DNA of 64,000 nucleotides from a bacterium (lineage in GTDB: Bacteria > Patescibacteriota > Minisyncoccia > Phycocordibacterales > UBA6899), in assembly GCA_021851895.1 (NCBI GenBank), contig JAJZQJ010000002.1:5046-69045 (forward strand), read 5' to 3'. The position numbers were made by a program, and so were the translations under genes. Numbering within the stretch: position 1 is the first letter of the stretch; the number at the start of each line of letters is the position of its first letter. Below the pieces are notes generated by a model. That model was not told the DNA's origin and made no database searches. It saw only the letters and a program-made list of their open reading frames with translations. This document shows, one piece after another, positions 1-64,000 of the stretch.

Positions 1-1
1 T

Positions 2-334
2 AAGCATGATTCTTACCAAGAAGAATGCGAACTTGTTGAGGTGATTGTGGACACATTGTCTCTCGGGGTTGGGGTGAGCAAGGAGCTTGTTTGGAATTCT
101 CTAGTGCAAGCATACATGTCTGGTTTAGACATTACCTCACCCGAATTCTTAGAAAACATGGGAGAGACGCTTAATTCTGACCTATTTTCTTCTGTTGCTT
201 TTGCGCGCATCACGAATCTGTGGGATGCGGTATATAACAGAAGATCAACGAATATTCCTGACCTAGTTCAGAAGTTTAAGGAACTAAAGGAGACTCTTGA
301 GCATGAAGATCATGCAAAAAAAGAAACTGAATAG
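2..334 (+). CDS. C-terminal fragment of an unknown protein whose reading frame runs in from upstream of the window
   Basis: The frame is open from nt 2 with no upstream stop and ends at TAG 332-334. The track ORF 41..334 begins at an internal GTG. No recognizable motifs. Confidence 0.3.
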   Translation, partial: KHDSYQEECELVEVIVDTLSLGVGVSKELVWNSLVQAYMSGLDITSPEFLENMGETLNSDLFSSVAFARITNLWDAVYNRRSTNIPDLVQKFKELKETLEHEDHAKKETE

Positions 335-531
335 TTTGTATTGCTTAGCACAAATGGGCATATGTCACTGTGCTACGTCGTGAGAAGGGATAATCTCGTT
401 TGGGATCAAGGGAATGGCCCCCTTGATCCCCGATATCATCTCACGATTTCAGCAATGGCTAAAAAGGACGCGCAGGCGTTCTTTTCATTTGCCTTTCTCG
501 GTCGCAAACAAGGCAGCAGCGATAGAATACA

Positions 532-560
532 TTGACATAATACAAATACTATATTATAAT
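532..560 (+). promoter_or_regulatory. consensus sigma70-type promoter (TTGACA-17nt-TATAAT) upstream of ORF 610
   Basis: TTGACA at 532-537, a 17-nt spacer and TATAAT at 555-560. GGGAGG RBS at 600-605, 4 nt before ATG 610. Confidence 0.6.
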
Positions 561-609
561 ATTCTCGACAAGATCTTTAAATTTCACGCACTCTTTTTGG
601 GAGGTAGCA

Positions 610-1161
610 ATGATTCTCGTCGAATACCGTCGTTTTAACGGCGCCGAGGCGCCCGTCATGGTCCACACAAGGACGAGCGCCGATGCGCTCACGAGTCTCG
701 TCAAGTACGAGATCGGGTTTGGTGGTCGCATTATCGAGGTCACCGCGACGCGCGTCGTGGTTTCCACGACGGTGCTGGGCTGCAAGGATGTCGTCATCTT
801 TTCCGGAGATGTGGAGGAGATGCGCCGCCTCGTGCTCGCCGCGCAGGCTGCCACCTACGTCTTCTCCGAGAAGGAGAGCGTACGCGCACTCGCCGAGGGG
901 ACCATCGACGCGATGAAGCAGTGTGGTGCCGATGAGCATGGGCGCATGCGTCCCTTCCTCTCCGCGCACCTCGCGCCCCTCATTGCTGGAGGTGCGGTCG
1001 GGAAGATCGCGCTCTTCGCTGCGATGGAAGTTGAGGATGATTCCGCGCTTCGCCGTCTTTCTCCGCTTTCGCTCGACCAGCTCGTCGAGCTCGCCGAGGT
1101 TGCTGCGTCCACGGGGGCCACGCTCATGGAGTGCGCTACTGTTCTCGGCTGCGTCGCGTAG
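610..1161 (+). CDS. hypothetical protein (GC-rich gene)
   Basis: 183-aa ORF with a strong RBS and a consensus promoter upstream. Balanced amino-acid composition, whereas antisense ORFs are R/S-rich. No recognizable domain. Followed by a hairpin and T-run at 1176-1204. Confidence 0.5.
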   Translation: MILVEYRRFNGAEAPVMVHTRTSADALTSLVKYEIGFGGRIIEVTATRVVVSTTVLGCKDVVIFSGDVEEMRRLVLAAQAATYVFSEKESVRALAEGTIDAMKQCGADEHGRMRPFLSAHLAPLIAGGAVGKIALFAAMEVEDDSALRRLSPLSLDQLVELAEVAASTGATLMECATVLGCVA

Positions 1162-1175
1162 CTGCCAAAGGTTTT

Positions 1176-1204
1176 CCAGTTGTCCTCAACAACTGGTTTT
1201 TTCT
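1176..1204 (+). terminator. intrinsic terminator (CCAGTTGT..ACAACTGG + T-run)
   Basis: 8-bp GC-containing stem followed by TTTTTTCTTTT. Confidence 0.55.
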
Positions 1205-1310
1205 TTTCCAATATCGTGGTGCATGCATGCTATACTTTGTACATGAAAAGAGTCTCGTGTGATCAGGAGGCAGGGGGAGTGCGTTTGAATTTTGGTCGAA
1301 TGCAATAGAT

Positions 1311-2510
1311 ATGAAAAAACATTCCTTATTCACACTTTTGCGTACGGCGCTCTATATAGGTGCGACGGGGTATGGAGGCCCTGCGATCATCATGCAAATG
1401 AAAAAGCACATGGTCGATGAACGCGCATGCGTCACTGAGTCAGAATTTTTTGAGACGCTCGGACTCGCACAAATACTTCCCGGATCGACTGGTGTATCGG
1501 TAATGAGTGGTCTTGGGTTTCGTAAATATGGTTTGATCGGCGGTCTTCTTGCTCCGCTTTTTTATGTCCTGCCCGCGACAATAGCGATGCTCATCCTTTC
1601 ATGGGCATATTTTCGTTATGGGCATTTGTCGATCGTATCAACATTATTTCTCGGCCTCGGCGCGCTCGTCGTTGCGTTGCTCCTCAACGCAACCATTGGT
1701 CTCGGGAGCTCGGTGTTTGGCACTCGGTGGCCTGTCGATTGGAGGGCGCCGCTCATCGCAACATTCGCTTTCGTCGAAGTTGTATTCTTTGATTTCAATA
1801 TCATCGCGATGATTCTCGTTTCTGGGCTACTCGGACTCCTTCTCTACCGTTTGCCGGGTATCCATCGTACACATGGCAAGGATGCTTTAGGTGAAGTGCT
1901 TTCTGCTCCAACGCCGACACGAAAAATCGGCTTGCAGCGGTATGATCCATTGATCATATTTGGAATTGTCTTCCTCTTTGTGACACTGCTCACCGTGCCG
2001 GCTTTTAGCAACATCGTGATGACATTTTTCGGAATCGGCAGCATTGCGTTTGGTGGTGGGTTTGCGGCGATTCCAATCATGCAACATCAGATCGTTGGTG
2101 GTATGCATTGGCTTGATCTCCCTGATTTCATTAATGGAATCGCACTTGGGCAAATCACTCCAGGACCCGTCTTCATCACGACAACTTTCGTCGGTTACCG
2201 CGTTGCGGGTATATGGGGAGGCATCGTCGCGACTTTTGCAGTATTCTTGCCGTCTATCTTTCTTATTATGGGGGTATCGAACTTTCATAAACAGGTATTG
2301 TCTTCGGTTTCCGTGCGCTCTATCGTGAGTGGTTTCCTTTCGGGATTTATCGGCCTACTCGCAGCGATCACGCTGCAGTTCGGCGGCGAGATGTTGATCT
2401 CTTGGAAGGCGTGGTACATCTTTGCGGGTTCCGTAGTGTGGATCATACTCCTTAAAAAGAATCCGGGTTGGGCGATCATTGGTGCCGTGGGGCTCGCTTT
2501 GCTGCTCTAG
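1311..2510 (+). CDS. chrA: chromate ion transporter (CHR family, two CHR domains)
   Basis: 399 aa with about 12 TM segments. Duplicated CHR signature regions (GYGGPA.., GFGGGFAAIPIM.., ITPGPV) typical of ChrA. Confidence 0.8.
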   Translation: MKKHSLFTLLRTALYIGATGYGGPAIIMQMKKHMVDERACVTESEFFETLGLAQILPGSTGVSVMSGLGFRKYGLIGGLLAPLFYVLPATIAMLILSWAYFRYGHLSIVSTLFLGLGALVVALLLNATIGLGSSVFGTRWPVDWRAPLIATFAFVEVVFFDFNIIAMILVSGLLGLLLYRLPGIHRTHGKDALGEVLSAPTPTRKIGLQRYDPLIIFGIVFLFVTLLTVPAFSNIVMTFFGIGSIAFGGGFAAIPIMQHQIVGGMHWLDLPDFINGIALGQITPGPVFITTTFVGYRVAGIWGGIVATFAVFLPSIFLIMGVSNFHKQVLSSVSVRSIVSGFLSGFIGLLAAITLQFGGEMLISWKAWYIFAGSVVWIILLKKNPGWAIIGAVGLALLL

Positions 2511-2532
2511 TACGGACTGTTATACTATCTCT

Positions 2533-3396
2533 ATGCGAAATGCACGTACAAAACATATCCTTGAGAGCATCATCCTCATTGTTGCACTCGTCTGGATAGG
2601 GCTCTATCTCCTTGCAGGGGAGAAGACCGAACTTGAGAAAGCGACCCCGTCTGCTCCAGTCAACGTCGTGCCCGTTCCTGCTGCAACGAGTTCCGTTGAT
2701 CTTCCTGCTCCAACAACAAAAACACCGCCAGTGCAGCCTATTGTGAAGGATACGGTTACGCTTGCCATGGGGGAGACCGCGGTCTTAAGCGGTATTTCTA
2801 TCACTCCCTCAGAAGTCATTGAGGACAGCAGGTGCCCACTCGGTGTTATGTGTATTCAGGCGGGGCGGGTCCGATTGCGCGCTATTTTGAATATTGGTTC
2901 GGAGACTGGTTCACCGATATTTTTAGTTGGAGAGCCCGTACTTACAGATAATGGTACGGTGACGTTGATCGGAGTAGACCCGATCAAACGACGCGATGTC
3001 GAAATCGGAAATTCTGATTACCATTTCACTTTTAAGGTAACGGATGAGCACATGGTCTACTTGAATGCGGCGACGAGTACTGTTGTTGTCGCGACACCGC
3101 AACCGGGTGCTGTTGTGGGGAAGACGTTTACTGTAAAAGGGCAAGCATGGGGGAATTGGTTCTTCGAGGGGTCATTTCCCGTCGTCCTGCGTGACCAAAT
3201 GGATACGGTTATCTCCACGGGTATCGCCAAAGCAGATACTGATTGGATGAAGGATGCGTTCGTGCCATTTACCGCGAAAATTGTCGCGCCGAATACCTAC
3301 TCAGGACCCGCGACACTTGTTTTAAAAAAGGATAATCCATCAGGCCTCCCCGCAAATGATGCTTCAGTTGCGTGGTTGGTCCATGTGGAATACTAA
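2533..3396 (+). CDS. membrane-anchored secreted protein with Pro/Thr-rich linker and C-terminal Gmad2-like immunoglobulin-like domain
   Basis: N-terminal TM anchor and a PT-rich linker. The C-terminal about 110 aa resemble the GerM/Gmad2 Ig-like domain. The ATG at 2533 is preferred over the track's TTG at 2479, which overlaps the chrA end. Confidence 0.5.
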   Translation: MRNARTKHILESIILIVALVWIGLYLLAGEKTELEKATPSAPVNVVPVPAATSSVDLPAPTTKTPPVQPIVKDTVTLAMGETAVLSGISITPSEVIEDSRCPLGVMCIQAGRVRLRAILNIGSETGSPIFLVGEPVLTDNGTVTLIGVDPIKRRDVEIGNSDYHFTFKVTDEHMVYLNAATSTVVVATPQPGAVVGKTFTVKGQAWGNWFFEGSFPVVLRDQMDTVISTGIAKADTDWMKDAFVPFTAKIVAPNTYSGPATLVLKKDNPSGLPANDASVAWLVHVEY

Positions 3397-3417
3397 ACGG
3401 CGAGCGCCGTTTTTTAT
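3395..3417 (+). terminator. intrinsic terminator
   Basis: GC hairpin ACGGCGAGCGCCGT followed by a TTTTTT run. Confidence 0.5.
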
Positions 3418-3513
3418 ACCACTTTGACAACATAAACTATATATTATGTAATTTGACAGATATAAAATATACTGTAGAAAAGGATTAGCGTTCTTTTTCT
3501 GACAGGAGGCTTC

Positions 3514-5259
3514 GTGCCGAGGCAGTTACGTTTCATACGGATTTCGAACAGTCGCAATACGTGGTATATCGTTTCGATATCGACCATATTTGCGATGATC
3601 GTTATGGCTGTCTTCGAATTCTCGCAGCGAGCCATTCATCCCGACATCACTTATACGGAGTCGCGAATCTACACCATCTTTTTTGTTGGTGCGATCGTAG
3701 GTTTGGTCGCCTATTACATCAAGCAGCGAGAAAACAGTTTTATCGCTGAAAAGAATAGGGCACAGCGCACGCTCCGTGAAAACGAAGTGCGTTTTCAAAA
3801 GTTGGTCTCGCACGTCCCAGGTGCGGTCTATCAATTCCGGCGCGACCCTTCCGGGAAATACTCGGTGCCATTCGCAACGGAGGGCCTCACCGAACTTTTT
3901 GGTTGCAGCCCGGAGGAGGTGAGAGATTCCTATGATCCGATCGCCGCAATCGTCGTTCCCGACGATCTTCCTGGCCTTCTCGAGTCGTTTGAGCTGTCTG
4001 CGGCGAGTCTTTCGATGCGCCAGCATGAATTCAGGGTAAAGATTCCGGGTCAGCCGATGAAATGGCTACTGAGTCACTCGACTCCCGAGTGTATTGAAGA
4101 TGGTAGCGTGCTTTGGCATGGTCATGTCGCCGATATCACGAAATATCGCCTCGCGGGTGAAGAGCGGATGCGCTTACAAAAACTCGAATCACTCGGAGTG
4201 CTCGCAGGGGGTATCGCGCATGATTTCAATAACATTTTGACCGCGATTATGGCCAACGCTTCTATGGCGAACCTCACCGCGCGCGACGAGGTGCAAAACG
4301 ATTCGCTTTCCGCAATCGTCAAGGCATCGGAGCGAGCCGCAGGTCTCACTCAGCAATTGCTCGCATTTGCGCGGGGTGGTATACCCTCTACGCAAGTCGC
4401 TTCGATCGCTGACGTGATAAAGGACTCTGCTGAGTTCATTCTCGGTAAGAGTTCGAAATCCGTCTGCGAGATGGATATTGCGGATGATCTTTGGTTGGTC
4501 GACATCGACGGATCGCAGATCGCACAGGTCATACAGAATCTCGTATTGAACGCCGATCAAGCGATGCCTGATGGGGGAAAGATAAAAATTCTTGCAAGGA
4601 ATGTCACTAACCCTCCATCGATCTCTGAAAAAGGGGATTTCGTTCACATCTCGGTCATTGACAAGGGTATCGGGATCCCTAAAGAATCCTTCGACAGTAT
4701 TTTCGAGCCCTACTTCACCACGAAGGGTGCGGGCTCGGGTTTGGGTCTTTCTGTCGTGTTTCGTATCATCGAGAAGCATAAAGGGAGGATCGTGGTGAGC
4801 TCGAAGCAGGGGAAGGGGAGTACGTTCTGTATCTTCTTGCCTGCGGACCATTCGAAGTCGAAGCCTGTTCCGACGATTGATGACGACGCATCTGTTTCGA
4901 AGACATACAAGATCCTTGCGATGGATGATGATCTGATGATGCAGGAAGTGCTGAATGAGGCCCTTTCGATGCTCGGACATCGTGTGACCATGACGGGGAA
5001 TGGAGATGAGGCGATCGATGCGTATCGGACGACCGCTTTCACGGGAGAGCCTTTCGATCTCGTCATCTTAGACTTGACCATCCCCGGAGGGATGGGCGGA
5101 GAAGAGACGCTTCGTCGACTCCTCGAGATCAATCCTGATCTCGTTGCGATCATTTCGAGTGGCTATGCTGACCGAATTCCAACCGGTTTCAAGGCCGCGC
5201 TCCCCAAGCCATACAACCTGAAAACCCTCAGTGGGGTGATCAGGGCTGCCATGCTGTAG
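3514..5259 (+). CDS. hybrid sensor histidine kinase (2 TM, PAS, HisKA, HATPase_c, C-terminal receiver domain)
   Basis: H-box GIAHDFNNILTAI; N/G1/G2 boxes (NLVLNADQAM, DKGIGIP, GSGLGLSV). C-terminal REC domain with DLVILDLTIPGGMGG. AGGAGG RBS 9 nt before GTG 3514. Confidence 0.8.
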   Translation: MPRQLRFIRISNSRNTWYIVSISTIFAMIVMAVFEFSQRAIHPDITYTESRIYTIFFVGAIVGLVAYYIKQRENSFIAEKNRAQRTLRENEVRFQKLVSHVPGAVYQFRRDPSGKYSVPFATEGLTELFGCSPEEVRDSYDPIAAIVVPDDLPGLLESFELSAASLSMRQHEFRVKIPGQPMKWLLSHSTPECIEDGSVLWHGHVADITKYRLAGEERMRLQKLESLGVLAGGIAHDFNNILTAIMANASMANLTARDEVQNDSLSAIVKASERAAGLTQQLLAFARGGIPSTQVASIADVIKDSAEFILGKSSKSVCEMDIADDLWLVDIDGSQIAQVIQNLVLNADQAMPDGGKIKILARNVTNPPSISEKGDFVHISVIDKGIGIPKESFDSIFEPYFTTKGAGSGLGLSVVFRIIEKHKGRIVVSSKQGKGSTFCIFLPADHSKSKPVPTIDDDASVSKTYKILAMDDDLMMQEVLNEALSMLGHRVTMTGNGDEAIDAYRTTAFTGEPFDLVILDLTIPGGMGGEETLRRLLEINPDLVAIISSGYADRIPTGFKAALPKPYNLKTLSGVIRAAML

Positions 5260-5286
5260 AACGTTTCTGTACCATAATGAGAAACA

Positions 5287-5309
5287 TATTCGTTTCAGCC
5301 CGCATTGCG
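5287..5309 (+). terminator. intrinsic terminator (AGCCCGC-ATT-GCGGGCT + T6)
   Basis: Perfect 7-bp GC stem with a T-run. TTGACA -35-like hexamer immediately downstream at 5311-5316. Confidence 0.6.
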
Positions 5310-5343
5310 GGCTTTTTTGTTTGACAGCATACTTTTTGGGTGG

Positions 5344-5386
5344 TAAGTTTTACTAATAATTAGATAAACTAATTATCTAAACTTAC
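5344..5386 (+). promoter_or_regulatory. nested palindrome (candidate MarR operator) abutting the marR start codon
   Basis: Outer inverted repeat GTAAGTTT (5344-5351) / AAACTTAC (5379-5386). Inner inverted repeat TTAGATAA (5360-5367) / TTATCTAA (5373-5380). marR ATG at 5388. Confidence 0.5.
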
Positions 5387-5387
5387 T

Positions 5388-5801
5388 ATGACTACAGAAA
5401 AAGATCTCGAGGATATCATCCTTGGCTTTCACCGAAAGCTCATCGAGGAGCTTCAAAAGGAGGCTGAGCGTTTGCATATTACTCCATCACAGCTGCAGGT
5501 CCTGCAGTGTATCTCGGAAAGGGAACATCCAACGATGAAGGATATTGCGAACGAATTGCGCATCACTCCTCCATCAGTAACGACGATCGTCGAATCATTG
5601 CATGATCAAGGTTTCGTGCGAAGGGAAGAGGATCAGAACGATCGTCGCGTTGTGCGCATTTCGATCACGCCAAAGACGTACAAGATGTACTCCTCGCTTA
5701 AAGATGCGAAATTCATCGTGCTGAAGAATCTCTTTGCAAAGTTGAGTGAAGAAGATAGGTCCGCACTCAGTAAGATCATAACCAAGATCATCAATACATA
5801 A
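5388..5801 (+). CDS. MarR family transcriptional regulator
   Basis: 137 aa. Winged-HTH region ITPSQLQVLQCI...MKDIANELRITPPSVTTIVESLHDQGFVRREEDQNDRRVVRISITPKT is typical of MarR. Confidence 0.8.
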   Translation: MTTEKDLEDIILGFHRKLIEELQKEAERLHITPSQLQVLQCISEREHPTMKDIANELRITPPSVTTIVESLHDQGFVRREEDQNDRRVVRISITPKTYKMYSSLKDAKFIVLKNLFAKLSEEDRSALSKIITKIINT

Positions 5802-5805
5802 TCAT

Positions 5806-6891
5806 ATGAAACATAAGATATTACACATACTCAATAAACCTACGCAAGTGATCGGTGTCACCGCGGTGCTCGCGCTGATCGCAGGTGCTTTTATTTATCG
5901 TTACGTCGGTGTTGCACCAGAGGTGCATATCGAGGAGGGGATAAAGAAGACCGCATCGCTTGTTGGAGGCTACCGTGATGGCGATGAGGTCAATCTCGCG
6001 TTTCCAAAAGGCGGACGCGTTAATGAGGTCACTGTAAAAGTCGGTGATCACGTCCATAAGGGTGATGTGCTCGCACAGCTCGATGCGATCGATGCCGAAG
6101 GTATGGTCAATCAAGCACGCGGCGCACTTGCAGTAGCGCAGGCAAATTACGAGAAGACATTAAGCGGTGCGACGGGTGCAGATATCGATGTCCTGAAGGC
6201 AGCCGTCGATAGAGCTCAGAGTAATCTCGACAAGACAAAGGAGACACAAAATATCGCAGTAAAGAATGCATATTTCAATCTCTTGAATTCAACCATTCAA
6301 GCATTTCCATCAGATGGAACGAGTGATGATTCCGCTCCAGTGATTTCGGGAACATACAATCTCGGCACCGTAGGCGATATCAATCTCGAATTCTTCCATA
6401 GTACAGGGGGAAGCGGTGTCGCATTCCGTGCTTCAGGTATGGCTACGGGCACGGGTCAGATCAATCTTATCAACGAGCAGCCCATTGGTGATTCTGGCCT
6501 TTATGTGAAATTTAAGGACAGTATGCAGATCCAGAATGAACATTGGACGATCAGTATACCAAATAAGAAAGCGCCAAATTATCTCGCAAATCTTAATGCC
6601 TATCAGTCTGCGTTCCGCGTACGTGACCAGATGGTCTCAGATGCACAAGCTGCACTCGAGCAGGCAAAGAGTGTGCTCGTTGCAAGGCAGGCAGCAGCGC
6701 GCCCAGAGGATGTTGCTATTGCTCGCGCAGGCGTTGAAGCTACACAGGGTGCACTCCATATCGCAGAGGGTGCATATAACAACAATTTCATTTACGCGCC
6801 CGAGGATGGTGATGTCACTATGGTGAATATAAAGTCTGGTGAGATCGCGGTCATGAATCAGCGCATCATTACGATGATCGTAAAGAAGTAA
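5806..6891 (+). CDS. periplasmic adaptor / HlyD-family membrane fusion protein
   Basis: N-terminal TM anchor, biotin-lipoyl-like hairpin (VTVKVGDHVHKGDVLAQLD) and coiled-coil segments. In an operon with the MFS DHA2 transporter. Confidence 0.55.
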   Translation: MKHKILHILNKPTQVIGVTAVLALIAGAFIYRYVGVAPEVHIEEGIKKTASLVGGYRDGDEVNLAFPKGGRVNEVTVKVGDHVHKGDVLAQLDAIDAEGMVNQARGALAVAQANYEKTLSGATGADIDVLKAAVDRAQSNLDKTKETQNIAVKNAYFNLLNSTIQAFPSDGTSDDSAPVISGTYNLGTVGDINLEFFHSTGGSGVAFRASGMATGTGQINLINEQPIGDSGLYVKFKDSMQIQNEHWTISIPNKKAPNYLANLNAYQSAFRVRDQMVSDAQAALEQAKSVLVARQAAARPEDVAIARAGVEATQGALHIAEGAYNNNFIYAPEDGDVTMVNIKSGEIAVMNQRIITMIVKK

Positions 6892-6901
6892 TCTGACATA
6901 T

Positions 6902-7558
6902 ATGGAAGAACACAACAATAAGGGAGATGAACTCCTTAAGAAGAACGTCGTACGGAAGCCATGGATGAAAAGCGTCGTCGGTATCGTACTTATTCTCGTT
7001 GCCCTCGCGGCATTCACCTATTGGAGAATGGAATGGAAGAGGGTAAGTATCGAGAATGCATCGATCGAGGCCCCGATCATCGATCTTTCAGCCACTGCAC
7101 CAGGAATCCTCTCAGAGATCTATGTCTCTTCGGGAGATACTGTTCCTGCAAATACCGCGGTTGCAAAGGTGGGCAATGAGCTCATATTCACGAAGATCGC
7201 AGGACTCATTGTGAACGTCAATCGCCAGGAAGGACAATACTTCAACCCCGGTGTTCCTGTCGTGTCGATGATCGACACAAAGGAAGAGAAGGTGCTCGGA
7301 AAGATCGATGAGGATAAGGGCCTCGTTGATCTCAAGGTGGGGCAGCCTGCAACCTTCACTGTCGATGCATTTGGTAGTAAGCGATTCGAGGGATATGTTT
7401 CCTCGATCAGTCCAATGTCGAATCAAAGCGGCGTCATGTTTAACATCTCGGACAAACGCGAGATAAAACAGTTCGACGTCAAAGTGACGTTTGACGGTGC
7501 GCGCTATCCGATGCTGAAGCAAGGCATGTCTGCGAAGATCACTGTCTATACGAATTAA
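6902..7558 (+). CDS. HlyD family secretion protein (short EmrA-like adaptor)
   Basis: N-terminal TM anchor. Lipoyl-like motif (IYVSSGDTVPANTAVAKVG) and beta-barrel region (VGQPATFTVDAF...ISP). Confidence 0.6.
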   Translation: MEEHNNKGDELLKKNVVRKPWMKSVVGIVLILVALAAFTYWRMEWKRVSIENASIEAPIIDLSATAPGILSEIYVSSGDTVPANTAVAKVGNELIFTKIAGLIVNVNRQEGQYFNPGVPVVSMIDTKEEKVLGKIDEDKGLVDLKVGQPATFTVDAFGSKRFEGYVSSISPMSNQSGVMFNISDKREIKQFDVKVTFDGARYPMLKQGMSAKITVYTN

Positions 7559-7561
7559 TGT

Positions 7562-9046
7562 ATGACTGAACGATCTCAAGAAAAATTGAAGTGGATGGTT
7601 TTGCTGACCGTTATAGTGGGAACATTCTTGGGAAGACTCGATCAGACGATCGTGAATCTCGCATTGCCAAAGATGATCGATTCGTTCGGCATCACAGTTG
7701 CTTCCGCGGGGTGGATATCAACCGCATATATCCTCGCGAATGCGATCTTTGTGCCGATCTGGGGGAAACTTGGCGATACTCTGGGGCGTAAGAAGGTTTA
7801 CCTCATTGGTTTCTCGATCTTCATTTTTGGTTCAGTGCTCGCGGGATTCGCATGGAACTTAAGTTCCATGATCGTCTTTCGCATCATCCAGGCGATAGCC
7901 GGTTCCGCTGACTATCCGACCGCGATGTCGATCATCGCGGTGACCTTTGCGGAAGGGAAGGATCGCGCGAAAGCGCTTGGCATCTGGTCCGGCTCTTTTG
8001 CTGCTGCAGCAGTTTTCGGGCCTCTTCTCGGCGGCCCGTTGATCGATACGTTTGGTTGGCGTTCGGTCTTCCTTGTGAATCTTCCGATCGGCATCCTCGG
8101 TATCGTTATGGCAATGCGTTATATCAATGAGTCTCGTTCCGAAATCCGTTCGAAGCATTTCGATTGGTGGGGTGCGATCACGCTTGGCGCATCGCTCTCT
8201 GCGCTCGTCTTAGTGCTCGATAAGGGGCTCAGTTGGGGTTGGCTCTCAATGAACAGCATGCTTTCCTATGTTGCGACGATACTTTTCCTTTGGCTCTTTA
8301 TATTCATAGAGCACCATTCGGAGGAGCCGATCGTCGACCTGAAATTCTTTAAGATCCCTGCATTCGTCAACGTGCTTATGAATAACTTTATTGTATTCAT
8401 GGGCATGATGGGAAGCATGTTTCTTCTTCCCGTCTTCGCGCAGACGTTCCTGGGTTATTCTGCAACGGAGACCGGCTTCTTATTCATGCCGATGGTCGTT
8501 GCCATGATGTCCGCATCGATCTTGGGAGGCAATCTCACTGGAAAAGTGTCCTCGCGCATGGTCATCTTTTGGAGCACCTTGATCGCAGCGATCGGTACCT
8601 TCATGTTTATTGGCATCGATGCGAAATCGACCGCCGCTGATCTCATCTTGCCACTCATGGTAATGGCGTTTGGTCTTGGCCTCGGTATGGCGCAGCGAAC
8701 GAATATCATCGCTTCGCTTGTGGATCCACACGAGATCGGTATTGCTTCGTCGGTCCTTGCGCTCGTGCGTAACATCGCGGGAGCATTCGGCATCGCGCTC
8801 TTTGCAACGTATCTCACGAAGTCGATAGAGAACAACGTGCTTATCATCAATCACTTCAGTACGCTGCGCGCGCATGATCCTGCGACAATAGCGACGTATG
8901 TGCAGCTGGTGATCTTGAAGGCGCAGATCAATGCCTATAAGGATGTCTATATACTCGCAGCACTCGTCATATTTATCGGTGCGATCGTTGCATTATTCCT
9001 TCGCGTCAAAAACGAGGATACTACGGCAGTCGTCCACGTCGAATAA
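7562..9046 (+). CDS. MFS transporter, DHA2 (EmrB/QacA) family, 14 TMS
   Basis: 494 aa. N-terminal signature LLTVIVGTFLGRLDQTIVNLALP and GKLGDTLGRKK motif. 14 predicted TM helices. Confidence 0.8.
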   Translation: MTERSQEKLKWMVLLTVIVGTFLGRLDQTIVNLALPKMIDSFGITVASAGWISTAYILANAIFVPIWGKLGDTLGRKKVYLIGFSIFIFGSVLAGFAWNLSSMIVFRIIQAIAGSADYPTAMSIIAVTFAEGKDRAKALGIWSGSFAAAAVFGPLLGGPLIDTFGWRSVFLVNLPIGILGIVMAMRYINESRSEIRSKHFDWWGAITLGASLSALVLVLDKGLSWGWLSMNSMLSYVATILFLWLFIFIEHHSEEPIVDLKFFKIPAFVNVLMNNFIVFMGMMGSMFLLPVFAQTFLGYSATETGFLFMPMVVAMMSASILGGNLTGKVSSRMVIFWSTLIAAIGTFMFIGIDAKSTAADLILPLMVMAFGLGLGMAQRTNIIASLVDPHEIGIASSVLALVRNIAGAFGIALFATYLTKSIENNVLIINHFSTLRAHDPATIATYVQLVILKAQINAYKDVYILAALVIFIGAIVALFLRVKNEDTTAVVHVE

Positions 9047-9049
9047 AAT

Positions 9050-9079
9050 AAAAACATGCACCATGGGTGCATGTTTTTA
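9050..9079. terminator. bidirectional intrinsic terminator between MFS (+) and dgkA (-)
   Basis: AAAAACATGCACC-ATGG-GTGCATGTTTTT, a perfect hairpin flanked by A- and T-runs. Confidence 0.65.
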
Positions 9080-9466
9080 TTTGATGATATGAGGAACGAA
9101 TATGATGAGGCCTACGGCAAGTGCGATGATCGCAGTGATGAGTACTGCCCCTGCAGCAACGTCTTTGGTGTCCCTGGCATAGGGGTGTTCGTCAGGGGAG
9201 GTGAGGTCGATATCGATCTCTATTGCGGTATTGAAAGCCTCTGCGGCGATGACCATGCCGGAAGTCATGATGAGGAGTATCCATTCGATCTTCGAGATCT
9301 TGAAATACCACGCGAGGCAAAGCGCGAGCACAAAAGCAATGAGATGGATCCAGGCATTGTGTGTGCTTTTAATGAAGACCACAATGCCTCTCCCTGCATG
9401 AGTGAAGCTCTTTGCGCGCCTAACGATAGAGAAACGCTTTTTTTCTGAGAGAAGTCTTTCGTGCAT
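9077..9466 (-). CDS. dgkA: diacylglycerol kinase / undecaprenol kinase (DgkA family)
   Basis: About 129 aa with 3 TM helices. Motifs RAKSFTHAGRGI and EAFNTAIE are characteristic of prokaryotic DgkA. The start is set at ATG 9466, which lies 6 nt downstream of TGGTATAAT (leaderless pattern). The track ORF extends to 9532. Confidence 0.7.
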   Translation of the reverse strand: MHERLLSEKKRFSIVRRAKSFTHAGRGIVVFIKSTHNAWIHLIAFVLALCLAWYFKISKIEWILLIMTSGMVIAAEAFNTAIEIDIDLTSPDEHPYARDTKDVAAGAVLITAIIALAVGLIIFVPHIIK

Positions 9467-9500
9467 GCTGCTATTATACCAAAAGGAGGGGGTGTGAGAA

Positions 9501-10028
9501 TTGCTGACCGTATCGTATAATAGTGCTATCATCCTTTATATGAATACATTCTTCATTTTCGGAGCGAAGTATCTCATCTTTCTACTCGGACTACTTGCGC
9601 TCTACTGGTTTCTTAGGTCTACAAAAGATGACCAACGTAAATTATTTCGATTCGGCGTTGTTTCTCTTCCGATAACATACATATTCGGCACTATTGGGGG
9701 CATGCTCTATAATAATCCGCGTCCGTTCGTTACAGAAGGTATTACGCCGCTGATTGCACATACGGCAAATAATGGTTTTCCATCGGATCATGCGCTTGCA
9801 GCCTTCGCTATTGCAGCAGTGTTCTTTGCTGTCGATCGCAAGAAAGCAACCGTGCTATTCGCGCTCGCAGTGATTGTGGCATTCTCGCGTGTCTTTGTCG
9901 GAGTGCATCACTACCTTGATGTCGAAGCGAGCCTCGTCTTCGTCATTCTTGGATGGCAGTTCACGAGCTTCTTTTTGTCGCGTTTCGGTGATCTCATCTT
10001 TAAAAAGCCGGTCGCTCAGTCGAAGTAA
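9501..10028 (+). CDS. PAP2-family phosphatase (undecaprenyl-diphosphatase-like)
   Basis: PAP2 motifs KX6RP (NNPRPF), PSDH and SRVFVGVHHYLDV. AGGAGG RBS 11 nt before TTG 9501. Alternative ATG at 9540. Confidence 0.75.
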   Translation: MLTVSYNSAIILYMNTFFIFGAKYLIFLLGLLALYWFLRSTKDDQRKLFRFGVVSLPITYIFGTIGGMLYNNPRPFVTEGITPLIAHTANNGFPSDHALAAFAIAAVFFAVDRKKATVLFALAVIVAFSRVFVGVHHYLDVEASLVFVILGWQFTSFFLSRFGDLIFKKPVAQSK

Positions 10029-10030
10029 AT

Positions 10031-10052
10031 AAAAGACCCATAGGGGTCTTTT
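10031..10052. terminator. bidirectional intrinsic terminator between PAP2 (+) and HK (-)
   Basis: AAAAGACCC-ATAG-GGGTCTTTT. Confidence 0.6.
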
Positions 10053-11727
10053 ATTCTATGAGTGTGACTTCGCCAGAGCGTGGCTCCATGCCTTCAAGGG
10101 GTATGCTGACGGAGAATGTCGTCCCTTTACCTTCTTCACTCTCGAACCAGATCTTACCGCCCCAGTCTGAGGCAAGTGTTTTTGCGAAAGAAAGTCCGAG
10201 GCCTGAACCATCTGGTGATGCGATGATCGCTTTTTCGGAACGGAAGAACTTTTCGAAGACACGCTTGCGTTCCTCTTGTGCAATGCCTATGCCGTGATCG
10301 GTCACATGAACTACTGCAGTGTCGTCGCTACGTTCAAGCGCTACATTGATCGTGTCTCCTGGGGCACCATAGAGCTGTGCATTCATAAGAAGATTCAAGA
10401 ATACCTCCCGTGCATAGTCGGGGTCCAACGTGATCATCGGAATAGTATCTCCTGCAATATGCACGGTCTGTTTTTTATTGTTGAGGCGGGGGAGGAGTTC
10501 GGTGACTGCATGTTCGATAACCGTCTTTATGTCGAGAGGAACAGGATTGATGCTGACGCGATTCGTTTCAACACGTGCGGTGCGAAGGAGAAAGTTCACG
10601 AGATTGGTCATCTGCGCGAGACTTGTCTCGATTTGCGAGACATATTGCTGCTGTGAGGTATTCAGTGTTCCTGCGTCGCCGCTTTGAAGCATCTCAATGA
10701 ACCAGCGCATCGTCGTGAGCGGGGTTCGCAATTGGTGTGATGCTGTCGATATGAAATTCGCTCGTGCTTCATCGAGTGCGAGATCGTCGCTGATATTACG
10801 AAAGGTGATGATGACGCCTTTGCGTTCTTGCGTTTGCTCATTAATGATCGGTGCTGCGATACTTGAGGCATAAATGATCCTTCCGTCTTTGCGGACACTC
10901 GAGAGCACGGGGAGGTTGACTGTTTTATCGATATTGACGATCGCGTCACGAAATTCCTGAGAGAGCTCATTACCCTCGCGATCACGCAAGTGCAGCGCGT
11001 CAACGGGTTTTTTGTTGAAGAGGTCTTCTTTCTTCTCTCCGGTCATGTTGACCGTAACGTCGTTCACGATCTTAATGAGGCCATTTTCGTCGAGCACGAT
11101 GACACCTTCACCGATGGACGAGACAAGCTGGTGATAGGTTGCGCGTTCTTCCTCTGCAGTCTTTGCATACATGTTCGCGTTCTCGAGTGCTTTCGCGAGA
11201 TCATTAGCCTGCCGCGTGATCTTCTCTTCGGATTCACGTGCATCCTCAAGGAGGTTGAGCATCGCGCGCTTCGTATCCTCAAGCTCTGCAACGGTACCTT
11301 CTTCGGTCATGAGACGTACGCTCGCCTCATCGGGATGCGCGAGATAGAGGATGATGTCTGAAGGGGAGTCAGTGAGCCGCTCTTGATCTGTGTAGTCTCC
11401 GAATGTTGACTCGGTGATCTTGAGTTTTGGAAAATGTCGCTGCTTGTACGAAAGCAGTCCAACAACGTCCTCGCGTTGTTCGTCGTCGGGATACACGATG
11501 ACTTCCTTTTGTCCGTTTTCAGCGGCGAGCGTAAGATAGAGTTCCGCGAGCTTTATATAGGTCGCTCTCGTGTCATCATAGGCGATATGAATGAACGGTG
11601 TATTCGTTTTTGCGAGGAGGCCATGGGAGACCGAAAGCACGCCAACGATCCTCGAGAAGATGGGCATGACGTGGGGAGCGAACGCACCTCCGAAAATGGC
11701 ATGTTTGATGATGATATTTTTCGCCAT
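10051..11727 (-). CDS. sensor histidine kinase (N-terminal KdpD/Usp-like domain, coiled coil, PAS, HisKA, HATPase_c)
   Basis: H-box FISTASHQLRTPLTTM. G boxes (DHGIGIAQEE, GSGLGLSFAK). The start is set at ATG 11725-11727, preceded by TGCTATACT + 9 nt (leaderless pattern). The track start 11766 lies inside the upstream terminator hairpin. Confidence 0.75.
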   Translation of the reverse strand: MAKNIIIKHAIFGGAFAPHVMPIFSRIVGVLSVSHGLLAKTNTPFIHIAYDDTRATYIKLAELYLTLAAENGQKEVIVYPDDEQREDVVGLLSYKQRHFPKLKITESTFGDYTDQERLTDSPSDIILYLAHPDEASVRLMTEEGTVAELEDTKRAMLNLLEDARESEEKITRQANDLAKALENANMYAKTAEEERATYHQLVSSIGEGVIVLDENGLIKIVNDVTVNMTGEKKEDLFNKKPVDALHLRDREGNELSQEFRDAIVNIDKTVNLPVLSSVRKDGRIIYASSIAAPIINEQTQERKGVIITFRNISDDLALDEARANFISTASHQLRTPLTTMRWFIEMLQSGDAGTLNTSQQQYVSQIETSLAQMTNLVNFLLRTARVETNRVSINPVPLDIKTVIEHAVTELLPRLNNKKQTVHIAGDTIPMITLDPDYAREVFLNLLMNAQLYGAPGDTINVALERSDDTAVVHVTDHGIGIAQEERKRVFEKFFRSEKAIIASPDGSGLGLSFAKTLASDWGGKIWFESEEGKGTTFSVSIPLEGMEPRSGEVTLIE

Positions 11728-11754
11728 TACTATACTAGTATAGCATGAGGTGAT

Positions 11755-11785
11755 TAAAAAACGCATCTGAGGATGCGTTTTTTAT
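11755..11785 (-). terminator. intrinsic terminator downstream of the pilin-like gene
   Basis: AACGCATC-TGAG-GATGCGTT flanked by A5/T5. Confidence 0.55.
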
Positions 11786-12309
11786 TAGCAGTGATCGTTT
11801 GGATTCACGTAATTGAGGAAGAATTCATAGTGAGGAAGGGGGAGTGATTCATAGCGAAAGAGACCGGTACCGAGATTGCCGTCATCGTAGAGTTTGTCAT
11901 AGATGACTGCGATATCCGATGGCATTGTGATGCCGATATAGTAATAGTTGCTCGGAGTGGGGTTGCCAGGGGTGCCCGTATAGCCGAGATAGTAGTCTGT
12001 TCCGAATGGGGTCTTTGGCCAAGGATAGTATTCTTCTACGGCGACTTTTTCATGTGCATCGGTCATATCGTTTGCTGCCATATCGCTATCGATGCACGGG
12101 GATATGGTGTGTTGTGTACGATAGGTTTCCACGGCACGCTCAATCTGTGCGAAGTCTGCGCTCATACGCGCGACAAAAGCACGTTCGCGAGCGCGCATGA
12201 GGGCAGCGAGTACGACTGAAGAGAGGAGGGCGATCACTGAAATAACAACGAGAAGCTCTACGAGCGTGAAGCCACGAGATCGATTGCTGTAGGTGGAGGG
12301 CAAACGCAT
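11785..12309 (-). CDS. prepilin-type N-terminal cleavage/methylation domain protein (type IV pilin / pseudopilin-like)
   Basis: Class III signal MRLPSTYSNRSRG|FTLVELLVVISVIALLSSV. The ATG at 12307-12309 is preferred over the track's TTG at 12318, which lies inside the promoter motif. Confidence 0.8.
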   Translation of the reverse strand: MRLPSTYSNRSRGFTLVELLVVISVIALLSSVVLAALMRARERAFVARMSADFAQIERAVETYRTQHTISPCIDSDMAANDMTDAHEKVAVEEYYPWPKTPFGTDYYLGYTGTPGNPTPSNYYYIGITMPSDIAVIYDKLYDDGNLGTGLFRYESLPLPHYEFFLNYVNPNDHC

Positions 12310-12342
12310 GGTATACAAAGTATAGCATGAAATAAATATATG

Positions 12343-12366
12343 AAAAAAGAGGCCCGAAGGCCTCTC
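12343..12366 (-). terminator. intrinsic terminator after the histidine-phosphatase gene
   Basis: AGAGGCC-CGAA-GGCCTCT with a flanking A/T run. Confidence 0.55.
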
Positions 12367-12372
12367 GACTGA

Positions 12373-13260
12373 TCAAAGGATACGCGGATGTTGCTCGATG
12401 AACGCACGCATTTCCTCAGGAGTGCGACAGCTGTGGCGGATTTCGCGCCACGGACCGAACTCGGTCGGGTGCTCTCTGGTCGTTTCGCGAACGCGTTCGA
12501 AGTAGAAGGGGTTGTTCGCCTTCGGGTTGTCTTCGTCGAGTTCATCCACGTGGTAGTGAATGATCGCACCATTATCCGGAATGCGGTCGCGCCAGAGGTA
12601 TTTGCCGTTGGTGTCGAGACTCGTTTTGTTCTCCAAGACGGACATACACGCGAGGATGAAATCTCCATGCGTGACGATGAGCGGGCTCTTGAACTTGCGT
12701 GCATGAACATCGCGCAAGATGTCGCCAGCACGTCCCTGAGTGACGACGAACGGTTCACCATTCGGCGGAACCCAAGTGAAGATGTCTTCGATCATGCGAA
12801 TTTCGATGACCTGTCCATCAGGTAGTCTGAGTTCGCGCGTGATCTCGCCCTCGCGTCGCTTGCGATGTTCCTCAACGAGATCCATATGCTTCCAGCCGGG
12901 CTGCTCGAGGTCGCCCCAGAAACGCTCGCGAATGCGACCGGTGACCTGCCATCCGAGGTAGCGGTCCTCTGGTTTGAAGTAGCCACCCTTTTCGTTGAAG
13001 ATGAGGGCGGTCTCGATGGCGCGGTCCATGTCAGAGCAGTAGCACCAATCGAAGTAGGGGAATTGCGAGCGAAGGAATTCTCCGATCGCAACGCCCATGT
13101 CTGCGCCTTCTTGCGTGAGGCGGTACTGCGGATGGGGGACATGTCGAAGGAGTTCCCCCATGGTGAAGGTGTGGCTCTCCACGATCTCGTGAATCGCTTT
13201 GTTCGCGACAGAGGGAAGATGACGGACGAGGATGAGATCACGAGCAGGACGTTTGCACAT
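12373..13260 (-). CDS. histidine phosphatase superfamily protein (phosphoglycerate-mutase-like), GC-rich gene
   Basis: LILVRH.. near the N-terminus, CYCSDMDRAIETA and a C-terminal IVTHGDFI. AAGGAG RBS 7 nt upstream of the ATG. The RH is followed by L rather than G, so activity is uncertain. Confidence 0.5.
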   Translation of the reverse strand: MCKRPARDLILVRHLPSVANKAIHEIVESHTFTMGELLRHVPHPQYRLTQEGADMGVAIGEFLRSQFPYFDWCYCSDMDRAIETALIFNEKGGYFKPEDRYLGWQVTGRIRERFWGDLEQPGWKHMDLVEEHRKRREGEITRELRLPDGQVIEIRMIEDIFTWVPPNGEPFVVTQGRAGDILRDVHARKFKSPLIVTHGDFILACMSVLENKTSLDTNGKYLWRDRIPDNGAIIHYHVDELDEDNPKANNPFYFERVRETTREHPTEFGPWREIRHSCRTPEEMRAFIEQHPRIL

Positions 13261-13429
13261 ACGTGCGCTCCTTGTAGGGAAGAACGTTATCTACGTTGAA
13301 ACTACCGTAAAATCTTGGAAAAGCAAGCATGTCTCGATCCTATTCTCATTGTCACTTTCGATTGCTGTAGCTACTTTTCCATGCTAGCATCGTTGCAGAA
13401 TAATACTTTTTGTTCCTTGAGGAGGAAAC

Positions 13430-14878
13430 ATGGACAGGAACCGGTTTCTCGCCGATCCAAGGGGTGCCATGCTTGCACTTTTCGGTGCAAGCGAAGCGAA
13501 TATCGTCGCCGTCGTGCGCGATGCGCTTTCGGGCGCCGATGATGGTGAGTTGTTCGTCGAGTGCACTTTTACCCGCGGTATCTCCTTCGAAGGAGGGAAG
13601 GTCGAGTCGCTTTCATACACAGAGAGTGGCGGAATCGGCCTGCGCCGTGTTGTCAAAGAAGCGCAGTATTACGCGTCGGGGAACGAGTTTTCTCTGAGTG
13701 CGGTGCGCGACTTCGGTGCACGACTGCGTGCAGCTTCTGGCGACGGGGAATTCATCGAAGATATCCCTGCTGTGCAAACAAAGCAGCACTATGATGCGGT
13801 GGATGTCTTTGCTCATTCAGTCGAAGAGATCATCGAGCGACTCCGTGCGCTCGACCGTGAGGCGCGTGCATTCACTTTCGAGAAATGCCCGTCGATCACT
13901 GTCGAGGATACAGAGCTCAGCATCGTGTCACAGATGAAGTGCGTGCTCATCGTTCGACCTGACGGATTCGTCGCAAGTGATATTCGTCCGATGTTGCGTT
14001 TCTCCGCTTCTGTGCGTTGCGCCGATGGCGAGAACACTGAGTGGGGAACAGTGCGGCTTGCGGGCCGTCGTTCCTTCGATGACCTGCTGACCAAGGATGT
14101 GCTCTCGCGTACCGCGAGAGAAGCTGCCGAGTTGGCGTATGACCTCATTTTCGCGAAGCCCTGTCCGTCAGGCAGCATGCCTGTTGTGATCGGTAACGGT
14201 TGGGGTGGAGTGCTCGTGCACGAAGCCATCGGGCATGCGCTTGAAGGCGATGCGATCCGAGAAAAGGATTCCGTTTTCGTCGGCAAGCTCGGTACGCAAG
14301 TGGCGAGCCCGATCGTGACCATCGTCGACGATGGCACGCTCTATGGTCTGCGTGGGTCACTCACCTTCGACGACGAAGGCACACCGACTGAGCGTTCGGT
14401 GCTCATCGAGAATGGTATGCTCAAAGCGTTCATGAACGATCGCCTGAGCGCGCGAGTGCTTGGGCTTCCGCAGACGGGGAGCGCGCGGCGTGAGTCGTAT
14501 CGCTTTCCTCCGATCGTGCGCATGCGCAATACGTTCGTCGAGGCTGGCAACGATGACCCCAAGAGCATCATCGCGGATACGGCGTACGGTCTCTATATCA
14601 AAGATTTCTCTGGAGGGCAGGTGGATTCCCGAACAGGGAAGTTTACCTTCACCGCAGACATCGGTTACGTCATCGAAAACGGTGCTCTCGCGCACGCAGT
14701 GCGCGGAGTCACCCTCATCGGTGATTGCAGAGAAGCACTTCTCTATATCGATCGCGTGGGCAATGACCTTGACCACGGGAGCGGTAATTGTGGGAAGTCT
14801 GGTCAATCCGTTCCGGTGTGTGTGGGGCAGCCCACAGTGCGCTTGAACGGTGGTGTCACTGTCGGTGGAACGGTCTGA
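13430..14878 (+). CDS. tldD: TldD metalloprotease
   Basis: 482 aa. HEXXXH motif in VLVHEAIGHALEGD and a conserved TldD C-terminal region. GAGGAGG RBS. Confidence 0.85.
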   Translation: MDRNRFLADPRGAMLALFGASEANIVAVVRDALSGADDGELFVECTFTRGISFEGGKVESLSYTESGGIGLRRVVKEAQYYASGNEFSLSAVRDFGARLRAASGDGEFIEDIPAVQTKQHYDAVDVFAHSVEEIIERLRALDREARAFTFEKCPSITVEDTELSIVSQMKCVLIVRPDGFVASDIRPMLRFSASVRCADGENTEWGTVRLAGRRSFDDLLTKDVLSRTAREAAELAYDLIFAKPCPSGSMPVVIGNGWGGVLVHEAIGHALEGDAIREKDSVFVGKLGTQVASPIVTIVDDGTLYGLRGSLTFDDEGTPTERSVLIENGMLKAFMNDRLSARVLGLPQTGSARRESYRFPPIVRMRNTFVEAGNDDPKSIIADTAYGLYIKDFSGGQVDSRTGKFTFTADIGYVIENGALAHAVRGVTLIGDCREALLYIDRVGNDLDHGSGNCGKSGQSVPVCVGQPTVRLNGGVTVGGTV

Positions 14879-14888
14879 GGAGGATGAG

Positions 14889-16220
14889 ATGGACAAGATG
14901 AACATGATCGCGACCGCGCAAGCTCTCCTCGATGCAGCCAAGCGAGAGGGGGCGAGTGATGCACGTTGCGTCGTCGCCAGTACCCGCAATGAGCGGCTGA
15001 CGATACGCGAGAGCAAGGTCAGTGGATATTCTCCGAAGACAAGCTACAGTCTCGTGCTCACCGTTTTCTGTGGTGATCGGCGTGCGGTCGTCAAAGGCGT
15101 GTCCTCGGATGCGAAGGCGATCGAGACGCTCGCGCGCGAAGGCGTTGCGCTTGCGCGCGTAAGTGGTGCGCATGAGTTCGATGGTGTGCCGGGGCCGGAA
15201 TATTGGCCGTGCACCTCCGAGGAGTTCGATGAATTGCAGGAAGGACTTTCCTGCGTCGACCGCGGACCCATTCCGGATTTCCACGTGCTCAAAGGGTACG
15301 CAGAGGAATTGCACGATCTTTCCCTCGCGAATGAGGGAGTCGTGCGCGTGGAAGTCAGTGTCATTTACCTGAAAAGTGCGCAAGTATTCGCGACGACGGC
15401 GGGCTTCACCGCTTTCGAAGAGGGCTCCACGTGGAGCGTCTTCGCTGAGGTAGTCGGAGACGATAACGGTGAGATCATCGTTGGCGTCGACGGCTCGCGT
15501 GCCTGCACGAGAGCAGCACTTCGCCCATTCAAAGCTGTCGCAGCAAGAGCGTATCACAACATGTGCGAGCGCAGAGGCGCGGTGCGTCCGAAGTCGGACA
15601 CTATCCACGTCATCCTGCGTTCTGATGTTGCAGAGAGAGCCATCGATACGATGATCGATGCACTGGATGCCGATGCGGCATTCCGCAAGAAGACGTATCT
15701 CCTGGGGTCGATCGGCGAACGCTGCATGAGTGAAGCGCTGACGATCACGGATTTCCCGCGCATCAAGTACTCTCCGTTCGCGGGACTCTTCGATAATGAC
15801 GGCGTTGCCACGAAGGATCGTGTGCTTGTCGATCGCGGTGTTCCGACGGGATGGATCGGTGGCTATGAGGAGTGTCGCAGGCTCGGTATCGAACCGACTG
15901 GTAACTCCTCAGGCTGCTCTCAAGTGTTCGTGAATCCTGGCTCGATGAATCTCGATGAGCTCTGCGGAAAGTTTCCCCGCGTGCTCGTCGTGACTGATTT
16001 CTGCGGCAGAGGTTTCGACCCGGAGACTGGAGAGGTTTCTGTGGGTGTCGAAGGATATATTATCGACAAAGGGAAGCGCGAGGTTGTCCATGAGGCGATC
16101 ATCGCCGGCACCTTGCAGGAGATGCTGAAGCAGTGCATCCCCGCGAACGATGTCGATACCGAAGGGCCGATTCACGTCCCCTCACTCTATGTGGGGGAGA
16201 TGCGGCTCTCGGGGGTTTAA
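14889..16220 (+). CDS. pmbA: PmbA/TldE family metalloprotease partner of TldD
   Basis: About 443 aa, PmbA-like throughout. GAGGAGG RBS 5 nt before ATG 14889. The track start 14850 overlaps the tldD end. Confidence 0.8.
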   Translation: MDKMNMIATAQALLDAAKREGASDARCVVASTRNERLTIRESKVSGYSPKTSYSLVLTVFCGDRRAVVKGVSSDAKAIETLAREGVALARVSGAHEFDGVPGPEYWPCTSEEFDELQEGLSCVDRGPIPDFHVLKGYAEELHDLSLANEGVVRVEVSVIYLKSAQVFATTAGFTAFEEGSTWSVFAEVVGDDNGEIIVGVDGSRACTRAALRPFKAVAARAYHNMCERRGAVRPKSDTIHVILRSDVAERAIDTMIDALDADAAFRKKTYLLGSIGERCMSEALTITDFPRIKYSPFAGLFDNDGVATKDRVLVDRGVPTGWIGGYEECRRLGIEPTGNSSGCSQVFVNPGSMNLDELCGKFPRVLVVTDFCGRGFDPETGEVSVGVEGYIIDKGKREVVHEAIIAGTLQEMLKQCIPANDVDTEGPIHVPSLYVGEMRLSGV

Positions 16221-16282
16221 TTGCAAAGCTCGCTACGGCGAGCTTTTTCTATGGCACTCAGATATGGTATACTTTGTATAGT

Positions 16283-16594
16283 ATGCCACAAGTAAGAAAA
16301 GAAAAACGCACGTACGCAGATCGTAGGGAATACCTTAAGCGTGCAGTTTCTGAACGTAGGAGAAAACTGAAGCTCATGCTGATAGAGTATAAGGGTGGAA
16401 AATGTGCCCGTTGTGGATATTTCTCATGCCCTGCGGTTTTTGATTTACATCATCTCGACGAGTCAAAGAAGGATTTTGGTTTTGGGGTAGGGGGTATTAC
16501 TCGATCATGGGATAGACTAAGGACAGAGGCTGACAAATGCATTCTTCTCTGTGCAAATTGTCATAGGGAATTACATGCAGAAAATGCAAGATGA
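16283..16594 (+). CDS. HNH endonuclease (small, free-standing)
   Basis: 103 aa with CARCGY...DLHHLD...N...CANCHRELH (a zinc-finger HNH motif). The ATG at 16283 lies 9 nt downstream of TGGTATACT. The track's upstream extension overlaps pmbA. Confidence 0.75.
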   Translation: MPQVRKEKRTYADRREYLKRAVSERRRKLKLMLIEYKGGKCARCGYFSCPAVFDLHHLDESKKDFGFGVGGITRSWDRLRTEADKCILLCANCHRELHAENAR

Positions 16595-16624
16595 AATAGA
16601 TAAAATTAGGCATTTTATACTACT

Positions 16625-16652
16625 TGCAAACGGCAAACAATTTTGCTATTAT
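16625..16652 (+). promoter_or_regulatory. promoter for the tRNA gene (TTGCAA - 16/17 nt - TGcTATTAT)
   Basis: -35 TTGCAA at 16625-16630 and an extended -10 TGCTATTAT at 16644-16652. Confidence 0.5.
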
Positions 16653-16706
16653 GCTATTCACTCTAAGGCAAGAGCCGCTAATATTCTTAGAGTAATTGAA
16701 ACACAT

Positions 16707-17036
16707 TCCGGTGTAGCTCAGCGGTAGAGCAGTACGCTGTGGCGTTAAACGCAGCCCATTTCAGTAATGAAATGGTGAACAACGAGGTGAATTGCTGGAA
16801 ACCCTAACGAGAAAGACGAGGGCGATCAGCAGCCAAGCTTTGCGAGGAATCGCACTGAAGGTTCAGAGACTATCCGAAAGGAGTACTGAATATGCAAATA
16901 TTTGGGAAGCGCCTCGCACCCCACTCTTATAAAGCCGCAAGGCTTAACGAAGAAGGGTGATGATATAGTCCTCCCACTACGAAAGTAGTGAACATGAGTA
17001 ACGTATTGGTCGCAGGTTCGAATCCTGCCGCCGGAG
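16707..17036 (+). tRNA. tRNA-Asn(GUU) split by a group I intron; exon 1 16707-16740, exon 2 16999-17036
   Basis: Acceptor stem TCCGGTG/CGCCGGA (one G-U pair); D arm GCTC-AGCGGTA-GAGC; anticodon stem GTACG/CGTAT. The spliced anticodon loop is CTGT|TAA, giving anticodon GTT. T arm GCAGG-TTCGAAT-CCTGC, discriminator G73. Confidence 0.7.
16741..16998 (+). ncRNA. group I self-splicing intron (IC3-like, no ORF) inserted between anticodon positions 35/36
   Basis: Conserved R element GTTCAGAGACTA (16861-16872) and S element GATATAGTCC (16961-16970) form P7. P-like AATTGCTGGAAA and Q-like GATCAGCAGCC are present. P1: exon GCUGU pairs with IGS GCAGC, with a terminal U.G. P10: intron CGUUA pairs with 3' exon UAACG. 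The intron ends in G. Confidence 0.7.
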
Positions 17037-17037
17037 C
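17019..17037 (+). repeat. att-like core, copy 1 (inside the tRNA 3' end, from the T-loop to the discriminator)
   Basis: CGAATCCTGCCGCCGGAGC, identical to 17229-17247. Confidence 0.6.
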
Positions 17038-17049
17038 AGAAAACATTAA

Positions 17050-17082
17050 TCCATGAAGCGAAGCTTCATGGATTTTTGTTTT
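17050..17082 (+). terminator. intrinsic terminator after the tRNA
   Basis: TCCATGAAGC-GA-AGCTTCATGGA followed by TTTTTGTTTT. Confidence 0.6.
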
Positions 17083-17228
17083 CCTCCGCCGCAGGATTCG
17101 AAGGGCGGAGGCCGCGAAGCCGGCCGCTGAGGTTCCGACCGAAGCGGTCGACGCCGAGCCCTGGCCCTACCTGCACCCCCTATTTCTCAAGCCGAAGGCG
17201 CTAGAGAAAAACGGAGGTGACAGAGGGG

Positions 17229-17247
17229 CGAATCCTGCCGCCGGAGC
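17229..17247 (+). repeat. att-like core, copy 2 (direct repeat of the tRNA 3' end, 210 bp downstream)
   Basis: 19/19 identity with 17019-17037. The flanks differ, so this is not a full tRNA copy. Confidence 0.6.
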
Positions 17248-17252
17248 CAATC

Positions 17253-17287
17253 AAAAAACGAGACACGAAGGTGCCTCGTTTTTTTGC
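17253..17287. terminator. bidirectional intrinsic terminator
   Basis: AAAAAACGAGACAC-GAAG-GTGCCTCGTTTTTTT. Confidence 0.55.
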
Positions 17288-17327
17288 TTTCACGATAATT
17301 CGAGATAAAGGATCTGTGATAGAGAAC

Positions 17328-17540
17328 CTACTTCTTTGTGAGCTGCATGGAGATGTATGCGAGATACACCGCTGCGATACCAACGAGACCATAGACGATT
17401 CTTGCGATCATCGACATCGCGCCAAAAAGGGTAGCGACGAGATCGAAATCGAACAGGGCGACCAGTCCCCAGTTCAGTCCACCGACAATGACAAGCACGA
17501 TAGCAAGCCAGTCGAGCGTATTGAGTTTGTTCATGTTGTT
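17328..17540 (-). CDS. DUF378-like small membrane protein
   Basis: 70 aa from MNNMNKLN.. onward. WLAIVLVIVGGLNWGLVALF is typical of the DUF378 family. The track's N-terminal extension to 17669 is doubtful. Confidence 0.55.
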   Translation of the reverse strand, partial: NNMNKLNTLDWLAIVLVIVGGLNWGLVALFDFDLVATLFGAMSMIARIVYGLVGIAAVYLAYISMQLTKK

Positions 17541-17656
17541 CATTATTAATGCACGAGTGCGCTCTTCGACCACATGCGCATTAGTATGATTATAACACGA
17601 AAGTATAGTATGGTAATATAATGATATCGTTAACATGGTATTAACATAGAGATCGT

Positions 17657-18118
17657 ATGTCATTTCCACTTCTCGACAGCATCGGTTTATTTCTCATGCT
17701 CTCAGGTTTCATCATCGGGCTCGGTGCAGTGACGGTCATCGACATCCATGGCTTTCTTGGTCGCACATCCTCATATTGGACTGAGGCGACCACGCGAACG
17801 CATAAAGTTACGAAGCCCATGATATGGGCCGGCATCTTTCTCTCTATCGTCGGTGGCGTCATATTCTATCGCAATCAGCCGTTCGCGGGGATTCCTGCGG
17901 CGCATGCGCTCATCGTCGTCGCGCTCCTCTTTAATGGATATTTCCTGTCCTGCAAAGTGAGTCCATTTCTCTTAGCTCGTGAGAGCGAAGGGAAGTCGGG
18001 GGAATTACTCCCGAGTGCATGGCAGCATAAGATCATGGTGAGCCTCATCGTGTCTGACATCGGCTGGTGGGGAGGACTCGTTCTCCTCGTTGTGTACCTC
18101 ACGAGTCGTTTATCATAA
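17657..18118 (+). CDS. hypothetical membrane protein (4 TM)
   Basis: 153 aa with four hydrophobic helices. No motif recognized. Confidence 0.4.
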   Translation: MSFPLLDSIGLFLMLSGFIIGLGAVTVIDIHGFLGRTSSYWTEATTRTHKVTKPMIWAGIFLSIVGGVIFYRNQPFAGIPAAHALIVVALLFNGYFLSCKVSPFLLARESEGKSGELLPSAWQHKIMVSLIVSDIGWWGGLVLLVVYLTSRLS

Positions 18119-18212
18119 ATGGGTGCCAGCGCGTAGGCACAAGTGCTTCGTGTATTGCGCTCCTCTTGTCCGTCGCTCTTTCTGTTCCGCTGCGGGAGTA
18201 TTTATGTGTAAT

Positions 18213-18242
18213 GAAAAACCGGGCGCAAATTGCGCGCCCGGA
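18213..18242 (-). terminator. intrinsic terminator for the GC-rich membrane-protein gene
   Basis: CCGGGCGC-AAATT-GCGCGCCCGG preceded by A5 (a T-run on the minus strand). Confidence 0.65.
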
Positions 18243-18257
18243 GTTTATTCTAATGTG

Positions 18258-20135
18258 CTATTTCTTCTGCTCACGGAGCAGCTGGAGCATCTTCTGCTTC
18301 TCGGCGTCCGTGAGGTTTTCCATCTGACTCGTCGCTTCACGAGCGTCCTTGATGACCGCGTCGGCCTCCGTGGAGACTTTGTGCTGGGCATCGAAGGACT
18401 CTTGGACCTTCGTCTTCGCGAGGGTGAGACCCTGGCACTTGATCGAGTTCAGTGCGATGACCGACTCGTCGTTCTCGAGGAACGATACGGTCACGATGTC
18501 GCCGACGTGGAGCACAGGCGCGACGCGCACGGCTTCATCGGTTCCGCGGGTGGCGAACAGGCGATCGTTCACGCCCTCAAGCGTGAAGTAGAAGGTCTTG
18601 TTCCCGCCGATGACGGTGTCGCCGGTGCGCGTGATGCGCACGGGACCGAGGGTCTTCTTCGCGAGCGCCTTGCCACTCGCCGCGACGGCGTTGCCGTCGC
18701 TCGCGAGCTTCTGGCGGTACGACTCGAGCGCGGTCGTGAGATCACTCTCGATGACGAGCGTATTCACGTTCTCCATAGAGACGAGCGCGACCTTCTGGAA
18801 GAAGGACTGCTCGTTGCTCACGATAGGGATGACCCAGGTGGCCTTGCCGAAGATGTTGTATGGCGTCGGGTGCGTGGGGTGCCAGGTCGTCGCATTCGCG
18901 CCGAGCTGACTGCTCACGGCCTTCATCGCACCGTCTTCGGTCGTGCCACGCATCGGATAGTACTCGGCGCCAGCGATACCCTTGCGGGAGTCGATCAGCA
19001 TGAGTCCGATGAGGGAATCATCCTTCGCATTACTGCTCGTGATGCCGACGCTCCAGTAGAGCTTGTCGCCGAGCTTCACGAGCCACAGGTCGCCCGCAGG
19101 CTTCACGCGGTCATGGTCGTCCCAATTGATGAAACCATGGACGAGGTTGCCCCAGTCGACGATCTGTTCCTTCGCTTGCGCCATGGGGCGGACGCGATCG
19201 ATCCACGAGGGAATCGTGCCGTCCTGCTTGTACTCGCAAGAACCGGTTTCGGGATCAGCGATGATGACGCCGACGGTCTGTTCGCCCCAGAAGCCGATGG
19301 TGGGAGTCATGACGCCGTACGTGTAGTACGGATGCCAGTTCTCGTCCACCTCGAAGGTGACGTCACTTCGGTTCGCCCAGGGAATGTCCTTGTAGACCTT
19401 GCGGTCCAGGTTGTCCCCGAAGACCGCGTTCGGTGTGTACCGAATGGCGAACTTCTTGCCGAGGGCATCCTCGGTGACGAGGGTCGCCTCACGGTTCGGG
19501 TCCTGCGCCGACACCCTGATGTAGCCGGGGATGATGTTGTCGTTGAGACTCGCGAAGTCCGTTGCGTAGTCGAGGGGGAAGATCCACCAGAGTTCGCCGC
19601 GGACCTCTTGGACGGCTCCGTGTTCGAAATCGACATCGAACAGCGACCCGAGGGATTTCCCGTCGGCATTCTGTCCGAGCGCTTTCTTCGCGATGGTGTG
19701 CGCCGTTGCCGCGGAGACCAAGCGGATGTGCTTGGTGTCGGCGAGGGGCACGTTTTCGTTGAAGCGCTGCTTCATCGAGACGTTCCCGATCACGTTGCGG
19801 TACGCTTCCGCATTGAACATCGGACTTGTGCCGATGGCCATGCCGAAGAGGCCGACGAGGATGAGGACGGGGACGGCAATCCCCGCGTGGGGATGGAAGT
19901 CGAAGTATTCGTCTTTTTCGAAGCTGAAGACGAGGCCGAGCACCGCGCCGGTGAGGACGAGGAGCCAGGACTCCGCGAAGCGGAACCCGACCGTGGGGAG
20001 GGCGAAGTACCCGCCGCAGAGGACGAGCAGGAAGGAGAGGCTGCCAGCGGTGATGTACCGCCACGGCGTCTTGATCTTCGCGAGGCCGATGGTGACGATC
20101 GCTGCGATCGCGGCCAGGATGGCGAGGGTGAGCAT
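18258..20135 (-). CDS. large membrane protein: N-terminal TM helices + about 520-aa extracytoplasmic domain (strongly GC-rich gene)
   Basis: 625 aa with hydrophobic N-terminal helices, then a soluble domain with balanced composition and a charged coiled-coil tail. The opposite-strand 695-aa ORF is R/D/G-rich, typical of an antisense artefact. Confidence 0.55.
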   Translation of the reverse strand: MLTLAILAAIAAIVTIGLAKIKTPWRYITAGSLSFLLVLCGGYFALPTVGFRFAESWLLVLTGAVLGLVFSFEKDEYFDFHPHAGIAVPVLILVGLFGMAIGTSPMFNAEAYRNVIGNVSMKQRFNENVPLADTKHIRLVSAATAHTIAKKALGQNADGKSLGSLFDVDFEHGAVQEVRGELWWIFPLDYATDFASLNDNIIPGYIRVSAQDPNREATLVTEDALGKKFAIRYTPNAVFGDNLDRKVYKDIPWANRSDVTFEVDENWHPYYTYGVMTPTIGFWGEQTVGVIIADPETGSCEYKQDGTIPSWIDRVRPMAQAKEQIVDWGNLVHGFINWDDHDRVKPAGDLWLVKLGDKLYWSVGITSSNAKDDSLIGLMLIDSRKGIAGAEYYPMRGTTEDGAMKAVSSQLGANATTWHPTHPTPYNIFGKATWVIPIVSNEQSFFQKVALVSMENVNTLVIESDLTTALESYRQKLASDGNAVAASGKALAKKTLGPVRITRTGDTVIGGNKTFYFTLEGVNDRLFATRGTDEAVRVAPVLHVGDIVTVSFLENDESVIALNSIKCQGLTLAKTKVQESFDAQHKVSTEADAVIKDAREATSQMENLTDAEKQKMLQLLREQKK

Positions 20136-20380
20136 GTATGCTCCTGTGTTGTGCCGGATATCGATCCGGTGTGTTGAAGGGAAAGAGCTTCGGCTGTCCG
20201 AAACTGGGAGATATTATACAATATTTTTATAGATTTGTAAATAGTATCGATGTGAGGGTTTTTCTCGCTTAAAATATTCCCCGGAACTTGCGAAAAGACA
20301 TCCTGATCTGACACGGAAGGGTCCTATCGGAGTTTTCGCATGTCCTGTGCGGAAAACTGAGAAATTTAGAGCTGAATTTA

Positions 20381-20413
20381 TTCACAATACTATATAAAAT
20401 GATATTATTGTGA
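20381..20413 (+). promoter_or_regulatory. inverted repeat TTCACAATA-N15-TATTGTGAA overlapping the radC promoter/start
   Basis: 9-bp perfect arms at 20381-20389 and 20405-20413. The right arm ends 2 nt before ATG 20416, and the AT-rich spacer is -10-like. Confidence 0.5.
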
Positions 20414-20415
20414 AC

Positions 20416-21093
20416 ATGAAACTAAAGGAATTGCATCGTGTCGAGCTTCCACGAGAGAAGTTGGTGAAATATGGCCCCAAGCGTCTCCAATCTGAGGAGT
20501 TGTTTGCAATAATTCTTGGCTCTGGTATTAAAGGGGTCAATGTTCTTACGCTTGCACGTACTGTACTCAAGCACATAGAGAAGAACAAAAATGAGACGAG
20601 CTTAGAAAGTCTCCTGAAGATTAAAGGGTTAGGGACGACTAAGGCGTTGCAGATTATTTCAATATTAGAAATATCTCGTAGGCTACAAGAAAAAGAGAAA
20701 GTAGAAATACTTTCCGCAAAAGATGTTTGGCAGCAGTGCGCAGATTTCCGTGGATCCAAGAAAGAGCACTTCGCCGCCTTCTATCTCGATACACAAAACC
20801 GCCTCATTGAAAGGCAGATCATTTCCGTTGGTACGCTCGATTCTTCTCTCGTCCATCCCCGTGAAGTCTTCGAGCCAGCACTCCGACTTTCTGCTGCATC
20901 GGTCATCGTCGCACATAATCATCCATCTGGTGATCTTGTGCCTTCGGGCGAAGACTTAAGGTTAACGAAACGCCTTAAAGGGGCGGGGGAGTTAATAGGC
21001 ATTAACGTCCTGGATCACATTATCTTGTCTGGCTCAGAACACGGAAGCATAGCTGAGTCAATTGACGATGTACTTAGTGAGAGTATGCTGTAG
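20416..21093 (+). CDS. radC: RadC-like JAB/MPN domain protein (UPF0758)
   Basis: N-terminal HhH-like region plus a JAMM motif (SVIVAHNHPSGDLVPSGED). Confidence 0.8.
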   Translation: MKLKELHRVELPREKLVKYGPKRLQSEELFAIILGSGIKGVNVLTLARTVLKHIEKNKNETSLESLLKIKGLGTTKALQIISILEISRRLQEKEKVEILSAKDVWQQCADFRGSKKEHFAAFYLDTQNRLIERQIISVGTLDSSLVHPREVFEPALRLSAASVIVAHNHPSGDLVPSGEDLRLTKRLKGAGELIGINVLDHIILSGSEHGSIAESIDDVLSESML

Positions 21094-21095
21094 TA

Positions 21096-21686
21096 ATGAA
21101 GCATGGCTGCGCTAAATTAGAGGAAGTCGCGGAAATCATTACAGGTTACTCCTTCCGAAAGAGCATAGAGCCTGATCCCAATGGTCAGATTTTTGTGGTG
21201 CAGGCAAAAGATATCGTAAATGGTGAAATAATTCAGTCTACCGAAAAGCTCACACGCATTCTTGAGGAGCCAAACCATCCAGCATATCTTCAGCGTGATG
21301 ATCTCTTATTGCTATCAAAAGTCTACCCTGGAGCGCAGTTTCGTACGACAATATATCAAGGTTTATCAGGGAAGGTTTTAGCAAGTTCTTCGATTCATGT
21401 GATCCGACTCAAGAATGATTCGGTGCTCCCAGAATACTTATTCATGCTCTTTTCTTCTGGTTTTACGCAGAAGTGGTTGCAAGAAAATTCAAGCGGTGTG
21501 AATACTCCGACGATGCCGCGCGCCACTCTTGGCACACTCACTATCCCAATCATTAGCATTGAGCAACAAAAAGCATATATTTCGCTGTCAAAAGAAATGA
21601 AAAACATGCAGCGTTTGCTCCAAGAGAAAGCTGACCTTATTGCTATCGTACAAGAACAGACACTTGTAAGCTTGATCACCTCGTAA
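21096..21686 (+). CDS. hsdS: type I R-M specificity subunit, half-size (single target-recognition domain)
   Basis: 196 aa. N-terminal KLEEVAEIITG, a TRD, then a conserved coiled-coil region (IPIISIEQQKAYISL...). The start overlaps the radC stop (TAATG). Confidence 0.7.
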   Translation: MKHGCAKLEEVAEIITGYSFRKSIEPDPNGQIFVVQAKDIVNGEIIQSTEKLTRILEEPNHPAYLQRDDLLLLSKVYPGAQFRTTIYQGLSGKVLASSSIHVIRLKNDSVLPEYLFMLFSSGFTQKWLQENSSGVNTPTMPRATLGTLTIPIISIEQQKAYISLSKEMKNMQRLLQEKADLIAIVQEQTLVSLITS

Positions 21687-21706
21687 AGATATAAAACAAA
21701 TTACGT

Positions 21707-22546
21707 ATGGCACAAACAATTTTTGAACAAATCAAGAAGGTAAATGAGTTCGGCGGAGAATATTGGCAGGCGCGTGAGCTCGCAAAGGTTCTTGAATATG
21801 CTGACTTTGGGAATTTTGAAAATGTCATTAAAAAGGCAATGGACGCCTGTGAGGCAAGTGGGCAGGAGGTTGCGGACCATTTCGGTGCTCTCACCGAGAT
21901 GGTCGAAATTGGGTCAGGAGCAAAGCGAGAAATGTCAAGTTATGCACTTTCACGCTATGCCTGTTATCTCATAATCCAGGGCGCAGATACGACGAAGATT
22001 ATTATCGCGAAAGCGCATACATATTTTGCCATACAGACAAGAAGGCAAGAAGTAGCCGACCTCCTTGTCGAAGACAATAAGCGTGTCTTCCTGCGTGAGG
22101 AGATGAAAAAGCATAATAAGAATCTGGTCAGTGCGGCAAAGGACGCAGGTGTGACCAATTATGCGAATTTCCAGGATGCAGGATATATGGGACTTTACGG
22201 TGGTATGCGCCAAAAAGACATTCTCGCGCGCAAGCGTCTCTCCGTGAAAGAGGGCATCCTCGATCACATGGGAAGCGAGGAGCTCGCTGCGAATCTTTTC
22301 CGCGCCACACAAACAGAGGCGAAATTACGACGAGACAACATTAGGGGCCAAATTAAGGCAAATCAAACGCACTATGATGTTGGAGGTAGAGTGCGTGCAA
22401 CCATTAAAGAATTAGGAGGAACGATGCCAGAGAAGTTGCCAAATCCAGGTCCGATAAAGGATTCCGTTAAGCGCATTAAGAGCTCAGCGAAGGCCAAGAG
22501 CATTGTTGAGGGGAAAGTAGTTGCGAGGAAAAAGAAAAAAGCGTAA
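21707..22546 (+). CDS. dinD: DNA-damage-inducible protein D (DinD)-like
   Basis: 279 aa. The segments YWQARELAKVLEY.DF.NF..V...A..ACEASGQ...DHF and SRYACYLIIQ..D..K...A..YFAIQTRRQE match the DinD family as recalled from memory. Confidence 0.55.
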   Translation: MAQTIFEQIKKVNEFGGEYWQARELAKVLEYADFGNFENVIKKAMDACEASGQEVADHFGALTEMVEIGSGAKREMSSYALSRYACYLIIQGADTTKIIIAKAHTYFAIQTRRQEVADLLVEDNKRVFLREEMKKHNKNLVSAAKDAGVTNYANFQDAGYMGLYGGMRQKDILARKRLSVKEGILDHMGSEELAANLFRATQTEAKLRRDNIRGQIKANQTHYDVGGRVRATIKELGGTMPEKLPNPGPIKDSVKRIKSSAKAKSIVEGKVVARKKKKA

Positions 22547-22568
22547 TGCTTAAGAAAAAATAAACATC

Positions 22569-24083
22569 ATGTCTACAAAAACATTCAATCAAGAGGAGCT
22601 CAATAAAGTACTTTGGGCAGCGGCTGATTCCTCTCGAGGTAAGGTTGACGCAAGTATCTATAAGGATTATGTGCTCACGATGCTCTTCTTCAAGTACATG
22701 AGTGATCTGCATAAGAAGACTTATGCAGAGTACCTTAAGCGTTTCGACGGAGATATTGATCGCGTTGAGGAGAAAATGCGTCTCGACCGCTTTGTGCTCC
22801 CCGAGACAGCAACTTTTGAAGCAGTATATGCACAGATAGAGAAGGACAACATCGGCGAAATCATCAATATCGCGCTTAAAGAGGTGGAGGCTGAGAACAG
22901 GGGGAAGCTTGATAAGGTCTTTGCCGTAGACTTCAATTCCGAAAACACCCTCGGTAAGCTCGATGAGCGTAATCGTATGCTGCGTAATTTGCTCAAAGAT
23001 TTCGCAAAGGTGGACTTCAGTGAGGCTGATGAAGACATTGTGGGAAATGCATACATGTATATGATTGAGCGCTTTGGCTCAGCGGCAGGGAAGAAAGCAG
23101 GAGAGTTCTTTACCCCCCGCTCTATCGCTTCGCTCGTCGCACGTCTTGCTGCACCAAAAGCAGGAGATCGTATCGCCGATATGGCCTGTGGGTCAGGCGG
23201 CCTCCTTTTGCTCGCAGGTGAGGAAGTCGAGAAGACTGGCTCAAAGAATTATGCTCTCTATGGTCAAGAGCTTACTGGTACTACCTACCAGCTCGCGCGT
23301 ATGAACATGTTCCTACATCAGAAGGATTCGGCACGCATTGAATGGGGCGATACGCTCAATAGTCCGCTCCTTGTGGAGAACGATCAGCTCATGCGCTTTG
23401 ACGTCTCTGTTGCAAATCCTCCCTTCTCGCTCAAGAAGTGGGGTGCAGAGAATGCAGAGAATGATAAGTACAATCGTTTCTGGCGCGGAATACCACCGAA
23501 GGACAAAGGAGACTATGCCTTCGTAACCCATATGGTTGAAACCACGAAGCCAAAGTCGGGTCGTGGTGTTATCGTCGTGCCCCATGGAGTGCTCTTCCGT
23601 GGTGGAGCGGAAGGGAGAATTCGTGAAGCATTGCTCAAGGAAAATATCATCGATGCAGTCATTGGGCTTCCTGCTGGGCTTTTCCAAACGACAGGTATCC
23701 CCGTCGCAATCCTTATATTCGATCGCTCTCGAGAAGTGGGGGGTGCGAACGAATCTCGCAAAGATGTGCTCTTCATTGAAGCCTCGAAAGAATTCAAGGC
23801 AGGCAAAGCGCAAAGTACCCTCACTGATGAGAATGCGGCAAAGATTATTGATACGTACAAGGGGAGAAAAGAAATCGAAAAGTTCTCTCGTAAAGTCTCG
23901 CTTAAAGAGATCGAGGAGGAAAATGACTTTAATCTAAATATCACTCGATATGTCGATACCTTTGAAGAGGAGGATGAAATTGATATTTCTGCAAATCTCA
24001 AAGAGTTATCTAAGGTAAACGCTGAATTGAAGGAGGTCGAGAAGAAGATGGAGGAGTATTTAAAGATGCTTAATATCGCATAA
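22569..24083 (+). CDS. hsdM: type I R-M N6-adenine DNA methyltransferase subunit
   Basis: 504 aa. N-terminal HsdM helical domain, AdoMet motif I (DMACGSGGLLL) and motif IV NPPF (VANPPFS). Confidence 0.9.
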   Translation: MSTKTFNQEELNKVLWAAADSSRGKVDASIYKDYVLTMLFFKYMSDLHKKTYAEYLKRFDGDIDRVEEKMRLDRFVLPETATFEAVYAQIEKDNIGEIINIALKEVEAENRGKLDKVFAVDFNSENTLGKLDERNRMLRNLLKDFAKVDFSEADEDIVGNAYMYMIERFGSAAGKKAGEFFTPRSIASLVARLAAPKAGDRIADMACGSGGLLLLAGEEVEKTGSKNYALYGQELTGTTYQLARMNMFLHQKDSARIEWGDTLNSPLLVENDQLMRFDVSVANPPFSLKKWGAENAENDKYNRFWRGIPPKDKGDYAFVTHMVETTKPKSGRGVIVVPHGVLFRGGAEGRIREALLKENIIDAVIGLPAGLFQTTGIPVAILIFDRSREVGGANESRKDVLFIEASKEFKAGKAQSTLTDENAAKIIDTYKGRKEIEKFSRKVSLKEIEEENDFNLNITRYVDTFEEEDEIDISANLKELSKVNAELKEVEKKMEEYLKMLNIA

Positions 24084-24086
24084 AAC

Positions 24087-25100
24087 ATGGCAAAGGTAAA
24101 ACAGGCAACAAAAACTTGGGAAGAGCTCGAGAAATTAAGACTCGAATTCGAACAGAGGCTCTTTCCGCAGGTTAAAGCAAAAATTGATGAAATAGAAGCC
24201 TATAGAGATACTCTTCTCGATGACAATGAAAAGAAGTCATTAAGCACGACTATTTCTGAGTTGTCGGATAAAATCACCGAACTAGAGGAGTCCTTCAAAG
24301 AAAAATTCAGTGACATAGAAACTTTGCATGAGAGGATTTTTCACGGGGATGAGGAGAATGATGCGTTGTCTGATCAGGTTGATGAGTTTGTAAATAAAGC
24401 AAAAGGAGAGCTTGCTGGCTTGAATACAAAACACGCTGATATTAATAGGTATCATGAAAAGGTATTTGGTGAGAAGGATGCTTCTGGAAAGTATTCAGGT
24501 GGGCTCGCGTCAGAGCTAGAAAAGTATGGAAAGAAGTATGAAGCCCTATTTGGCCAAATAGAAGGCTTATTGCCAGGTGCTACAAGTGCTGGTCTTGCTC
24601 AGGCATTTAGCGATAAGGTTGATGAATACAAGAAAGAGGCTTCAAAGTGGAAGTGGATTACTTTTGGCTCCTTGTGTATCGCAGTCGTTCTTAGTATCGT
24701 CTCATACTGGCTTGATCGTGGTCAGGTGCTCTCGTTTTCATTTGTCATGATCCGGCTTGCACAGAAATTGCCTTTTGTTTTGTTTGCAGTTTGGCTGGTT
24801 GTATATGCAAATAATCGACGTGCAGAAAATAAAAAACTCGAAGAGTCATATAAGCATAAAGAGGTAATCGCGAGATCTTTTGTGGGCTATAGGAAGCAAA
24901 TTGAGGATCTCGATCTCGACACTGAAGATAATAATTTACTTATTTCGCTCACGACAGGATTACTTGATGCCATCATGATCAATTCATCAGATTTCTTAAC
25001 AGCGACTGGCGAGAAGAGTCCGATTCATGAAATGCTTGATAAAGCTGCAGATACTGCGAGTGCCGCAGTATCTAGCCCTGTAATTTCTATAAAGAAATAA
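24087..25100 (+). CDS. coiled-coil / 2-TM protein of unknown function embedded between hsdM and hsdS (candidate membrane effector)
   Basis: 337 aa. About 190 aa of heptad-rich helical N-terminus, then two adjacent TM helices (WKWITFGSLCIAVVLSIVSYWL; LPFVLFAVWLVVYANN) and about 100 aa of C-terminus. ATG 3 nt after the hsdM stop and 3 nt before the hsdS start. Confidence 0.6.
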   Translation: MAKVKQATKTWEELEKLRLEFEQRLFPQVKAKIDEIEAYRDTLLDDNEKKSLSTTISELSDKITELEESFKEKFSDIETLHERIFHGDEENDALSDQVDEFVNKAKGELAGLNTKHADINRYHEKVFGEKDASGKYSGGLASELEKYGKKYEALFGQIEGLLPGATSAGLAQAFSDKVDEYKKEASKWKWITFGSLCIAVVLSIVSYWLDRGQVLSFSFVMIRLAQKLPFVLFAVWLVVYANNRRAENKKLEESYKHKEVIARSFVGYRKQIEDLDLDTEDNNLLISLTTGLLDAIMINSSDFLTATGEKSPIHEMLDKAADTASAAVSSPVISIKK

Positions 25101-25103
25101 TTC

Positions 25104-26246
25104 ATGGAACTAGCGAAACAAAAAATTCCGTCCACTTGGCAAAAACTTCGCCTCGGTGATTGTCTGACAATAAAGCATGGTAAATCACAAAAAGAAATTG
25201 AAGTAGTCGATGGTAAATATCCCATCCTTGCTTCAGGTGGAGTTATAGGGAGAACTAATACTCCACTATATAGTAAGCCATCAGTATTAATCGGTAGAAA
25301 AGGGACGATTGATAAGCCTAGATACATGGATACTCCTTTTTGGACGGTAGATACGCTATTTTACAGTCAGGTAAAGGACAACTCTGTACCCAAGTATTTG
25401 TTTTATGTATTCAATTTCATTGACTGGTATGAATACAATGAGGCTTCGGGAGTCCCAAGTCTTTCGTCGAGCACTATTTCCTCAATAGAAGTTCTACTTC
25501 CTCCTCTCCCTGAACAAAACCGCATCGTTTCGGTTCTTGAAACCTGGGATAAGGCAATTGAAAAACTTTCTCGAAAGATTGAAATTAAGAAGGAAATCAA
25601 GAGGGGATTGATGCGGGGCTTACTGACTGGCAAGCTCAGGGTAACAGGTCGCGGTGGGAGTTGGGATGTCTATAAAATCGGTGACATAATTGTTGAAAGT
25701 CGAATTCCTTCCAAGAGTTTTGATGTTACTAAAAGGATTAGTGTGCGACTAAATATGAATGGCGTAGAGAGTAGGGAAGTGCGAGGTACTGAGGCTGAGG
25801 GCTCGACCATGTTTTTCGTTAGGAGCGCTGGTCAGTTTGTTTATGGAAAGCAAAATTTATATAAGGGAGCGATGGGGATTATTCCAGAACAGCTTAATGG
25901 TTATGAGAGCACTCAAGATATCCCCTCTTTTGATTTCAGGGAAGGATTTGATTCTAAGTGGTTCTTGTATTTCATGGGCAGAGAAAGTTTTTATTCGCAA
26001 CTTGAAGATATTGCAACTGGTTCAGGGTCCAAGCGAATTCATCCACGAGATTTATTTAAAATTAAGATTCGGGTACCTAAATATGACGAACAGTTAGCAA
26101 TTGCATCTGTGCTATCGGTTGCCGATTCGGAAATCCGCATACTTACCCAAAAACAGCAGTGTCTAGAGAGGCAGAAAAAGTTTCTCCTTAATAATCTTGT
26201 CACTGGAAAAATTCGTACTCCAGAAAACCTACAATATGCTAAATAA
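25104..26246 (+). CDS. hsdS: type I R-M specificity subunit (two TRDs)
   Basis: 380 aa. Two TRDs separated and followed by conserved regions (LLPPLPEQNRIVSVLE...; VPKYDEQLAIASVL...). Confidence 0.85.
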   Translation: MELAKQKIPSTWQKLRLGDCLTIKHGKSQKEIEVVDGKYPILASGGVIGRTNTPLYSKPSVLIGRKGTIDKPRYMDTPFWTVDTLFYSQVKDNSVPKYLFYVFNFIDWYEYNEASGVPSLSSSTISSIEVLLPPLPEQNRIVSVLETWDKAIEKLSRKIEIKKEIKRGLMRGLLTGKLRVTGRGGSWDVYKIGDIIVESRIPSKSFDVTKRISVRLNMNGVESREVRGTEAEGSTMFFVRSAGQFVYGKQNLYKGAMGIIPEQLNGYESTQDIPSFDFREGFDSKWFLYFMGRESFYSQLEDIATGSGSKRIHPRDLFKIKIRVPKYDEQLAIASVLSVADSEIRILTQKQQCLERQKKFLLNNLVTGKIRTPENLQYAK

Positions 26247-29200
26247 AGTCCATTTTGATGAAGCGCGTCAGGTACAGTTGCCCGCAGTAGAGTTGCTCAT
26301 AAGCCTTGGTTATGAGTATATTTCGGTGAGCGAGGCGCTGCGTGAGCGTGGGGGAGATGAACGTAACGTAATACTGCGTGATATCGCGCGTGCGAAGTTA
26401 ATGGAAATTAATAGCTATGAGCTCGATGGTGAAAAGATGCAATTCACTCCTCGCGATGTGAATGAGGCTATTGATGAGCTCGAAAACCTTCCATTTGAGG
26501 GACTTCAGAAGACCGCACAAAACATTTACCGCATGATCATGCCGACGAGTGGCGGGAAGACTGTCGAGGTGCGTAAGGGAGACTCGAAAAACTTTCGTTT
26601 CATCGATTTTGCGGAACCCCATAATAATGCTTTTCATGTGACGGTAGAATATACCGTCGTTGGTAAAGAAGAGATCCGCCCGGATATCGTTTGTTTTGTG
26701 AATGGTTTTCCTATTGCGGTTATCGAAAGCAAGAAGCATACGGTATCGGTGGAAGAAGCACTAGAGCAGATGGTGCGCAATCAAGGCGTCGAATATGCTC
26801 CAAAACTATATACCTTTGCACAGATACTTGTGGGCTCAAATGGTACTGATTTCCGCTATGGTACAACCGGCACTGGCGAGAAATTTTATGCAGTCTGGAA
26901 AGAAAAGCCTAGAGAGAAAGGAGAGGCGGATCTTGAGCGACTTGATGCGCGCGTAAAGGAATTAATTGCTCAGCCGATTGCCGTAGGTGTGTATCAAGAA
27001 TTGCTCAATGACTTGAGCCGAGGCCAATCACATCATGAGCAACTTTGCGATCGCCCTATTACTGCGCAAGATCGCAGTATCGTCGCACTCTTTACGCCAG
27101 AGCGCTTACTTGATCTCACAAAGCACTTTGTGATTTTCGATGCAATGGAGAAGAAGATTGCACGCTATCAGCAGTATTTTGCTATTGAGAAGATGCGTCG
27201 CCGTGTGATGGAGAAGGAGGCCGCACCTGAGGGCGGCGAGCGTCGCCGTGGCGGTATCGTCTGGCATACACAAGGGTCTGGAAAGTCGCTGACGATGGTG
27301 CTCTTCGTGAAGGCGCTTATAGAGGATGAGCATATTAAGAATCCTCGTGTCATTATTGTTACCGACCGCAGAGATCTTGATAGGCAAATCAAGGGAACGT
27401 TTGAGAATTGTGGACTCAAGAAGGACGTCGTCCAGGCAAAGACGGGACAGCACCTGCTTGATCTTATTCAAGAGAAGAATCTTGGAGTCATCACCACTCT
27501 CGTGCAAAAGTTTGAGAGCGTCGCGAAGAAGCGTGAAGATTTTGTTGACCCCGATGAGAACATCTTTGTGCTCATCGATGAGGCGCATCGTACCCACGGC
27601 GGTATGGCGAGCCTTGAGATGTCCCGCACAATACCGAATGCTTGCTATATTGCCTTTACGGGTACGCCACTCATGCGCGAGGAGAAGGAGAGCTGGAGGC
27701 GTTTTGGGGCATATATTGACAAATATACCATTGATGACGCCGTGCTCGATGGTAATGTGCTCCCACTGATCTATGAGGGACGCTTTGTGCCGCTTGTGCA
27801 GAATGCAAAGAAGATTGATGAGCTTGTTGATCGTGTAAAAGAGCGTGCAATACACAAATACCAGTCCAATGGTGAAGAAGATAAACGCGAAGAGGAGTCG
27901 GTAAATCGCGAAGCGTTGGTCAATAATCCACAGCGCCTCCGTGAAATAGTCCATGATATTGAATCGCATTATAAGATGGAGCTGCAGGGGACAGGACTTA
28001 AGGCGCAAGTTGTTGCTCCCAGCAAATTTGCGGCAGTAAAAATGCAACAAATGTTTCTCGAGAGCGGGTTGGTGAAGTCTGCGGTCGTTGTCTCAGATGA
28101 GTCGGGGATTGTTCATGAGGATGACTACCGAAGGCAGGAAGTTGTCGATTTCTTGGATAAGATAAAAGATACTCATTCGAGTATTGAAGAATATGAGAAA
28201 GAAGTGATTCGCGACTTCAAGGATAATGCAGATGGTGTCGAAGTGCTTATCGTTGTCCATAAGCTCCTCACGGGTTTTGATGCCCCAAGAAATACCGTGC
28301 TTTACCTCGCAAAGAGTTTGAGGGACCATGACTTACTTCAAGCAATTGCTCGTGTGAACAGGCTTTGCGATAAGGGCAAGAAGCAGAAAACATCAGGGTA
28401 TATTATTGATTATTCCGAGAATGCACAACACCTCAAGAGTGCGATGCAGCTCTTTGGGAACTACGAGGAGGACGATGTGCACGGCACGCTTGTGGACGTG
28501 GGAGAGAAGATGCAGGAACTGGCACAAGCATATGCGGCCATACATGATATTTTTCGTGGCGTGCATGGGGCGAAGACGGTAGAACCGTTCATGGAGGTGC
28601 TCAAGGCAGAGGATACACGCGTGGAATTTAATGCCGCAGTAAATACATACACAAAGCTCTTCAGTGAATGTCTTGCGTTGAAGGATTTCAATGAGAACTT
28701 CAAAGATATTGATCTGTATAAGCGAGAGCTCAGAAAGTTCGTCGAATTAAGAAAGCTTTCGCGGTTCAGATACGGCGAGCGAACGGACTTTAATGAGTAC
28801 AAATTTGCGTTGATGCGTATCCTTGATCAGTATGTTGATACCGAAGGAGGCGTGGAGCGTCTTACTGAAAAGATTGATGTTCGCGATATTGCTCAGGTGC
28901 GTAAGGCTGTTGAAGAGATCGTAGATAGCAAGGAGAAGGCTGAGGCGATTGCGACACAGGTGAATAAGACTATTCACGACCGTGAGGCTGAGGATCCTGT
29001 CTACTATAAGTCACTCTCGGAACGAGTTGAGGAAATTATACGAGCGATGCGAGAGGGGAGAATGCAAGACCTCGTTGCCCTTGAAGGGCTCGAAGAATTG
29101 CTCATTGCCGCAAATGAGAAGAAGCAGGCCTCAGTACCAAGTCAGATTGAAGCTGAACATGGAGCAGATCTATTTTATCGAAATTTACTTCCACATTTTG

Positions 29201-29454
29201 AGCGTTTTCATCTTATCTCAGATCAAGAGGTGATGCTTTCATTGAGTGTCTTTAAGATTATTAAAGAATTTGCAATAGTCGATTTTGAGCATAACGTCGA
29301 TGTACAGCGCCGCATGCGTAGTGCGCTTGATGACTACTTGTATGATGGTTTCCCTTCCGAGTGGAATGTTTCGCTATCTTCGAGAGAAAGGGGAGACATA
29401 GTTGCCGCAATGGTTGAACTCGCAAAACACAATCATGAGCTCTTTAGTGCATAA
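26236..29454 (+). CDS. hsdR: type I R-M restriction subunit (helicase/endonuclease)
   Basis: About 1072 aa. N-terminal nuclease region, SF2 helicase motifs (GSGKSLTM Walker A; DEAH: LIDEAHRTHGG; motif VI QAIARVNR). The ATG at 26236 overlaps the hsdS stop. Confidence 0.9.
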   Translation: MLNKVHFDEARQVQLPAVELLISLGYEYISVSEALRERGGDERNVILRDIARAKLMEINSYELDGEKMQFTPRDVNEAIDELENLPFEGLQKTAQNIYRMIMPTSGGKTVEVRKGDSKNFRFIDFAEPHNNAFHVTVEYTVVGKEEIRPDIVCFVNGFPIAVIESKKHTVSVEEALEQMVRNQGVEYAPKLYTFAQILVGSNGTDFRYGTTGTGEKFYAVWKEKPREKGEADLERLDARVKELIAQPIAVGVYQELLNDLSRGQSHHEQLCDRPITAQDRSIVALFTPERLLDLTKHFVIFDAMEKKIARYQQYFAIEKMRRRVMEKEAAPEGGERRRGGIVWHTQGSGKSLTMVLFVKALIEDEHIKNPRVIIVTDRRDLDRQIKGTFENCGLKKDVVQAKTGQHLLDLIQEKNLGVITTLVQKFESVAKKREDFVDPDENIFVLIDEAHRTHGGMASLEMSRTIPNACYIAFTGTPLMREEKESWRRFGAYIDKYTIDDAVLDGNVLPLIYEGRFVPLVQNAKKIDELVDRVKERAIHKYQSNGEEDKREEESVNREALVNNPQRLREIVHDIESHYKMELQGTGLKAQVVAPSKFAAVKMQQMFLESGLVKSAVVVSDESGIVHEDDYRRQEVVDFLDKIKDTHSSIEEYEKEVIRDFKDNADGVEVLIVVHKLLTGFDAPRNTVLYLAKSLRDHDLLQAIARVNRLCDKGKKQKTSGYIIDYSENAQHLKSAMQLFGNYEEDDVHGTLVDVGEKMQELAQAYAAIHDIFRGVHGAKTVEPFMEVLKAEDTRVEFNAAVNTYTKLFSECLALKDFNENFKDIDLYKRELRKFVELRKLSRFRYGERTDFNEYKFALMRILDQYVDTEGGVERLTEKIDVRDIAQVRKAVEEIVDSKEKAEAIATQVNKTIHDREAEDPVYYKSLSERVEEIIRAMREGRMQDLVALEGLEELLIAANEKKQASVPSQIEAEHGADLFYRNLLPHFERFHLISDQEVMLSLSVFKIIKEFAIVDFEHNVDVQRRMRSALDDYLYDGFPSEWNVSLSSRERGDIVAAMVELAKHNHELFSA

Positions 29455-30169
29455 ACAAAACATACGACATAAAGGTGAAGTCTTTGAGTACCAAGTGTGG
29501 CGTTCTGGTCGTAAAACTCTCGCCCTCACGGTAACTCCTGCCATGGAGCTTATTGTGCGTTCTCCTTTTGAAAAGAGCCTAGAGGAGATTGAGAATTTTC
29601 TCATGCGTAAAATACAATGGGTTCGAAAGCAGCTCGCATTCTTCGGCACACAGGAGCCTGCTCAGGTTGAACGTCGATATATTTCCGGGGAAGCGCATTA
29701 TTATCTTGGGAGGCAGTATATGCTCGAAGTTGCTGAAAGTCATCGAGAATATGTAAGTGTTTCTCGTGAGCGTATTATGCTTTATCGTAGGTCCGAGAAT
29801 TCTCGTGATTTGATGGGAGCAAAGCAATTATTTCTGAAGTGGCAGAGTGAGATGGTTGCGAAACATCTTAATGAGCGATATCGTGCAATGTCACGACTCT
29901 TTGATTATAAGGACATACCAACTATGGAGATCAAAGCCATGGAAAAGCGTTGGGGGAGTTACCGTGTGAAGACAAAATCAATCGCGCTTAATGCAAAGCT
30001 GATCCATGCTCCACTCGATGCCATTGATTATGTTATCGTGCATGAACTTTGTCATCACGAGCATCATGATCATGGTAAGGAGTTTTATAAGCTTCTAAGT
30101 AGAAAGATGCCAAACTGGCAGGTTGAAAAGAAGAAACTTGAGCGATACGGCGCTCTTGTGTGCGGATGA
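29435..30169 (+). CDS. DUF45/YgjP-like zinc metallohydrolase (WLM/SprT-like), overlapping the hsdR 3' end
   Basis: HELCHHEHHDHGKEFY motif (HEXXH...H). This family is commonly encoded next to hsdR. The ATG at 29435 lies 20 nt inside hsdR. Confidence 0.7.
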   Translation: MSSLVHKQNIRHKGEVFEYQVWRSGRKTLALTVTPAMELIVRSPFEKSLEEIENFLMRKIQWVRKQLAFFGTQEPAQVERRYISGEAHYYLGRQYMLEVAESHREYVSVSRERIMLYRRSENSRDLMGAKQLFLKWQSEMVAKHLNERYRAMSRLFDYKDIPTMEIKAMEKRWGSYRVKTKSIALNAKLIHAPLDAIDYVIVHELCHHEHHDHGKEFYKLLSRKMPNWQVEKKKLERYGALVCG

Positions 30170-30171
30170 GT

Positions 30172-30196
30172 AAAAATGGGGTCATGCCCCATTTTT
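30172..30196. repeat. REP-like palindrome AAAAATGGGG-TCATG-CCCCATTTTT (also acts as a terminator)
   Basis: Same family as the hairpins flanking the RAYT gene at 35882 and 36665. Confidence 0.55.
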
Positions 30197-30257
30197 CTTG
30201 CAACTCATTTGCATCTCCATGGTATAATACCCATATTCTTGTCTCTTCTGCCCTGTT

Positions 30258-30938
30258 ATGAAACTCTCGAAATCTTCACATTTCCGGCCACTTGGGGAGG
30301 ACCGTTCACTGCATCAGCATCAACGGCAAATGCTCCATATGCTCGCTGCTATCGAGGCGTCGCGCGCTGAGCTTTCGCGACTTCGCGCGGAATTGCGGAA
30401 GGTGGGAGAGGAGTCAGTGCGCGATCCGCTTACTAATCTACTCAATACGCGTGGTCTCGAGCGTGCTTGGGAGCGTTTTGCGTCCGCATTCACTCGTGGT
30501 CACTATAGGGAGGTCGCGATCGCTTTCATCGATCTCAATGGTTTCAAGTTCGTGAATGATTATGCGGGACATGATGTTGGTGACGGTCTTTTGCGTGCGT
30601 TTGGTGTGCGGCTCTCTGAAACATTACGCCCGACCGATATCGTTGCTCGTGTTGGTGGGGATGAGTTCGTACTCGTGCTCCCTGGTGTTGGAGAGGGCGG
30701 TGCTCGAGCGCTCGTCGATCGCATTCGTATGCGCTCTGCAGATCTTTATATGGATCACCCGGATTGTATACGTGTCGCGAAAGCGAGCGGTGCTGGTAGA
30801 GTGCTCGACTTCTCTTCGGGAGCTATCGATGTCCGACATCCTGATACACTTCCGCCGCTCTCGCATCTACTTAAAGCGGCGGAGGGACGTGTTGAGAAAT
30901 TCAATGCGCGTCGCCAGCTTTTCGATGTGCATGCATAG
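30258..30938 (+). CDS. GGDEF-domain diguanylate cyclase (short coiled-coil N-terminus), GC-rich
   Basis: DPLTNLLNTRG, IDLNGFKFVNDYAGHDVGD and RVGGDEFVLVL (GGDEF motif). Confidence 0.8.
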   Translation: MKLSKSSHFRPLGEDRSLHQHQRQMLHMLAAIEASRAELSRLRAELRKVGEESVRDPLTNLLNTRGLERAWERFASAFTRGHYREVAIAFIDLNGFKFVNDYAGHDVGDGLLRAFGVRLSETLRPTDIVARVGGDEFVLVLPGVGEGGARALVDRIRMRSADLYMDHPDCIRVAKASGAGRVLDFSSGAIDVRHPDTLPPLSHLLKAAEGRVEKFNARRQLFDVHA

Positions 30939-30991
30939 ATAAAAGAAAAACTCCTCAGTGGAGTTTTTTCATTTCAACGAATAAGTTTTCG

Positions 30992-31294
30992 TTAGAAGAT
31001 CTTGATGAGTACGATGAGTGTTGTGGTGATGATAGCGAAGCCAAATATCGTCTTCCCGAGAAAAGTGAATGCTGACTGCTTTTCTCCATCGAGATAGAGC
31101 ATGATCGGTTTGCCGAAAAAGAGGTATCCCATGACTGCCGCAGAGAGTGTGACGAGTGAGAGTGCGGCGATGGAATCAAGGAAGGTGTCGCGAGTATTCT
31201 GTTTTCCGATCGTATGGATCACGGTAGCAACCGTGATGATATAGGCTTCGGCGAAAAGGCTATTGATATAGGGATTATGGGATAGTTTTTGCAT
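30992..31294 (-). CDS. small hypothetical membrane protein
   Basis: 100 aa with 3 hydrophobic helices. Confidence 0.4.
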   Translation of the reverse strand: MQKLSHNPYINSLFAEAYIITVATVIHTIGKQNTRDTFLDSIAALSLVTLSAAVMGYLFFGKPIMLYLDGEKQSAFTFLGKTIFGFAIITTTLIVLIKIF

Positions 31295-31389
31295 AAGCGT
31301 TGTTTCATTATGGAGAACACTGCCAAAGTAGAAAAGTCACTGTTTGCCTGGTACCGGCATACTGATAGAATAGAGTAAACAAATAGCCT

Positions 31390-31953
31390 ATGTCTTCTAA
31401 GAAACTTACAAAAACACAAAGTGAGGCGCTGCTCACTGTATTACACGCGCGTTTTGAGAAGCACTCAAAGCGACATAAAACAATAAAGTGGGCTGCGGTC
31501 GAGGCGCGACTCCGCGCGCACGGAGAAAAATTGTGGTCGCTTAGTGAGATGGAGCGTACTGAAGGTGAGCCTGATGTCGTTGGCTTTGATAAAAAGTCCG
31601 GCGCATACGTATTTATGGACTGTGCTCCAGAGAGTCCGAAGGGGAGGAGGGGTGCGTGTTACGATCGCGAAGGACAAAAGTTGCGAGAAAAAGATGGCTT
31701 ACACCCCGGCAGTGCGATGGATATGGCAAAGCTGATGGGTATCGAGATGCTTTCCGAGGAAGAGTATCGTACCTTGCAGGCACTGGAGGCATTCGATCAA
31801 AAGACATCGAGTTGGGTCCGCACACCTGAAGCGATTCGTAAGAAAGGGGGAGCACTTTTCTGTGATCGTCGCTATGATCATGTATTTCTCTATCATAATG
31901 GTGCTGAGTCGTTTTATTCCGCAAGAGGATTCCGCGGAGTACTGCACGTATAA
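31390..31953 (+). CDS. conserved hypothetical protein (DUF4256-like, assigned from memory)
   Basis: 187 aa, soluble and conserved-looking (GEPDVVG...GAYVFMDC..ESPKGRR..CYDRE). Followed by a terminator hairpin at 31953-31975. Confidence 0.4.
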   Translation: MSSKKLTKTQSEALLTVLHARFEKHSKRHKTIKWAAVEARLRAHGEKLWSLSEMERTEGEPDVVGFDKKSGAYVFMDCAPESPKGRRGACYDREGQKLREKDGLHPGSAMDMAKLMGIEMLSEEEYRTLQALEAFDQKTSSWVRTPEAIRKKGGALFCDRRYDHVFLYHNGAESFYSARGFRGVLHV

Positions 31954-31975
31954 AAACAGGCAATGCCTGTTTTTG
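31953..31975 (+). terminator. intrinsic terminator AAAAACAGGCA-ATGCCTGTTTTT
   Basis: Perfect palindrome with A/T runs. Confidence 0.6.
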
Positions 31976-32011
31976 TTTGTACTTTGGTTTTGAATTGTTT
32001 ACAATGTTCTT

Positions 32012-32611
32012 ATGAAGAAGATTCTTGTTATCAAGGGCCACCCAAGAGATATCTGTTTTTGCAATCAGCTCGTTGATCAGTATATCGAAGGTGCGAAGAA
32101 AGAGTATGCGGAAGTGAAGGTGCTTAACATTCATGAATTGCAGCTCGAGCCGTGGCTCAAGTATGACTGGGACCGCAATCACGATTCGATACCATTCTCT
32201 GATGATTTGAAGCAGGCGCAAGAGCTCATTAAGTGGAGCGACCATATCATGATCGCCTATCCGACGTATTGGGCGGGACCACCAGCGATCGTAAAATTGT
32301 TCATTGAGGTCATTGTTACTTCTGGTTTCGCTTTCAAATACTATCAACCATTGTGGGGGATCATTCCACGCTGGCATCGACTTCTTAAGGGTCGTACGGC
32401 GACGATCATCTCGACGATGGATGCGCCGCCCATATTCATGAACGTCGTTGATCGCGACCCGGGCGGTAAGATGATGTTCGATGTGCTCAGTTTCGTTGGC
32501 ATAAAGCTGAAGCATAAATACTATTTCGGTTCCGTCATCCTTAGAGTCAAGAAGATGCATGATGTGTGGCTCAAGAAGGCATTCCGCGCAGGAGAGAATG
32601 ACGCACGATAA
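32012..32611 (+). CDS. NAD(P)H-dependent oxidoreductase, flavodoxin-like fold (quinone reductase family)
   Basis: MKKILVIKGHPR... N-terminus is typical. TACAAT -10 sits 6 nt upstream of the ATG. Confidence 0.65.
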   Translation: MKKILVIKGHPRDICFCNQLVDQYIEGAKKEYAEVKVLNIHELQLEPWLKYDWDRNHDSIPFSDDLKQAQELIKWSDHIMIAYPTYWAGPPAIVKLFIEVIVTSGFAFKYYQPLWGIIPRWHRLLKGRTATIISTMDAPPIFMNVVDRDPGGKMMFDVLSFVGIKLKHKYYFGSVILRVKKMHDVWLKKAFRAGENDAR

Positions 32612-32676
32612 AACGAGGCATATCCTCGTTTTTTCATATACTGTCATTATAGTTACTCCGGGTGTATAATTACATT

Positions 32677-32913
32677 ATGGATACTTCATTAAGTTTTGCG
32701 CTCCCTGTGTGGGTACAGGCGCATCAGTCATTATCATTCGTGGCGATCATTTGGAGTATGTTCTGGGCAGGGCTCGCGCTTTGGCATACTGCGAAGAGAG
32801 GGAAGGTTGGTTGGTTCCTCGTCTTCATGCTCGTGCATACATTGGGTTTGCTCGAGATCATCTATCTCTTCGGCGTGCTCAGATTGAAATTTGCCGATCT
32901 TTTTAAGAAATAA
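32677..32913 (+). CDS. small hypothetical membrane protein (2 TM)
   Basis: ATG 32677 lies 6 nt downstream of TGTATAAT. 78 aa. Confidence 0.4.
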   Translation: MDTSLSFALPVWVQAHQSLSFVAIIWSMFWAGLALWHTAKRGKVGWFLVFMLVHTLGLLEIIYLFGVLRLKFADLFKK

Positions 32914-33008
32914 AAACGGGAAATGGCCCGTTTTTTGATTTTTGAAAGACCATACATCTCGTGACTTACATAGATGCGATTTGTGCTCAATTATGTTATA
33001 CATAGCAC

Positions 33009-34166
33009 ATGATGAAAGTTGCATTCATTCATAATGAGAAGAAGATCGGAACCGGAGCTCATTACATCAACGATCTCATGGCACTTCGCCTTAAGGAGGC
33101 TGGTGTTGATCTGAAAAACTTCTACCCATCAGTCTCGCTCGATGGCCCGGTCCATATGGGTGGCTTAAGGAATATCCTCTTTTTCTACTCCTTGCTCGAG
33201 AAGCGACAGAAGATACTCAAATATGATCTCATTCAGGGGACGACATACACGCCGCTCCCGTTTCTTTCCTTTCCTATTCCTGTCATCTCCCATTTTGGGT
33301 CAACGACGAAGGGATTTTTAGATGCGACGCCGCTTGCGAGCAAGATGAAGGAAGATACGAAGGACATCTGGTACCGACTCAAGAAGGATGGAGCTATTAA
33401 AGAGCTTAACCTCATGACGCGCCGACCGCTTCGTGATATTGCGGAAATCGAGGAATATGTCGCTAAGCGTGCTGATGCGGTCGTTGCAACTTCGCAGAAT
33501 GTGAAAAATGAACTGCTTGCAATGGGTGTCAAAGAAGAGCGGGTTCATCTCATTCATAATGCAATAGAGGACTATTGGTTTGAGGCGGCGGATCTGCCGA
33601 TGACTGATGCGCCACAAATCGTCTTTCTTGGTCGTCTTGGTGGAGATGCATTCAATTTGAAGTTGAAGGGTCTCGATCGTTTGATCGATGCCTATCAGCA
33701 CTTCAAAGATATCGGAAAGACGACGATATGCATGACGACGAATAAGCCACTCGTGAATTGGTTTTTGACACACCTCTCCAGCCATTCACTTTTCGTGAAT
33801 GTACAGAAGGACAAGATACCCGATATCGTGAGGAAGATGCGGGGGAGCATCCTCTTTATCACTTCTCGTTATGAAGGATTCTCGTTGAGTCTTATCGAAG
33901 GTATGTCGCAGGGGCTTGTGCCCGTAGCGTACCCAGTCGGTGTGGTTCCAGAGATCATACGGAACGGCGAGAATGGTTTCATTGTTCATTCGCAGAAAGA
34001 GGCCATTGAGAAGATCACTCTTTTGCTCCGCGATAAGGAATTGCGTGAGCGTTGTTCGCGGGAGGCGGAAAAGACCTCAAAAGAATTCAAAGGAGTGTTC
34101 ATTGCTGAGAAGTTGATGAAATTATATGAGGAGGTCGTGCATTCGAGTAAGAAGAAGGAACAATAA
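33009..34166 (+). CDS. glycosyltransferase family 4 (GT-B fold)
   Basis: C-terminal ITSRYEGFSLSLIEGMSQGLVPVA...GENGFIV motif typical of GT4. Confidence 0.8.
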   Translation: MMKVAFIHNEKKIGTGAHYINDLMALRLKEAGVDLKNFYPSVSLDGPVHMGGLRNILFFYSLLEKRQKILKYDLIQGTTYTPLPFLSFPIPVISHFGSTTKGFLDATPLASKMKEDTKDIWYRLKKDGAIKELNLMTRRPLRDIAEIEEYVAKRADAVVATSQNVKNELLAMGVKEERVHLIHNAIEDYWFEAADLPMTDAPQIVFLGRLGGDAFNLKLKGLDRLIDAYQHFKDIGKTTICMTTNKPLVNWFLTHLSSHSLFVNVQKDKIPDIVRKMRGSILFITSRYEGFSLSLIEGMSQGLVPVAYPVGVVPEIIRNGENGFIVHSQKEAIEKITLLLRDKELRERCSREAEKTSKEFKGVFIAEKLMKLYEEVVHSSKKKEQ

Positions 34167-34255
34167 AACGGGGGAGCGCCCCGTTTTTTCATGTTTGCAT
34201 TATGGAGATTTCGGCGTAATATGCCCTAAAGGTATGTACATCATAAGGAGGTGCT

Positions 34256-35032
34256 ATGCACCCGCTGCGGCCCTACATCGGAATCACTGATTTCATGAAT
34301 GCGAAGCAAGTGGAGCTCATGCGCAAAGTATTTCTCAAGCATGCACCCGCGCATTCTGCGCGCGTACTCCACGTTGGCGTAATGATGAGCTATAAGACGC
34401 TCAACGATATCGAGACCAAGTGGTCGAAGGCTTTTCCTGATAAGGAATCGATCATCGATATCTTCTGGTCCGACGATGTCTTCAACTGCTTGCACTACGC
34501 TGACTACGATCACGCAAATGATTTCGCGCTCGATCTTGCGACTGCGATCGCTTATGGAGGAAGCCACCTGCACGGATTGCAGCTCGATATGGTATGGCCG
34601 AACCCGAGCGATATTTTTCAGGCGATACAGTTTTCGGGTGTGGCCCCTGAGATCATCTTGCAGGTAGGAAAGAATGCAATCGAGGCAGCAGGTAATGATC
34701 CTAAACAGGTCGTTGACCGACTTGGGGATTATCATGGCCTCGTTCACCGCGTACTTCTCGACAAGAGCATGGGGAAGGGGCTCGGCATGGATGCAGAGGG
34801 CCTGCTTCCTTTCGCTCGCGCGATTCGTGAAGCATTCCCGGACATGGGGATCGGCGCAGCTGGCGGCCTCGGGCCAATGACGATGGACCTCGTCACTCCG
34901 CTCCTTGCGGAGTTCTCCGATCTTTCCATCGACGCCCAGGGACGTCTGCGTCCAAGTGGTAATGCCCTCGATCCGATCGATTGGGGTATGGCGGGGGAAT
35001 ACCTCCGCAAGGCGATCGAAATGACGCGATGA
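34256..35032 (+). CDS. hypothetical protein (GC-rich gene; possible alpha/beta-barrel enzyme)
   Basis: 258 aa. AAGGAGG RBS 5 nt upstream. Balanced composition, whereas the antisense 264-aa ORF is R/S-rich. Confidence 0.45.
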   Translation: MHPLRPYIGITDFMNAKQVELMRKVFLKHAPAHSARVLHVGVMMSYKTLNDIETKWSKAFPDKESIIDIFWSDDVFNCLHYADYDHANDFALDLATAIAYGGSHLHGLQLDMVWPNPSDIFQAIQFSGVAPEIILQVGKNAIEAAGNDPKQVVDRLGDYHGLVHRVLLDKSMGKGLGMDAEGLLPFARAIREAFPDMGIGAAGGLGPMTMDLVTPLLAEFSDLSIDAQGRLRPSGNALDPIDWGMAGEYLRKAIEMTR

Positions 35033-35118
35033 CATGATAACGGGGCAGTGCCCCGTTTTTGCTTGCTCTCTGCATTTTACTCCTGTACTATCACCTTAGA
35101 GTATTTGAAGGAGCTACT

Positions 35119-35448
35119 ATGCGAGCGCGGAAGACGATTCCTGTCAGCAAGATCCCTGATACCATCCGAACGCTGCTTGACAGTGAGTTCGGTATGCTCG
35201 AATTGAGCAGTGAACGCTCCGTGCACCGATTGCATGATGAACAAGATGGGACAGGGCAGGGCGAACTGCACGTCTCCTTTCTCCCGAATGGAGACATGGT
35301 CGTCTCTATTACGGGGGATGAAGAGCAGGTTTCACCCGCGCTACGCTTTCGTACTTATGAGGGCGGGGGACACTCGCTGCGCACACGCAACGCACTGTTC
35401 ATCCTCCTTGAGGCGATTCGTCTCGACAATCTCTATAACCCTATTTGA
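35119..35448 (+). CDS. hypothetical protein
   Basis: 109 aa from MRARKT... GAAGGAG RBS 6 nt upstream. Confidence 0.4.
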   Translation: MRARKTIPVSKIPDTIRTLLDSEFGMLELSSERSVHRLHDEQDGTGQGELHVSFLPNGDMVVSITGDEEQVSPALRFRTYEGGGHSLRTRNALFILLEAIRLDNLYNPI

Positions 35449-35466
35449 TGCACAACACCCCTTCGG

Positions 35467-35874
35467 GTGTTTTTGTTTTTGGTGTACACTATACTCATGG
35501 AAACCATAATGAAAGGAGCACAAGTGCAATCAGAGCGAGCGCTCCAGTATTTTGAACTTCCTATTTATCCATTGCGCGCTCCCGATCATGCGAAGTACAT
35601 CATCGCGCAAAATGAGAAAGGAGAAGAGTATCTGATCGCTGTTTCCTTGCGAGATTATCCGAATGATCTCTATCATGACGATATCTTGCGCGAGGCACGT
35701 CTTGTCTTGGGTAAGACCCTGCGCTGTATTGGTGGTGGACGATTAAAGCCAGGAGAGCATGGCGAATGGTTCGTTACAGGGAAAAGTACGGTCTTCGGAG
35801 AAGATCTCGACAAAGAACGCACCGCTGCAACATTTACGCAGCATTTCAAGGGCACACGGTTCATCGTCGGATGA
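35467..35874 (+). CDS. hypothetical protein
   Basis: 135-aa ORF. The probable start is an internal Met (METIMKGAQ...). Confidence 0.35.
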   Translation: MFLFLVYTILMETIMKGAQVQSERALQYFELPIYPLRAPDHAKYIIAQNEKGEEYLIAVSLRDYPNDLYHDDILREARLVLGKTLRCIGGGRLKPGEHGEWFVTGKSTVFGEDLDKERTAATFTQHFKGTRFIVG

Positions 35875-35881
35875 GTATATG

Positions 35882-36690
35882 AAAATGGGGTCTGACCCCA
35901 TTTTTCTTCGTTTTGTGTGGTATAATGTTGAACACTTACTATATAATATATATTGCATATCAAATGGCACGTCAGCATCGCCTCGATCTCCCTGGTCGCG
36001 CATTCCACATCATGAATCGCGCAGTTGGACGCTTGCAGTTATTCAACAATCCTCAGGATTACTTATTGTTTTTAAAAGTCTTTAGGGAGACATGGGAAGT
36101 CAATCCCATCACTATCTATGCGTACTGCGTCATGCCAAATCACTTTCATGTGCTTGTACGTGCTCAGGCGGAAGGGGATATTTCCCGCTTCATGCAGCGC
36201 CTCGCGACGACCTATACTCGTAGGCTACATTTGAAAACAGGGACTGTGGGAGGTGGGCCAGTATTCAAAGGGCGTTATAAATCAATTCTTGTTGATGACG
36301 AATTTGTTTTTAATACGATGTTGCGATATGTGGAGCTGAACGCCGTGCGCGGACAACTCGTATCTCGAGCAGAAGAGTGGGAGTGGGGCAGTGCATACGC
36401 GAGAATAAAGAATGATATGGCATTTGCTCAGATCCTTGCTGAGTTGCCTGAAGAAATACCGAAATCGGCTGATGCCTATCTCGAGTGGTTGCGTGAAGAT
36501 GTTGAAGATCAATCCATTAAGCAAATTCGTGAGTCGATCAAGAAGGGCAGGCCGTATGGCCGCCCGAGTTGGGTCGAGCTCATGGCTGAAGAGCACAATC
36601 TTGCATATACAATGCGTGGCCAAGGTCGGCCAACTATTAAATAACATTACAACACACATTTTAACAAAAAATGGGGTCAGACCCCATTTT
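35882..36690 (+). mobile_element. REP-RAYT-REP unit: REP-associated tyrosine transposase flanked by inverted-repeat hairpins
   Basis: AAAATGGGGTCTGACCCCATTTT (35882-35905) and AAAAAATGGGGTCAGACCCCATTTT (36665-36690) bracket the IS200-like Y1 transposase gene. Confidence 0.65.
35964..36644 (+). CDS. REP-associated tyrosine transposase (IS200/IS605-like Y1 HuH transposase)
   Basis: HuH motif YAYCVMPNHFHVLV. Catalytic Y region (ELNAVRGQLV..EEWEWGS) is typical of RAYT. Confidence 0.8.
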   Translation: MARQHRLDLPGRAFHIMNRAVGRLQLFNNPQDYLLFLKVFRETWEVNPITIYAYCVMPNHFHVLVRAQAEGDISRFMQRLATTYTRRLHLKTGTVGGGPVFKGRYKSILVDDEFVFNTMLRYVELNAVRGQLVSRAEEWEWGSAYARIKNDMAFAQILAELPEEIPKSADAYLEWLREDVEDQSIKQIRESIKKGRPYGRPSWVELMAEEHNLAYTMRGQGRPTIK

Positions 36691-36708
36691 CTGCTATAAT
36701 TTGATAGT

Positions 36709-37086
36709 ATGAAAAAATTCAAAATAACATTCTGGACCACTACGATGATCATCGCGCTCTTTGAGGGCGGTGGCTCCATACTGACGTATGGTTCGCCGAT
36801 GGCGGTCGCGGGAATAACGCATCTCGGTTATCCTGTTTACTTCGTAACGCTGATCGGTGCCTTCAAGGTACTTGGTGCACTCGCGCTCGTCATTCCGCAG
36901 GTGCCGGTTCGGGTGAAGGAGTGGGCATTTGCAGGTTTCGGTATCGATTTCATTTCTGCATCGGTCAGTATTGCGGTGGTCGACGGACTTGGCTTCGGCG
37001 CGTTCTTCCCGCTCATCTTCCTCGGTCTCCTTATTGCATCAAATGTAAGCCATCACAAACTGCTCGATGTGCAAAAAGCACAGTAA
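36709..37086 (+). CDS. DoxX family membrane protein
   Basis: 125 aa, 4 TM, DoxX-like. ATG lies 8 nt after TGCTATAAT. Confidence 0.65.
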   Translation: MKKFKITFWTTTMIIALFEGGGSILTYGSPMAVAGITHLGYPVYFVTLIGAFKVLGALALVIPQVPVRVKEWAFAGFGIDFISASVSIAVVDGLGFGAFFPLIFLGLLIASNVSHHKLLDVQKAQ

Positions 37087-37087
37087 G

Positions 37088-37112
37088 AAAAAACGGGGAT
37101 ACCCCGTTTTTT
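37088..37112. terminator. bidirectional terminator AAAAAACGGGG-ATA-CCCCGTTTTTT
   Basis: Member of the ACGGGG..CCCCGT hairpin family. Confidence 0.6.
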
Positions 37113-37470
37113 ATTGGAACAACCCTAGCTTGAAGACGACGAGAAGGTATAGTGATGCAAGCAAGAAGAATACCGCCATTCCGAGTCCTATCGCTTTATA
37201 TGCACCGAATTTTGGCGCAAGTATGATCACGGTGATCATGTAGGGTACCCAAGATACAAATGTTCCATATAGTACGAATTTCGCATTCTGGCTCACTGCG
37301 AGACCGCCTCCCGTTTGTCCAATGAAGATATAAGAGATGAGGGTGAAGACGGGCATGAGTGCGAGGAAGCCGGAGAGGAGTCGTGAACCGCTCTGATCAA
37401 GGACGACGATGAGCGTCGTGAAGAATCCACCGGAAATGAAATAGATGAGCATGTTGGTCATGTGGTGCAT
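37111..37470 (-). CDS. hypothetical membrane protein
   Basis: About 119 aa from MHHMTNM..; 4 TM. The track's N-terminal extension overlaps the decarboxylase gene. Confidence 0.4.
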   Translation of the reverse strand: MHHMTNMLIYFISGGFFTTLIVVLDQSGSRLLSGFLALMPVFTLISYIFIGQTGGGLAVSQNAKFVLYGTFVSWVPYMITVIILAPKFGAYKAIGLGMAVFFLLASLYLLVVFKLGLFQ

Positions 37471-37516
37471 TATAGCAAAGAAAAACCCGCGGTTGAAACC
37501 GTGGGTGTGGTAGTGT

Positions 37517-38704
37517 TCACTTCGGCAGAATCGCAGTCCGAAGCGGAGCGAATCCGTTGAAGTTGACGGCGGCGTAGCTTGCCGTGTAGGCGCCCGTCGA
37601 GAGCAGGTAGATGCGGTCGCCTTCCTTGAGGGAGGCGGGAGCCGCATACAGATCCTTCTGGTACATGATGTCCGCGCTGTCGCAGGTGGGGCCCGCGATG
37701 ATCACATCGCCCCAATCCTCGCCACTTTCGTGTGCGTGATCGGGGAAGTAGATCGGGTAGCGGATGGCTTCGCCCTCAGTCTCGGCGAGTCCGCCGAAGC
37801 GGCCGATGTCGAGGAAGAGCCAGCGTACGGGATCGTTGTTCGACTTCTTGCTGATGCGGACGACCTCGGTGCAAAGCACACCAGCATCACCCGCGAGGGA
37901 GCGGCCGGGCTCGACGATGATGTCGAGGTCGTCGATCTTGAAGTCCTCGCGGAGGTACTGCATGACCGAGGACCCGTACTCTTCCTGGGTCTGCGTCGGC
38001 TTGAGGTACTCTGCGGGGAATCCTCCGCCGATGTTAATGCACTTCAGCGCGATGTCCTTCTCATGGAGGAGGGCGTCGAACAGGTGCTTCACCTGGGCGA
38101 GAGCAGTGTCCCACTGGCCGATGTCGCGCTGCTGGGAGCCGACATGGAACGCGATGCCGTACGGCACGAGTCCCAATTCTTTGGCCTTCACAGCGAGGCG
38201 GAACGCCATGCCGGGATGGCAGCCGAACTTGCGGGAGAGGGGCCAGTCGGCACCCTTTCCGTCGAGGATGATCCTGAAGTTGACCTTGGCGCCCGGGGCG
38301 CACTCGGCCAGGTTGATGAGGTCCTCCTCGGAGTCAGAGGTGTACAGCGTGACCCCATGCGTGAACGCGAACGCGATGTCCGCGCGCTTTTTGATGGGGT
38401 TGCCATAGCTGATCTTCTCACCGGTGATGCCGAGCGCGAGCAGCTGCTCGATCTCGGGCCGCGAGGCGACGTCGAAATTCGAGCCGCGCTTCGCGATCGA
38501 GGTGATCACCTCGTCCATCGGGCACGCCTTGATGGCGTAGAAAATGCGCGTGCCCGGCATCGAGCTCACCAGACGATCGTAGGCCGCATTGATGCGGTCA
38601 AGGTCGATGATGAGCAGCGGCGTCTGTTGCGTCTGCGCGAACTTCTGGATGTTCTCGAAGTCGAGCTGCGGAAGCAGCTGGGCCGCGCGGTTCTTGTTCT
38701 CCAC
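37517..38704 (-). CDS. PLP-dependent decarboxylase, fold III (ornithine/lysine/diaminopimelate decarboxylase family), strongly GC-rich
   Basis: FYAIKACP (PLP-lysine motif), a GGG loop (INIGGGFP) and C-terminal beta-domain motifs (GPTCDSAD..GAYT). Confidence 0.8.
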   Translation of the reverse strand: MENKNRAAQLLPQLDFENIQKFAQTQQTPLLIIDLDRINAAYDRLVSSMPGTRIFYAIKACPMDEVITSIAKRGSNFDVASRPEIEQLLALGITGEKISYGNPIKKRADIAFAFTHGVTLYTSDSEEDLINLAECAPGAKVNFRIILDGKGADWPLSRKFGCHPGMAFRLAVKAKELGLVPYGIAFHVGSQQRDIGQWDTALAQVKHLFDALLHEKDIALKCINIGGGFPAEYLKPTQTQEEYGSSVMQYLREDFKIDDLDIIVEPGRSLAGDAGVLCTEVVRISKKSNNDPVRWLFLDIGRFGGLAETEGEAIRYPIYFPDHAHESGEDWGDVIIAGPTCDSADIMYQKDLYAAPASLKEGDRIYLLSTGAYTASYAAVNFNGFAPLRTAILPK

Positions 38705-38850
38705 TGGAGCTCCTTGTAGGGGAAAGAGCGGACAAGGAAATCTTGTCGTTCGGGGGATACAGTAGCATATATTTCAAAACATGCAAGTTGAAATATGTCA
38801 AGAAATGGGGAAAACATAACCCTATCTCTCCGCGATGCTATACTAAGTAT

Positions 38851-39336
38851 ATGATAAAACAAGCAGTATTTGCTGGCGGATGTTTTTGGGGTCTCGAGGA
38901 GCTCATTCGGAGACAAAAAGGGGTGGTGGATACCGAGGTTGGTTATGCGGGCGGGACAGAACCAGATCCTACGTATGAGCATCATCCTGGTTATGCTGAG
39001 TCGGTTGCGATCTCCTATGATGATACGAAGACCTCATATCGAGAATTACTCGATTTCTTCTTTCGCATACATGATCCAACAACACCGAACAGGCAAGGAG
39101 GAGACATCGGATCCTCTTATCGCTCTGCGATTTTCTATGGTGATGAGATAGAAAAGAAAGAGGCTGAAGATTTTATTCTGCTCGTCAATAAATCGGGGAG
39201 ATGGAAAGATCCCGTGGTGACAACGCTTGAACCCCTTACAAAATTTTACAAAGCAGAGGAGTATCACCAGGATTATCTCGAGAAGAATCCAGGCGGATAT
39301 ACTTGCCACTTTATTCGTTTTGGTAGCTATCTTTGA
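38851..39336 (+). CDS. msrA: peptide-methionine (S)-S-oxide reductase
   Basis: GGCFWG active-site motif. ATG lies 6 nt after TGCTATACT. The track's upstream extension is unlikely. Confidence 0.9.
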
Positions 39337-39722
39337 TCATGCAATTGAATGAACTTTCACCAGAAGAGCATAGGGTGATCATCGATAAAGGTACAGAGTT
39401 ACCTTTTAGTGGAGAATATGATCAGAAGTTCGACAGTGGCATCTATGTGTGTCGCCAATGTGATACGCCACTCTATCGTTCCGAAGATAAATTTGATGCA
39501 CATTGCGGTTGGCCTGCTTTTGATGCTGAAATAGAAGGAGCGATCATCCATCATCCTGATCCCGATGGAGAGCGCACGGAGATCGCGTGTGCTCGATGTG
39601 GGGCACATTTGGGCCACGTTTTTCTGAATGAGCAGTTCACTCCAAAGAACGTGCGCCATTGTGTGAATTCGTTGTCATTGAAATTCGTACCCGGCGGGGA
39701 TACTGAATCCCTTGCCAAGTAG
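39333..39722 (+). CDS. msrB: peptide-methionine (R)-S-oxide reductase
   Basis: CxxC...CxxC zinc site and RHCVNS catalytic motif. Overlaps the msrA stop (ATGA). Confidence 0.9.
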
Positions 39723-39748
39723 GTTGGAAGCCCTTACTCTTATGTCAT

Positions 39749-40150
39749 ATGCTGAAAGATTTCAAACAATTCTTGCTTCGTGGTAATGTCGTCGATCTTG
39801 CCGTCGGTGTCGTTGTCGGAGCTTCGTTTGGCGCCGTGGTCACTGCGCTTGTCGCTGATGTGCTCACACCCTTTATTGCGGCCATTGCAAAAGTGCCCGA
39901 TTTTTCTGGTATTGCATTCACGCTTAATGGGAGTAAGTTTCCCATCGGCCATTTCATGAATGCGCTTGTGTCATTTATCTTGGTATCGACCGCAGTATTC
40001 TTTTTTGTCGTTAAGCCGATGAATCATCTCATTGCTCGGTCCCGAAAGGAGGTTCCTGCTGATCCGACGACAAAAAAGTGCACAGAATGTCTTAGTGAGA
40101 TCCCTATTGAAGCAAAGCGATGTGCACATTGTGCACAGGTGCAAATATGA
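39749..40150 (+). CDS. mscL: large-conductance mechanosensitive channel with a C-terminal CxxC..CxxC extension
   Basis: N-terminal FKQFLLRGNVVDLAVGVVVGASFG. Two TM helices. The tail CTECLSEIPIEAKRCAHCAQ has 4 Cys. Confidence 0.85.
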   Translation: MLKDFKQFLLRGNVVDLAVGVVVGASFGAVVTALVADVLTPFIAAIAKVPDFSGIAFTLNGSKFPIGHFMNALVSFILVSTAVFFFVVKPMNHLIARSRKEVPADPTTKKCTECLSEIPIEAKRCAHCAQVQI

Positions 40151-40311
40151 AGAACAGGCATGATAAAAAACCGCTGCCAATGGCGGTTTTTTGCATTGCG
40201 CCAAATATTACAACACGAAATGGCATTCTGTCTTCATCACAAAAACTTCATCTGGGTGTCATAATATAATAAGCATGAGTAGCTCTCGTAGTTACTCCTT
40301 AATTTATATTT

Positions 40312-40890
40312 ATGCAGATCATCGTACTTATTTTACTCACGCTCTCAGGGGGACTTTCCTATATTGCAAAGAGCGCGCTTCCTGGTGACATGCTCTATCC
40401 TGTGAAGACGGGAATAGACGAACCCATCGAAGAGGCTTTGGCGTTTGGTCCTGAGGCGAAAAGTGCCGTTCACGTCAGTCATGCCCTTGAGCGCCTTTCC
40501 GAGATCGCACAGTTGCAATCAGCGGGTAAGCTTTCTCATCGTGACGAGGTCTTCACAAAATTCGCTTTTGAAAATGAACTCAGTAAAGTGAACGCTGATA
40601 TTGAAACATTAAATACAATAAAGAACTACCGAGTCGCACGAGAGGTCGAGAAGACCATGCGCGAAGGAATGCAAAGAAGTCCGGTGCTCGCGACACTCTA
40701 TGGCAATCAACAGGCAACGAGCAGCGATAAGAATATCGCTGACGGTGCTTTGGTGGAAGGTCAGCAGGATAGACCGACAACCCCTACGACTGCACCAGTG
40801 CTTTCCTCTACGACGAAATACGTCCCCAAGCTCTTACCGCCCCGAAATAATATCTCTCGCGGAGATGATAATGAGGAGGAAGACGACTAG
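40312..40890 (+). CDS. secreted hypothetical protein (DUF5667-like; acidic C-terminus)
   Basis: Signal peptide, then the LPGDMLYPVK motif. Low-complexity PTT and D/E tail. Confidence 0.4.
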   Translation: MQIIVLILLTLSGGLSYIAKSALPGDMLYPVKTGIDEPIEEALAFGPEAKSAVHVSHALERLSEIAQLQSAGKLSHRDEVFTKFAFENELSKVNADIETLNTIKNYRVAREVEKTMREGMQRSPVLATLYGNQQATSSDKNIADGALVEGQQDRPTTPTTAPVLSSTTKYVPKLLPPRNNISRGDDNEEEDD

Positions 40891-40902
40891 AAGTACATAC
40901 AC

Positions 40903-41481
40903 ATGAAAAAATATTTTCTTTCTATATTCACCATATTGTCCTTTGTGGGCTACGCGCTCTATGAGCGTCAGGTAAACCCTGCACCGCCACTTATCGACAA
41001 TACGATCACTGCAACTGCAGGAAATGGACGGCCAGGACGAACCCTGGCAGTAACTGATATTGTCACACCTCCTACGGTGACGACGAACACTCCGACGCCA
41101 GAGGGTAGGGTGCCAAAGCCTATTCCAACTCCAGTAACTCCCGTGACGAAGCCTGCGCCTACACCTGCGCCGACACCAGCACCCGTTGCTCTTGGAAAGT
41201 TTAAGGATGGCACATATGATGGAGACATTGCTGATGTTTATTATGGTCTCGTGCAGGTGCGCGCGGTCGTACAAGGCGGTAAGCTCGTCGATGTCGTCTG
41301 GCTTAATTATCCGCAGGATAACCAGACCTCACTCAGTAAGAGTGCCCGAGCACGTCCTCTATTGACCGCAGAAGCTATCGCAGCACAAGATGCTCAGGTG
41401 GATCGTGTTTCTGGTGCATCCGCAACGAGCGGCGGTTTCGTAGATTCTCTTGCGTCTGCATTGCTCCAGGCAAAAGCATAG
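40903..41481 (+). CDS. secreted FMN-binding domain protein (NqrC/RnfG-like FMN_bind)
   Basis: Signal/anchor, PT-rich linker, then GKFKDGTYDG...VQVRAVVQGGKLVDV...VDRVSGASATSGGF, typical of the FMN-binding domain (covalent flavinylation target). Confidence 0.65.
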   Translation: MKKYFLSIFTILSFVGYALYERQVNPAPPLIDNTITATAGNGRPGRTLAVTDIVTPPTVTTNTPTPEGRVPKPIPTPVTPVTKPAPTPAPTPAPVALGKFKDGTYDGDIADVYYGLVQVRAVVQGGKLVDVVWLNYPQDNQTSLSKSARARPLLTAEAIAAQDAQVDRVSGASATSGGFVDSLASALLQAKA

Positions 41482-41484
41482 CTT

Positions 41485-42231
41485 ATGAAAATGATGCGTA
41501 CCTACATGACGATGCCATGCATCGTCGAGATAGTCGACGCGAATGCTGATGTGAAAGACATCGAGGCAGTCTTTGATTATTTCCAACATACCGACGAGTC
41601 ATTCAGTTATTTCAAGCCCACAAGCGAGCTTTCCGCGATAAACTCAGGGAAGTTGAAGCTCGAGGATGCAAGCGCTGAAATGCGCGAGATCTTTGCGCTT
41701 TGCGAAAAGACCAAGGAGCAAACCGATGGATTCTTCGATATTCTGCAGCCTGACGGAACATATAACACCTCAGGGCTTGTGAAGGGACTCGCAGTGCATC
41801 GTGGCGCCGAGATCTTGCGCAGGCGCGGATACAAGAATTTTTGCGTTGAGATCGCAGGCGATATGGAGGTCTCTGGACACAATGAAGACGGTACGGATTG
41901 GGTGATCGGCATACAGAATCCATTCAATAGATACGAAGTCATCAAACGCGTCGCGTTGACCAATAAAGGTATCGCGACCTCTGGTGTTTATGAAAGAGGG
42001 AGCCATATTTATAATCCAAAGGACTGGACGGATAAGATCGAGAAGATCGTCGGACTTACGGTCATCGGCCCGAATGTTTATGAGGCGGATCGTTTTGCGA
42101 CCGCGTGCTATGCGATGGGGGAGGAAGGCATATACTTCCTCGAGTACCTCGATGGTTTCGAGGGCTATCTCGTCGGTAGTAATGGAATCGCGATGATGAC
42201 GACAGGATTCGCAAAATACATAATTACTTAA
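41485..42231 (+). CDS. apbE: FAD:protein FMN transferase (ApbE/Ftp family)
   Basis: 248 aa with ApbE-like motifs (ALTNKGIATSGVYERG; GLVKGLAV). Confidence 0.75.
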   Translation: MKMMRTYMTMPCIVEIVDANADVKDIEAVFDYFQHTDESFSYFKPTSELSAINSGKLKLEDASAEMREIFALCEKTKEQTDGFFDILQPDGTYNTSGLVKGLAVHRGAEILRRRGYKNFCVEIAGDMEVSGHNEDGTDWVIGIQNPFNRYEVIKRVALTNKGIATSGVYERGSHIYNPKDWTDKIEKIVGLTVIGPNVYEADRFATACYAMGEEGIYFLEYLDGFEGYLVGSNGIAMMTTGFAKYIIT

Positions 42232-42238
42232 CGAAACT

Positions 42239-43762
42239 ATGATGAAATTCATCGACAGTATTCTCAATCGTTTCACCATGTATAGGGTCGTGCTCTATTA
42301 TCTCATAGGGCTTTTCGTCATCGCACTCCTTTTTGGTGCGTTTGGGATAATAGCGTATAACCCCGCTTATCTGCTTGCAGAGGCAGCGTTCATCATCGCA
42401 GTGAGCTGGCTCACAAATGAGATCTTTTCGCGAGCGTTCAATGCACCAACAAACGTCGAGTCGGTGTATATCACCGCACTCATTTTGACGCTGCTCATCA
42501 CTCCTGGAAAACCTATGGAGATGATGGGTATGTACTTCTGGTCAGCAGTGATCGCGATGGCCGCAAAATATATCTTCGCGTTCAAGAAGCAGCATATATT
42601 CAATCCTGTCGCGATTGCCGCGGTCATCATGGCCTTCGCGACCAATCAGGTTGTCGATTGGTGGGTGGCCGGCACACCAGTGTTGTTTCCATTCGTATTC
42701 TTCGGTGGCTTGCTCATTGTGCGTAAGTTGAAGCGCACTGAAACGCTGGCCGCATTCTTTGGTGTTTTCGCGTTCGTGACCGTGGCAAATATCGTGATCA
42801 ATGGAGGCAACCTGCTCACAACAATAGTAAATGTGTTCTTACGCTCGCCGATCTTCTTCCTCGGTTTTGTGATGCTCACAGAGCCGCTTACCGCTCCGAC
42901 ACGCAAGATCCCTCGTATTGTTTATGGAGCACTTGTTGGTGCACTTGCGGTCCCGAGTGTGAAATACTTCGGCATGAATACGACGCCAGAACTCGCGCTC
43001 GTTATAGGAAACGTCTTTGCATTCAGTATCACTGCGCGAGATCGCGTCATGCTGTCTCTAAGGAAGGCACAGTCGCTCGCGCTGAATACTTATGAATTCA
43101 TCTTCCATCCTGATAGGGTGCCGAAGTTTCATCCGGGGCAATATATGGAATGGACGTTACCGCACGAGAAGAGCGATTCACGCGGCACGCGACGTTACTT
43201 CACGATCGCCTCATCGCCTACAGAGAAGGATTTCTTGCTTGGCATAAAAGCGTTCCCTGAAGGGAGTTCATACAAGAAAGCATTATTGCAGATGGGAGGA
43301 GGCGAGATGATGACTGCAGCACAGGTTGCTGGCGATTTCATTCTTCCGAAAGACCCAAAGAAGAAGCTCGTATTCATCGCAGGCGGTATCGGCATCACTC
43401 CATTTCGCAGTATGCTGAAGTATCTCGTCGACATGAATGAGCACCGCGATATTGTTGTCTTCTATTTGAATAAGGTTGCGGGGGAGATCGCATACACTGA
43501 TGTGCTCGAGGAGGCGTCAAATAAGCTCGGCATACGTACCGTCTTCGTGCTTACTGATCCCGGCGCGGCAAAGGGACATGTGTGGGCTGAGGGCGGACCT
43601 TGTGATGCGGCGATGATACAAAAGTACGTCCCTGATTTCAATGCACGAACATTTTATATATCTGGTCCTCATGGTATGGTCGATGCATTCGAGCGGATGC
43701 TCACGACAATGGGTGTTCCGAAAAAACAAGTCACCGTCGACTTCTTCCCAGGATTCGCTTAG
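42239..43762 (+). CDS. membrane-anchored FAD/NAD(P)-binding oxidoreductase (polytopic N-domain fused to ferredoxin-reductase-like domain)
   Basis: About 290-aa multi-TM N-domain. The C-domain has RRYFTIASSP (FAD RxYS) and FIAGGIGITPFRSM (NAD GxGxxP). Confidence 0.6.
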   Translation: MMKFIDSILNRFTMYRVVLYYLIGLFVIALLFGAFGIIAYNPAYLLAEAAFIIAVSWLTNEIFSRAFNAPTNVESVYITALILTLLITPGKPMEMMGMYFWSAVIAMAAKYIFAFKKQHIFNPVAIAAVIMAFATNQVVDWWVAGTPVLFPFVFFGGLLIVRKLKRTETLAAFFGVFAFVTVANIVINGGNLLTTIVNVFLRSPIFFLGFVMLTEPLTAPTRKIPRIVYGALVGALAVPSVKYFGMNTTPELALVIGNVFAFSITARDRVMLSLRKAQSLALNTYEFIFHPDRVPKFHPGQYMEWTLPHEKSDSRGTRRYFTIASSPTEKDFLLGIKAFPEGSSYKKALLQMGGGEMMTAAQVAGDFILPKDPKKKLVFIAGGIGITPFRSMLKYLVDMNEHRDIVVFYLNKVAGEIAYTDVLEEASNKLGIRTVFVLTDPGAAKGHVWAEGGPCDAAMIQKYVPDFNARTFYISGPHGMVDAFERMLTTMGVPKKQVTVDFFPGFA

Positions 43763-43768
43763 TTGTAA

Positions 43769-43797
43769 AAATTCGAGGCATTGCCTCGAATTTTTGT
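43769..43797 (+). terminator. intrinsic terminator TTCGAGGCA-TT-GCCTCGAA + T-run
   Basis: Perfect 9-bp stem followed by TTTTTG. Confidence 0.6.
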
Positions 43798-43817
43798 TCA
43801 GGTGTATACTATGAATA

Positions 43818-44171
43818 ATGTCTATGAAAAAATATTTTCAAGAAATTCGCGAATATTTAAATGACAACCCTGAGGGCTATTGGTTCAAAGCGAAGCTCTA
43901 TGGTTGGGGCTGGACTCCTGCACGTAAGGAAGGTTGGTGGACGATAGGCATATTCATTTTGCTCATCATAGTGCTCTCCATGCAACTACAGCCACATATG
44001 GAATTACGGCAGATGCTCCCGACATTCTTTCTCCCATTGTTCTTACTTATCATCGCATTGACGGTGATCATGTTTGCAAAAGGTGAGCGACCTCGCTGGC
44101 AATGGGGTGTACCAAAGAAAAAAAGTAACCGATCAACTGATTCAGAAAATAACGAAAATACCCCTGTATAA
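43818..44171 (+). CDS. small hypothetical membrane protein
   Basis: 117 aa, 2 TM. ATG lies 7 nt after TGTATACT. Confidence 0.4.
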   Translation: MSMKKYFQEIREYLNDNPEGYWFKAKLYGWGWTPARKEGWWTIGIFILLIIVLSMQLQPHMELRQMLPTFFLPLFLLIIALTVIMFAKGERPRWQWGVPKKKSNRSTDSENNENTPV

Positions 44172-44316
44172 GGGGATTTTTTGTCTCATGAGACCTTCAT
44201 CTCCTCTTTGTATGATTTCACAAGCATAGGAGAGTGCCTTATAGGAACGATTCACATTTTCCTATCGATGCCATCGATCGTGGTGGTAGTTTATCATCTA
44301 ACTCACTAACATAATA

Positions 44317-45144
44317 ATGAATAAAAGATATTTATCCTTTTTTGTTTTGATGGGCCTTGCGCTTGTTGCCGGCACAGCGCAAAAGGCGTCTGCGGAAGAT
44401 GTTACAACAGGAGATACTCGAGCACAAATCGGACATCACGAGGGCTTTGAGCGTGGACCTGGCATTTGGAAAACGCAAAATGGTGTATTTGGTGTGGTCA
44501 CGGGCGTGAGTGGCTCGGCGATCACGCTTGATGCAACGCAGCGACAGAACGTGGCTGCCGCAGTAAAGACATATACTGTGGACACTACTAATGCGAAGTT
44601 TATAAAAAACGGAGCAGAAAGTACACTCAGTGCGATCGCAATGGGCGACCATATCATGGTCCAGGGTACAGTGAATGGACAGAATGTGACTGCGACTCTC
44701 GTCCGCGACGGAATGGAATTTGGAGGCCCGCGAGAGGGTGTGGGGATGGCGACAGGTACGCGCGCGTCTCGTGGTCGTGGGATAGAGCATTCGGCAGTCG
44801 CAGGGCTTCCTACGGGTAATGGGCAGCCGGTCATTGCGGGAACAGTGACTGAAGTACGTGGGAATGCGGTGACGATCACCAATCGCGGGAATATCCCATA
44901 CACTGTTGACGTGACGAATGCGAATATTCAAAAAGCAGGAGCTACATCTACGGCTTCAGGTATTGCTGTCGGTGATAACGTGATTGTGCAGGGTTCAGTA
45001 TCAGGGACTACGATCACCGCAACTTCGTTTATCGATCGAGGGGTGATGCCAACAGTACAGGCCAACGCAAATGACGCACCTGCTCCGCAATCTCGCGTGG
45101 GGATATGGGGGCATGTGAAAAATTTCTTCAGTCGATTCTTCTAA
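44317..45144 (+). CDS. secreted protein with two internal about 70-aa repeats (DUF5666-like)
   Basis: Signal peptide. Repeat 1 VVTGVSGSAITLDAT...HIMVQGTVNGQNVTAT and repeat 2 VIAGTVTEVRGNAVTITN...NVIVQGSVSGTTITAT. Confidence 0.5.
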   Translation: MNKRYLSFFVLMGLALVAGTAQKASAEDVTTGDTRAQIGHHEGFERGPGIWKTQNGVFGVVTGVSGSAITLDATQRQNVAAAVKTYTVDTTNAKFIKNGAESTLSAIAMGDHIMVQGTVNGQNVTATLVRDGMEFGGPREGVGMATGTRASRGRGIEHSAVAGLPTGNGQPVIAGTVTEVRGNAVTITNRGNIPYTVDVTNANIQKAGATSTASGIAVGDNVIVQGSVSGTTITATSFIDRGVMPTVQANANDAPAPQSRVGIWGHVKNFFSRFF

Positions 45145-45195
45145 GTTTGCAAAAGGAGCATTCGTGCTCTTTTTGTTTTGCGCTATACTATGTAT

Positions 45196-45501
45196 ATGAA
45201 CCTACTTGAACTACAAGAATGGGTCAGGGCTGATTGGGAACAGCATTCACCTGTGAGGCCCGATCCACATATGCAGCTGCTTTACCTCTTTGAAGAGCTC
45301 GGTGAAATGGCCGAGGCGATCCGTCAGAGATCGGGGCAAAAAGAACATGCGACACACACGACTGATCTTGGAGAAGAGATGGGCGATGTGCTCGTCGCAC
45401 TTGCAACGGTTGCAAATAATTATCAGGTCGATCTTGAAGAGGCTTTCGAGAAGGCGAGGGCGAAGATCGAAGCACGACATAAGTTGGGCACTGAAGCATA
45501 A
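45196..45501 (+). CDS. MazG-like nucleotide pyrophosphohydrolase (single-domain)
   Basis: EELGEMAEA...EEMGDVL..LA motifs. ATG 45196 lies downstream of GCTATACT. Confidence 0.6.
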   Translation: MNLLELQEWVRADWEQHSPVRPDPHMQLLYLFEELGEMAEAIRQRSGQKEHATHTTDLGEEMGDVLVALATVANNYQVDLEEAFEKARAKIEARHKLGTEA

Positions 45502-45523
45502 AACCGGCATATGCCGGTTTTAA
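45500..45523. terminator. bidirectional terminator AAAACCGGCATATGCCGGTTTT
   Basis: Perfect palindrome between convergent genes. Confidence 0.6.
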
Positions 45524-46374
45524 TTTGGAAAGATATCGCGAAGCTCCGTTGAGTCGAAGAATGCCTTGCCAAGTTCACCATAGGTATAATCTCTTCCGCC
45601 GGTTGTGATGATGGCGCCACCCGGAGTTGGGTGATCATGAGGCGTAGAGTGTTTAAAACCGATGTTGAAGAGGGTGACGATCGTTCCAGGATCTTTTTCG
45701 ATATCGAATCCTGATCTTTTCCATTGCGCTGCGATCTCTTTTATGAAGAGTGCGGTATAGAGGTAGGAGTAACGGTGATTCTTTGGATCAGTCAGGCGAT
45801 CATAGAGCGTCTTGTCGTGGTCTTCTCCAGGCGCATAGGCGATAAGTGGCGCATATTCGGGGCCTGGATAGAAGGGGGAGGTGGGGTCGTTCGCATATTG
45901 TTCTATCTCGAGCGCAGTATCCTGTTTGATGCCCGAGACACCGAGGGAGAATTTTGATAGTGAACCAAGAATCTTGAGTGGCTCAAAATAGCGCTTGAAT
46001 ACCTCACGCTCCGCGGTGAAGAATCGGGTTTGCTCGGGTACGACGATCGCAGCAATGAGTCGTGGTGATACTCCTACGTCCTTCGCAGTGTCTTCAATGA
46101 TCTGCTTATCTTTCGTGAGCCCACCACTTACCACCTGCCATTCACGCGTTTCGTTCCAGTTGCAGATAGTTGCGCCATTTGTACATGATCGTTCATCCTG
46201 ACCAGTTCTCGTATTCGACGAGCTTGTCGCAAAGAAATCGTTTCGCGCGTTTATCGATCCTCGTACGTTAAAAATGCCGAACTGCATGCCGACGAAAACG
46301 AATGAAAATATAAAACCGATGAGTGCGAACATGAGTATGATCGCGATGCCGACAAGTCGAAGATTTTTTCGCAT
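45520..46374 (-). CDS. membrane-anchored hypothetical protein
   Basis: 284 aa from MRKNLRLVGIAIILMF.. The ATG lies 7 nt downstream of TTGCCC-17-TGCATAAT (leaderless pattern). The track's 103-aa N-terminal extension looks non-coding. Confidence 0.45.
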   Translation of the reverse strand: MRKNLRLVGIAIILMFALIGFIFSFVFVGMQFGIFNVRGSINARNDFFATSSSNTRTGQDERSCTNGATICNWNETREWQVVSGGLTKDKQIIEDTAKDVGVSPRLIAAIVVPEQTRFFTAEREVFKRYFEPLKILGSLSKFSLGVSGIKQDTALEIEQYANDPTSPFYPGPEYAPLIAYAPGEDHDKTLYDRLTDPKNHRYSYLYTALFIKEIAAQWKRSGFDIEKDPGTIVTLFNIGFKHSTPHDHPTPGGAIITTGGRDYTYGELGKAFFDSTELRDIFPN

Positions 46375-46470
46375 CGGAGTGATTATGCAATATTCGGTGA
46401 TTTTGGGCAAGCGAGACGTGCGGGTGTCGTCGTGTGCTATACTATTGTCATATAGGTAACATGAAATGAT

Positions 46471-46818
46471 ATGGAGCAGGGTAAAACACACATAGGGTTG
46501 GGCGTGCACGAAGGGAGTGTGCTCCACGGCAAAAGAGGGGTACTTCTTCTCGTCAGCTCGTTGTTCATACTCTCTTTGCTCCTTACGGTCATTGGCTTGT
46601 TGTTCTCTGGAGGTGGGATATGGGCACTCGTGTTCATCGTTCTTTGGCTCTTGTTTCTGGTGTACCTTTTTCGATTCTCTCAAGGATATTTCGGTCTATG
46701 GAAGATCTCGCTTGTTTTTTTGGTGTATGTCATATTGCTTTCGTTTTTGTTTTTCTCTGCACTTTCACACAATACTCCGGCGGGTGGCGTGCAAGTATCA
46801 TCGGCCACTCGACCTTGA
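46471..46818 (+). CDS. small hypothetical membrane protein
   Basis: 115 aa, very hydrophobic. Weak support. Confidence 0.3.
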   Translation: MEQGKTHIGLGVHEGSVLHGKRGVLLLVSSLFILSLLLTVIGLLFSGGGIWALVFIVLWLLFLVYLFRFSQGYFGLWKISLVFLVYVILLSFLFFSALSHNTPAGGVQVSSATRP

Positions 46819-46879
46819 GTGCTGGTTGATAAAATATGATTTTCGAGTAATCTGGTGAAAGCTCGTTCTTGGAGATTCT

Positions 46880-47425
46880 ATGTACTTCGTCATTGGTTCA
46901 ACGAACCCTTCGAAGATCTGCGCACTGACCGAAGTTCTTGTTGAGTACGATGAATTCAAGCATGCCTCACTGAGCTCCGTGAAGACGGCGTCAGGTGTCT
47001 CGGAGCAGCCCATGTCGCTCGAAGAGATTTGCCTTGGTGCGAGGAATAGGGCGTATGAAGCTTTTCATTCAAGGGCGGGCGCCGCTGATTACGGGGTCGG
47101 CTTAGAGAGCGGTCTCATCTTGGTGCCTGGGACAAAGACGGGCATGATGGCCACCTCGGCATGCATGATCTATGACGGGGTAGTGTTTGCTCCCGGTCTT
47201 TCTTCTGCCTTCGAATGTCCGGCAAAGGTCATTAGGCTCGTTAAGGAAGGCGGCTTAGATCTCAATCGCGCTTTCCACGATGCGGGATTGAGCAATAATC
47301 TCAAACTTGGAAACGAAGGTGGGGCGATCGGAGAGCTCTCTAAGGGGCATGTGAGTCGTTCGCAGTACATGATGCAAGCGATCCGTATGGCGCTCATTCA
47401 TCTGCAGAATCCCGAATTGTATTGA
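46880..47425 (+). CDS. inosine/xanthosine triphosphatase (YjjX family, non-canonical purine NTPase)
   Basis: N-terminal VIGSTNPSK and overall YjjX-like sequence. Confidence 0.7.
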   Translation: MYFVIGSTNPSKICALTEVLVEYDEFKHASLSSVKTASGVSEQPMSLEEICLGARNRAYEAFHSRAGAADYGVGLESGLILVPGTKTGMMATSACMIYDGVVFAPGLSSAFECPAKVIRLVKEGGLDLNRAFHDAGLSNNLKLGNEGGAIGELSKGHVSRSQYMMQAIRMALIHLQNPELY

Positions 47426-47477
47426 CCCAAGCGGCCGCTTGAAGGCCGCTTTTCAATTGCATGGTATAATATTCTAT

Positions 47478-47873
47478 ATGAAAGGATATGTAACCAACAT
47501 CGAAGAGCTCACTCGAGAGAACGAGGATTTTCGTCGAGTACTCTATACGAGTCATAATGGACAGCTCGTCCTCATGACGCTGCCTCGTGGTGTGGAGATC
47601 GGCGAGGAGATCCATGATGAGTCGGATCAGTTCTTCCGCATCGAAGAGGGAGAGGGTAAGGTTATCATCAATGATACTCCTCACGACATAAGTGATGGAA
47701 GTGTTGTCATCGTGCCAAAGGGTGCGAAACATAATGTCATCAATACAGGAGTAGGACCACTTCGTCTCTATTCGCTCTATATGCCACCACATCATCGCGA
47801 TGGTGTCGTGCATCACAGCAAGGCTGCTGCGGAAGAAGACGAAGAGCATTTCGATGGGGTGATCTCAGAGTAA
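47478..47873 (+). CDS. cupin domain protein
   Basis: Two-motif cupin core (G(X)5HxH-like EIGEEIHDESDQFF ... VIVPKGAKHNVINTG). ATG lies 7 nt after TGGTATAAT. Confidence 0.6.
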   Translation: MKGYVTNIEELTRENEDFRRVLYTSHNGQLVLMTLPRGVEIGEEIHDESDQFFRIEEGEGKVIINDTPHDISDGSVVIVPKGAKHNVINTGVGPLRLYSLYMPPHHRDGVVHHSKAAAEEDEEHFDGVISE

Positions 47874-47904
47874 TCGATGCGGCCACTGGCCGCATCAACT
47901 GTTT

Positions 47905-48429
47905 ATGCAAAGAAAAAAGCTCGTTCATGTGCACGATAAGATGCAGTCTTCGTATGTATATCATCTGACTGCGGGGGTGGGTAGGGGATTTGCAGAAGAT
48001 TTTCGACCCGATCTTACTCCAAGGGAGATGCTCGCTCTTGGCGTTTTTGGTGGCCGCTATATGCGTGACTGTAAAGACGAGTTCCCAAAAAGTTGGTTCG
48101 CTCGTGCGCGCTTCCATGAGGAGGGAGTTCCCGGCCATGACTCGAAGCTTAATTATTTCGGTATCGATGCAAGCCAGCCGCTTCGCGAATGGAGAAAGAA
48201 AGGTTGGATCGATGAAGCGCATGACCCACGTGGTTGGTTCCAGTGGTATTGTCGCTATTACATGGGGAGGCGTTTACCGGATATCGATGAACGACAAATA
48301 AAGCGTTGGAAAGCAATGCGACGTCATATCGCGCAAATCGCTCGTCATTGCACGCAGGGCGACCTCGCTTGCCACAAGAAACAGCGACAGGCATTGCTCC
48401 ATTGGGCGTACGATAGCCGAAAGTTCTAG
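47905..48429 (+). CDS. hypothetical protein
   Basis: 174 aa, basic and W-rich. No motif recognized. Confidence 0.4.
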   Translation: MQRKKLVHVHDKMQSSYVYHLTAGVGRGFAEDFRPDLTPREMLALGVFGGRYMRDCKDEFPKSWFARARFHEEGVPGHDSKLNYFGIDASQPLREWRKKGWIDEAHDPRGWFQWYCRYYMGRRLPDIDERQIKRWKAMRRHIAQIARHCTQGDLACHKKQRQALLHWAYDSRKF

Positions 48430-48506
48430 TCGGACTCTTTACTGTACGTGAAAAATGTGCTATCGTGCATTTACGATAAACCCGCAAGGGCTTTTCTTTT
48501 TCTTAT

Positions 48507-49961
48507 ATGGCAACGAACGAAGTCGTTTTACGTTTTGATGAAGTCAATTTTGAATATGCCCACAATAAGCCCATTTTAAGTGAGGTTTCTTTTTCGGTGC
48601 GTAAGGGATCGAAGATAACGCTCATGGGGCAGAATGGTGGTGGAAAAAGTACGATCTTTGGTTTGATCACTGGACGTTTGAAACCCGAGGATGGCGATAT
48701 TCATATCGGTAGGGGGATGTCCGTTGCTATCGCACGTCAGGTCATACCACGTGACGAGCTCGAGCTCACCGTGCGTGAGTTCTTTGAGCGCTGCTTCGCA
48801 CAGAAGGTCTATGCCATCGACCCAAAGATCGATGCGGTGTTGGAGGTGGTCAATCTTCATGCACCTCTCGATCGAAAGATCAGTGCACTTTCTGGAGGAC
48901 AGCAAGCGCGCCTGCTGCTCGCTTCAGCGCTCATACAGGATCCAGATATCTTGCTTCTTGATGAGCCAACGAATAACCTCGATCACGCAGGTATCGAACA
49001 TCTCACACAGTTCCTGAAGGATTTCAAGAAGACATTGATCGTCATTTCGCATGATGCTGATTTTCTTAACGCGTTTTCTGACGGCGTTCTCTACCTTGAT
49101 ATCTATACGCGAAAGATAGAGCAGTATGTAGGAAACTATCACAATGTAGTTCGCGATATCGCAGCCCGTGTCGAGAAAGAGAACATGGCGAATGCGCGTC
49201 TTGCGAAGAAGATATCAGAGAACAAGGAGAAGGTGAATTTTTTTGCGCAGAAGGGTGGTAACATGCGTAAACTCGCAGCACGCATGCGCGAAGATATCGA
49301 GGAGATGGAAGATGAAAAGGTTGAGGTTCGAAAGGAGGACCGCACCATAAGGAAGTTCGTCATTCCTGCTCAAGAAGATCTTTCCGGTCCGCTGCTCACC
49401 ATCTCATCGTTTACGATGATGAAGCATCATAAAGTCGTGCAAAGGACGGCAAACATCATATTGAAGAAAGGGCAGCATCTTCAGCTCGTCGGGCCAAATG
49501 GAATCGGAAAGACGACATTACTCGAAACGATCGCAAGTGGACGATCCGAGGGTGCGCGTTTTGCAGACGGTGTGCGCATCGGATATTACCGACAAGACTT
49601 CTCTACACTCAGTCCTGATGAGACTGTCTATAAGGCTCTCGAGCGAGCGTTCGTTGGGAGGCCGATCGATGAGGAATTGCGACGCGTTGCAGGTGGTCTG
49701 TTGCTTTCAGGGGCCATCATGGAAACAAAGATCCGCTCATTGTCAGAGGGCCAGAAGGCACTCGTCTGTTTCGCACAGCTCATATTGCAGAAACCCGGAG
49801 TACTTATTGTTGATGAGCCGACGAACCACGTGAATTTTCGTCATATTCCAGTCATTGCCGCTGCGCTGAGTGAATATAAGGGTGCGCTCGTACTCGTATC
49901 ACATGTACGTTCATTCGTGGAACAAATCAGAATCGATGAGGTATTCGACCTCGATAAGTGA
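48507..49961 (+). CDS. ABC-F family ATPase (two tandem ABC domains, no TMD)
   Basis: Walker A GQNGGGKST and GPNGIGKTT. Signature LSGGQQARL and LSEGQKALV. Confidence 0.85.
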   Translation: MATNEVVLRFDEVNFEYAHNKPILSEVSFSVRKGSKITLMGQNGGGKSTIFGLITGRLKPEDGDIHIGRGMSVAIARQVIPRDELELTVREFFERCFAQKVYAIDPKIDAVLEVVNLHAPLDRKISALSGGQQARLLLASALIQDPDILLLDEPTNNLDHAGIEHLTQFLKDFKKTLIVISHDADFLNAFSDGVLYLDIYTRKIEQYVGNYHNVVRDIAARVEKENMANARLAKKISENKEKVNFFAQKGGNMRKLAARMREDIEEMEDEKVEVRKEDRTIRKFVIPAQEDLSGPLLTISSFTMMKHHKVVQRTANIILKKGQHLQLVGPNGIGKTTLLETIASGRSEGARFADGVRIGYYRQDFSTLSPDETVYKALERAFVGRPIDEELRRVAGGLLLSGAIMETKIRSLSEGQKALVCFAQLILQKPGVLIVDEPTNHVNFRHIPVIAAALSEYKGALVLVSHVRSFVEQIRIDEVFDLDK

Positions 49962-50054
49962 AACCGCGCCGCTAAGGGGCGGTTTTCTCTTAGATTGCAT
50001 CCTCGGCGTGGTATCATTAGGATGTTCAGCATTTGCTGTATAGACGAATACAAC

Positions 50055-52697
50055 ATGAAAATCCATTATTTCGATGAAATCCGGTCATTTATATTCCGTA
50101 CGCATGTTGCAGGAGTGAAGCCGAAGGAGCATATTTTGACTACACTTACCGAGGCCGCAGAACGGTCTGCTGGGGTCATCATGAAAGAACTCGCTACAAG
50201 TGAGCGGGGGCTTACAAGCAAAGAGTTCCGATCGGCCTTTAAGGGGTTTGGCCCGAATATCATCGTTCGAGAAAAACGTAAGGCATGGCCGATACGACTT
50301 TTTAAGATCATGCTCAATCCGCTCGTGCTCCTACTCCTTGTGTTGGGTGGTGTCTCTTTTTTCACCTCAGACATTGCGACGGGTACGATCATCTTTGCGA
50401 TGGTTTTCATCAGCGTGTCCATTCGTTTCGTTCAGGAGAATCAAGCCTATAGCTCCGCGCAGGCGTTGCGCAAGATGGTGCATACGACATGCTCGGTGAT
50501 CAGAGATGGTGTACAGAAGGAGATCAATATCGATCACGTCGTTCCCGGAGATATTGTGCAGCTCAATGCGGGTGATATCGTCCCCGCTGACTCGAGGATC
50601 ATTTCTAGTAAGGACTTGTTCGTGAATCAGTCGCTCCTTACTGGTGAGGCACTTCCCGTTGAAAAACATGCGACATTGCCGGAAGGGTTCAAGGCAGAGA
50701 GTCCGCTTGAGTATCAGAATATCTGTCTTATGGGTTCAAATGTCGAGAGTGGCACCGCGCTCGTTGTTGTCATTTCGACTGGTAGTGCCACGTTCTTCGG
50801 TAGCCTCGCAAAGGACATCGTCGGCGAGAGAGAGATAACGAGTTTCGATAAGGGCATCAATAGATTCACTTGGCTCATGATGGGATTCATGGGGATCATG
50901 GTTCCCGTTGTATTCCTCATTAATGGTCTGGATAAACATGATTGGGGAGAGGCGTTCCTCTTTGCGGTCTCTGTGGCTGTCGGGTTGACCCCCGAGATGC
51001 TTCCTGCGCTTGTTACCGTCAATCTTAGTAAGGGGGCGATCGCCATGGCAAAAAAGAAGGTTATCGTAAAGCACTTAAGTTCCATCCAGAATTTTGGCGC
51101 GATGAATGTACTCTGCTCGGATAAAACAGGTACGCTGACGCGCAATGAGGTCGTCCTCATAAAGAATATCGATATCGACGGTAAGGCAAACGATGCGGTG
51201 TTGCGTTCGGCGTTTCTCAATAGCTTTTATCAGACGGGTTTCAAGAACCTGCTCGATGGAGCGGTCTTGAAGCATGGAAAGGATAAGGAAATCGAGCATC
51301 TTAAGGATGAATACAAGAAGGTCGACGAGCTACCGTTTGATTTCGTTCGCCGCAGAGTGTCGCTGATAGTGGAAAATGGTCAGCATCGTCAGTTCCTCTA
51401 TTGTAAGGGCGCATCTGAGGAGGTTGTTGGTCTCTGTAATAAATATGCCCTTGATGGTGAGATCAAAGATCTCGATCCCTCGAGTACCGCAAAGATCTGG
51501 GAGCTTGAACGTTCATTGAGTAGTGAGGGCTATCAGGTGCTTGCTGTTGCAGAACGCGAAATCGATACTCCGAAAGTGAGCTACACGAAGGAAGATGAGC
51601 ATGATCTCGTTTTGCTCGGCTTCATGGCGTTTCTCGATCCCGCAAAGGAATCCGCAACTGAAGCGATCGAGCAGCTGACGAAATACGGTGTATCTGTGAA
51701 AATTCTCACTGGAGATAATGAGCTCGTCACGAAGAAGATCTGTCATGATGTGGGGCTCGATGAGCATGCGGGTGTTTTGCTCGGCGGTGATATCGAAAAG
51801 ATGAATGATAACGAGCTCGATGCGGTAGTCATGCAGACGACGATCTTTGCAAAACTTTTACCAGACCATAAGCGTCGCGTCGTAAAATCTCTGCAGCGCA
51901 ATGACTGCGTCGTTGGTTTCATGGGGGATGGCATCAACGATGCACCGGCGCTCCGTACTGCGGATGTGGGAATCTCTGTCGATACTGCAGTCGACATCTC
52001 TAAGGAATCTGCAGATATCATCCTCTTGGAGATGAGCCTCTCGGTGCTCGGTGACGGTGTCGTCGAAGGTCGTAAGGTCTTCGGTAACATCATGAAATAC
52101 ATTAAAATGGGTGCGAGCTCGAATTTCGGAAACATGTTCAGTGTGCTCGGTGCAAGTATTCTACTCCCATTCTTGCCGATGACGCCCGTGCAGATCATCA
52201 CAAATAATCTCCTCTATGATTTCTCTCAGACGACGATTCCGACAGATAACGTCGATGATGAGTATGTGGAAAAACCAAGGAAGTGGCATATCAGCGATGT
52301 GGGGAGATATATGTTGTTCATCGGGCCGATCAGTTCGCTGTTCGATTATATGACCTTTGCGATCATGTGGTTCGTGTTCCACGCACAGTCTGCTCCGTCA
52401 CTCTTGCAGACAGGTTGGTTCGTTGAATCATTGGTTACGCAAACACTTATTGTGCATGTCATACGCAGTAGGAAGATCCCGTTCTTCCAGACATGGCCAA
52501 GTCGTCCTTTGTTCATATCGACACTTCTCGTCATTTTGAGTGGTATCGTACTGACATTCTCTCCGATCGCACCGCACCTCGGGATGCAGCGTTTGCCTAT
52601 GCTCTATTGGCCGATCTTGTTTGGTATGATGGTTTCGTATATGTTGCTTACACAGCTTGTAAAGACGTGGTACATTCGAAAATTCGGATACAATTAA
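50055..52697 (+). CDS. mgtA: magnesium-translocating P-type ATPase
   Basis: DKTGTLT phosphorylation motif, TGES, GDGINDAPAL, VAVGLTPEMLPALVT. Collinear with MgtA family sequences throughout. Confidence 0.9.
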   Translation: MKIHYFDEIRSFIFRTHVAGVKPKEHILTTLTEAAERSAGVIMKELATSERGLTSKEFRSAFKGFGPNIIVREKRKAWPIRLFKIMLNPLVLLLLVLGGVSFFTSDIATGTIIFAMVFISVSIRFVQENQAYSSAQALRKMVHTTCSVIRDGVQKEINIDHVVPGDIVQLNAGDIVPADSRIISSKDLFVNQSLLTGEALPVEKHATLPEGFKAESPLEYQNICLMGSNVESGTALVVVISTGSATFFGSLAKDIVGEREITSFDKGINRFTWLMMGFMGIMVPVVFLINGLDKHDWGEAFLFAVSVAVGLTPEMLPALVTVNLSKGAIAMAKKKVIVKHLSSIQNFGAMNVLCSDKTGTLTRNEVVLIKNIDIDGKANDAVLRSAFLNSFYQTGFKNLLDGAVLKHGKDKEIEHLKDEYKKVDELPFDFVRRRVSLIVENGQHRQFLYCKGASEEVVGLCNKYALDGEIKDLDPSSTAKIWELERSLSSEGYQVLAVAEREIDTPKVSYTKEDEHDLVLLGFMAFLDPAKESATEAIEQLTKYGVSVKILTGDNELVTKKICHDVGLDEHAGVLLGGDIEKMNDNELDAVVMQTTIFAKLLPDHKRRVVKSLQRNDCVVGFMGDGINDAPALRTADVGISVDTAVDISKESADIILLEMSLSVLGDGVVEGRKVFGNIMKYIKMGASSNFGNMFSVLGASILLPFLPMTPVQIITNNLLYDFSQTTIPTDNVDDEYVEKPRKWHISDVGRYMLFIGPISSLFDYMTFAIMWFVFHAQSAPSLLQTGWFVESLVTQTLIVHVIRSRKIPFFQTWPSRPLFISTLLVILSGIVLTFSPIAPHLGMQRLPMLYWPILFGMMVSYMLLTQLVKTWYIRKFGYN

Positions 52698-52716
52698 AAA
52701 ACCGCAATGCGGTTTT

Positions 52717-54843
52717 TTAATTTCTCGTATTCTCAAGGGGGAGGGCGACGCGCACAGTCGTTCCTTTTTCATTAAGGCTCGTGATCACCATTGTTCCGCC
52801 ATGTTGCTTTATGGTTCCTTGTGCAATCGCAAGTCCGAGACCGAGGCCTTGTTCGACGTCCTCTTCGTGATGTGCATTGAAGAGCGGCGTGCCAATACGG
52901 TCGATCATCGTGCCAGGGATACCAATACCGGTATCGCGCACGACGAAGATCGCTTGTTCATTATTTGCCGAGAGTGAGATGAATATTTCCTTCGGACCGT
53001 CTTCACTGAGATAGCGAAAAGCATTCTCAATGATCTGTGCAAGAGCATTATGAACGCTCATGCTGTTGCCGTTACAGCGTACATTTTCGGCAATATCATA
53101 ACGGAGGGAAACGCCATTCTTATTCGCGATATCCTGTGCGCCATCGATCAATCCATGCACAATTGCACTGAGCTCAAAAGTCCGACTTGGGGTAAATGGA
53201 GCACTCTTTGCTCTTGTGAATGTAAGCAATCCTTTGGCGATCTCCTCGATTCTGTTCGTTAATTGCAATGCGTCCTCGAAAATAACATGTGTTTCACTGT
53301 TGGTTTCGTGTGGCTGCTCGAGCGCTTCACGGAGAGACTCCGCAGCATTCATCACCTTAAGGGCAAGTCCATAGAGCACATCGCGCTCCTCTTCTTGCGT
53401 GTGTCGTATCGCAAGGGTTCTCCTCGCGACTTCTTCTTCGAGTGCCTTCGTAACCTCATTAGCATGATCGATGATCGATGCGCGTATCAGAAGAGGAGAC
53501 AGAATGCGTGCTGCCGTTGCGAGCATGAGTGCGTCACGCTTTGTGTATCCTCCTCCATCGGTCTTCTTTCCGAGCGCGAGGATACCGATGACGTGTTGAT
53601 GGTGGGTGATCGGCACGATGACTTGCGCATCAAGCGCTCGCGCGAGCGCGCTCACCGCCAAGCGATGCGGATCACTTTCGTTCGGCATCGTGATCGAGAG
53701 TCCATCGATGATATATGTTGCGGGTGGATTGACGGTACAGGTTCGTATGTCCGCTATCTTTGCGACATGCGCCGCAATATCTGGTGAGATCTTCTCTGCG
53801 AGTATGATCCTAGTGAATGATGAGCGGAGTGATTCTTCGAAGATGTTGCCGAGTATGGTTGTGATCTCGTCGACTGAGGTGGTATGGGCGAGCGCTTCTA
53901 CGAGCCCTCTGGTTGCACCGATCACTTCGACATTGCGCCTGTCTTTCTGGAGAAGTATGGATTCACCAAAGACTCGTATGGATGGCCCTAAGACGAAGAT
54001 GGTGATCGCGGTCGCCGTCGCAGCAATGATATGGTTGACGATCGACTCAGCGCTACCGAGCGCAAGGAGGAGTGATATGCTTGAGAATATGACGATCGTC
54101 GCAGCCGCGAGTGAAAGTCGTCCCGTGATGATGCCGAAGATGTTTCGTGAATCGACATAGTGCTCGCGCGAAGTGATCCAGACGATGATCGTAGCGAGCA
54201 TCATGGAGAATGCTGGTCCGACGCTATTCAAGTAGGGAAAATCGAGAAAATTAGGGAGAAAGACGTTCGTGATGAAACTACCGCCAAAGGTGATGAGTGA
54301 TGCCGTCGCTATCCAGTGTAGTCGCTGTCTTGTCTGGATGTTCTGCTCATGGACTTTTTTAAAATAGAGGATGGCCGTAGGTATGATGCCTGCGAGCAGT
54401 GCATAGAGTGAAAACCACGAGAGCGCTCCATTGCGAATGAGCGAGAGATAACCATGGCTATCTATCACAAGACCATTAATGAATAGCCTCGGAATGAGCG
54501 ATGCGATGCCAACGATGACTCCGGGGATGAGGAAGAAGAAGTAGTGCTTTTTGTAGTGCTCCTCTGGATAAACGAGCGCAAACCATGCAAAGCCAGTGAG
54601 GGCGACTATTGTAGAGAAGAATGCAAAGTGTGCAGCGGGGAGAAAAGCACTGAGGAGTAGAGTGAGGATACTGCCCGTCCAGCCGAAGAGTCCGATGAGC
54701 ATAAAAGCCAGTCCGTAATCTGATGGTCTATTTCGTGAATTACGATAGAGCGCGACAAGGCCCCAAATGTTCACTACGAGCGTTAGTAGGAGGATCGCCT
54801 TTTGTCCGGCGAGGAAGGTGGAGATTGTTTCAGAGGTAAGCAT
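52717..54843 (-). CDS. multi-TM sensor histidine kinase (about 8 TM N-domain, GAF-like, HisKA, HATPase_c)
   Basis: HATPase N box ENAFRYL, G1 DTGIGIPG and G2 GLGLGLAIAQG. A polytopic N-terminal sensor domain. Confidence 0.75.
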   Translation of the reverse strand: MLTSETISTFLAGQKAILLLTLVVNIWGLVALYRNSRNRPSDYGLAFMLIGLFGWTGSILTLLLSAFLPAAHFAFFSTIVALTGFAWFALVYPEEHYKKHYFFFLIPGVIVGIASLIPRLFINGLVIDSHGYLSLIRNGALSWFSLYALLAGIIPTAILYFKKVHEQNIQTRQRLHWIATASLITFGGSFITNVFLPNFLDFPYLNSVGPAFSMMLATIIVWITSREHYVDSRNIFGIITGRLSLAAATIVIFSSISLLLALGSAESIVNHIIAATATAITIFVLGPSIRVFGESILLQKDRRNVEVIGATRGLVEALAHTTSVDEITTILGNIFEESLRSSFTRIILAEKISPDIAAHVAKIADIRTCTVNPPATYIIDGLSITMPNESDPHRLAVSALARALDAQVIVPITHHQHVIGILALGKKTDGGGYTKRDALMLATAARILSPLLIRASIIDHANEVTKALEEEVARRTLAIRHTQEEERDVLYGLALKVMNAAESLREALEQPHETNSETHVIFEDALQLTNRIEEIAKGLLTFTRAKSAPFTPSRTFELSAIVHGLIDGAQDIANKNGVSLRYDIAENVRCNGNSMSVHNALAQIIENAFRYLSEDGPKEIFISLSANNEQAIFVVRDTGIGIPGTMIDRIGTPLFNAHHEEDVEQGLGLGLAIAQGTIKQHGGTMVITSLNEKGTTVRVALPLENTRN

Positions 54844-54966
54844 GACTTTTCCTTACTTACTATAATGTCATATTAATGCTTATGGTCAATACCAATACCC
54901 ACCGAAATGTAAGCAGTTCATGAAGATGATAAATAAAAACCCGTCGTCTTGCGACGGGTATGACAT

Positions 54967-55617
54967 TTAAGAGCCGATAAGTGCGCAACAGGCCTCAATG
55001 GATTCATGGAGGCTGATGCCGAGGGTCAGTAAAAGGCTCGTCATGATCTCGTCTTTCACTCGCTGTGCAGGAGCTGTTGGGACCGTGTACGCGTTCCGTC
55101 CGACGCTGAAATAGCGCTCAAGTTTCGCGCGGAATTCAGGTTCGATGTGCTCAGGTGTCACACGGCCGAAGTTGGTGAAGGGCACTCCGAAGAGTTTCGA
55201 GAAACGGGGGAGAAGTCGATCCCCGATAAAAACAAGATGCTCGATATCATGGAAGTTTGCTATAAGCGTTGCGGTAATAAGTATGACCGCGGCGAGTTGT
55301 CCTGTTTGTTTTGCAAGTATTGGCGGCGCCTCGATCGCGAGCGCACCAAGCTCTGCAATGCGCTCGCGCGTATCCTTTGGTTCGATGTTTTGGAGTATTG
55401 GATACTCGAAAAAGCGCTCAAAGAAGAGCGGCTGGTGGGTTGTTGCATTGAAGAGGCCGACGCAGGCTATGGGTTTGTCTTCAAGGAAGATCGCTGCGAA
55501 TGCGTCCGGATTCGCGGGGTTAATAACTTCGAGGCGCTTGGTGTAGACGCTGCTCGCGAAGGCGCGCACGTCGGGGAAGAGGGGGTCATCGGGAAAGACC
55601 GCGTGGAGGGTGAGCAT
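54967..55617 (-). CDS. hypothetical protein, possibly GNAT-fold N-acyltransferase (LuxI/N-acyl amino acid synthase-like); weak
   Basis: 216 aa. Segment RIAELGALAIE resembles the E-x-S-R-F-A-V core of acyl-transferases in that fold. Low certainty. Confidence 0.3.
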   Translation of the reverse strand: MLTLHAVFPDDPLFPDVRAFASSVYTKRLEVINPANPDAFAAIFLEDKPIACVGLFNATTHQPLFFERFFEYPILQNIEPKDTRERIAELGALAIEAPPILAKQTGQLAAVILITATLIANFHDIEHLVFIGDRLLPRFSKLFGVPFTNFGRVTPEHIEPEFRAKLERYFSVGRNAYTVPTAPAQRVKDEIMTSLLLTLGISLHESIEACCALIGS

Positions 55618-55831
55618 GATAGTCTCCTTTCTTGGTTGTTTTTGAAGAGCTTCTATACTGATTGTAACCTATGTATTACATGGATGTACCTTAAAAATAT
55701 GTTAGTTATGTGGATAACTTTTATGTATATGAAATAATTCATATAAATAAAGATATTTTTCATGCCTATGGGACAAGTGCGGTGCATTGCCTGTGGATTA
55801 CGTCGTGGTGTTTGTTGTGTATGATTGCGTT

Positions 55832-56548
55832 ATGAGTACGGCAAGACAGGCTAAAACGCGCCTTCGCGCGCATGTGAGTAGGGAGCGCGCCTTGGGCGCA
55901 AAAAGGTTCTTTAAGACTGCTAGAGGTGAATATGGATATGGGGATCGATTTATTGGCGTCACTGTCCCTGATATCCGCAGGGTCGCAAGAGAGTTCTCCG
56001 ACCTGCCGGAGCGTGAGGTGGAGGGGTTGCTTTCAAGTGGAATACACGAAGAACGTTCGCTCGCACTCATCATTCTTGTGAACCGATTTGAGCACGCCGA
56101 TGAAAAGACGAGAGGTGTTCTTTTTGCGCTTTATCTATCATTACGGTCCTATGTGAATAATTGGGATCTGGTGGATATCTCAGCTGCGCGTATCCTTGGT
56201 GAGCATGCCCGTCAAAATGTTGGCGCTTATAAATTACTTCAGGATTATGCCCGAAAAGGTACTCTTTGGGAAAGGCGTATGGCTGTTGTCGCTACACATG
56301 CATTCATAAAAAATGGAAGTAGTAAGGAAATATTTTCCATAGCGAGAATACTCATGCATGATTCAGAAGATCTCATACAGAAAGCAGTGGGTTGGATGCT
56401 TCGGGAGGTTGGAAAGAATATTTCTCTCACAGAGCTTGAATGTTTTCTTGATGAAAATGCGAGCGTGATGCCTCGCACGATGTTGCGCTATGCCTTAGAG
56501 CATATGAGCGCAGTGAAGAAGTCTGCGTACATGAAACATACGCGCTAG
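55832..56548 (+). CDS. DNA alkylation repair protein (AlkC/AlkD-like HEAT-repeat glycosylase family)
   Basis: Family-typical segments (KRFFKT..GEYG.GDRFIGV.VP..R.VA; NWDLVD; WERRMAVVAT..FI; KAVGWMLREVGK). Confidence 0.7.
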   Translation: MSTARQAKTRLRAHVSRERALGAKRFFKTARGEYGYGDRFIGVTVPDIRRVAREFSDLPEREVEGLLSSGIHEERSLALIILVNRFEHADEKTRGVLFALYLSLRSYVNNWDLVDISAARILGEHARQNVGAYKLLQDYARKGTLWERRMAVVATHAFIKNGSSKEIFSIARILMHDSEDLIQKAVGWMLREVGKNISLTELECFLDENASVMPRTMLRYALEHMSAVKKSAYMKHTR

Positions 56549-58659
56549 TGCGCGTATGATCGGTCGAGTAGTCCGCCAAAGTCCTCACTTGTATCCATGG
56601 TAAGCGTTATCAGTGTCTCTGCACTGTAGTCGTTTCTTAAAAGCACGCGTACCGTTCCTCCATTGCGTTTGATGATCGCGCGCACCTCGCTGTCATCACT
56701 TGCGGAAAGACATCGACGTTGTGCATCAAGCTCGTGGTCAGGGAGGACCCCAGAACTTGGATCAAAGGATTGCCTGACGTCTATCTCGACATCCTTGTCG
56801 TTTGGGGTGACCTTAAAGGTGATGTATTCACGGTGAAAACATTCCGTATGGAGCATCGCATCGAGTAATCGGACGAATGCCTCGTAAACTTGTTGTTGGT
56901 CGCAAGAAGCATAAATTGTTTCGGGAAGTTCAAAGGTGAGCTTTCCGTGCGTATTTCTCGTGCGGGCCTTGTAGTCATCCGCAAGTTTGTGGAAGAGTGA
57001 GGAGAGGTCAGTGCGCGTCACTGTCGGTCGTGCTTGTTCTCTTTCGAGTTCAGTAAGTCGTTGATCGAATTCAAGATGTATCTTCTCGAGCGATTCCTCC
57101 GCAGGTGGTAGCGATTTGATGCCGAAGAGTTTCATTCGGTCCATTTTTTGTCTGAGGAGGTGGAGCGCATTGTGCCCGTGAATATGTAGCGTCCTGAGGA
57201 GCTGTGTGATCTTCATGTTCTTTCGCGCTGCTTGCTCGCAGAGTTTGCGCGCCTCATTATCATTTGACGTCGTAAGCATGCTGATCTTCGCTCGGAATGT
57301 CGCCTCGGCGAGCGCAGAGGAGAGGGGGACAAGGAGGCGTTCGATCAAATTGATATCTTGCTTGGAATATCCTCTCTTGTCGACGCGTTCACTCAGTAAG
57401 AGCAATCCATAGAGCGTATGTTGTGATGAGAGTGTGACGATGAGCGAAGCGCCATAAATGTTCCGCAATTGTTCGGCGAGTTTCTCTCTTTTTGTAGGTA
57501 CACCGATTTCACTTTGCGCAGTCGTCTCAAGGACAAGTATCGTGGGTTCTACAGTGAGGTCGGGATCATGTGATCGTATGTGTTCAAGAAGGTCGACTTC
57601 ATGTTCATTCGTCTCTTTGTCGGTAATGAGAAGAGAGCGCTCGGTGCTGAAAATATCCTTACAGAGTTCAGTTGTTTTTTGGGTGATTTCGGCTATCGAG
57701 TATTGTTCTTCGAAGAGTCGTATTGAGAATGCAGCTATTTTTTGTTCTCTGAGTTTTTCTCTTGGGCCCGCCGCGAGTTTTGTTGCTGCATTTTCAAAGA
57801 ACGGTGCTATACGGAGCGAGAGGAGGAGTGTAATGAGGAATGCAGTGTGATAGGTGAGCACATTATGACCGCGCGCTATTGGTCCAACGATGAGTAGTGC
57901 GATGAGGTAGATCACTCCAGCGAGAAGGAAGAGTGAGATTTTGCTGATGACAGTATAAAAGACGTATTTCGTATCAACGTAGTAATATTGTTCAACGATC
58001 TTTATTGTGATGAATGCATATGCGAAAGCGAAAACAGGGCTGAAATCAGTCATTGTTGTGATGCCGAGGAAGCCTGACAGTATGATGCCAGAAAAAAGCT
58101 GTATGACGGTGAACGCAACGATAGAAAAGGAGATGAACGTGAGCTGTTGTTTGAGTGTCGCATTCCGTGTTTCTTTGTGCCGTGAATAAAGCGTACTAAT
58201 TGCAAGGCCAAGGTATATGAAGAAAAGCATTGGCACGATGAAGAATCCAGGACCGCTCACGACTCCGAGTAAGCCATCCGCGCGATAACTGAAGTCATTG
58301 AAGAGCGTTCCAGGAATGAAAGAAAGGACACTGGCGATGATCGCTGGGGCGGAAAGGAGTGCAAGTACGCGCTGTGGTTTGTTGTCGGGGAAGACATATA
58401 CAAACCATAAGATCGACACAGAAAAAAGCATACTGCTCGCATAGAGAGTTTCAAGGATAATAGGGTGTTCGATCCAGAGGCTAAGGAGCGTGGCGAGTGT
58501 CCAGGCGCCGCTGCTTACGATGATCCCGGCCATCGCATAAGTGCCCTGTGTGTGCACTTTACGGAAGGCGGTCTTCAAAAAGAGTGCAACGCTTCCGAAT
58601 AGGGTGAGCATCAGCACGATCTTCAGGATGACAATGGTGATCTCAGTGGTGTCATTCAT
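56545..58659 (-). CDS. multi-TM sensor protein paralogous to 52717-54843, with a degenerate kinase/ATPase C-terminus
   Basis: About 8 TM N-domain similar in architecture to the neighbouring HK. The C-terminus lacks clear G1/G2 boxes. Confidence 0.5.
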   Translation of the reverse strand: MNDTTEITIVILKIVLMLTLFGSVALFLKTAFRKVHTQGTYAMAGIIVSSGAWTLATLLSLWIEHPIILETLYASSMLFSVSILWFVYVFPDNKPQRVLALLSAPAIIASVLSFIPGTLFNDFSYRADGLLGVVSGPGFFIVPMLFFIYLGLAISTLYSRHKETRNATLKQQLTFISFSIVAFTVIQLFSGIILSGFLGITTMTDFSPVFAFAYAFITIKIVEQYYYVDTKYVFYTVISKISLFLLAGVIYLIALLIVGPIARGHNVLTYHTAFLITLLLSLRIAPFFENAATKLAAGPREKLREQKIAAFSIRLFEEQYSIAEITQKTTELCKDIFSTERSLLITDKETNEHEVDLLEHIRSHDPDLTVEPTILVLETTAQSEIGVPTKREKLAEQLRNIYGASLIVTLSSQHTLYGLLLLSERVDKRGYSKQDINLIERLLVPLSSALAEATFRAKISMLTTSNDNEARKLCEQAARKNMKITQLLRTLHIHGHNALHLLRQKMDRMKLFGIKSLPPAEESLEKIHLEFDQRLTELEREQARPTVTRTDLSSLFHKLADDYKARTRNTHGKLTFELPETIYASCDQQQVYEAFVRLLDAMLHTECFHREYITFKVTPNDKDVEIDVRQSFDPSSGVLPDHELDAQRRCLSASDDSEVRAIIKRNGGTVRVLLRNDYSAETLITLTMDTSEDFGGLLDRSYAH

Positions 58660-58740
58660 AGAGGATGAGACTTATACTTTACTTTAGTATACCATGAGCC
58701 CTCGGAAGATGAAAAAAGACGCACAAGGTGCGTCTTCCTT

Positions 58741-59472
58741 TTATTCGAGGTGGGCGAGATCTCCACTCCAGAGTCGCCATCCTACATATGGCCCCGAGAA
58801 GCGATGGTATTTCCCATGGGTGAACTTCACGATGCCCGAATTTCCCATATAGGCAGGCATTCGTTCAAGTATCTCGGAGGTGACTGCGTCCCCATGAATC
58901 GCAACATTGAATAAATAGGTACAAAAATTTCCGTGTGATACAACCGCGATGCAGTCGTCGTCCATTTCAAGAAGGTGGGCGAGCGCACGCGATGCCCTGT
59001 TTCGTGCTTGCGTAAATGTTTCCCCATCTTCGTAGGTGAAAAGGGGATCATGGTATCGCTTTATAAGGGAACCGATCGTGCTTAGCGCATCGGGGTGATC
59101 GACGTTGAGTCCCCAAATACGTGATGGGTGCAGACATTCATGGAAAAGGGGTGAATATTCTACGGGCACTCCAGTCGCTTTCGCGATCGCTTCGGCGGTC
59201 TCTCTTGCACGGAGGAAGTCGCTTGATACTATCTTCGTGAAAGCAAATTTGCTTTTTGCGCGCGCGAGGCGCGCGGCAAGGAGCTCAACCTGCTGTTTCC
59301 CATTCGTATTGAGTGGTTCGTCAGGACTCTGTATTGTTTGTGTTAGGTTCGAGTTAGTCTGCCCATGTCGTATGAAGAAGATCGTCTTTTCACACACCGT
59401 CGCTCCTTGAAGATTCTCAGTCGATACTAGTCGATGTTGAGCTCTCGCGCAAGCATCATGTAAGATGATCAT
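58741..59472 (-). CDS. histidine phosphatase family protein (phosphoglycerate mutase-like)
   Basis: IFFIRHGQTNSN (RHG motif), SDFLRARETA and VVSHGNF. Confidence 0.7.
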   Translation of the reverse strand: MIILHDACARAQHRLVSTENLQGATVCEKTIFFIRHGQTNSNLTQTIQSPDEPLNTNGKQQVELLAARLARAKSKFAFTKIVSSDFLRARETAEAIAKATGVPVEYSPLFHECLHPSRIWGLNVDHPDALSTIGSLIKRYHDPLFTYEDGETFTQARNRASRALAHLLEMDDDCIAVVSHGNFCTYLFNVAIHGDAVTSEILERMPAYMGNSGIVKFTHGKYHRFSGPYVGWRLWSGDLAHLE

Positions 59473-59679
59473 CTTCGAGTATGCGTTGCTCTTCGTGTGA
59501 AAAAATTTTCTTTCGATAAAAAGTTATCCACACTAAAATCTTTTTCATCATTGTTCTTCACTCCAATGTGCGGGATAATAAAGTAAAGAGTGTCCTTGTG
59601 CTTGCACAGTGAGACTCTCCTCGCTTACTCGTGGTCAGCGTAAGCTCTTTATCATCGTACACACTTCTCAAAAAATATC

Positions 59680-59796
59680 ATGGCAGTAGCAAAGAAGAAG
59701 GCAGTCAAGAAGGTTGCTAAGAAGGCGGTCAAGAAGGTCGCTAAGAAGGCAGTCAAGAAGGTTGCTAAGAAGGCAGTAAAGAAGGCAAAGAAGTAA
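59680..59796 (+). CDS. 38-aa lysine/alanine-rich repeat peptide (MAVAKKKAVKKVAKKAVKKVAKKAVKKVAKKAVKKAKK); not in the ORF track
   Basis: ATG..TAA ORF built from about 3.5 tandem 24-nt repeats (59701-59793). Followed by a strong terminator at 59816-59840. Confidence 0.4.
   Translation: MAVAKKKAVKKVAKKAVKKVAKKAVKKVAKKAVKKAKK
59701..59793 (+). repeat. tandem 24-nt repeats (about 3.5 copies) encoding (A-V-K-K-V-A-K-K)n
   Basis: GCAGTCAAGAAGGTTGCTAAGAAG, repeated with 1-2 substitutions. Confidence 0.6.
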
Positions 59797-59815
59797 TTCT
59801 TTCTCTCACATATTT

Positions 59816-59840
59816 AAAACCGCTCCTCGTGAGCGGTTTT
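59816..59840 (+). terminator. intrinsic terminator AAAACCGCTC-CTCGT-GAGCGGTTTT
   Basis: Perfect 10-bp stem with a T-run. Confidence 0.65.
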
Positions 59841-60238
59841 AAATATGTTCCGTTTTTCGCATCGCTGCTTTGCAGCAATGAGCGGTGCTGCGCACCCGCT
59901 TGCGAAAAACTGGTTTCTACTGCTTTGGTTTGGCCCCGGTTATTTTGCCAGGGGAGGCCTCACGCTTCGCTCTCGCGGTACCATTGTACCGCTTCAAGCT
60001 CCAGCGAGGCCTCCTCTGCCAAAATTCCTCGGGGTTTCATGGGGCAGGGCGGGTGCGATTCGCGCAGGAGCATGATTTTATGTTTGTCGTAGATACGGAG
60101 GGGGTTCATGGGTTTGGGCGTGTAAAATGCGCACAAAATACTCGGGGTTTGATTAAGAGGGAAAAGGCGGAGCAGTGCATTTTACATTACGATTATCCAT
60201 GTTAGTCTTCTCTAAGACATAACACCACCAAGGAGAGC

Positions 60239-62278
60239 ATGATGAAATATACCAACCATAACGGACTGACGCTCCCTTTGTGGGAGTCCTTTACAACCGA
60301 AGGTTTCCTCGATGAACTCAAGGAGTTCCATCAGAAGGGGCTTGCACTTGCAGACGAGGTCGCGGCGCTTCCTGCTCCGACTTTTGCTGATGTCGTGAAT
60401 CGTTTCGAGGAGCTCGACGTTATCCGCAATTTGCACGTGCGCACGCTTTCACACATGAAGAGCGTTTCGCTTGATGCCTATCCAGGAATCGATAAGATCG
60501 AGAGCGATTGTTACGCGCAAGAAAGCGCATATGAGTCAAATATCGATTTTCACAAAGGCCTCTATCAGGCACATCTGTACGTGCGAGCACATGAATATGA
60601 AAGACTCGATGCAGAGCAGCGCTACATCATTGATGAGCGCATCAAACAGTTCGAGCAGAACGGTGTTTCGCTCCCAGAGCAGAAACAGGCTCGCTTGCGC
60701 GAACTCTATGAGGAGATCGCGCGTGATCAGAGTCTTTTCGAGACGAATGTCGTCGGTGCAACCGATGGCTGGTCACTGTCAGTGCACGATCGCGAGCGAC
60801 TCAATGGCGTCCCCGGGGACGTTATCCGGGCCGCAGCGCAGTTAGCAAAAGAGAAGGATGTTGAGGGTTTCCTCATTTCCCAAAAGACGAATGTTGTGCT
60901 CACCGTTCTTGATTACGCTGAAGATCGTTCACTGCGTGAAGAGCTTTGGCGTGCATTCAGTACGCGAGCCTCCGAGCTTGGTCCGGCTGGTGCTGAGTTC
61001 GACAATACTCCCGTGATGGAGCGATTGCTTCGAAACAGGAATGAATCCGCCGTACTCCTTGGTTTCTCCTCTCATGCGGAGCATTCATTGCAGCCCAAGA
61101 TGTCTGGTTCTGTCGGCGTCGAAGGGGTCACGAATTTTCTCGCGACGCTTGCAGGTGCATCGCTTCCGAAGTCCTATTCCGATCGCACTATACTGCAGGA
61201 CTTTGCAGCGCAGGAGCTCGGTATCACCGACATTCAGCCCTGGGACATCGGTTATGTTTCCCGTGTGTACAAGGATCGTTTTCTCGCCATTGACGACGAG
61301 GAGATCAGGGATTACTTACCTGCGGGTAAGGTCATTGATGGCCTACTCGGCCTTATCCAGCGTTTCTATGGCTGTACACTCAGGGAGTCAAAGGTAAGTG
61401 TTTGGCATCCGAGTGTTCGCTTTTTCGAACTATGCGACGAAAGTGGGGAGGTCTTCGGTGGTTTTTACATCGACCTACTCGCCCGTCCTGGAAAGCGAGG
61501 CGGCGCATGGATGAACGACCTAGGTTGGCGACTCGACCATGATGGAATAAAACAACTTCCCGTCGCCTTCCTCTGCTGTAATTTCCGTACGCCAAGTGGT
61601 GGTGGAGAACCCTATCTCACTCATGATGACGTCGTCACGACGTTCCATGAGACGGGGCATGTGTTCCATCACCTTCTCGCACGAGCGCACTATTTCGATT
61701 CCGCGATGATGTATGTCGAGTGGGATGCGATCGAATTGCCTTCACAGCTCATGGAGCATTGGGCGTGGAGTAAGGATATGCTGCGCGACATGTCTGCGCA
61801 CAAAGACACTGGAGCACAGCTCCCTCGCGAACTCATCGATAAGATGATCGCTGCGAAGCATTATCTCGCAGGTCTTGTCTATGGGCGTCAGTTCGGCCTC
61901 GCGCTTTTCGACTGGAATTTGCACAAGAAGGAACCTGTCGCCATCGACGGGATCATGTCTTGCTTCAGAGATGCGATGTCTCACACGAGCGCTTCTCCAG
62001 TGCACGAAGGTGCCCGTGGGCCGCATAATTTCACGCATGCTTTTGGTGGCGGATACGATGCAGGTTACTTTAGCTATTCATGGGCGAATAGTCTCGTTGC
62101 CGACGTTGCTGCGGCATTCGATGATGCAGGAAAGGATGGTGAAGTTGCAGTAGCGCTTCGTTATCGAGACGAGATCCTTGCACCAGGCGCGAGTCGTCCG
62201 ATCGCTGAGTCGTTCCGTGCGTTCCGAGGCCGTAATCCTGACCCGAAGTATCTCATTCCGTATATCGGTTTGAATTAA
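60239..62278 (+). CDS. M3 family metallopeptidase (oligopeptidase A / dipeptidyl carboxypeptidase-like)
   Basis: 679 aa with HEXXH (FHETGHVFHHLL) and a downstream E. GGAG RBS. Confidence 0.85.
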   Translation: MMKYTNHNGLTLPLWESFTTEGFLDELKEFHQKGLALADEVAALPAPTFADVVNRFEELDVIRNLHVRTLSHMKSVSLDAYPGIDKIESDCYAQESAYESNIDFHKGLYQAHLYVRAHEYERLDAEQRYIIDERIKQFEQNGVSLPEQKQARLRELYEEIARDQSLFETNVVGATDGWSLSVHDRERLNGVPGDVIRAAAQLAKEKDVEGFLISQKTNVVLTVLDYAEDRSLREELWRAFSTRASELGPAGAEFDNTPVMERLLRNRNESAVLLGFSSHAEHSLQPKMSGSVGVEGVTNFLATLAGASLPKSYSDRTILQDFAAQELGITDIQPWDIGYVSRVYKDRFLAIDDEEIRDYLPAGKVIDGLLGLIQRFYGCTLRESKVSVWHPSVRFFELCDESGEVFGGFYIDLLARPGKRGGAWMNDLGWRLDHDGIKQLPVAFLCCNFRTPSGGGEPYLTHDDVVTTFHETGHVFHHLLARAHYFDSAMMYVEWDAIELPSQLMEHWAWSKDMLRDMSAHKDTGAQLPRELIDKMIAAKHYLAGLVYGRQFGLALFDWNLHKKEPVAIDGIMSCFRDAMSHTSASPVHEGARGPHNFTHAFGGGYDAGYFSYSWANSLVADVAAAFDDAGKDGEVAVALRYRDEILAPGASRPIAESFRAFRGRNPDPKYLIPYIGLN

Positions 62279-62410
62279 CATGAAACACCCCAATTGGGGT
62301 GTTTTTTATAGTGCCCATGTCAAAATTCTCTAGAGCATGTTCTGGTGTAGATGACGATTGACGATGACTTGGTCGATGCTATCGTTAAGAGAGACCAGAA
62401 GGGAGGCACT

Positions 62411-64000
62411 ATGCAGTATCGACGTTTTGGAAGCCTGCGACTCCCCGTATGGAGTACATTTTCAACAGAGGGAATCATTCCGGAACTCGAGAAGTTGATC
62501 CGCGAAGGCATGTGTCTTGCATGGCGAGTATCTACGAAAAAAGATCCCCGATTCGAGGATTTAGTGACGCGCTTCGAAGAACTTGAAGAGCGCATCTGGC
62601 GTCTCGTGAGCCCACTGTATCTTTTGTGTGATACCGATATAGCGCGCTATCAAGGGATTGAGTCGGTCAAGAGTACTGTTGAGGGTATGATGTCTCGCTA
62701 TACGGTGAGCTTGAATCTTCGACGCGGGCTGCTTCGCGTTGCGAACAACATCATTTCGCGACCCGGTTTTGGCAGGCGACCTGCTGAAGATAGATTCATC
62801 ATCGAGCGACTTGCAGTAACGATCAAAGAATCAGGAGGAGGTCTTTCGCGCCAACAAAAGCGAAGACTTCATGATCTTTCACTGCGTCTCGTTGCACTCG
62901 AAAGTCTTTATCAGAGAAACGTCATAACGTCCATCGATTGTTGGACGCTCGATGTGCACGATGAGCAGTCGCTCGTCGGGATCTCTTCTGATGTCCTTCT
63001 CGCTGCGAAGTCTCGAGCGATGTCTCTCGGAAAAGAAGGATATGCGTTTAGTCTGCAACATCATGATTATCTTTCTATCATCGAATTTGCGGCATCTCGT
63101 GAATTGCGCAGGAAGATGTGGCGTGCCTATAACTCTCGTGCATCAAGGACTGGGCCAGGCGGCCCAGAGTGTGATAACGGACGGGTCATGTGCCAGATCT
63201 TGAAAGTGCGTGATGAGATCGCAAAGTTGCTCGGTTATGCGAATTTCATAGAACAGAATATCGGTTCCACGATGGCAGAGAAGCCATATGTGGTTGAAAC
63301 ATTTCTCGCTCACCTTGCAAAGGCTACGAAGAAAAAGTGCAAAGAAGACAAGAGTGTGCTTAGGAGATATGCCAGGGAAAAACTTGGAATAAGAGAGCTT
63401 CGTGACTGGGATATCGCATTTGTTGAGCGTTGCATGCGTGACGAACTTTTTCACATTAACGATGATCAGTTCCGCGAATACTTCACTGAAACCTCGATCA
63501 CGAAGGGTCTTGCAAGCCTTTTGGAACGTCTTTTCAATTGTACTATGGTTGAAAAAGAAGTACCGACTTGGCACGAAAGCGTTCGCTTTTTCGAAGTGCA
63601 AAATACTAAAGGGAGAGCGATTGGAGGTTTTTACCTCGATCTCTATTCACGTCCAGGAAAGGCAACTGATGCCTGGGCGGTAAGTATCATGATGCGCTAT
63701 CAGCGACGAGGGCGCCTGCAGCGACCGGTCGTCGGAATCTGCGCAAATGTGCGGAATCCGCCTGAAGGAGAAGTCGCAACTTTTACCCATCGCGATATCT
63801 GTGAGATCTTTCATGAATTTGGTCACGCGATGCATCTCTTGCTTGGGACGAACAAGCATCGCGATAGTAGTGGCTATTATGTTGAGACGGACGTGGGCGA
63901 AGTGCCCTCGATGCTCCTTGAAGAGTGGGGCTGGAAGAAAGAGATGCTTCGATTGATCTCTGGACACAAAGATGATGGTACAAAGATTCCCGAGGCGATG
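62411..64000 (+). CDS. second, divergent M3 family metallopeptidase paralog (3' end beyond the window; missing from the ORF track)
   Basis: Open frame from ATG 62411 (GGGAGG RBS 5 nt upstream) to the window end. HEXXH motif FHEFGHAMHLL. N-terminus aligns with 60239's (LPVWSTFSTEG vs LPLWESFTTEG). Confidence 0.75.
   Translation, partial: MQYRRFGSLRLPVWSTFSTEGIIPELEKLIREGMCLAWRVSTKKDPRFEDLVTRFEELEERIWRLVSPLYLLCDTDIARYQGIESVKSTVEGMMSRYTVSLNLRRGLLRVANNIISRPGFGRRPAEDRFIIERLAVTIKESGGGLSRQQKRRLHDLSLRLVALESLYQRNVITSIDCWTLDVHDEQSLVGISSDVLLAAKSRAMSLGKEGYAFSLQHHDYLSIIEFAASRELRRKMWRAYNSRASRTGPGGPECDNGRVMCQILKVRDEIAKLLGYANFIEQNIGSTMAEKPYVVETFLAHLAKATKKKCKEDKSVLRRYAREKLGIRELRDWDIAFVERCMRDELFHINDDQFREYFTETSITKGLASLLERLFNCTMVEKEVPTWHESVRFFEVQNTKGRAIGGFYLDLYSRPGKATDAWAVSIMMRYQRRGRLQRPVVGICANVRNPPEGEVATFTHRDICEIFHEFGHAMHLLLGTNKHRDSSGYYVETDVGEVPSMLLEEWGWKKEMLRLISGHKDDGTKIPEAM

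Follow-up and report, generated by a model that had tools for sequence, protein, structure and literature searches.

In the window analysed here, a 64,000-nt stretch of DNA from an ultrasmall CPR/Patescibacteria bacterium, many start codons are closely preceded by a −10-like hexamer. The first-pass annotation had cited 11 such starts, and in all 11 the hexamer ended 6–9 nt before the ATG (distance d, counted as the nucleotides between the last hexamer base and the ATG). None of them showed a Shine-Dalgarno (SD) site, with duplex energies against the anti-SD between −3.8 and +1.8 kcal/mol. The TGn extension reported for these sites was present in seven of them and missing at the MazG-like gene (CGC), at 32677 and 43818 (GTG), and at 46374 (TTG); it is frequent, not universal. 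Approximately 11 sites were added, including two leaderless upstream ORFs. Since some hexamers are imperfect (TATACA, TACTCT, CATAAT, TATGAT, TATCAT), several of the added sites are weaker calls.

The upstream ORFs precede the genes for ChrA and a DUF378 protein. The first (1243–1308, 21 codons, MKRVSCDQEAGGVRLNFGRMQ) begins at TGC TATACT ttgtac ATG (1228..1245, +), the first copy of a longer box, with a terminator (1176–1196) just upstream; its stop codon is separated by 2 nt from the ChrA ATG (1311). The second (17581–17546, 11 codons, MRMWSKSALVH) has a leaderless-type site, TGT TATAAT catacta ATG (17579..17597, −), and its stop is likewise 2 nt away from the DUF378 ATG (17543). Both main genes appear to be fed by these short ORFs. 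A Gmad2-domain gene (2533–3396), not listed among these sites in the first-pass annotation, starts at TGT TATACT atctct ATG (2518..2535, +; d = 6). The dgkA gene (9466–9077; 9464..9481, −; TGG TATAAT agcagc ATG, d = 6), with DAGK_prokar at residues 23–123 of 129, is divergent from a PAP2 phosphatase gene (9540–10028; 9524..9542, +; TGC TATCAT cctttat ATG, d = 7). Further sites were found at (i) a PAS histidine kinase (HK) gene (11727–10051; 11725..11745, −; TGC TATACT agtatagta ATG, d = 9), whose alternative ATG at 11766 lies inside the upstream terminator hairpin; (ii) a type IV pilin gene (12309–11785; 12307..12327, −; TGC TATACT ttgtatacc ATG, d = 9), with a copy of the longer box, an N_methyl motif at residues 9–34 and a terminator at 12366–12347; (iii) a gene previously called HNH (16283–16594; 16265..16285, +; TGG TATACT ttgtatagt ATG, d = 9), again with the longer box, whose protein gave no Pfam match and whose homologues in two other loci (L039 and L011) start at the equal position; and (iv) radC (20416–21093; 20400..20418, +; TGA TATTAT tgtgaac ATG, d = 7), with UPF0758_N from residue 4.

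Further along the window, a flavodoxin-like gene (32012–32611; 31997..32014, +; GTT TACAAT gttctt ATG, d = 6), in which position 1 of the Flavodoxin_2 profile matches residue 2, follows a terminator (31950–31976). Sites likewise precede the genes for a DUF5652 small membrane protein (32677–32913; 32662..32679, +; GTG TATAAT tacatt ATG, d = 6) and a GT4 glycosyltransferase (33009–34166; 32994..33011, +; TGT TATACA tagcac ATG, d = 6), the latter a weaker call owing to its hexamer, with a terminator at 32912–32935. Sites were also assigned to an Ocnus/Janus-family gene (35497–35874; 35482..35499, +; GTG TACACT atactc ATG, d = 6; terminator 35454–35471), doxX (36709–37086; 36692..36711, +; TGC TATAAT ttgatagt ATG, d = 8), a GlpM-like membrane protein gene (37461–37111; 37459..37477, −; TGC TATAAT gcaccac ATG, d = 7), msrA (38851–39336; 38836..38853, +; TGC TATACT aagtat ATG, d = 6), mscL (39749–40150; 39732..39751, +; CCT TACTCT tatgtcat ATG, d = 8), with a weak hexamer, the gene for a 117-aa membrane protein (43818–44171; 43802..43820, +; GTG TATACT atgaata ATG, d = 7), the MazG-like gene (45196–45501; 45181..45198, +; CGC TATACT atgtat ATG, d = 6), a 284-aa gene (46374–45520; 46372..46390, −; TTG CATAAT cactccg ATG, d = 7), whose product has an N-terminus (MRKNLRLVGIAIILMFALIG) resembling a signal or a membrane anchor, a cupin gene (47478–47873; 47462..47480, +; TGG TATAAT attctat ATG, d = 7) and, as a weaker call, a hypothetical 238-aa gene (55832–56548; 55817..55834, +; GTG TATGAT tgcgtt ATG, d = 6). 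The shorter starts proposed earlier in place of over-extended ORF starts are backed by Pfam domain limits and homologue N-termini. Domains begin at residues 2–4 in the flavodoxin-like protein and in MsrA (PMSR from residue 4, with homologues aligning from residue 1), a length of 129 aa suits DgkA, and the pilin retains an intact prepeptide.

The pattern TATAMT-N6-9-ATG occurred 20 times in the window versus 2.84 ± 1.77 in 100 shuffles, none of which reached 20. The distance histogram was sharp and peaked at d = 6, with 20 sites at d = 6–9, four at d = 0–5 and two at d = 10–12. An ATG at d = 6–9 followed 12 of 16 TGNTATAMT boxes, with about 1.4 expected from ATG density. The observation made in the first-pass annotation is thereby confirmed as real and far above chance. 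ATG was the start codon at 22 of the 22 sites listed, and a pyrimidine preceded it in 13 of the 16 first tabulated. When the window was pooled with 47 other Patescibacteria loci, long ORFs at d = 6–9 were in excess by 108 with ATG and by about zero with GTG or TTG; for SD-led starts, the excess was 89 with ATG and 19 with GTG. Among 49 sites with d = 6 in other Patescibacteria loci, the TG positions were T in 59% and G in 65%, a pyrimidine preceded the ATG in 85%, and no −35 signal was seen; a generic −35/−10 scan of the window likewise gave no enrichment. The 19 leaderless genes had a mean dG to the anti-SD of −0.7, and none reached −6. A motif match is not proof of use, since the ORFs behind some pairs of TATAMT and ATG are short or antisense (16391−, 32651−, 35879−, 54861+); a consensus box at 6558 (−) lies antisense inside a gene and opens an ORF of only 36 codons.

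A strong SD was found in 12 genes of the window and in none of the other 48. Every gene for which a GGAGG-type site had been listed possesses one (dG −7.7 to −13.5). These are the gene at ATG 610 (599..612, +; GGGAGG, 5 nt; GC 0.63; dG −11.5); a hybrid histidine kinase/response regulator gene at GTG 3514 (3504..3516, +; AGGAGG, 4 nt; dG −10.3), to which a TATACT promoter at 3468 would give a leader of ~40 nt; the histidine phosphatase gene listed under 12373, with its ATG at 13260 (13258..13273, −; AAGGAG, 7 nt; GC 0.57; dG −7.7); the genes for TldD (ATG 13430; 13419..13432, +; GAGGAGG, 4 nt; GC 0.58; dG −12.2) and PmbA (ATG 14889; 14877..14891, +; GAGGAGG, 5 nt; GC 0.58; dG −12.1); hypothetical genes of 258 aa (ATG 34256; 34245..34258, +; AAGGAGG, 4 nt; GC 0.55; dG −13.5) and 109 aa (ATG 35119; 35108..35121, +; AAGGAG, 5 nt; dG −8.0); and the second of two M3 peptidase genes (ATG 62411; 62401..62413, +; GGGAGG, 4 nt; dG −11.3), which runs off the window. 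An SD also precedes the genes for ornithine decarboxylase (OrnDC; GTG 38704; 38702..38715, −; AAGGAG, 5 nt; GC 0.62, GC3 0.86; dG −7.7), an NTPase_I-T protein (ATG 46880; 46870..46882, +; TGGAG, 5 nt; GC 0.53; dG −6.4), a hypothetical 216-aa protein (ATG 55617; 55615..55629, −; AAGGAG, 6 nt; GC 0.55; dG −8.7) and the first M3 peptidase (ATG 60239 or 60242; 60230..60244, +; AAGGAG, 3–6 nt; GC 0.53; dG −8.5).

The contrast in base composition described before held up. Of the SD genes, 10 are complete within the window and have a settled reading frame; each of them was GC-richer than all 19 leaderless genes (mean 56.5% versus 47.6%, no overlap; Mann-Whitney p = 1.5 × 10−5), and the link between GC-richness and SD is statistically clear. 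The 12 genes, with canonical GGAGG/AAGGAG at 3–7 nt, constitute a separate and compositionally foreign set, presumably of foreign origin. That they instead form an expression class of native genes, for instance one with high or regulated translation, seems unlikely to us. In a syntenic relative (locus L085; OrnDC 82% identical), the OrnDC gene and two of the hypotheticals (258 aa and about 110 aa) are likewise GC-rich and SD-led, as is OrnDC in locus L086, so that this state has been stable over ~18% protein divergence and no very recent acquisition is involved. However, the set is functionally miscellaneous (OrnDC, TldD/PmbA, histidine phosphatase, M3 peptidases, hypotheticals), GC3 reaches 0.86 in a genome of 49% GC, more distantly related OrnDC homologues from CPR-like contigs match their own genome in GC and lack an SD, and SD-led and leaderless ORFs in other Patescibacteria loci differ by only 0.01–0.02 in GC.

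Leaderless and SD-led starts thus coexist as had been proposed, but a third, large class without SD makes the regimes three instead of two. It comprises 13 downstream genes located 2–26 nt past the preceding stop and at least six leadered genes with essentially no SD. Examples of the latter are a GGDEF gene (ATG 30258; 30220..30260, +; TGG TATAAT, 29 nt, ATG) and the gene with its ATG at 58659 (58657..58694, −; TGG TATACT, 26 nt, ATG), where an inverted pair TATACT-N7-AGTATA was noted. At a 115-aa membrane protein gene (ATG 46471; 46435..46473, +), TGC TATACT is followed by 17 nt, a mini-ORF (ATG AAA TGA), 1 nt and the ATG. With the exception of mscL, the closely spaced downstream genes (12 of 13) lacked the box. 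Terminator-like sites were enriched in the window (31 versus 18.8; 33 versus 16.6), and 12 of 16 boxes directly followed a hairpin and T-run. A new transcript must begin there, because most boxes stand directly after terminators.

The longer box reported at three loci was present at 1228, 16265 and 12327–12314 (−). It is real and non-random, although it is not shared by the promoters at large. The TGCTATACTTTGTA box is partly palindromic, and any role is putative. TATACTWWGTA matched six times versus 0.02 expected, and TATAC-N0-10-GTATA six times versus 0.19, the latter always at promoters. The density was about five times that of other loci. The arms match in 9 of 10 positions at the pilin promoter (12307..12327, −; CATGCTATAC-TTT-GTATACCATG) and in 8 of 9 at the HK promoter (11725..11745, −; TGCTATACT/AGTATAGTA), and of 122 leaderless control promoters only one scored as high as 8. 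The msrA promoter contains a perfect palindrome, TATACT-A-AGTATA. Possibly, the box TG(C/G)TATACTTTGTA and the TATAC-N0-7-GTATA palindromes are operators of a dimeric regulator placed over the −10 and start site, which would co-regulate the pilin and neighbouring HK genes at the least, yet we regard this as doubtful. Strongly palindromic promoters make up only 2–4 of ~22, no shared function is evident (pilin, HK, "HNH" gene, msrA, mazG, ChrA upstream ORF), and no candidate regulator was identified. Furthermore, the pilin promoter of L085 lacks a palindrome, and the msrA discriminator, hence its palindrome, is not conserved there. Alternatively, the palindromes may be symmetric −10 pairs firing in both directions, the second TATACT at msrA lying on the minus strand and facing the OrnDC gene, or the long box may reflect a favoured discriminator sequence (WWGTAT). 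They might also form an RNA hairpin masking the AUG in read-through transcripts; folds were predicted for the HNH (−11.2 kcal/mol, z −3.9) and doxX sites (−6.8, z −4.1), but not for those of msrA and cupin.

In L085, the boxes of msrA, doxX, the GlpM-like gene, the membrane protein gene and mscL were conserved in hexamer and spacing, whereas the flanks diverged. At doxX, a 22-nt block (TCTGCTATAATTTGATAGTATG) was identical and the flank diverged; mscL had the equal hexamer and spacing. The orthologues of the GlpM-like and 117-aa membrane protein genes carry TGA TATAAT and GTG TATACT, both at d = 8, the latter after its own terminator. The msrA box was kept in many further Patescibacteria msrA loci, and a cupin orthologue in locus L078 has TGA TATAAT atatat ATG. 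The leaderless signal was found in the 47 other Patescibacteria loci as well. With crude gene calls (long ORFs only), the peak at d = 6–9 was evident in Saccharibacteria (75 versus 21.8) and other CPR loci (31 versus 7.8) and absent from the Bacteroidota control loci (6 versus 7.4).

RNA polymerase normally starts at the seventh to tenth base after the −10 element, and 6 nt between −10 and ATG represent its optimum. Judged by the spacing alone, transcription would start at or near the AUG; the first transcribed base would be the A of the ATG, or one 2–3 nt upstream of it for the three d = 9 promoters (pilin, HK, HNH), which are among the best boxes and, with a spacing that is marginal for start-site selection, may yield such short leaders instead of none. 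In approximately one third of the genes, promoter and ATG are so close together that the expected 5′ end of the mRNA coincides with the start codon or is no more than 3 nt away from it. The sequence-level predictions of leaderless transcription that could be tested are all well supported in silico, namely spacing, ATG-only starts, lack of SD, position at unit heads, gene starts in line with domains and homologues, and conservation, in agreement with the reading first put forward. As a whole, the data are very probably best explained by −35-independent, often extended −10 housekeeping promoters, consensus (TGn)TATA(A/C)T, which would give leaderless mRNAs from ~20 transcription units with the hexamer ending 6–9 nt before the ATG, and by a separate set of SD-led GC-rich genes. 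A typical unit would consist of a terminator hairpin, T-run, −10 box, 6–9 nt and ATG within a 50–65 bp intergenic region. The 5′-terminal AUG would be taken up directly by ribosome and initiator tRNA without SD pairing, and the position of SD-less operon genes 2–26 nt past the preceding stop suggests re-initiation by the terminating ribosome.

It is quite improbable that the boxes arise as by-products of short intergenic regions that are AT-rich and densely set with terminators, and that the real promoters lie further upstream or in the preceding gene and produce ordinary leaders. The intergenic regions are AT-rich, a local bias that whole-window shuffles do not model, and some box-ATG pairs, which open antisense or short ORFs, evidently have no function, but such an origin is at odds with the sharp distance histogram, the exclusive use of ATG after the box, the conservation of box and spacing amid diverged intergenic sequence in L085, and the lack of a peak in AT-rich Bacteroidota loci.

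Hardly any probability remains for the box acting on leadered mRNA as a translation enhancer or as a ribosome-binding element independent of an SD, like the Bacteroidota non-SD motif (GeneMarkS-2 group B): ribosome-binding sites do occur at this distance, and SD use is low in these genomes (only 5–22% of closely spaced downstream genes have one), but TGn and TATAAT are RNA-polymerase contacts, most boxes directly follow terminators, the Bacteroidota controls lack the peak, and the identical TGnTATAMT box also stands 26–40 nt before other genes, a position that excludes a role as ribosome-binding site. Moreover, the group B motif precedes all genes, internal ones included (PMC6028130), whereas the box is missing from nearly all closely spaced downstream genes. 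Regarding leaderless promoters, we found no description of leaderless initiation for this phylum in the literature, although the mechanism itself is known. The architecture of the window is that already known as GeneMarkS-2 group C, whose genomes are defined by a Pribnow box 6–8 nt from the start (PMC6028130), and the novelty is in the lineage only.

At all 11 starts that the first-pass annotation had cited as leaderless, a hexamer of the form TATA(A/C)T (TATAMT) or CATAAT ended 6–9 nt upstream of the ATG. The TGn extension attributed to these sites was present at seven of them and lacking at the remaining four. Across both strands of the window, TATAMT followed by ATG at a distance d of 6–9 nt (counted between the last base of the hexamer and the ATG) was found at 20 sites, compared with 2.84 ± 1.77 in dinucleotide-preserving shuffles of the window, well above chance. 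Twelve of the 16 TGNTATAMT boxes in the window had an ATG at d = 6–9 (about 1.4 expected from the ATG density), and nine of these 12 pairs opened ORFs of at least 75 codons (about 0.3 expected from the ATG density). Distances of 6, 7, 8, and 9 nt accounted for 6, 4, 4, and 6 cases, and the bins at 2–5 and 10–12 nt were empty or nearly empty. Further starts came from a scan also permitting TAYAMT and from visual checks of weaker hexamers, namely those of Gmad2 (2533), PAP2 (9540), RadC (20416), a flavodoxin-like gene (32012), GT4 (33009), Ocnus (35497), a GlpM-like gene (37461), MscL (39749), and hyp238 (55832). In total, 22 leaderless-type sites were located in the window, all with ATG as start codon and 12 with TGn; short upstream ORFs began from the same type of box in two cases. 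The arrangement concerns about one third of the genes in the window and most transcription-unit heads. As placed by the spacing, most of the listed sites probably give mRNAs with leaders of 0–3 nt. The original observation was thereby confirmed, and its leaderless interpretation is supported with the refinements described here.

Several features identify the boxes as promoters. It is established for sigma-70 RNA polymerase (the MASTER study cited in PMC12641261) that the first transcribed base is the 7th to 10th past the −10 element, with the 7th preferred, and that a purine preceded by a pyrimidine is favored. The observed spacing matches this range (d = 6–9, with a peak at 6), and the transcript 5′ end would then coincide with the start codon. 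A pyrimidine lay directly 5′ of the ATG at 13 of the first 16 sites tabulated for the window and, among other Patescibacteria loci, at 85% of 49 sites with d = 6. In the logo of these 49 sites, T (59%) and G (65%) stood at −15/−14, one base upstream of the hexamer, and no −35 signal was seen. Generic −35/−10 consensus scans were not enriched (22 vs. 17.8; 29 vs. 23.5), and are uninformative here, presumably because the promoters lack a −35 element. For the three promoters with d = 9, those of the pilin gene (12309, minus strand), the HK gene (11727, minus strand), and the gene named HNH (16283, plus strand), leaders of ACC, GUA, and AGU, respectively, would result, given the optimal start position of the polymerase. 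Twelve of 16 boxes were situated directly 3′ of the hairpin and T-run ending the previous gene, and a new transcript must therefore start within the remaining 20–30 bp; the other boxes were in divergent intergenic regions. In addition, TGNTATAMT preceded GGDEF, hyp704, and the Shine-Dalgarno (SD)-led kinase at 3514 by 26–40 nt, and we therefore consider it the general promoter of this organism, which is merely adjacent to the ATG in the leaderless cases.

A general ribosome-binding motif would be expected inside operons as well and is ruled out, since 12 of 13 downstream operon genes (gaps of 2–26 nt) had no box, the exception being mscL, with a weak box that is kept in the syntenic relative locus L085 (GCA_035583355.1). 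A promoter that merely happens to lie near a gene would be indifferent to the start codon. In the window and 47 Patescibacteria loci, the excess of starts at d = 6–9 amounted to 108 ATG and approximately zero GTG and TTG, compared with 89 ATG and 19 GTG among SD-led starts, and this restriction to ATG argues for 5′-terminal initiation. The leaderless genes also lacked SD sites, as had been claimed, with a mean anti-SD hybridization energy of −0.7 kcal/mol and none of 19 reaching −6.

The shorter gene models that follow from these starts, with which the first-pass annotation had corrected over-extended ORFs, are backed by Pfam limits, homologue N-termini, and terminator position. The PMSR domain begins at residue 4 of the short msrA product, whose homologues align from residue 1, and Flavodoxin_2 at residue 2 of the short flavodoxin-like model. 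Short DgkA has the normal length of 129 aa, and in the short pilin both the prepilin leader and the N-methylation motif are intact. The longer start of HK falls within the upstream terminator hairpin, homologues of the cupin and HNH products begin at the same residues as the short models, and the product starting at 46374 has a signal-like N-terminus (MRKNLRLVGIAIILMF). In genomes of this kind, gene prediction that has been trained on SD sites extends starts too far or misplaces them, as happens for at least eight in the window. Once the box is recognized, protein N-termini and operon maps can be corrected in thousands of metagenome-assembled genomes (MAGs) of the candidate phyla radiation (CPR). 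The boxes also represent compact ready-made promoters for new Saccharibacteria genetic systems.

The window is of metagenomic origin and has a GC content of 49%, and one of its proteins is identically encoded on ENA and Logan assemblies. Homologues of msrA, at 75% identity or less, came mainly from MAGs of Candidatus Saccharibacteria and other Patescibacteria. Together with the syntenic relative and a tRNA-Asn intron (both described below), they identify the organism as a Patescibacterium. L085, which was reached via the ornithine decarboxylase (OrnDC) gene, is labeled Candidatus Paceibacterota, i.e. phylum Minisyncoccota/Patescibacteria, and retains msrA-msrB-mscL-DUF5667-FMN_bind-ApbE-RnfD on one side and OrnDC, the GlpM-like gene, and DoxX on the other. 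Five promoters could be compared: (i) msrA, with TGCTATACT-6-ATG in both; (ii) doxX, with TCTGCTATAATTTGATAGTATG and an identical 22-nt block in L085; (iii) the GlpM-like gene, with d = 7 in the window and TGATATAAT at d = 8 in L085; (iv) the gene of a small membrane protein, with GTGTATACT in both at d = 7 and d = 8, respectively; and (v) mscL, with TACTCT at d = 8 in both. In both alignments of the window with L085, the intergenic sequence farther upstream was unalignable or the terminator hairpin differed. About 14 of the 27 genes on the 21 kb locus of L085 had a −10 box 6–9 nt from the ATG. Among more distant orthologues, the arrangement was found at cupin and doxX of L078, and at msrA of L009, L050, L061, L062, L064, L069, and L077. 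At d = 5–9, Saccharibacteria loci yielded 75 cases vs. a background of 21.8 per 5-nt bin and other CPR loci 31 vs. 7.8; Bacteroidota control loci had 6 vs. 7.4. With this peak in Saccharibacteria and other CPR, and with the boxes retained in relatives, the trait is lineage-wide and no peculiarity of one contig. Counts of SD and leaderless starts per locus were too noisy to tell lineages apart, and an HK-based metagenome scan for orthologous pilin/HK promoters returned two distant relatives only and no footprint.

The longer box TG(C/G)TATACTTTGTA noted earlier does recur at three loci (1228, 16265, and 12327–12314 on the minus strand). Within the window, TATACTWWGTA had six matches (0.02 expected), and the inverted pair TATAC-N0-10-GTATA also had six (0.19 expected), all of them in promoters, at a density about five times that of other loci. 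A single palindrome common to all leaderless promoters was rejected, as only pilin, with CATGCTATAC-TTT-GTATACCATG (9/10), and the adjacent kinase (8/9) were exceptional against 122 leaderless promoters of other genomes, and the CPR-wide logo contained no discriminator consensus. Possibly, the recurring box is the operator of a dimeric regulator. It is also possible that the elements are symmetric promoters firing both ways. At the msrA promoter, the perfect palindrome TATACT-A-AGTATA (38839–38851) places a second TATACT on the minus strand, pointing at the SD-led OrnDC gene 134 nt away, and one symmetric element may thus serve msrA and OrnDC; among the six promoter sites with an inverted pair, only msrA has its reverse hexamer facing a gene, and L085 does not share the palindrome. 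As a third possibility, the box may form a hairpin masking the AUG in read-through transcripts: folds were predicted for HNH (−11.2 kcal/mol, z −3.9) and doxX (−6.8, z −4.1), and none for msrA and cupin. Finally, it may represent a favored WWGTAT discriminator.

Anti-SD hybridization energies were bimodal when the 20 nt preceding each of 60 curated starts were paired with ACCUCCUUA. The SD-led class comprised 12 genes (−6.4 to −13.5 kcal/mol, mean −9.8), and the other 48 genes averaged about −0.7 kcal/mol, weaker than random window sequence (−2.5), of which 11.6% was at or below −6 kcal/mol. For base composition, we compared the 10 of these 12 SD-led genes that are wholly inside the window with a settled frame, leaving out 35119 and 62411. 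Their mean GC content was 56.5% (GC3 66%), compared with 47.6% for 19 leaderless genes and 48.0% for 21 other SD-less genes. The proposed association of SD sites with GC-rich genes is therefore well founded, as the GC ranges of SD-led and leaderless genes are fully separate (U = 190 of 190, p = 1.5 × 10−5). The same orthologues were GC-rich and SD-led in L085 and in L086, a further comparison locus. Clear SD sites in L085 preceded its three most GC-rich genes, encoding OrnDC (0.59), a 258-aa protein (0.57), and a 110-aa protein (0.56), and its NadR-like gene (GC 0.53) had a weak AAGGA. More distant OrnDC homologues had the GC content of their own genome and no SD, and SD-led and leaderless genes differed in GC by only 0.01–0.02 in other Patescibacteria loci. 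A very recent transfer into this strain was rejected, since L085 is in the same state. The most economical reading, which remains an inference because no donor was found, is that the SD-led genes are foreign and were acquired in an ancestor that the window organism shares with L085. An SD site on GC-rich genes could then be a simple marker of acquired genes.

The first-pass annotation had described two initiation regimes. Leaderless and SD-led genes indeed coexist, but the 13 SD-less downstream genes form a third class. These genes follow the preceding stop at 2, 2, 3, 3, 3, 3, 4, 7, 10, 12, 20, 22, and 26 nt, and none of the 13 curated internal genes of the window had an SD. The msrA/msrB junction reads TGA-TC-ATG, and gaps of 2–4 nt were found in the MarR-HlyD-MFS, type I restriction-modification, and FMN_bind-ApbE-RnfD operons. 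In an automated count of gene pairs, SD sites preceded 11% of closely spaced downstream genes in the window, 22% in Saccharibacteria loci, 5% in other CPR loci, 3% in Bacteroidota loci, and 40% in Chloroflexi/actinobacterial loci. Similar junctions follow short ORFs: (i) 21 codons upstream of ChrA (1243–1308, plus strand), with the stop 2 nt before the SD-less ATG (TAG-AT-ATG); (ii) 11 codons upstream of DUF378 (17581–17546, minus strand), again with the stop 2 nt before an SD-less ATG (TAA-TA-ATG); and (iii) downstream of a third promoter, a two-codon ORF (46461–46469, plus strand) ending 1 nt before the ATG at 46471 (ATG-AAA-TGA-T-ATG). A stop 2 nt from the ATG of an SD-less main gene suggests ribosome hand-over rather than attenuation, and the arrangement suggests that ribosomes loaded at the 5′ AUG are passed on by re-initiation.

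A broader reading, which we regard as rather unlikely, is that native initiation is essentially independent of SD pairing, with leaderless first cistrons, re-initiation 2–26 nt downstream, short leaderless upstream ORFs as ribosome loaders for some genes, and SD sites only on foreign GC-rich genes. Patescibacteria have small ribosomes lacking several ribosomal proteins, and in some the anti-SD is missing. If true, SD sites would mark imported DNA, and the reading would be in keeping with the reduced ribosomes found in CPR bacteria, some of which have lost the anti-SD. Heavy use of leaderless initiation and re-initiation would tie small ribosomes, lost ribosomal proteins, and lost anti-SD together, and a large deep-branching group would join the lineages using an initiation mode thought to be ancestral.

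Several other elements were observed in the window. A full-length group I intron (16741–16998; Rfam RF00028, 74.5 bits) splits a tRNA-Asn(GUU) gene (16707–17036, plus strand) at anticodon position 35/36, and because of it ARAGORN reported no tRNA in the window. Assignment as tRNA-His was rejected, since the published 35/36 insertion site gives tRNA-Asn(GUU). Such an intron at tRNA-Asn 35/36 was recently described as typical of Patescibacteria, and the published introns encode HNH homing endonucleases (PMC13011429). The gene called HNH (16283–16594, plus strand) stands free, about 115 nt before the tRNA that carries the intron, and no Pfam domain was found in its product; on comparison loci L039 (~8598–9102) and L011 (~4570–5089), homologues (55–56% identity) are located inside that same intron, directly 3′ of the 5′ exon. 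The tRNA 3′ end, GAATCCTGCCGCCGGAGC (17020–17037), is repeated 210 nt downstream (17230–17247) in the manner of an attachment-site duplication. A segment of 60% GC (18090–20177) follows, with two long ORFs that overlap each other from opposite strands (695 aa plus, 625 aa minus); R, D, E, G, and V are frequent in the plus-strand product, which had no Pfam match. Next comes a low-GC type I restriction-modification operon (HsdM, HsdS, HsdR; 20416–30169, 40–47% GC) of tightly packed, SD-less genes, with a half-size HsdS, a Bro-N protein, RadC, and a YgjP metallopeptidase in addition. An island may have been inserted at the tRNA. The hairpin AATGGGGTC(A/T)GACCCCATT occurs on both sides (35884–35902 and 36670–36688) of an IS200/Y1-transposase-like gene (35964–36644); L085 has a different terminator and no transposase before doxX, and the element was thus apparently inserted in the lineage of the window. 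An inverted repeat, TTAGATAA-N5-TTATCTAA (5360–5380, plus strand), just upstream of a MarR-family gene (ATG 5388), is likely its autoregulatory operator.

In the literature searched, no description of leaderless genes in Saccharibacteria, CPR, or Patescibacteria was found. Two surveys of initiation signals did not cover the phylum, a TM7x transcriptome preprint mentioned neither promoters nor leaders, and a promoter study using 188 TM7x transcription starts contains the word "leaderless" solely in a cited title (PMC12641261). Among known systems, the closest likeness is to group C of GeneMarkS-2, the genomes with frequent leaderless transcription and a −10 (Pribnow) box some 6–8 nt ahead of the start codon, which includes 90% of Actinobacteria and 97% of Deinococcus-Thermus (PMC6028130): leaderless genes have no SD, SD-led genes occur in the same genome, and ORF callers over-extend starts. 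Unlike group C, the window has SD sites limited to compositionally atypical genes and SD-less internal operon genes. Compared with the degenerate TANNNT of high-GC actinobacteria, its mid-GC sequence has a clean TATA(A/C)T with frequent TGn. Mycobacteria also use GTG, whereas in the window and the Patescibacteria loci the box precedes ATG alone. Frequent leaderless transcription is established in Mycobacterium tuberculosis, Streptomyces, Corynebacterium, and Deinococcus deserti (PMC6028130; PMC3898074; PMC4633059); the window agrees in its architecture with the leaderless transcriptomes mapped by experiment in mycobacteria and Deinococcus. It also shares with mycobacterial leaderless upstream ORFs (PMC4633059) a short ORF at a leaderless-type promoter before a longer gene, but has two cases only, with the stop exactly 2 nt from the main ATG. 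In the classical leaderless transcripts known from E. coli and its phages (lambda cI from PRM, Tn1721 tetR), transcription begins at the A of the AUG, and the ribosome reads a 5′-terminal AUG without SD pairing (PMC10491246, PMC9031893); these occur singly in a genome dominated by SD sites, whereas in the window about one third of genes are concerned. Very low SD use in native genes is shared with Bacteroidota (group B, with a non-SD ribosome-binding motif) and with those Parcubacteria whose 16S rRNA has no anti-SD motif (PMC9297842). The group B motif, however, precedes all genes, including internal operon genes (PMC6028130), and the Bacteroidota control loci had no −10 box adjoining start codons, the d = 6–9 peak being absent. 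The architecture is thus the already known one of group C, with no new mechanism; new is the Patescibacteria/CPR lineage in which it occurs, a finding useful for annotation and suggestive about the working of a reduced translation apparatus.

Follow-up and report, generated by a model that had tools for sequence, protein, structure and literature searches.

A free-standing HNH endonuclease gene beside an intron-split tRNA-Asn in a Patescibacteria genome, and its probable exit from the intron

Introduction

Group I introns located at position 35/36 in the genes for tRNA-Asn and tRNA-Asp have been described in Patescibacteria and shown to be self-splicing (Nakagawa et al., mSystems 2026; PMC13011429). 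Four of the tRNA-Asn introns encode HNH proteins. Most of the tRNA introns have no homing endonuclease, from which it was concluded that their transfer is limited (PMC13011429). The same study described how ARAGORN mis-calls these tRNA genes as Thr.

By what route homing endonuclease genes come to reside in group I introns has long been asked, and the known natural intermediates are a few phage cases. The nuclease F-CphI is encoded next to the psbA intron in cyanophage S-PM2, and mobE lies next to the nrdB intron in phage T4; in both, as at the locus described here, a free-standing nuclease adjoins a gene whose group I intron has no working nuclease gene (PMC3984707, PMC6083498, PMC2790892). 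The expectation is that such a nuclease attacks the allele without the intron and that co-conversion brings the intron along. A further parallel is T4 SegB, a free-standing nuclease encoded among tRNA genes that recognizes tRNA-gene sequence and drives the inheritance of its own gene and of the adjacent tRNA genes (PMC2330249). In the full-text literature searched, we found no report of free-standing HNH copies beside the Patescibacteria tRNAs, or of a link to nucleases of phage tRNA arrays.

Here we describe an HNH gene immediately upstream of an intron-containing tRNA-Asn in a window of 64,000 nucleotides from a Patescibacteria genome (GenBank assembly GCA_021851895.1, contig JAJZQJ010000002.1). 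Coordinates below are positions in this window.

The window locus

The features of the locus are as follows.

16265 to 16273, forward strand: extended -10 promoter-like element TGGTATACT, read from the sequence, its end 9 nt short of the HNH start codon (ATG)
16283 to 16594, forward strand: free-standing gene for an HNH (Cys4-zinc, beta-beta-alpha-Me) endonuclease, an ATG-to-TGA ORF of 103 aa
16624 to 16652, forward strand: sigma-70-like promoter (TTGCAA, 17 nt, TG-n-TATTAT), found by consensus scan only and likely to serve the tRNA gene
16707 to 16740, forward strand: 5' exon of tRNA-Asn(GUU), 34 nt, ending in CUGU (U35), located by ARAGORN allowing introns and by junction analysis
16741 to 16998, forward strand: ORF-less group I intron (RF00028), 258 nt, at anticodon-loop position 35/36
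16749 to 16755, forward strand: internal guide sequence of the intron, ACGCAGC
16998, forward strand: terminal G of the intron
16999 to 17037, forward strand: 3' exon of tRNA-Asn(GUU), with discriminator G17036 and an incompletely encoded CCA
17048 to 17074, forward strand: terminator at the end of the HNH-tRNA unit, a 12-bp hairpin with a T-run behind it

ARAGORN called no tRNA in the window under default settings. Allowing introns, it found one at 16707-17037 and called it tRNA-Thr(AGU) through a 2-nt boundary shift. This call was rejected on the evidence that places the splice junction at 16740/16999: the P1 U.G pair (GCUGU / CGCAGC), a 5-bp P10 (UAACG/CGUUA), the terminal G of the intron, the discriminator G, and intron-less alleles. 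The spliced sequence of 73 nt is a canonical tRNA-Asn(GUU), called as tRNA-Asn(gtt). The intron gave a full-length match to RF00028 (Rfam; model positions 1-253) of 74.5 bits, against a gathering score of 50, and is 91-94% identical to the introns of two relatives, L082 and L085. Its P1 loop comprises only 8 nt (GGCGUUAAACGCAGC), with a working P10 guide and no scar. The initial annotation had described the intron as having no ORF, and 16741-16998 holds only a 46-aa TTG ORF without a nuclease feature. The locus thus has the layout of collaborative homing, with a nuclease adjacent to but outside an intron that has no nuclease ORF, across a 112-nt spacer.

The initial call of a 103-aa zinc-finger HNH nuclease ending 112 bp before the tRNA also held: the ORF stops at 16594, 16707 is the first position of the tRNA, and the expected residues are intact. 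They comprise two CxxC pairs (C41/C44 and C90/C93), the motif D54-L-H56-H57 (DLHH 54-57), N92, H94, and H98, and together match the signature of the HNH superfamily, with the catalytic His on a beta-strand, Asn and the terminal His on a helix, and a Cys4 zinc site. Across 28 aligned members of the family, none of these catalytic and zinc residues varies. The structural model also predicts a long basic N-terminal helix.

General-purpose profiles barely recognize the protein. Phage HNH profiles match it well (PHROG families 2255, E=3.9e-28, and 3106, E=8e-26). Pfam at its default E and NCBIfam returned no match, and PF01844 reached 14.8 bits, below its cut-off of 21.4. A sequence search of the PDB gave marginal matches only (McrA, E=0.023), and Foldseek against the PDB gave weak structural matches, none of them significant. 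Homologues fall into more than 1500 clusters at 56-89% identity, the named ones all from Patescibacteria, and Pfam recognizes just 3 of the 120 best. Screens confined to long introns or to Pfam's HNH model miss adjacent copies. In annotations of these genomes the tRNA-Asn is overlooked or mis-called Thr, and the nuclease is labelled "hypothetical."

Predicted expression

Of 79 family loci, intronic and free-standing alike, 49 have the TGGTATACT motif at a distance of 9-10 nt before the start codon, and most loci without the exact motif have a TATAAT-like variant in the same place. We infer that it acts as the promoter of the HNH gene. A Shine-Dalgarno-like 4-mer upstream of the gene was found in none of the 81 Patescibacteria loci. 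With the -10 element only 9 nt from the ATG, this predicts a leaderless or near-leaderless HNH mRNA. Promoter and ORF would then form a self-contained cassette, presumably able to work wherever it lands. The TTGCAA box in the 112-nt spacer is conserved in three relatives (L082, L085, and L170), and the stretch from the HNH gene to the tRNA showed no terminator.

A nuclease family tied to tRNA-Asn

A scan of one genome per species revealed at least 579 Patescibacteria loci with relatives of the gene, of which the best 80 were examined, making 81 with the window. The HNH gene is physically tied to tRNA-Asn(GUU) in 80 of these 81, in the following arrangements.

58 loci: HNH ORF within a group I intron at position 35/36 of tRNA-Asn(GUU)
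11 loci: HNH gene free-standing and immediately upstream of a tRNA-Asn with an intron, as in the window
5 loci: HNH gene just downstream of an intron-containing tRNA-Asn, 2 of them on the other strand
6 loci: HNH gene beside an intron-less tRNA-Asn
1 locus: contig beginning at the HNH gene, so that the arrangement cannot be told

Wherever an intron occurs in the 81 loci, it is inserted at 35/36. All 74 intron-containing loci share the same junction pattern (a 5' exon ending in CUGU, an intron ending in G, and a 3' exon beginning with UAA), and Rfam confirmed a group I intron in 18 of the 20 loci tested. Intronic ORFs lie in the P1 loop and start 6-49 nt past the 5' splice site, mostly at about 30 nt; the ribozyme core, as delimited by Rfam, begins at the 3' end of the ORF. 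The last codons cross the guide (ACGCAGC, read as "TQL") and then P2, the hairpin in which the stop often falls, and, depending on the lineage, the guide is crossed in three different reading frames. The proteins encoded at intronic loci are 56-73% identical to the window protein.

From the window alone, the initial annotation had likened the locus to free-standing endonucleases that mobilize adjacent introns in collaborative homing. The family survey lends support to this likeness, with 58 of the 81 copies inside the intron and 22 directly beside tRNA-Asn. It also covers the intron-less alleles of relatives, with which comparison had been suggested. In six Patescibacteria loci the HNH gene adjoins an uninterrupted tRNA-Asn, and in these, as in most of the phage loci described below, the anticodon arm looks ordinary. 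The intron is thus not needed for coexistence with the nuclease gene. Three readings are open to this: protection of the host does not come from the intron, the enzyme has a target other than the 35/36 junction, or it makes nicks only. For collaborative homing the picture is mixed, as intronic relatives occupy the 35/36 site but these loci keep the nuclease by an uninterrupted tRNA-Asn.

Relatives in phage tRNA arrays

Scanning viral contigs, we identified at least 569 HNH relatives with 45-65% identity and examined the best 80. Nearly all (78 of 80) are housed in tRNA arrays, which average 6.9 tRNAs per 4.2 kb. In 44 of the 80 loci an intron-less tRNA-Asn(GUU) starts no more than 60 nt from the HNH stop; typically the stop codon of the nuclease is the TAG of tRNA positions 8-10. 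In many of the remaining loci tRNA-Asn is the nearest upstream tRNA. After clustering at 80% identity (39 clusters), the adjacent tRNA is Asn in 23, another in 7, and absent in 9. Asn accounts for only 72 of the 536 tRNAs in the phage loci, yet for 23 of the 30 clusters with an adjacent tRNA.

A group I intron was found in a single viral locus (L087), which has the intronic layout of Patescibacteria. ARAGORN also called "intron-containing" tRNA-Asn genes in three phage loci (L139, L141, and L147); according to Rfam these are not group I introns. Elsewhere, in contrast to the window, the phage tRNA-Asn is uninterrupted.

Relatives are also present in cultured phages. The HNH stop lies 3 nt before tRNA-Asn in Vibrio phage PC-Liy1 (UNA01829.1), a tRNA-Asn lies 65 nt upstream of the HNH gene in Klebsiella phage Muenster (QOE32633.1), and ORF45 of Felix O1 (NP_944866.1) is within a tRNA array. 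These proteins are homologous to the window protein, with 47-58% identity over 75-90% of its length. Many phage HNH proteins differ from it in their N- or C-terminal extensions, and some phage subfamilies adjoin tRNA-Ile or other tRNAs.

Overall, the gene lies in or beside tRNA-Asn in 80 of the 81 loci from Patescibacteria and in at least 57 of the 80 from phages. Conservation of the gene among unrelated neighbours, which would have refuted the reading of the initial annotation, was not observed. The linkage in both groups defines a tRNA-Asn-linked nuclease family that is free-standing in phages and either intronic or free-standing in Patescibacteria.

Into or out of the intron

The tail of the gene bears on the direction of movement. 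In intronic copies, the 21 nt after the codon for the last catalytic His are fixed by RNA pairing (consensus GCCGGCATTACGCAGCTTCCT). Tail identity to this consensus is 71% for intronic copies, 47% for free-standing Patescibacteria copies, and 28%, the random level, for phage copies. Because a free-standing gene has no reason to encode a guide sequence, the tail of the free-standing Patescibacteria copies can be read as a fossil. In neighbour-joining trees built from about 100 columns, free-standing copies are scattered among intronic ones. Phage and Patescibacteria copies separate in the joint neighbour-joining tree with bootstrap values of 19-26%, at which the polarity is suggestive at most.

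Exon fragments accompany several free-standing copies. In L077 a degenerate 5' exon precedes the gene, in L025 a remnant of the 3' exon follows it, L008 has its acceptor end duplicated, and L083 has a 5' fragment, a stray repeat of the tRNA's first 18 nt. Around the window gene, neither an Rfam search of 16000-17600 in E-value mode nor reading of the flanks revealed a leftover 5' exon or ribozyme piece. One locus, L064, has copies in both places: an intact, promoter-bearing copy upstream, and a promoter-less, decaying copy in the intron in which four otherwise invariant residues are substituted. Tandem duplication was considered for this pair and rejected, as the two share only about 60% identity and do not group together in the tree; relocation there was thus not a simple duplication. 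Together these observations suggest that the free-standing Patescibacteria copies left the intron.

For the window lineage, the argument for an intronic origin is carried by relatives, since its own tail (HAENAR and stop) matches the intronic consensus at the background level of 33% and its P1 loop is scar-free. These two features also fit a different history, in which the window preserves an ancestral, phage-like layout that was never intronic and in which intron and nuclease converged on tRNA-Asn (the collaborative-homing route to a mobile intron of Bonocora-Shub/Zeng). The window tail resembles the phage tails HAEEN and HAEL, phage loci match the window in gene order and orientation, the P1 loop spans only 8 nt with a working P10 guide, and phage copies are basal in a midpoint-rooted tree. 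However, the window clade falls, with weak support, inside a mostly intronic Patescibacteria group, and the promoter motif is common to intronic copies. Two loci with the window's own arrangement (L083 and L170) have tails with 57% identity each to the intronic consensus, equal to the top of the phage range, and other free-standing Patescibacteria copies clearly retain an xxQ/K-L-P tail. We consider a never-intronic history unlikely, though it deserves some weight.

Descent from an intronic copy that moved out is the most likely origin of the window gene. The initial annotation had raised this possibility as its second option, an endonuclease gene derived from the intron and now outside the ribozyme, and it is the one that we favour; the tail comparison speaks for it in the family at large (47% versus 28%) and only weakly in the window (33%).

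Synteny, selection, and loss

We identified a syntenic locus, L170, in a Candidatus Paceibacterota MAG (GCA_035583355.1) whose nuclease belongs to the 90% cluster of the window protein. This cluster placed the lineage, whereas searches with PmbA and oligopeptidase A had yielded no close relative with a name. Genes for HisK, a pilin-like protein, and a His phosphatase are followed by the HNH gene and a tRNA-Asn with an ORF-less intron, as in the window, and TldD-PmbA are absent. L082 (89% aa identity) and L083 (76%) have the same arrangement. In the window, L170, and L082 the HNH-tRNA arrangement occupies one chromosomal site and appears to have been inherited vertically, which tempers any case for recent homing. 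The differing upstream flank of L082 had raised the option that the HNH-tRNA module moved as a unit; this was rejected, as L170 shows the same site and differs only in TldD-PmbA.

Between the window and L170 the nuclease retains 91% aa identity with a pN/pS of 0.074, a value obtained with saturated synonymous sites; neighbouring genes have 68-81% identity and pN/pS of 0.18-0.25. GC3 is 0.32 in the nuclease gene versus 0.68 in a neighbouring gene. Judged by its sequence, the gene encodes an intact, strongly constrained, and compositionally foreign nuclease. A chance neighbour or a dead relic is ruled out by the linkage statistics together with pN/pS.

The gene can nevertheless be lost. L085, a closer relative in synteny with the window (PmbA 82% aa identity), lacks the HNH gene but retains terminator, tRNA, and intron (the last with 94% nt identity). 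The stretch corresponding to window positions 16253-16700 is reduced to 68 nt, which align with a decayed nuclease promoter region followed directly by the sequence found after the stop codon in L082. This junction of promoter remnant and post-stop flank looks like a deletion scar. The window and L085 therefore document a presence/absence polymorphism at one site between close relatives.

Conservation exceeding that of the neighbours could reflect a host function. A domesticated nuclease might cut foreign intron-less tRNA-Asn genes or maintain the single-copy tRNA-Asn locus, and the low pN/pS relative to flanking host genes, the retention at one chromosomal site across diverged relatives, and the abundance of phages with tRNA-Asn-containing arrays that encode relatives of the nuclease would all be in keeping with such a role. 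But the gene was lost without replacement in L085, six loci keep it beside an unprotected intron-less tRNA-Asn, its codon composition is atypical, as expected of a mobile gene, and selection at the level of the element accounts equally well for the conservation. We regard domestication as very unlikely.

A self/non-self device would be a specific form of host benefit: the intron would render the host's only tRNA-Asn gene uncuttable, and the nuclease would cut the intron-less tRNA-Asn of invaders, among them phages whose tRNA arrays encode relatives of this nuclease. If true, this would explain conservation above that of the host neighbours, and the self-splicing intron would be the "immunity" half of a restriction-like system. 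We give such a device only a slim chance.

Proposed mechanism

Taken together, the linkage, constraint, and family distribution argue that the gene probably encodes a functional HNH homing endonuclease specialized on tRNA-Asn(GUU), predicted to act in trans, that moved out of the intron and has been kept by selection. The family mostly resides in the P1 loop of the tRNA-Asn 35/36 intron in Patescibacteria; in the window lineage the gene sits 112 nt upstream of the tRNA under its own predicted promoter, beside an ORF-less intron. As its conservation suggests, the extended -10 element would drive transcription of the HNH gene as a leaderless or near-leaderless mRNA. The product, according to the model and the conserved residues, would be a zinc-stabilized beta-beta-alpha-Me nuclease with a long basic N-terminal helix.

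The nuclease may nick or cut the DNA of the tRNA-Asn gene in genomes without a copy of its own, a target suggested by the near-absolute linkage of the family to this gene. By analogy with trans or collaborative homing, recombinational repair from a nuclease-bearing chromosome would then copy the nuclease gene together with the intron linked to it at a distance of about 150 bp. The free-standing nuclease would be maintained by selection and yet remain dispensable, as in L085. In phages, the parallel process may be a SegB-like inheritance of tRNA genes (PMC2330249).

The long basic helix could also bind nucleic acid, which would fit a role for the protein in splicing. We know of no HNH maturase for group I introns. 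A splicing helper for the tRNA-Asn intron, instead of or besides a DNA endonuclease, would fit the strict linkage to an intron-bearing gene and the strong protein conservation, but homologous ORF-less 35/36 introns of Patescibacteria self-splice in vitro (PMC13011429), L085 retains its intron without the protein, the family also accompanies intron-less tRNA-Asn in phages and six Patescibacteria loci, and the catalytic residues of a DNA nuclease are all conserved, so that this role is scarcely credible.

Comparison with known systems

Considered as a probable tRNA-Asn-specific homing endonuclease, the family is found in five states. In phages and six Patescibacteria loci the gene stands free next to a target that has no intron, and in the window and 15 other loci it stands free next to an ORF-less intron. 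In 58 loci it lies in the P1 loop and overlaps the guide, L064 has it both inside and outside, and in L085 it is deleted. One tRNA-linked family thus offers a comparative and experimentally tractable series on how nuclease genes enter and leave introns.

The introns of PMC13011429 are the nearest relatives, with the same tRNA, insertion site, and phylum as the window, and the 58 intronic loci share the architecture of the four HNH-encoding introns reported there. The window differs in that the HNH gene is outside and the intron ORF-less; free-standing copies are not mentioned in that paper. The intron, a few intronic HNH genes, and the principle of collaborative homing were known, and the free-standing location and the phage link had no counterpart in the literature searched. 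Our findings qualify the view of Patescibacteria tRNA introns as mostly nuclease-free and hardly mobile (PMC13011429), since homing endonucleases appear to have been under-counted.

T4 SegB is the best functional analogue of the phage HNH relatives. It is, however, a GIY-YIG rather than an HNH enzyme, recognizes a general T-psi-C motif, and is not associated with an intron (PMC2330249).

F-CphI/psbA and mobE/nrdB match the layout of the window most closely. They concern protein-coding genes of phages, for which cleavage and inheritance were demonstrated, whereas the window locus is a tRNA gene of a cellular bacterium known from sequence. The motif of F-CphI is of the Endo VII type, unlike that of the window HNH protein. 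The direction of movement also appears to differ: nucleases of the F-CphI and mobE type are on their way into an intron, and the window nuclease probably came out of one.

Copy number, probable loss, and detection of the nuclease gene

The HNH nuclease gene upstream of the intron-containing tRNA-Asn varies in copy number among relatives. It is missing at locus L085, a close syntenic relative in which positions 2886-2991 correspond to window positions 16221-16706; here the tRNA and its intron are retained. The 68-nt spacer aligns as a decayed nuclease promoter fused to the flank that normally follows the stop codon, the pattern that a deletion would leave had short TAG/GTA repeats served as its endpoints. 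One genome (L064) carries two divergent copies that share ~60% amino acid identity:

L064 1275-1604 and 1691-2071, nuclease gene copies

Of these, the one that precedes tRNA-Asn is intact and equipped with the promoter. The other, in the loop of intron element P1, lacks the promoter motif, has GTG instead of ATG, and is substituted at four otherwise invariant residues. At a contig start in locus L080 (positions 1-220), the nuclease promoter and first 24 codons are duplicated in tandem, which may be an assembly artefact at the contig end. The 3 kb that follow at that locus yielded no tRNA, apart from what may be the degenerate start of a 5' exon 12 nt past the stop.

In many phage copies (loci L090-L115) and one Patescibacteria copy, the nuclease ORF extends into the tRNA-Asn gene. 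The overlap is 10 nt, with tRNA positions 8-10 (TAG) serving as the stop codon of these ORFs. Examples are:

L090 (phage), ORF 2001-2306 and tRNA 2297-2369
L033 (Patescibacteria), 1224-1535

Compositionally, the nuclease gene (window 16283-16594) has a GC3 of 0.32, versus 0.68 for the neighboring His-phosphatase gene (12373-13260), and the entire HNH-tRNA segment has a GC content of 36-48%, compared with 55-60% for the contig. The window protein scores under the Pfam HNH cut-off, and among its 120 best homologues just 3 are recognized by the Pfam model. Homing endonuclease surveys built on Pfam will overlook this family.

Repeats and assembly breaks behind tRNA-Asn

Two further copies of the tRNA-Asn 3' end (window 17014-17037) occur within 210 nt downstream, where none would be expected by chance:

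17088-17102, inverted copy, 15 nt, 93% complementary
17224-17249, direct copy, exact core of 18 nt followed by CCA
17253-17284, terminator belonging to the direct copy

The region is common to L085 and to L170 (a syntenic relative with the nuclease gene), and the insertions within the direct copy differ. The copies resemble att-type scars, left either by an integrative element or by a recombination event involving this tRNA gene.

Among the 80 genome contigs examined (the best 80 of at least 579 loci), about 18 end at the tRNA-Asn 3' end or no more than ~50 nt past it (L012, L027, L028, L037, L054, L073, L078, and ~10 others). That assemblies stop right behind tRNA-Asn suggests variable or repeated DNA at this point in many Patescibacteria.

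In one genome (L021), a LOOT RNA (RF03000, 71.9 bits) was identified at 3820-3943, ~240 nt downstream of the tRNA-Asn locus. Farther along the window, positions 21707-29454 encode a Bro-N domain protein and, after it, a type I restriction-modification system:

22569-24083, HsdM
26197-29454, HsdR

tRNAs with introns at position 35/36

tRNA-Asn, tRNA-Asp, and tRNA-Tyr share GUN anticodons, those of the queuosine family. Position-35/36 introns have been reported in these three tRNAs (PMC13011429). The occurrence of such introns in GUN-anticodon tRNAs may reflect either the P1/nuclease target sequence, CUGU, or some property of the tRNAs themselves.

Follow-up and report, generated by a model that had tools for sequence, protein, structure and literature searches.

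What gene lies at positions 16707-17036 (+) of the 64-kb stretch of DNA analysed here (the window), and how could an intron that carries no reading frame of its own be mobile? The answer reached, to which we give a probability of about 0.9, is that the window holds a functional tRNA-Asn(GUU) gene with a 258-nt self-splicing IA-like intron of a family known from Patescibacteria, and that the HNH gene next to it probably brings about homing in trans. The sequence, structure, covariation, homology and genomic association behind this reading come from the present analysis; self-splicing at the 35/36 site comes from the literature on other members of the family. For the window copy itself we infer splicing, the use of its promoter and the activity and target of the endonuclease.

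The group I intron interrupts the tRNA-Asn(GUU) gene between anticodon nucleotides U35 and U36, and the features of the locus are collected in Table 1. When the intron was removed in silico, the 72-nt product (73 by ARAGORN's count) was called by ARAGORN as tRNA-Asn(gtt) with a canonical cloverleaf. The acceptor stem has 7 bp including one G•U, the D and T arms are normal, the anticodon loop is CUGUUAA and the discriminator is G. The ligated junction is expected to read GCAGUACGCUGU/UAACGUAUUGG (CGCUGU/UAACG in the RNA), which would give the joined sequence CGCTGTTAACGT. CCA is not encoded at the 3' end of exon 2 and would for that reason be added post-transcriptionally. An ORF search within the intron found nothing longer than 46 aa, read from a TTG start. 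The original prediction, made from the letters of this DNA, had described a tRNA-Asn(GUU) gene split at 35/36 by a 258-nt ORF-less insert and had given the same spliced loop, and these claims hold. Default ARAGORN, run over the 64-kb window, called zero tRNAs.

Table 1. Coordinates of the split tRNA-Asn gene, its intron helices and the adjoining features (positions in the window).
Feature	Coordinates	Strand	Description	Basis
Extended -10-like element TGGTATACT	16265-16273	+	9 nt before the HNH start codon; putative promoter	Read from sequence
HNH gene	16283-16594	+	103 aa; free-standing; ends 113 nt upstream of exon 1	Homology to intron-borne endonucleases
Promoter candidate of tRNA gene	16624-16652	+	Sigma-70-like TTGCAA-17 nt-TATTAT, TG upstream; putative function	Consensus scan
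Exon 1	16707-16740	+	34 nt; acceptor 5' strand, D arm, anticodon stem 5' strand, C32 U33 G34 U35	In-silico splicing and ARAGORN
Intron	16741-16998	+	258 nt; ORF-less group I, IA-like architecture (P1-P9, P7.1, P7.2); omega-G at 16998	RF00028
P1	16736-16741/16750-16755	+	GCUGU plus intron G1 with guide CGCAGC; U35(16740)•G16751 wobble at 5' splice site	
P10	16743-16747/16999-17003	+	CGUUA in P1 loop with UAACG, the first 5 nt of exon 2; 5 bp, 6 bp with a G•U	
P2	16756-63/16768-75			
P3	16783-89/16910-16			
P4	16793-98/16826-31			
P5	16802-05/16819-22			
P6	16832-33/16861-62		Extension 16838-45/16850-60	
P7	16866-72/16966-71			
P7.1	16873-75/16880-82		GAAA loop	
P7.2	16889-93/16898-902		GCAA loop	
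P8	16917-21/16955-59		P8a 16932-36/16941-45	
P9	16975-80/16985-90			
Exon 2	16999-17036	+	38 nt; U36 A37 A38, anticodon stem 3' strand, variable loop, T arm, acceptor 3' strand, discriminator G73	
Terminator-like hairpin	17048-17084	+	12-bp stem (hairpin 17048-17074), 3-nt loop, then T-run	
Second direct copy of tRNA 3' end	17229-17249	+	19 nt identical to 17019-17037; CCA follows here	Exact repeat

The insert had been taken for a group I intron, and Rfam agrees. RF00028 (Intron_gpI) matches 16736-16991 (+) at 74.5 bits (gathering cutoff 50, E = 4.6e-17), spans the entire model (positions 1-253 of 253) and is the sole Rfam family above cutoff in the window. The helix map of Table 1 was drawn by hand on the group I scheme. 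The R and S elements that had been pointed out, GTTCAGAGACTA and GATATAGTCC, are there and form P7 with each other. The U•G pair of P1 falls at the 5' splice site and the intron ends in G, both as foreseen. GNRA tetraloops cap six of the intron hairpins. The unconstrained MFE fold (-79.8 kcal/mol, z = -3.86) recovers ten helices, namely P2, P3, P4, P5, P6b, P7.1, P7.2, P8, P8a and P9. Both P7.1 and P7.2 sit between the P7 5' strand and the P3 3' strand, a stretch that Rfam reads as a 35-nt insertion. Two such helices at this place are the architectural hallmark of subgroup IA. On this architecture and on the published classification of its relatives, the window intron may be described as IA-like. 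Its core is nearest by blastn to IA-type introns of Alteromonas, Enterococcus, Bacillus and Staphylococcus phages. The phage introns were also considered as the same locus, and this was rejected because blastn against phage genomes shows a shared catalytic core only.

How widespread are introns of this kind? One genome per species was scanned for an S element with a generic tRNA 3' half behind it, which gave at least 120 loci. They are mostly in Patescibacteria/CPR MAGs (Patescibacteria, Parcubacteria, Saccharibacteria), with some in Gammaproteobacteria, Bacteroidales and others. Synteny between the window and these loci was confined to one DUF378 match, and NCBIfam models run on ten large proteins of the window matched no phylogenetic marker. 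The split tRNAs were rebuilt by acceptor-stem pairing and all U/G-compatible splice combinations were run through ARAGORN. Among the matches listed, 88 of the 100 reconstructible loci have the tRNA-Asn(GTT) 35/36 solution in common, exon 1 being 34-35 nt long and exon 2 38 nt; there are thus at least 88 further tRNA-Asn introns at this site besides the one in the window. The other 12 are mainly tRNA-Asp(GTC), tRNA-Met(CAT), tRNA-Arg(TCT) and tRNA-Phe(GAA), several of them ambiguous. Intron lengths among the matches listed are bimodal, 197-353 nt at 58 loci and 519-630 nt at 30. A second intron class, structurally different and devoid of P7.1 and P7.2, occupies the same 35/36 site, for example at loci L080 and L102. 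At its gathering threshold RF00028 does not match the short introns of L165, L177 and L193, which probably belong to this second, divergent class.

The helix map was compared with the family in a MAFFT alignment of 48 distinct short tRNA-Asn introns, the window's and 47 others from the matches listed in the scan. The window intron aligns over its full length with the other 47, and 41 columns are invariant. On the window structure 77% of cells are paired and the covariation score is 0.295. Controls in which the 3' partners were moved along by 1-3 columns have 36-45% paired cells and a covariation score of 0.06-0.15. Of 500 shuffles, 0 came up to the alignment in percent paired, in cells with changes on both sides or in covariation score. 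By helix, pairing is 90% in P3, 98-99% in P4, 99% in P6, 100% in P7 and 90% in P8; compensatory changes are found in P2, P3, P4, P5, P6 and P8, and P7 is invariant. In P7.1 pairing is 66% and two pairs covary. P7.2 and P9 are weakly supported (41-53% paired in the MAFFT alignment), probably as a result of misalignment. The CUGU/GCAG of P1 and the omega-G (G16998 in the window) are each invariant in 48/48. The pair that extends P1, between intron position +1 and the base 5' of GCAGC, is GC in 21 introns, CG in 9, AU in 6, GU in 2, UA in 1 and UG in 1.

This covariation bears on the identity of the tRNA. Run with the -i option on the unspliced sequence, ARAGORN calls a tRNA-Thr(agt) with a 258-nt intron, that is, a tRNA-Thr(AGU) gene whose intron lies two bases further 5', at 33/34. 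The U/G rule is formally satisfied in that arrangement, as U33 precedes the site and G 16996 precedes the shifted 3' site. In the P1 that covariation supports, however, U33 is Watson-Crick paired to A16753 and the U•G wobble is at U35; by the covarying extension pair the 5' splice site follows U35, not U33. Across the family the Thr anticodon varies (tgt, cgt, agt) or is unavailable, whereas Asn(gtt) is always available. Bacteria are not expected to have a Thr anticodon with A34, and G73 is the discriminator base that fits tRNA-Asn. The same two-nucleotide mis-call has been refuted in relatives by sequenced spliced products (PMC13011429), and a Thr(UGU) call at 33/34 is a frequent error of ARAGORN and tFind on tRNA-Asn genes (PMC13011429). 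A tRNA-Thr gene is therefore very improbable indeed at this locus, and the gene is read as tRNA-Asn(GUU) with splicing after U35.

The intron belongs to a known and experimentally validated family of tRNA-Asn 35/36 introns in Patescibacteria. Nakagawa et al. examined 95 complete Patescibacteria genomes (bioRxiv 10.1101/2025.07.03.662931; mSystems 2026, PMC13011429) and found group I introns at 35/36 in 15 tRNA-Asn(GUU) and 3 tRNA-Asp(GUC) genes (PMC13011429). With these 15 genes and the further examples from the genome scan, the original view of a tRNA-Asn intron at 35/36 as unusual has to be given up. Precise GTP-dependent self-splicing in vitro was demonstrated for two other members, with sequenced products and an omega-G-to-C negative control (PMC13011429). 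Subgroup IA accounts for 25/28 of the 35/36 introns; 81% of all bacterial tRNA introns are IC (PMC13011429). Four long tRNA-Asn introns encode HNH (PF01844) endonucleases (PMC13011429). Nakagawa et al. credit the tFind work of Williams with the first report of the 35/36 site, as 'Asn.4Ug' (10.1101/2020.01.27.920355). The family of Nakagawa et al. and the window have in common the host gene, the insertion site, U(-1), the omega-G and an IA-type architecture with P7.1 and P7.2. They also share the two-nucleotide Asn/Thr ambiguity in annotation and a gene that default tRNA finders miss; the phylum is probably the same, the syntenic relative of the window being a Ca. Paceibacterota MAG, and long relatives encode HNH proteins. 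The window differs in that it comes from an uncultured metagenome contig, which was not among their 95 genomes, and in that the intron does not contain the HNH gene.

Classical bacterial tRNA group I introns are found in tRNA-Leu(UAA) at 34/35, tRNA-fMet at 33/34, tRNA-Arg(CCU) at 36/37 and tRNA-Ile(CAU), and all are IC3. Like the window intron they are of the self-splicing type, lie in the anticodon loop, form P1 from the anticodon stem-loop and have a splice site after U. Unlike them, the window intron is in a different tRNA and at a different site, and it is IA-like with P7.1 and P7.2 and not IC3. The original prediction named Leu, fMet, Arg and Ile as the best-known hosts of tRNA group I introns; a list confined to these is out of date, the preprint by Williams (bioRxiv 10.1101/2020.01.27.920355) having raised the number of intron-split tRNA types from 4 to 21.

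Is the window copy functional? Its closest relatives are three loci. L123 (GCA_035583355.1) is in a Candidatus Paceibacterota MAG and is syntenic with the window; NCBI puts Candidatus Paceibacterota under phylum Minisyncoccota. L124 and L125 are short metagenome contigs. All three have the same order of an HNH gene, a promoter-like site and a tRNA-Asn with a group I intron, and their introns score 67-70 bits with RF00028. Their DNA is ~79% identical to the window over ~990 nt. Exon 1 is identical in all three and exon 2 is identical in L123. Differences within the intron keep helices or replace them cleanly: L125 has a fully re-paired P2, another hairpin stands in the place of P7.2, and L123 has a deletion of P8a. 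Exons that remain identical where the surrounding sequence has diverged by ~21%, together with intron changes that preserve helices, point to purifying selection, as would be expected of a functional ribozyme. The promoter candidate of the tRNA gene lies in the gap that separates this gene from the HNH gene, and a similar TTGCAA...TATTCT is found ahead of the tRNA gene in L123 and L125.

A rival reading makes the intron or the gene a relic in decay: splicing would have become inefficient, and the cell would rely on an intronless tRNA-Asn elsewhere in its genome. The view taken here covers 64 kb, in which there is no other tRNA. Homing-endonuclease and intron systems degenerate, and several intron-borne HNH genes of relatives carry stops or deletions. 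The region 3' of the tRNA is rearranged, with the 3' end duplicated. The tRNA of L125 ends in ...GCCGGAGCCAAAG, which matches the second copy in the window at 93% over 29 nt; this copy is probably the ancestral 3' end, displaced by an insertion or duplication of ~210 bp. However, the core helices and all the invariant core nucleotides are intact in the window intron, the conservation pattern just described argues against decay, and the gene has a promoter-like signal on one side and a terminator-like one on the other. It is rare for one genome to have both an intron-containing and an intronless copy with the same anticodon (PMC13011429). A relic is for these reasons improbable, and a working tRNA-Asn gene is the reading kept here.

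The gene that ends just upstream of exon 1 encodes an HNH protein that is 45-64% identical, with E values down to 5e-49 (blastp), to ORFs inside the 519-630-nt tRNA-Asn introns. The original prediction made no mention of this homologous gene. In a 22-sequence alignment the window protein keeps all the invariant residues, CxxC, HH, CxNCH and a final H (C41/C44, H56-H57, C90/N92/C93/H94 and H98). PF01844 matches 22/22 of the aligned members at E <= 1, the best at 3.5e-6. On the window protein alone it scores 14.8 bits (E = 0.034), below the cutoff of 21.4, so that the HNH assignment rests on family homology and the motif. An identical protein is already on record; one member of its 90% cluster is HXK37993.1, which belongs to a Candidatus Paceibacterota MAG. 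The element TGGTATACT ahead of its start codon is a putative promoter for a short-leader or leaderless mRNA. Intron-borne copies (L068, L111, L062, L119, L037 and others) and the free-standing copy of L122 have TATAAT or (T)GGTATACT ~7-12 nt ahead of the ATG. The presence of a -10-like element in both free and intron-borne copies suggests a compact cassette of promoter plus ORF.

In the long introns among the matches listed, the HNH ORF begins 17-64 nt past the 5' splice site, bar two truncated copies. The intron-borne proteins share a conserved C-terminal 'TQLP', encoded by ACGCAGCTTCC, where the guide sequence passes into P2; the ORF thus sits in the P1 loop and reads through the 3' strand of P1. 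This tail is missing from the free-standing copies. The 88 tRNA-selected loci among the matches listed have the HNH gene inside the intron in 30 cases and free-standing in 8, and in 50 it is not in the available flanks. The eight free-standing genes belong to the 58 short-intron loci and are separated from the tRNA by 18-177 nt, on its upstream or its downstream side; both orientations occur. A sample independent of the tRNA was obtained by searching metagenome contigs with the HNH alignment. Among the best 80 of more than 580 relatives, 67 are inside the P1 loop of a tRNA-Asn intron, 5 are free-standing by an intron-containing tRNA-Asn and 6 are free-standing 35-105 nt from an intronless tRNA-Asn(gtt), on either side (L127, L129, L176, L188, L192 and L200; confirmed by ARAGORN and Rfam). 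The context of the other 2 was not assigned to tRNA-Asn, and the remaining 78 are within, or at most ~200 nt from, a tRNA-Asn(GUU) gene. Locus L127 was tried as the empty-site partner of an occupied L019; the two HNH cassettes are ~85% identical, but with different tRNAs the loci are not isogenic alleles.

The HNH gene might have nothing to do with intron mobility and be a free-standing selfish gene, or a domesticated nuclease, that tends to insert by tRNA-Asn. The six copies beside intronless tRNA-Asn genes, the two orientations of the free-standing copies and the score of the window copy below the Pfam cutoff are in keeping with this. The six copies also imply that the intron is needless for protection of the host gene, or that the target is not the insertion site. 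Against it are the 67 relatives in the P1 loop with ORFs that run through the guide sequence. In addition, free and intron-borne copies are interspersed in a neighbour-joining tree, with at least 14 state changes (resolution is low at ~100 aa), and free-standing copies accompany two intron classes at 35/36, L080 and L102 being examples of the second. In the framework of PMC3984707, this is what a nuclease aimed at the tRNA-Asn gene would produce if it mobilised the resident intron along with itself. An HNH gene unconnected with the intron is thus unlikely, though it keeps a real share of the probability. The simplest reading of the distribution would be a homing-endonuclease family specific for tRNA-Asn genes that moves independently of the intron. 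A free-standing HNH gene by an intronless tRNA-Asn, one by an ORF-less intron as in the window, and one in the P1 loop of the intron may form a series; this ordering is tentative and we would give it less than even odds.

In phages, collaborative homing has been described for free-standing endonucleases that adjoin an ORF-less intron, such as F-CphI at cyanophage psbA and T4 mobE with I-TevIII (Hausner et al. 2014, PMC3984707). The same arrangement is present here, with the HNH gene beside the ORF-less intron; it is kept in L123, L124 and L125 and recurs in other lineages. As in the phage systems, homologous endonucleases are embedded in the same intron elsewhere, as the 'endonuclease invades intron' model predicts. 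Unlike in the phage systems, the host of the window intron is a bacterial chromosomal tRNA gene, and relatives of the putative endonuclease gene are also found beside intronless tRNA-Asn.

The locus would then work as follows. The tRNA gene would be transcribed from its own promoter (~16624-16652) to the terminator, and the intron would fold into P1-P9 plus P7.1 and P7.2. Exogenous guanosine would attack after U35, which is held in a U•G wobble with the guide GCAGC of P1. G16998 would next enter the G-binding site of P7, and exon ligation would produce the CUGUUAA anticodon loop before CCA is added. The upstream HNH protein, an orthologue of the P1-loop endonucleases, would most likely be a trans-acting homing endonuclease specific for the tRNA-Asn gene. 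Cleavage of a naive allele could lead to gene conversion that transfers the HNH gene and the intron together.

One more member of a validated family changes little. The new detail with respect to the published work is that the HNH gene adjoins the tRNA gene and is not inside the intron. Nakagawa et al. concluded that intron mobility is limited because most introns are without endonuclease genes (PMC13011429); their account counts intron-encoded endonucleases alone and makes no mention of 'free-standing' ones (PMC13011429). The association of HNH genes with tRNA-Asn suggests that such counts underestimate the mobility of bacterial tRNA introns and, with the endonuclease still putative, may qualify the limited-mobility conclusion. 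If the endonuclease is active and specific for tRNA-Asn, many 'ORF-less' tRNA introns could be mobilised in trans, and this would contradict the published inference of limited horizontal transfer (PMC13011429). HNH genes that stand free by tRNA-Asn, with or without an intron, offer a testable natural series for the association of endonuclease and intron. Estimates of MAG completeness based on tRNAs are also affected, as default finders miss the gene and intron-aware ones mis-call it as tRNA-Thr.

A smaller point concerns P10. The 5-bp helix with the 3' exon that had been predicted is present in the window copy. As a family feature P10 was assessed across 58 members, in which its length is no greater than in shuffled controls; a P10 of at least 5 bp is peculiar to the window copy.

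The tRNA-Asn(GUU) gene of the window is preceded by a small free-standing HNH gene. Sequence comparison showed that its product is homologous to the endonucleases that long tRNA-Asn introns encode internally. More than 580 metagenomic relatives were found, and of the best 80, 78 are located inside a tRNA-Asn gene or next to one. In L127, L129, L176, L188, L192 and L200 the neighbouring tRNA-Asn(gtt) gene, at a distance of 35-105 nt, has no intron. Two tRNA-Asn genes flank the HNH gene in L200, the second of which has the odd length of 88 nt.

In the window, a TldD/PmbA gene pair separates a histidine phosphatase gene from the HNH gene, whereas in L123, the syntenic Candidatus Paceibacterota MAG GCA_035583355.1, the pair is absent and the HNH gene comes straight after that for the phosphatase. 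The difference is a two-gene indel immediately adjoining the endonuclease gene.

The HNH proteins encoded within long introns, such as those of L068, L111 and L009, share a conserved C-terminus, TQLP, that is coded by the guide sequence, the intron strand pairing with exon 1 in P1, together with the beginning of P2 (ACGCAGCTTCC). This places the intron-borne ORF in the P1 loop and makes it overlap with sequence of the ribozyme core. Internal stop codons occur in the intron-borne HNH ORFs of L005 and L088, that of L037 has an internal deletion, and that of L090 is truncated at the N-terminus. On the evidence of these lesions, several of the intron-encoded HNH genes are decaying, which fits the usual cycle of homing endonuclease gain and loss.

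A structurally distinct second class of introns occupies the same 35/36 site of tRNA-Asn. In A1, the alignment of 48 distinct short tRNA-Asn introns, it is seen in L008, L012, L026, L061, L080 and L102, with the core GGGATAAC...ACCGTGGGAAC...CGCCGTAGAGACTAGATAC; P7.1 and P7.2, the extra helices of the IA-like intron in the window, are both missing. The introns of L165, L177 and L193 gave no match to the Rfam group I model RF00028 at the gathering cutoff, and they are probably members of this second class. A free-standing HNH gene is present at some of the second-class loci too. When genome contigs were scanned for an S element plus tRNA sequence, the matches listed also included tRNA genes other than tRNA-Asn that carry a group I intron (see table). 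Their occurrence in Met, Asp, Arg and Phe tRNA genes is in line with published surveys.

The region 3' of the window tRNA is rearranged. Together, the 3' end of the tRNA, the terminator and a copy of the T arm and acceptor in inverted orientation make up an imperfect palindrome some 86 nt long. About 190 nt further downstream the 3' end of the tRNA occurs a second time, as a direct copy of 19 nt with CCA after it. In the related metagenome contig L125 the CCA version of the 3' end terminates the tRNA itself, and thus the window and L123 carry an insertion or duplication of about 210 bp. The added segment may be what is left of an att site, or a scar of break repair.

Further downstream, a segment of 60% G+C contains two ORFs, each longer than 600 aa, that overlap almost completely on opposite strands. 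Neither has a Pfam match, and the source annotation calls the gene on the + strand. Beyond them is a cluster encoding RadC, a type I restriction-modification S subunit, a Bro-N domain protein, HsdM and more large ORFs. Its G+C content of 0.40-0.47 is lower than that of the neighbouring 18-20 kb segment (0.60), and the cluster may be a mobile defence island.

Table. Features in the window and at related loci
Feature	Location	Strand	Remark
TldD/PmbA gene pair	window 13430-16220		
HNH gene, free-standing	window 16283-16594	+	103 aa; 113 nt upstream of tRNA
Imperfect palindrome	window 17017-17102		
Second copy of tRNA 3' end	window 17229-17249		
Overlapping ORF	window 18090-20177	+	
Overlapping ORF	window 18258-20135	-	
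RadC/HsdM cluster	window 20410-30200		
Region without TldD/PmbA	L123 5008-6327		
tRNA-Asn, first	L200 1873-1945		
tRNA-Asn, second	L200 2355-2442		
Intron in tRNA-Met-CAT	L004, L034, L083, L092		S-element-plus-tRNA pattern
Intron in tRNA-Asp-GTC and ambiguous calls	L038, L047, L053, L060, L094, L098		S-element-plus-tRNA pattern
Intron in tRNA-Arg-TCT	L069		S-element-plus-tRNA pattern
Intron in tRNA-Phe-GAA	L076		S-element-plus-tRNA pattern
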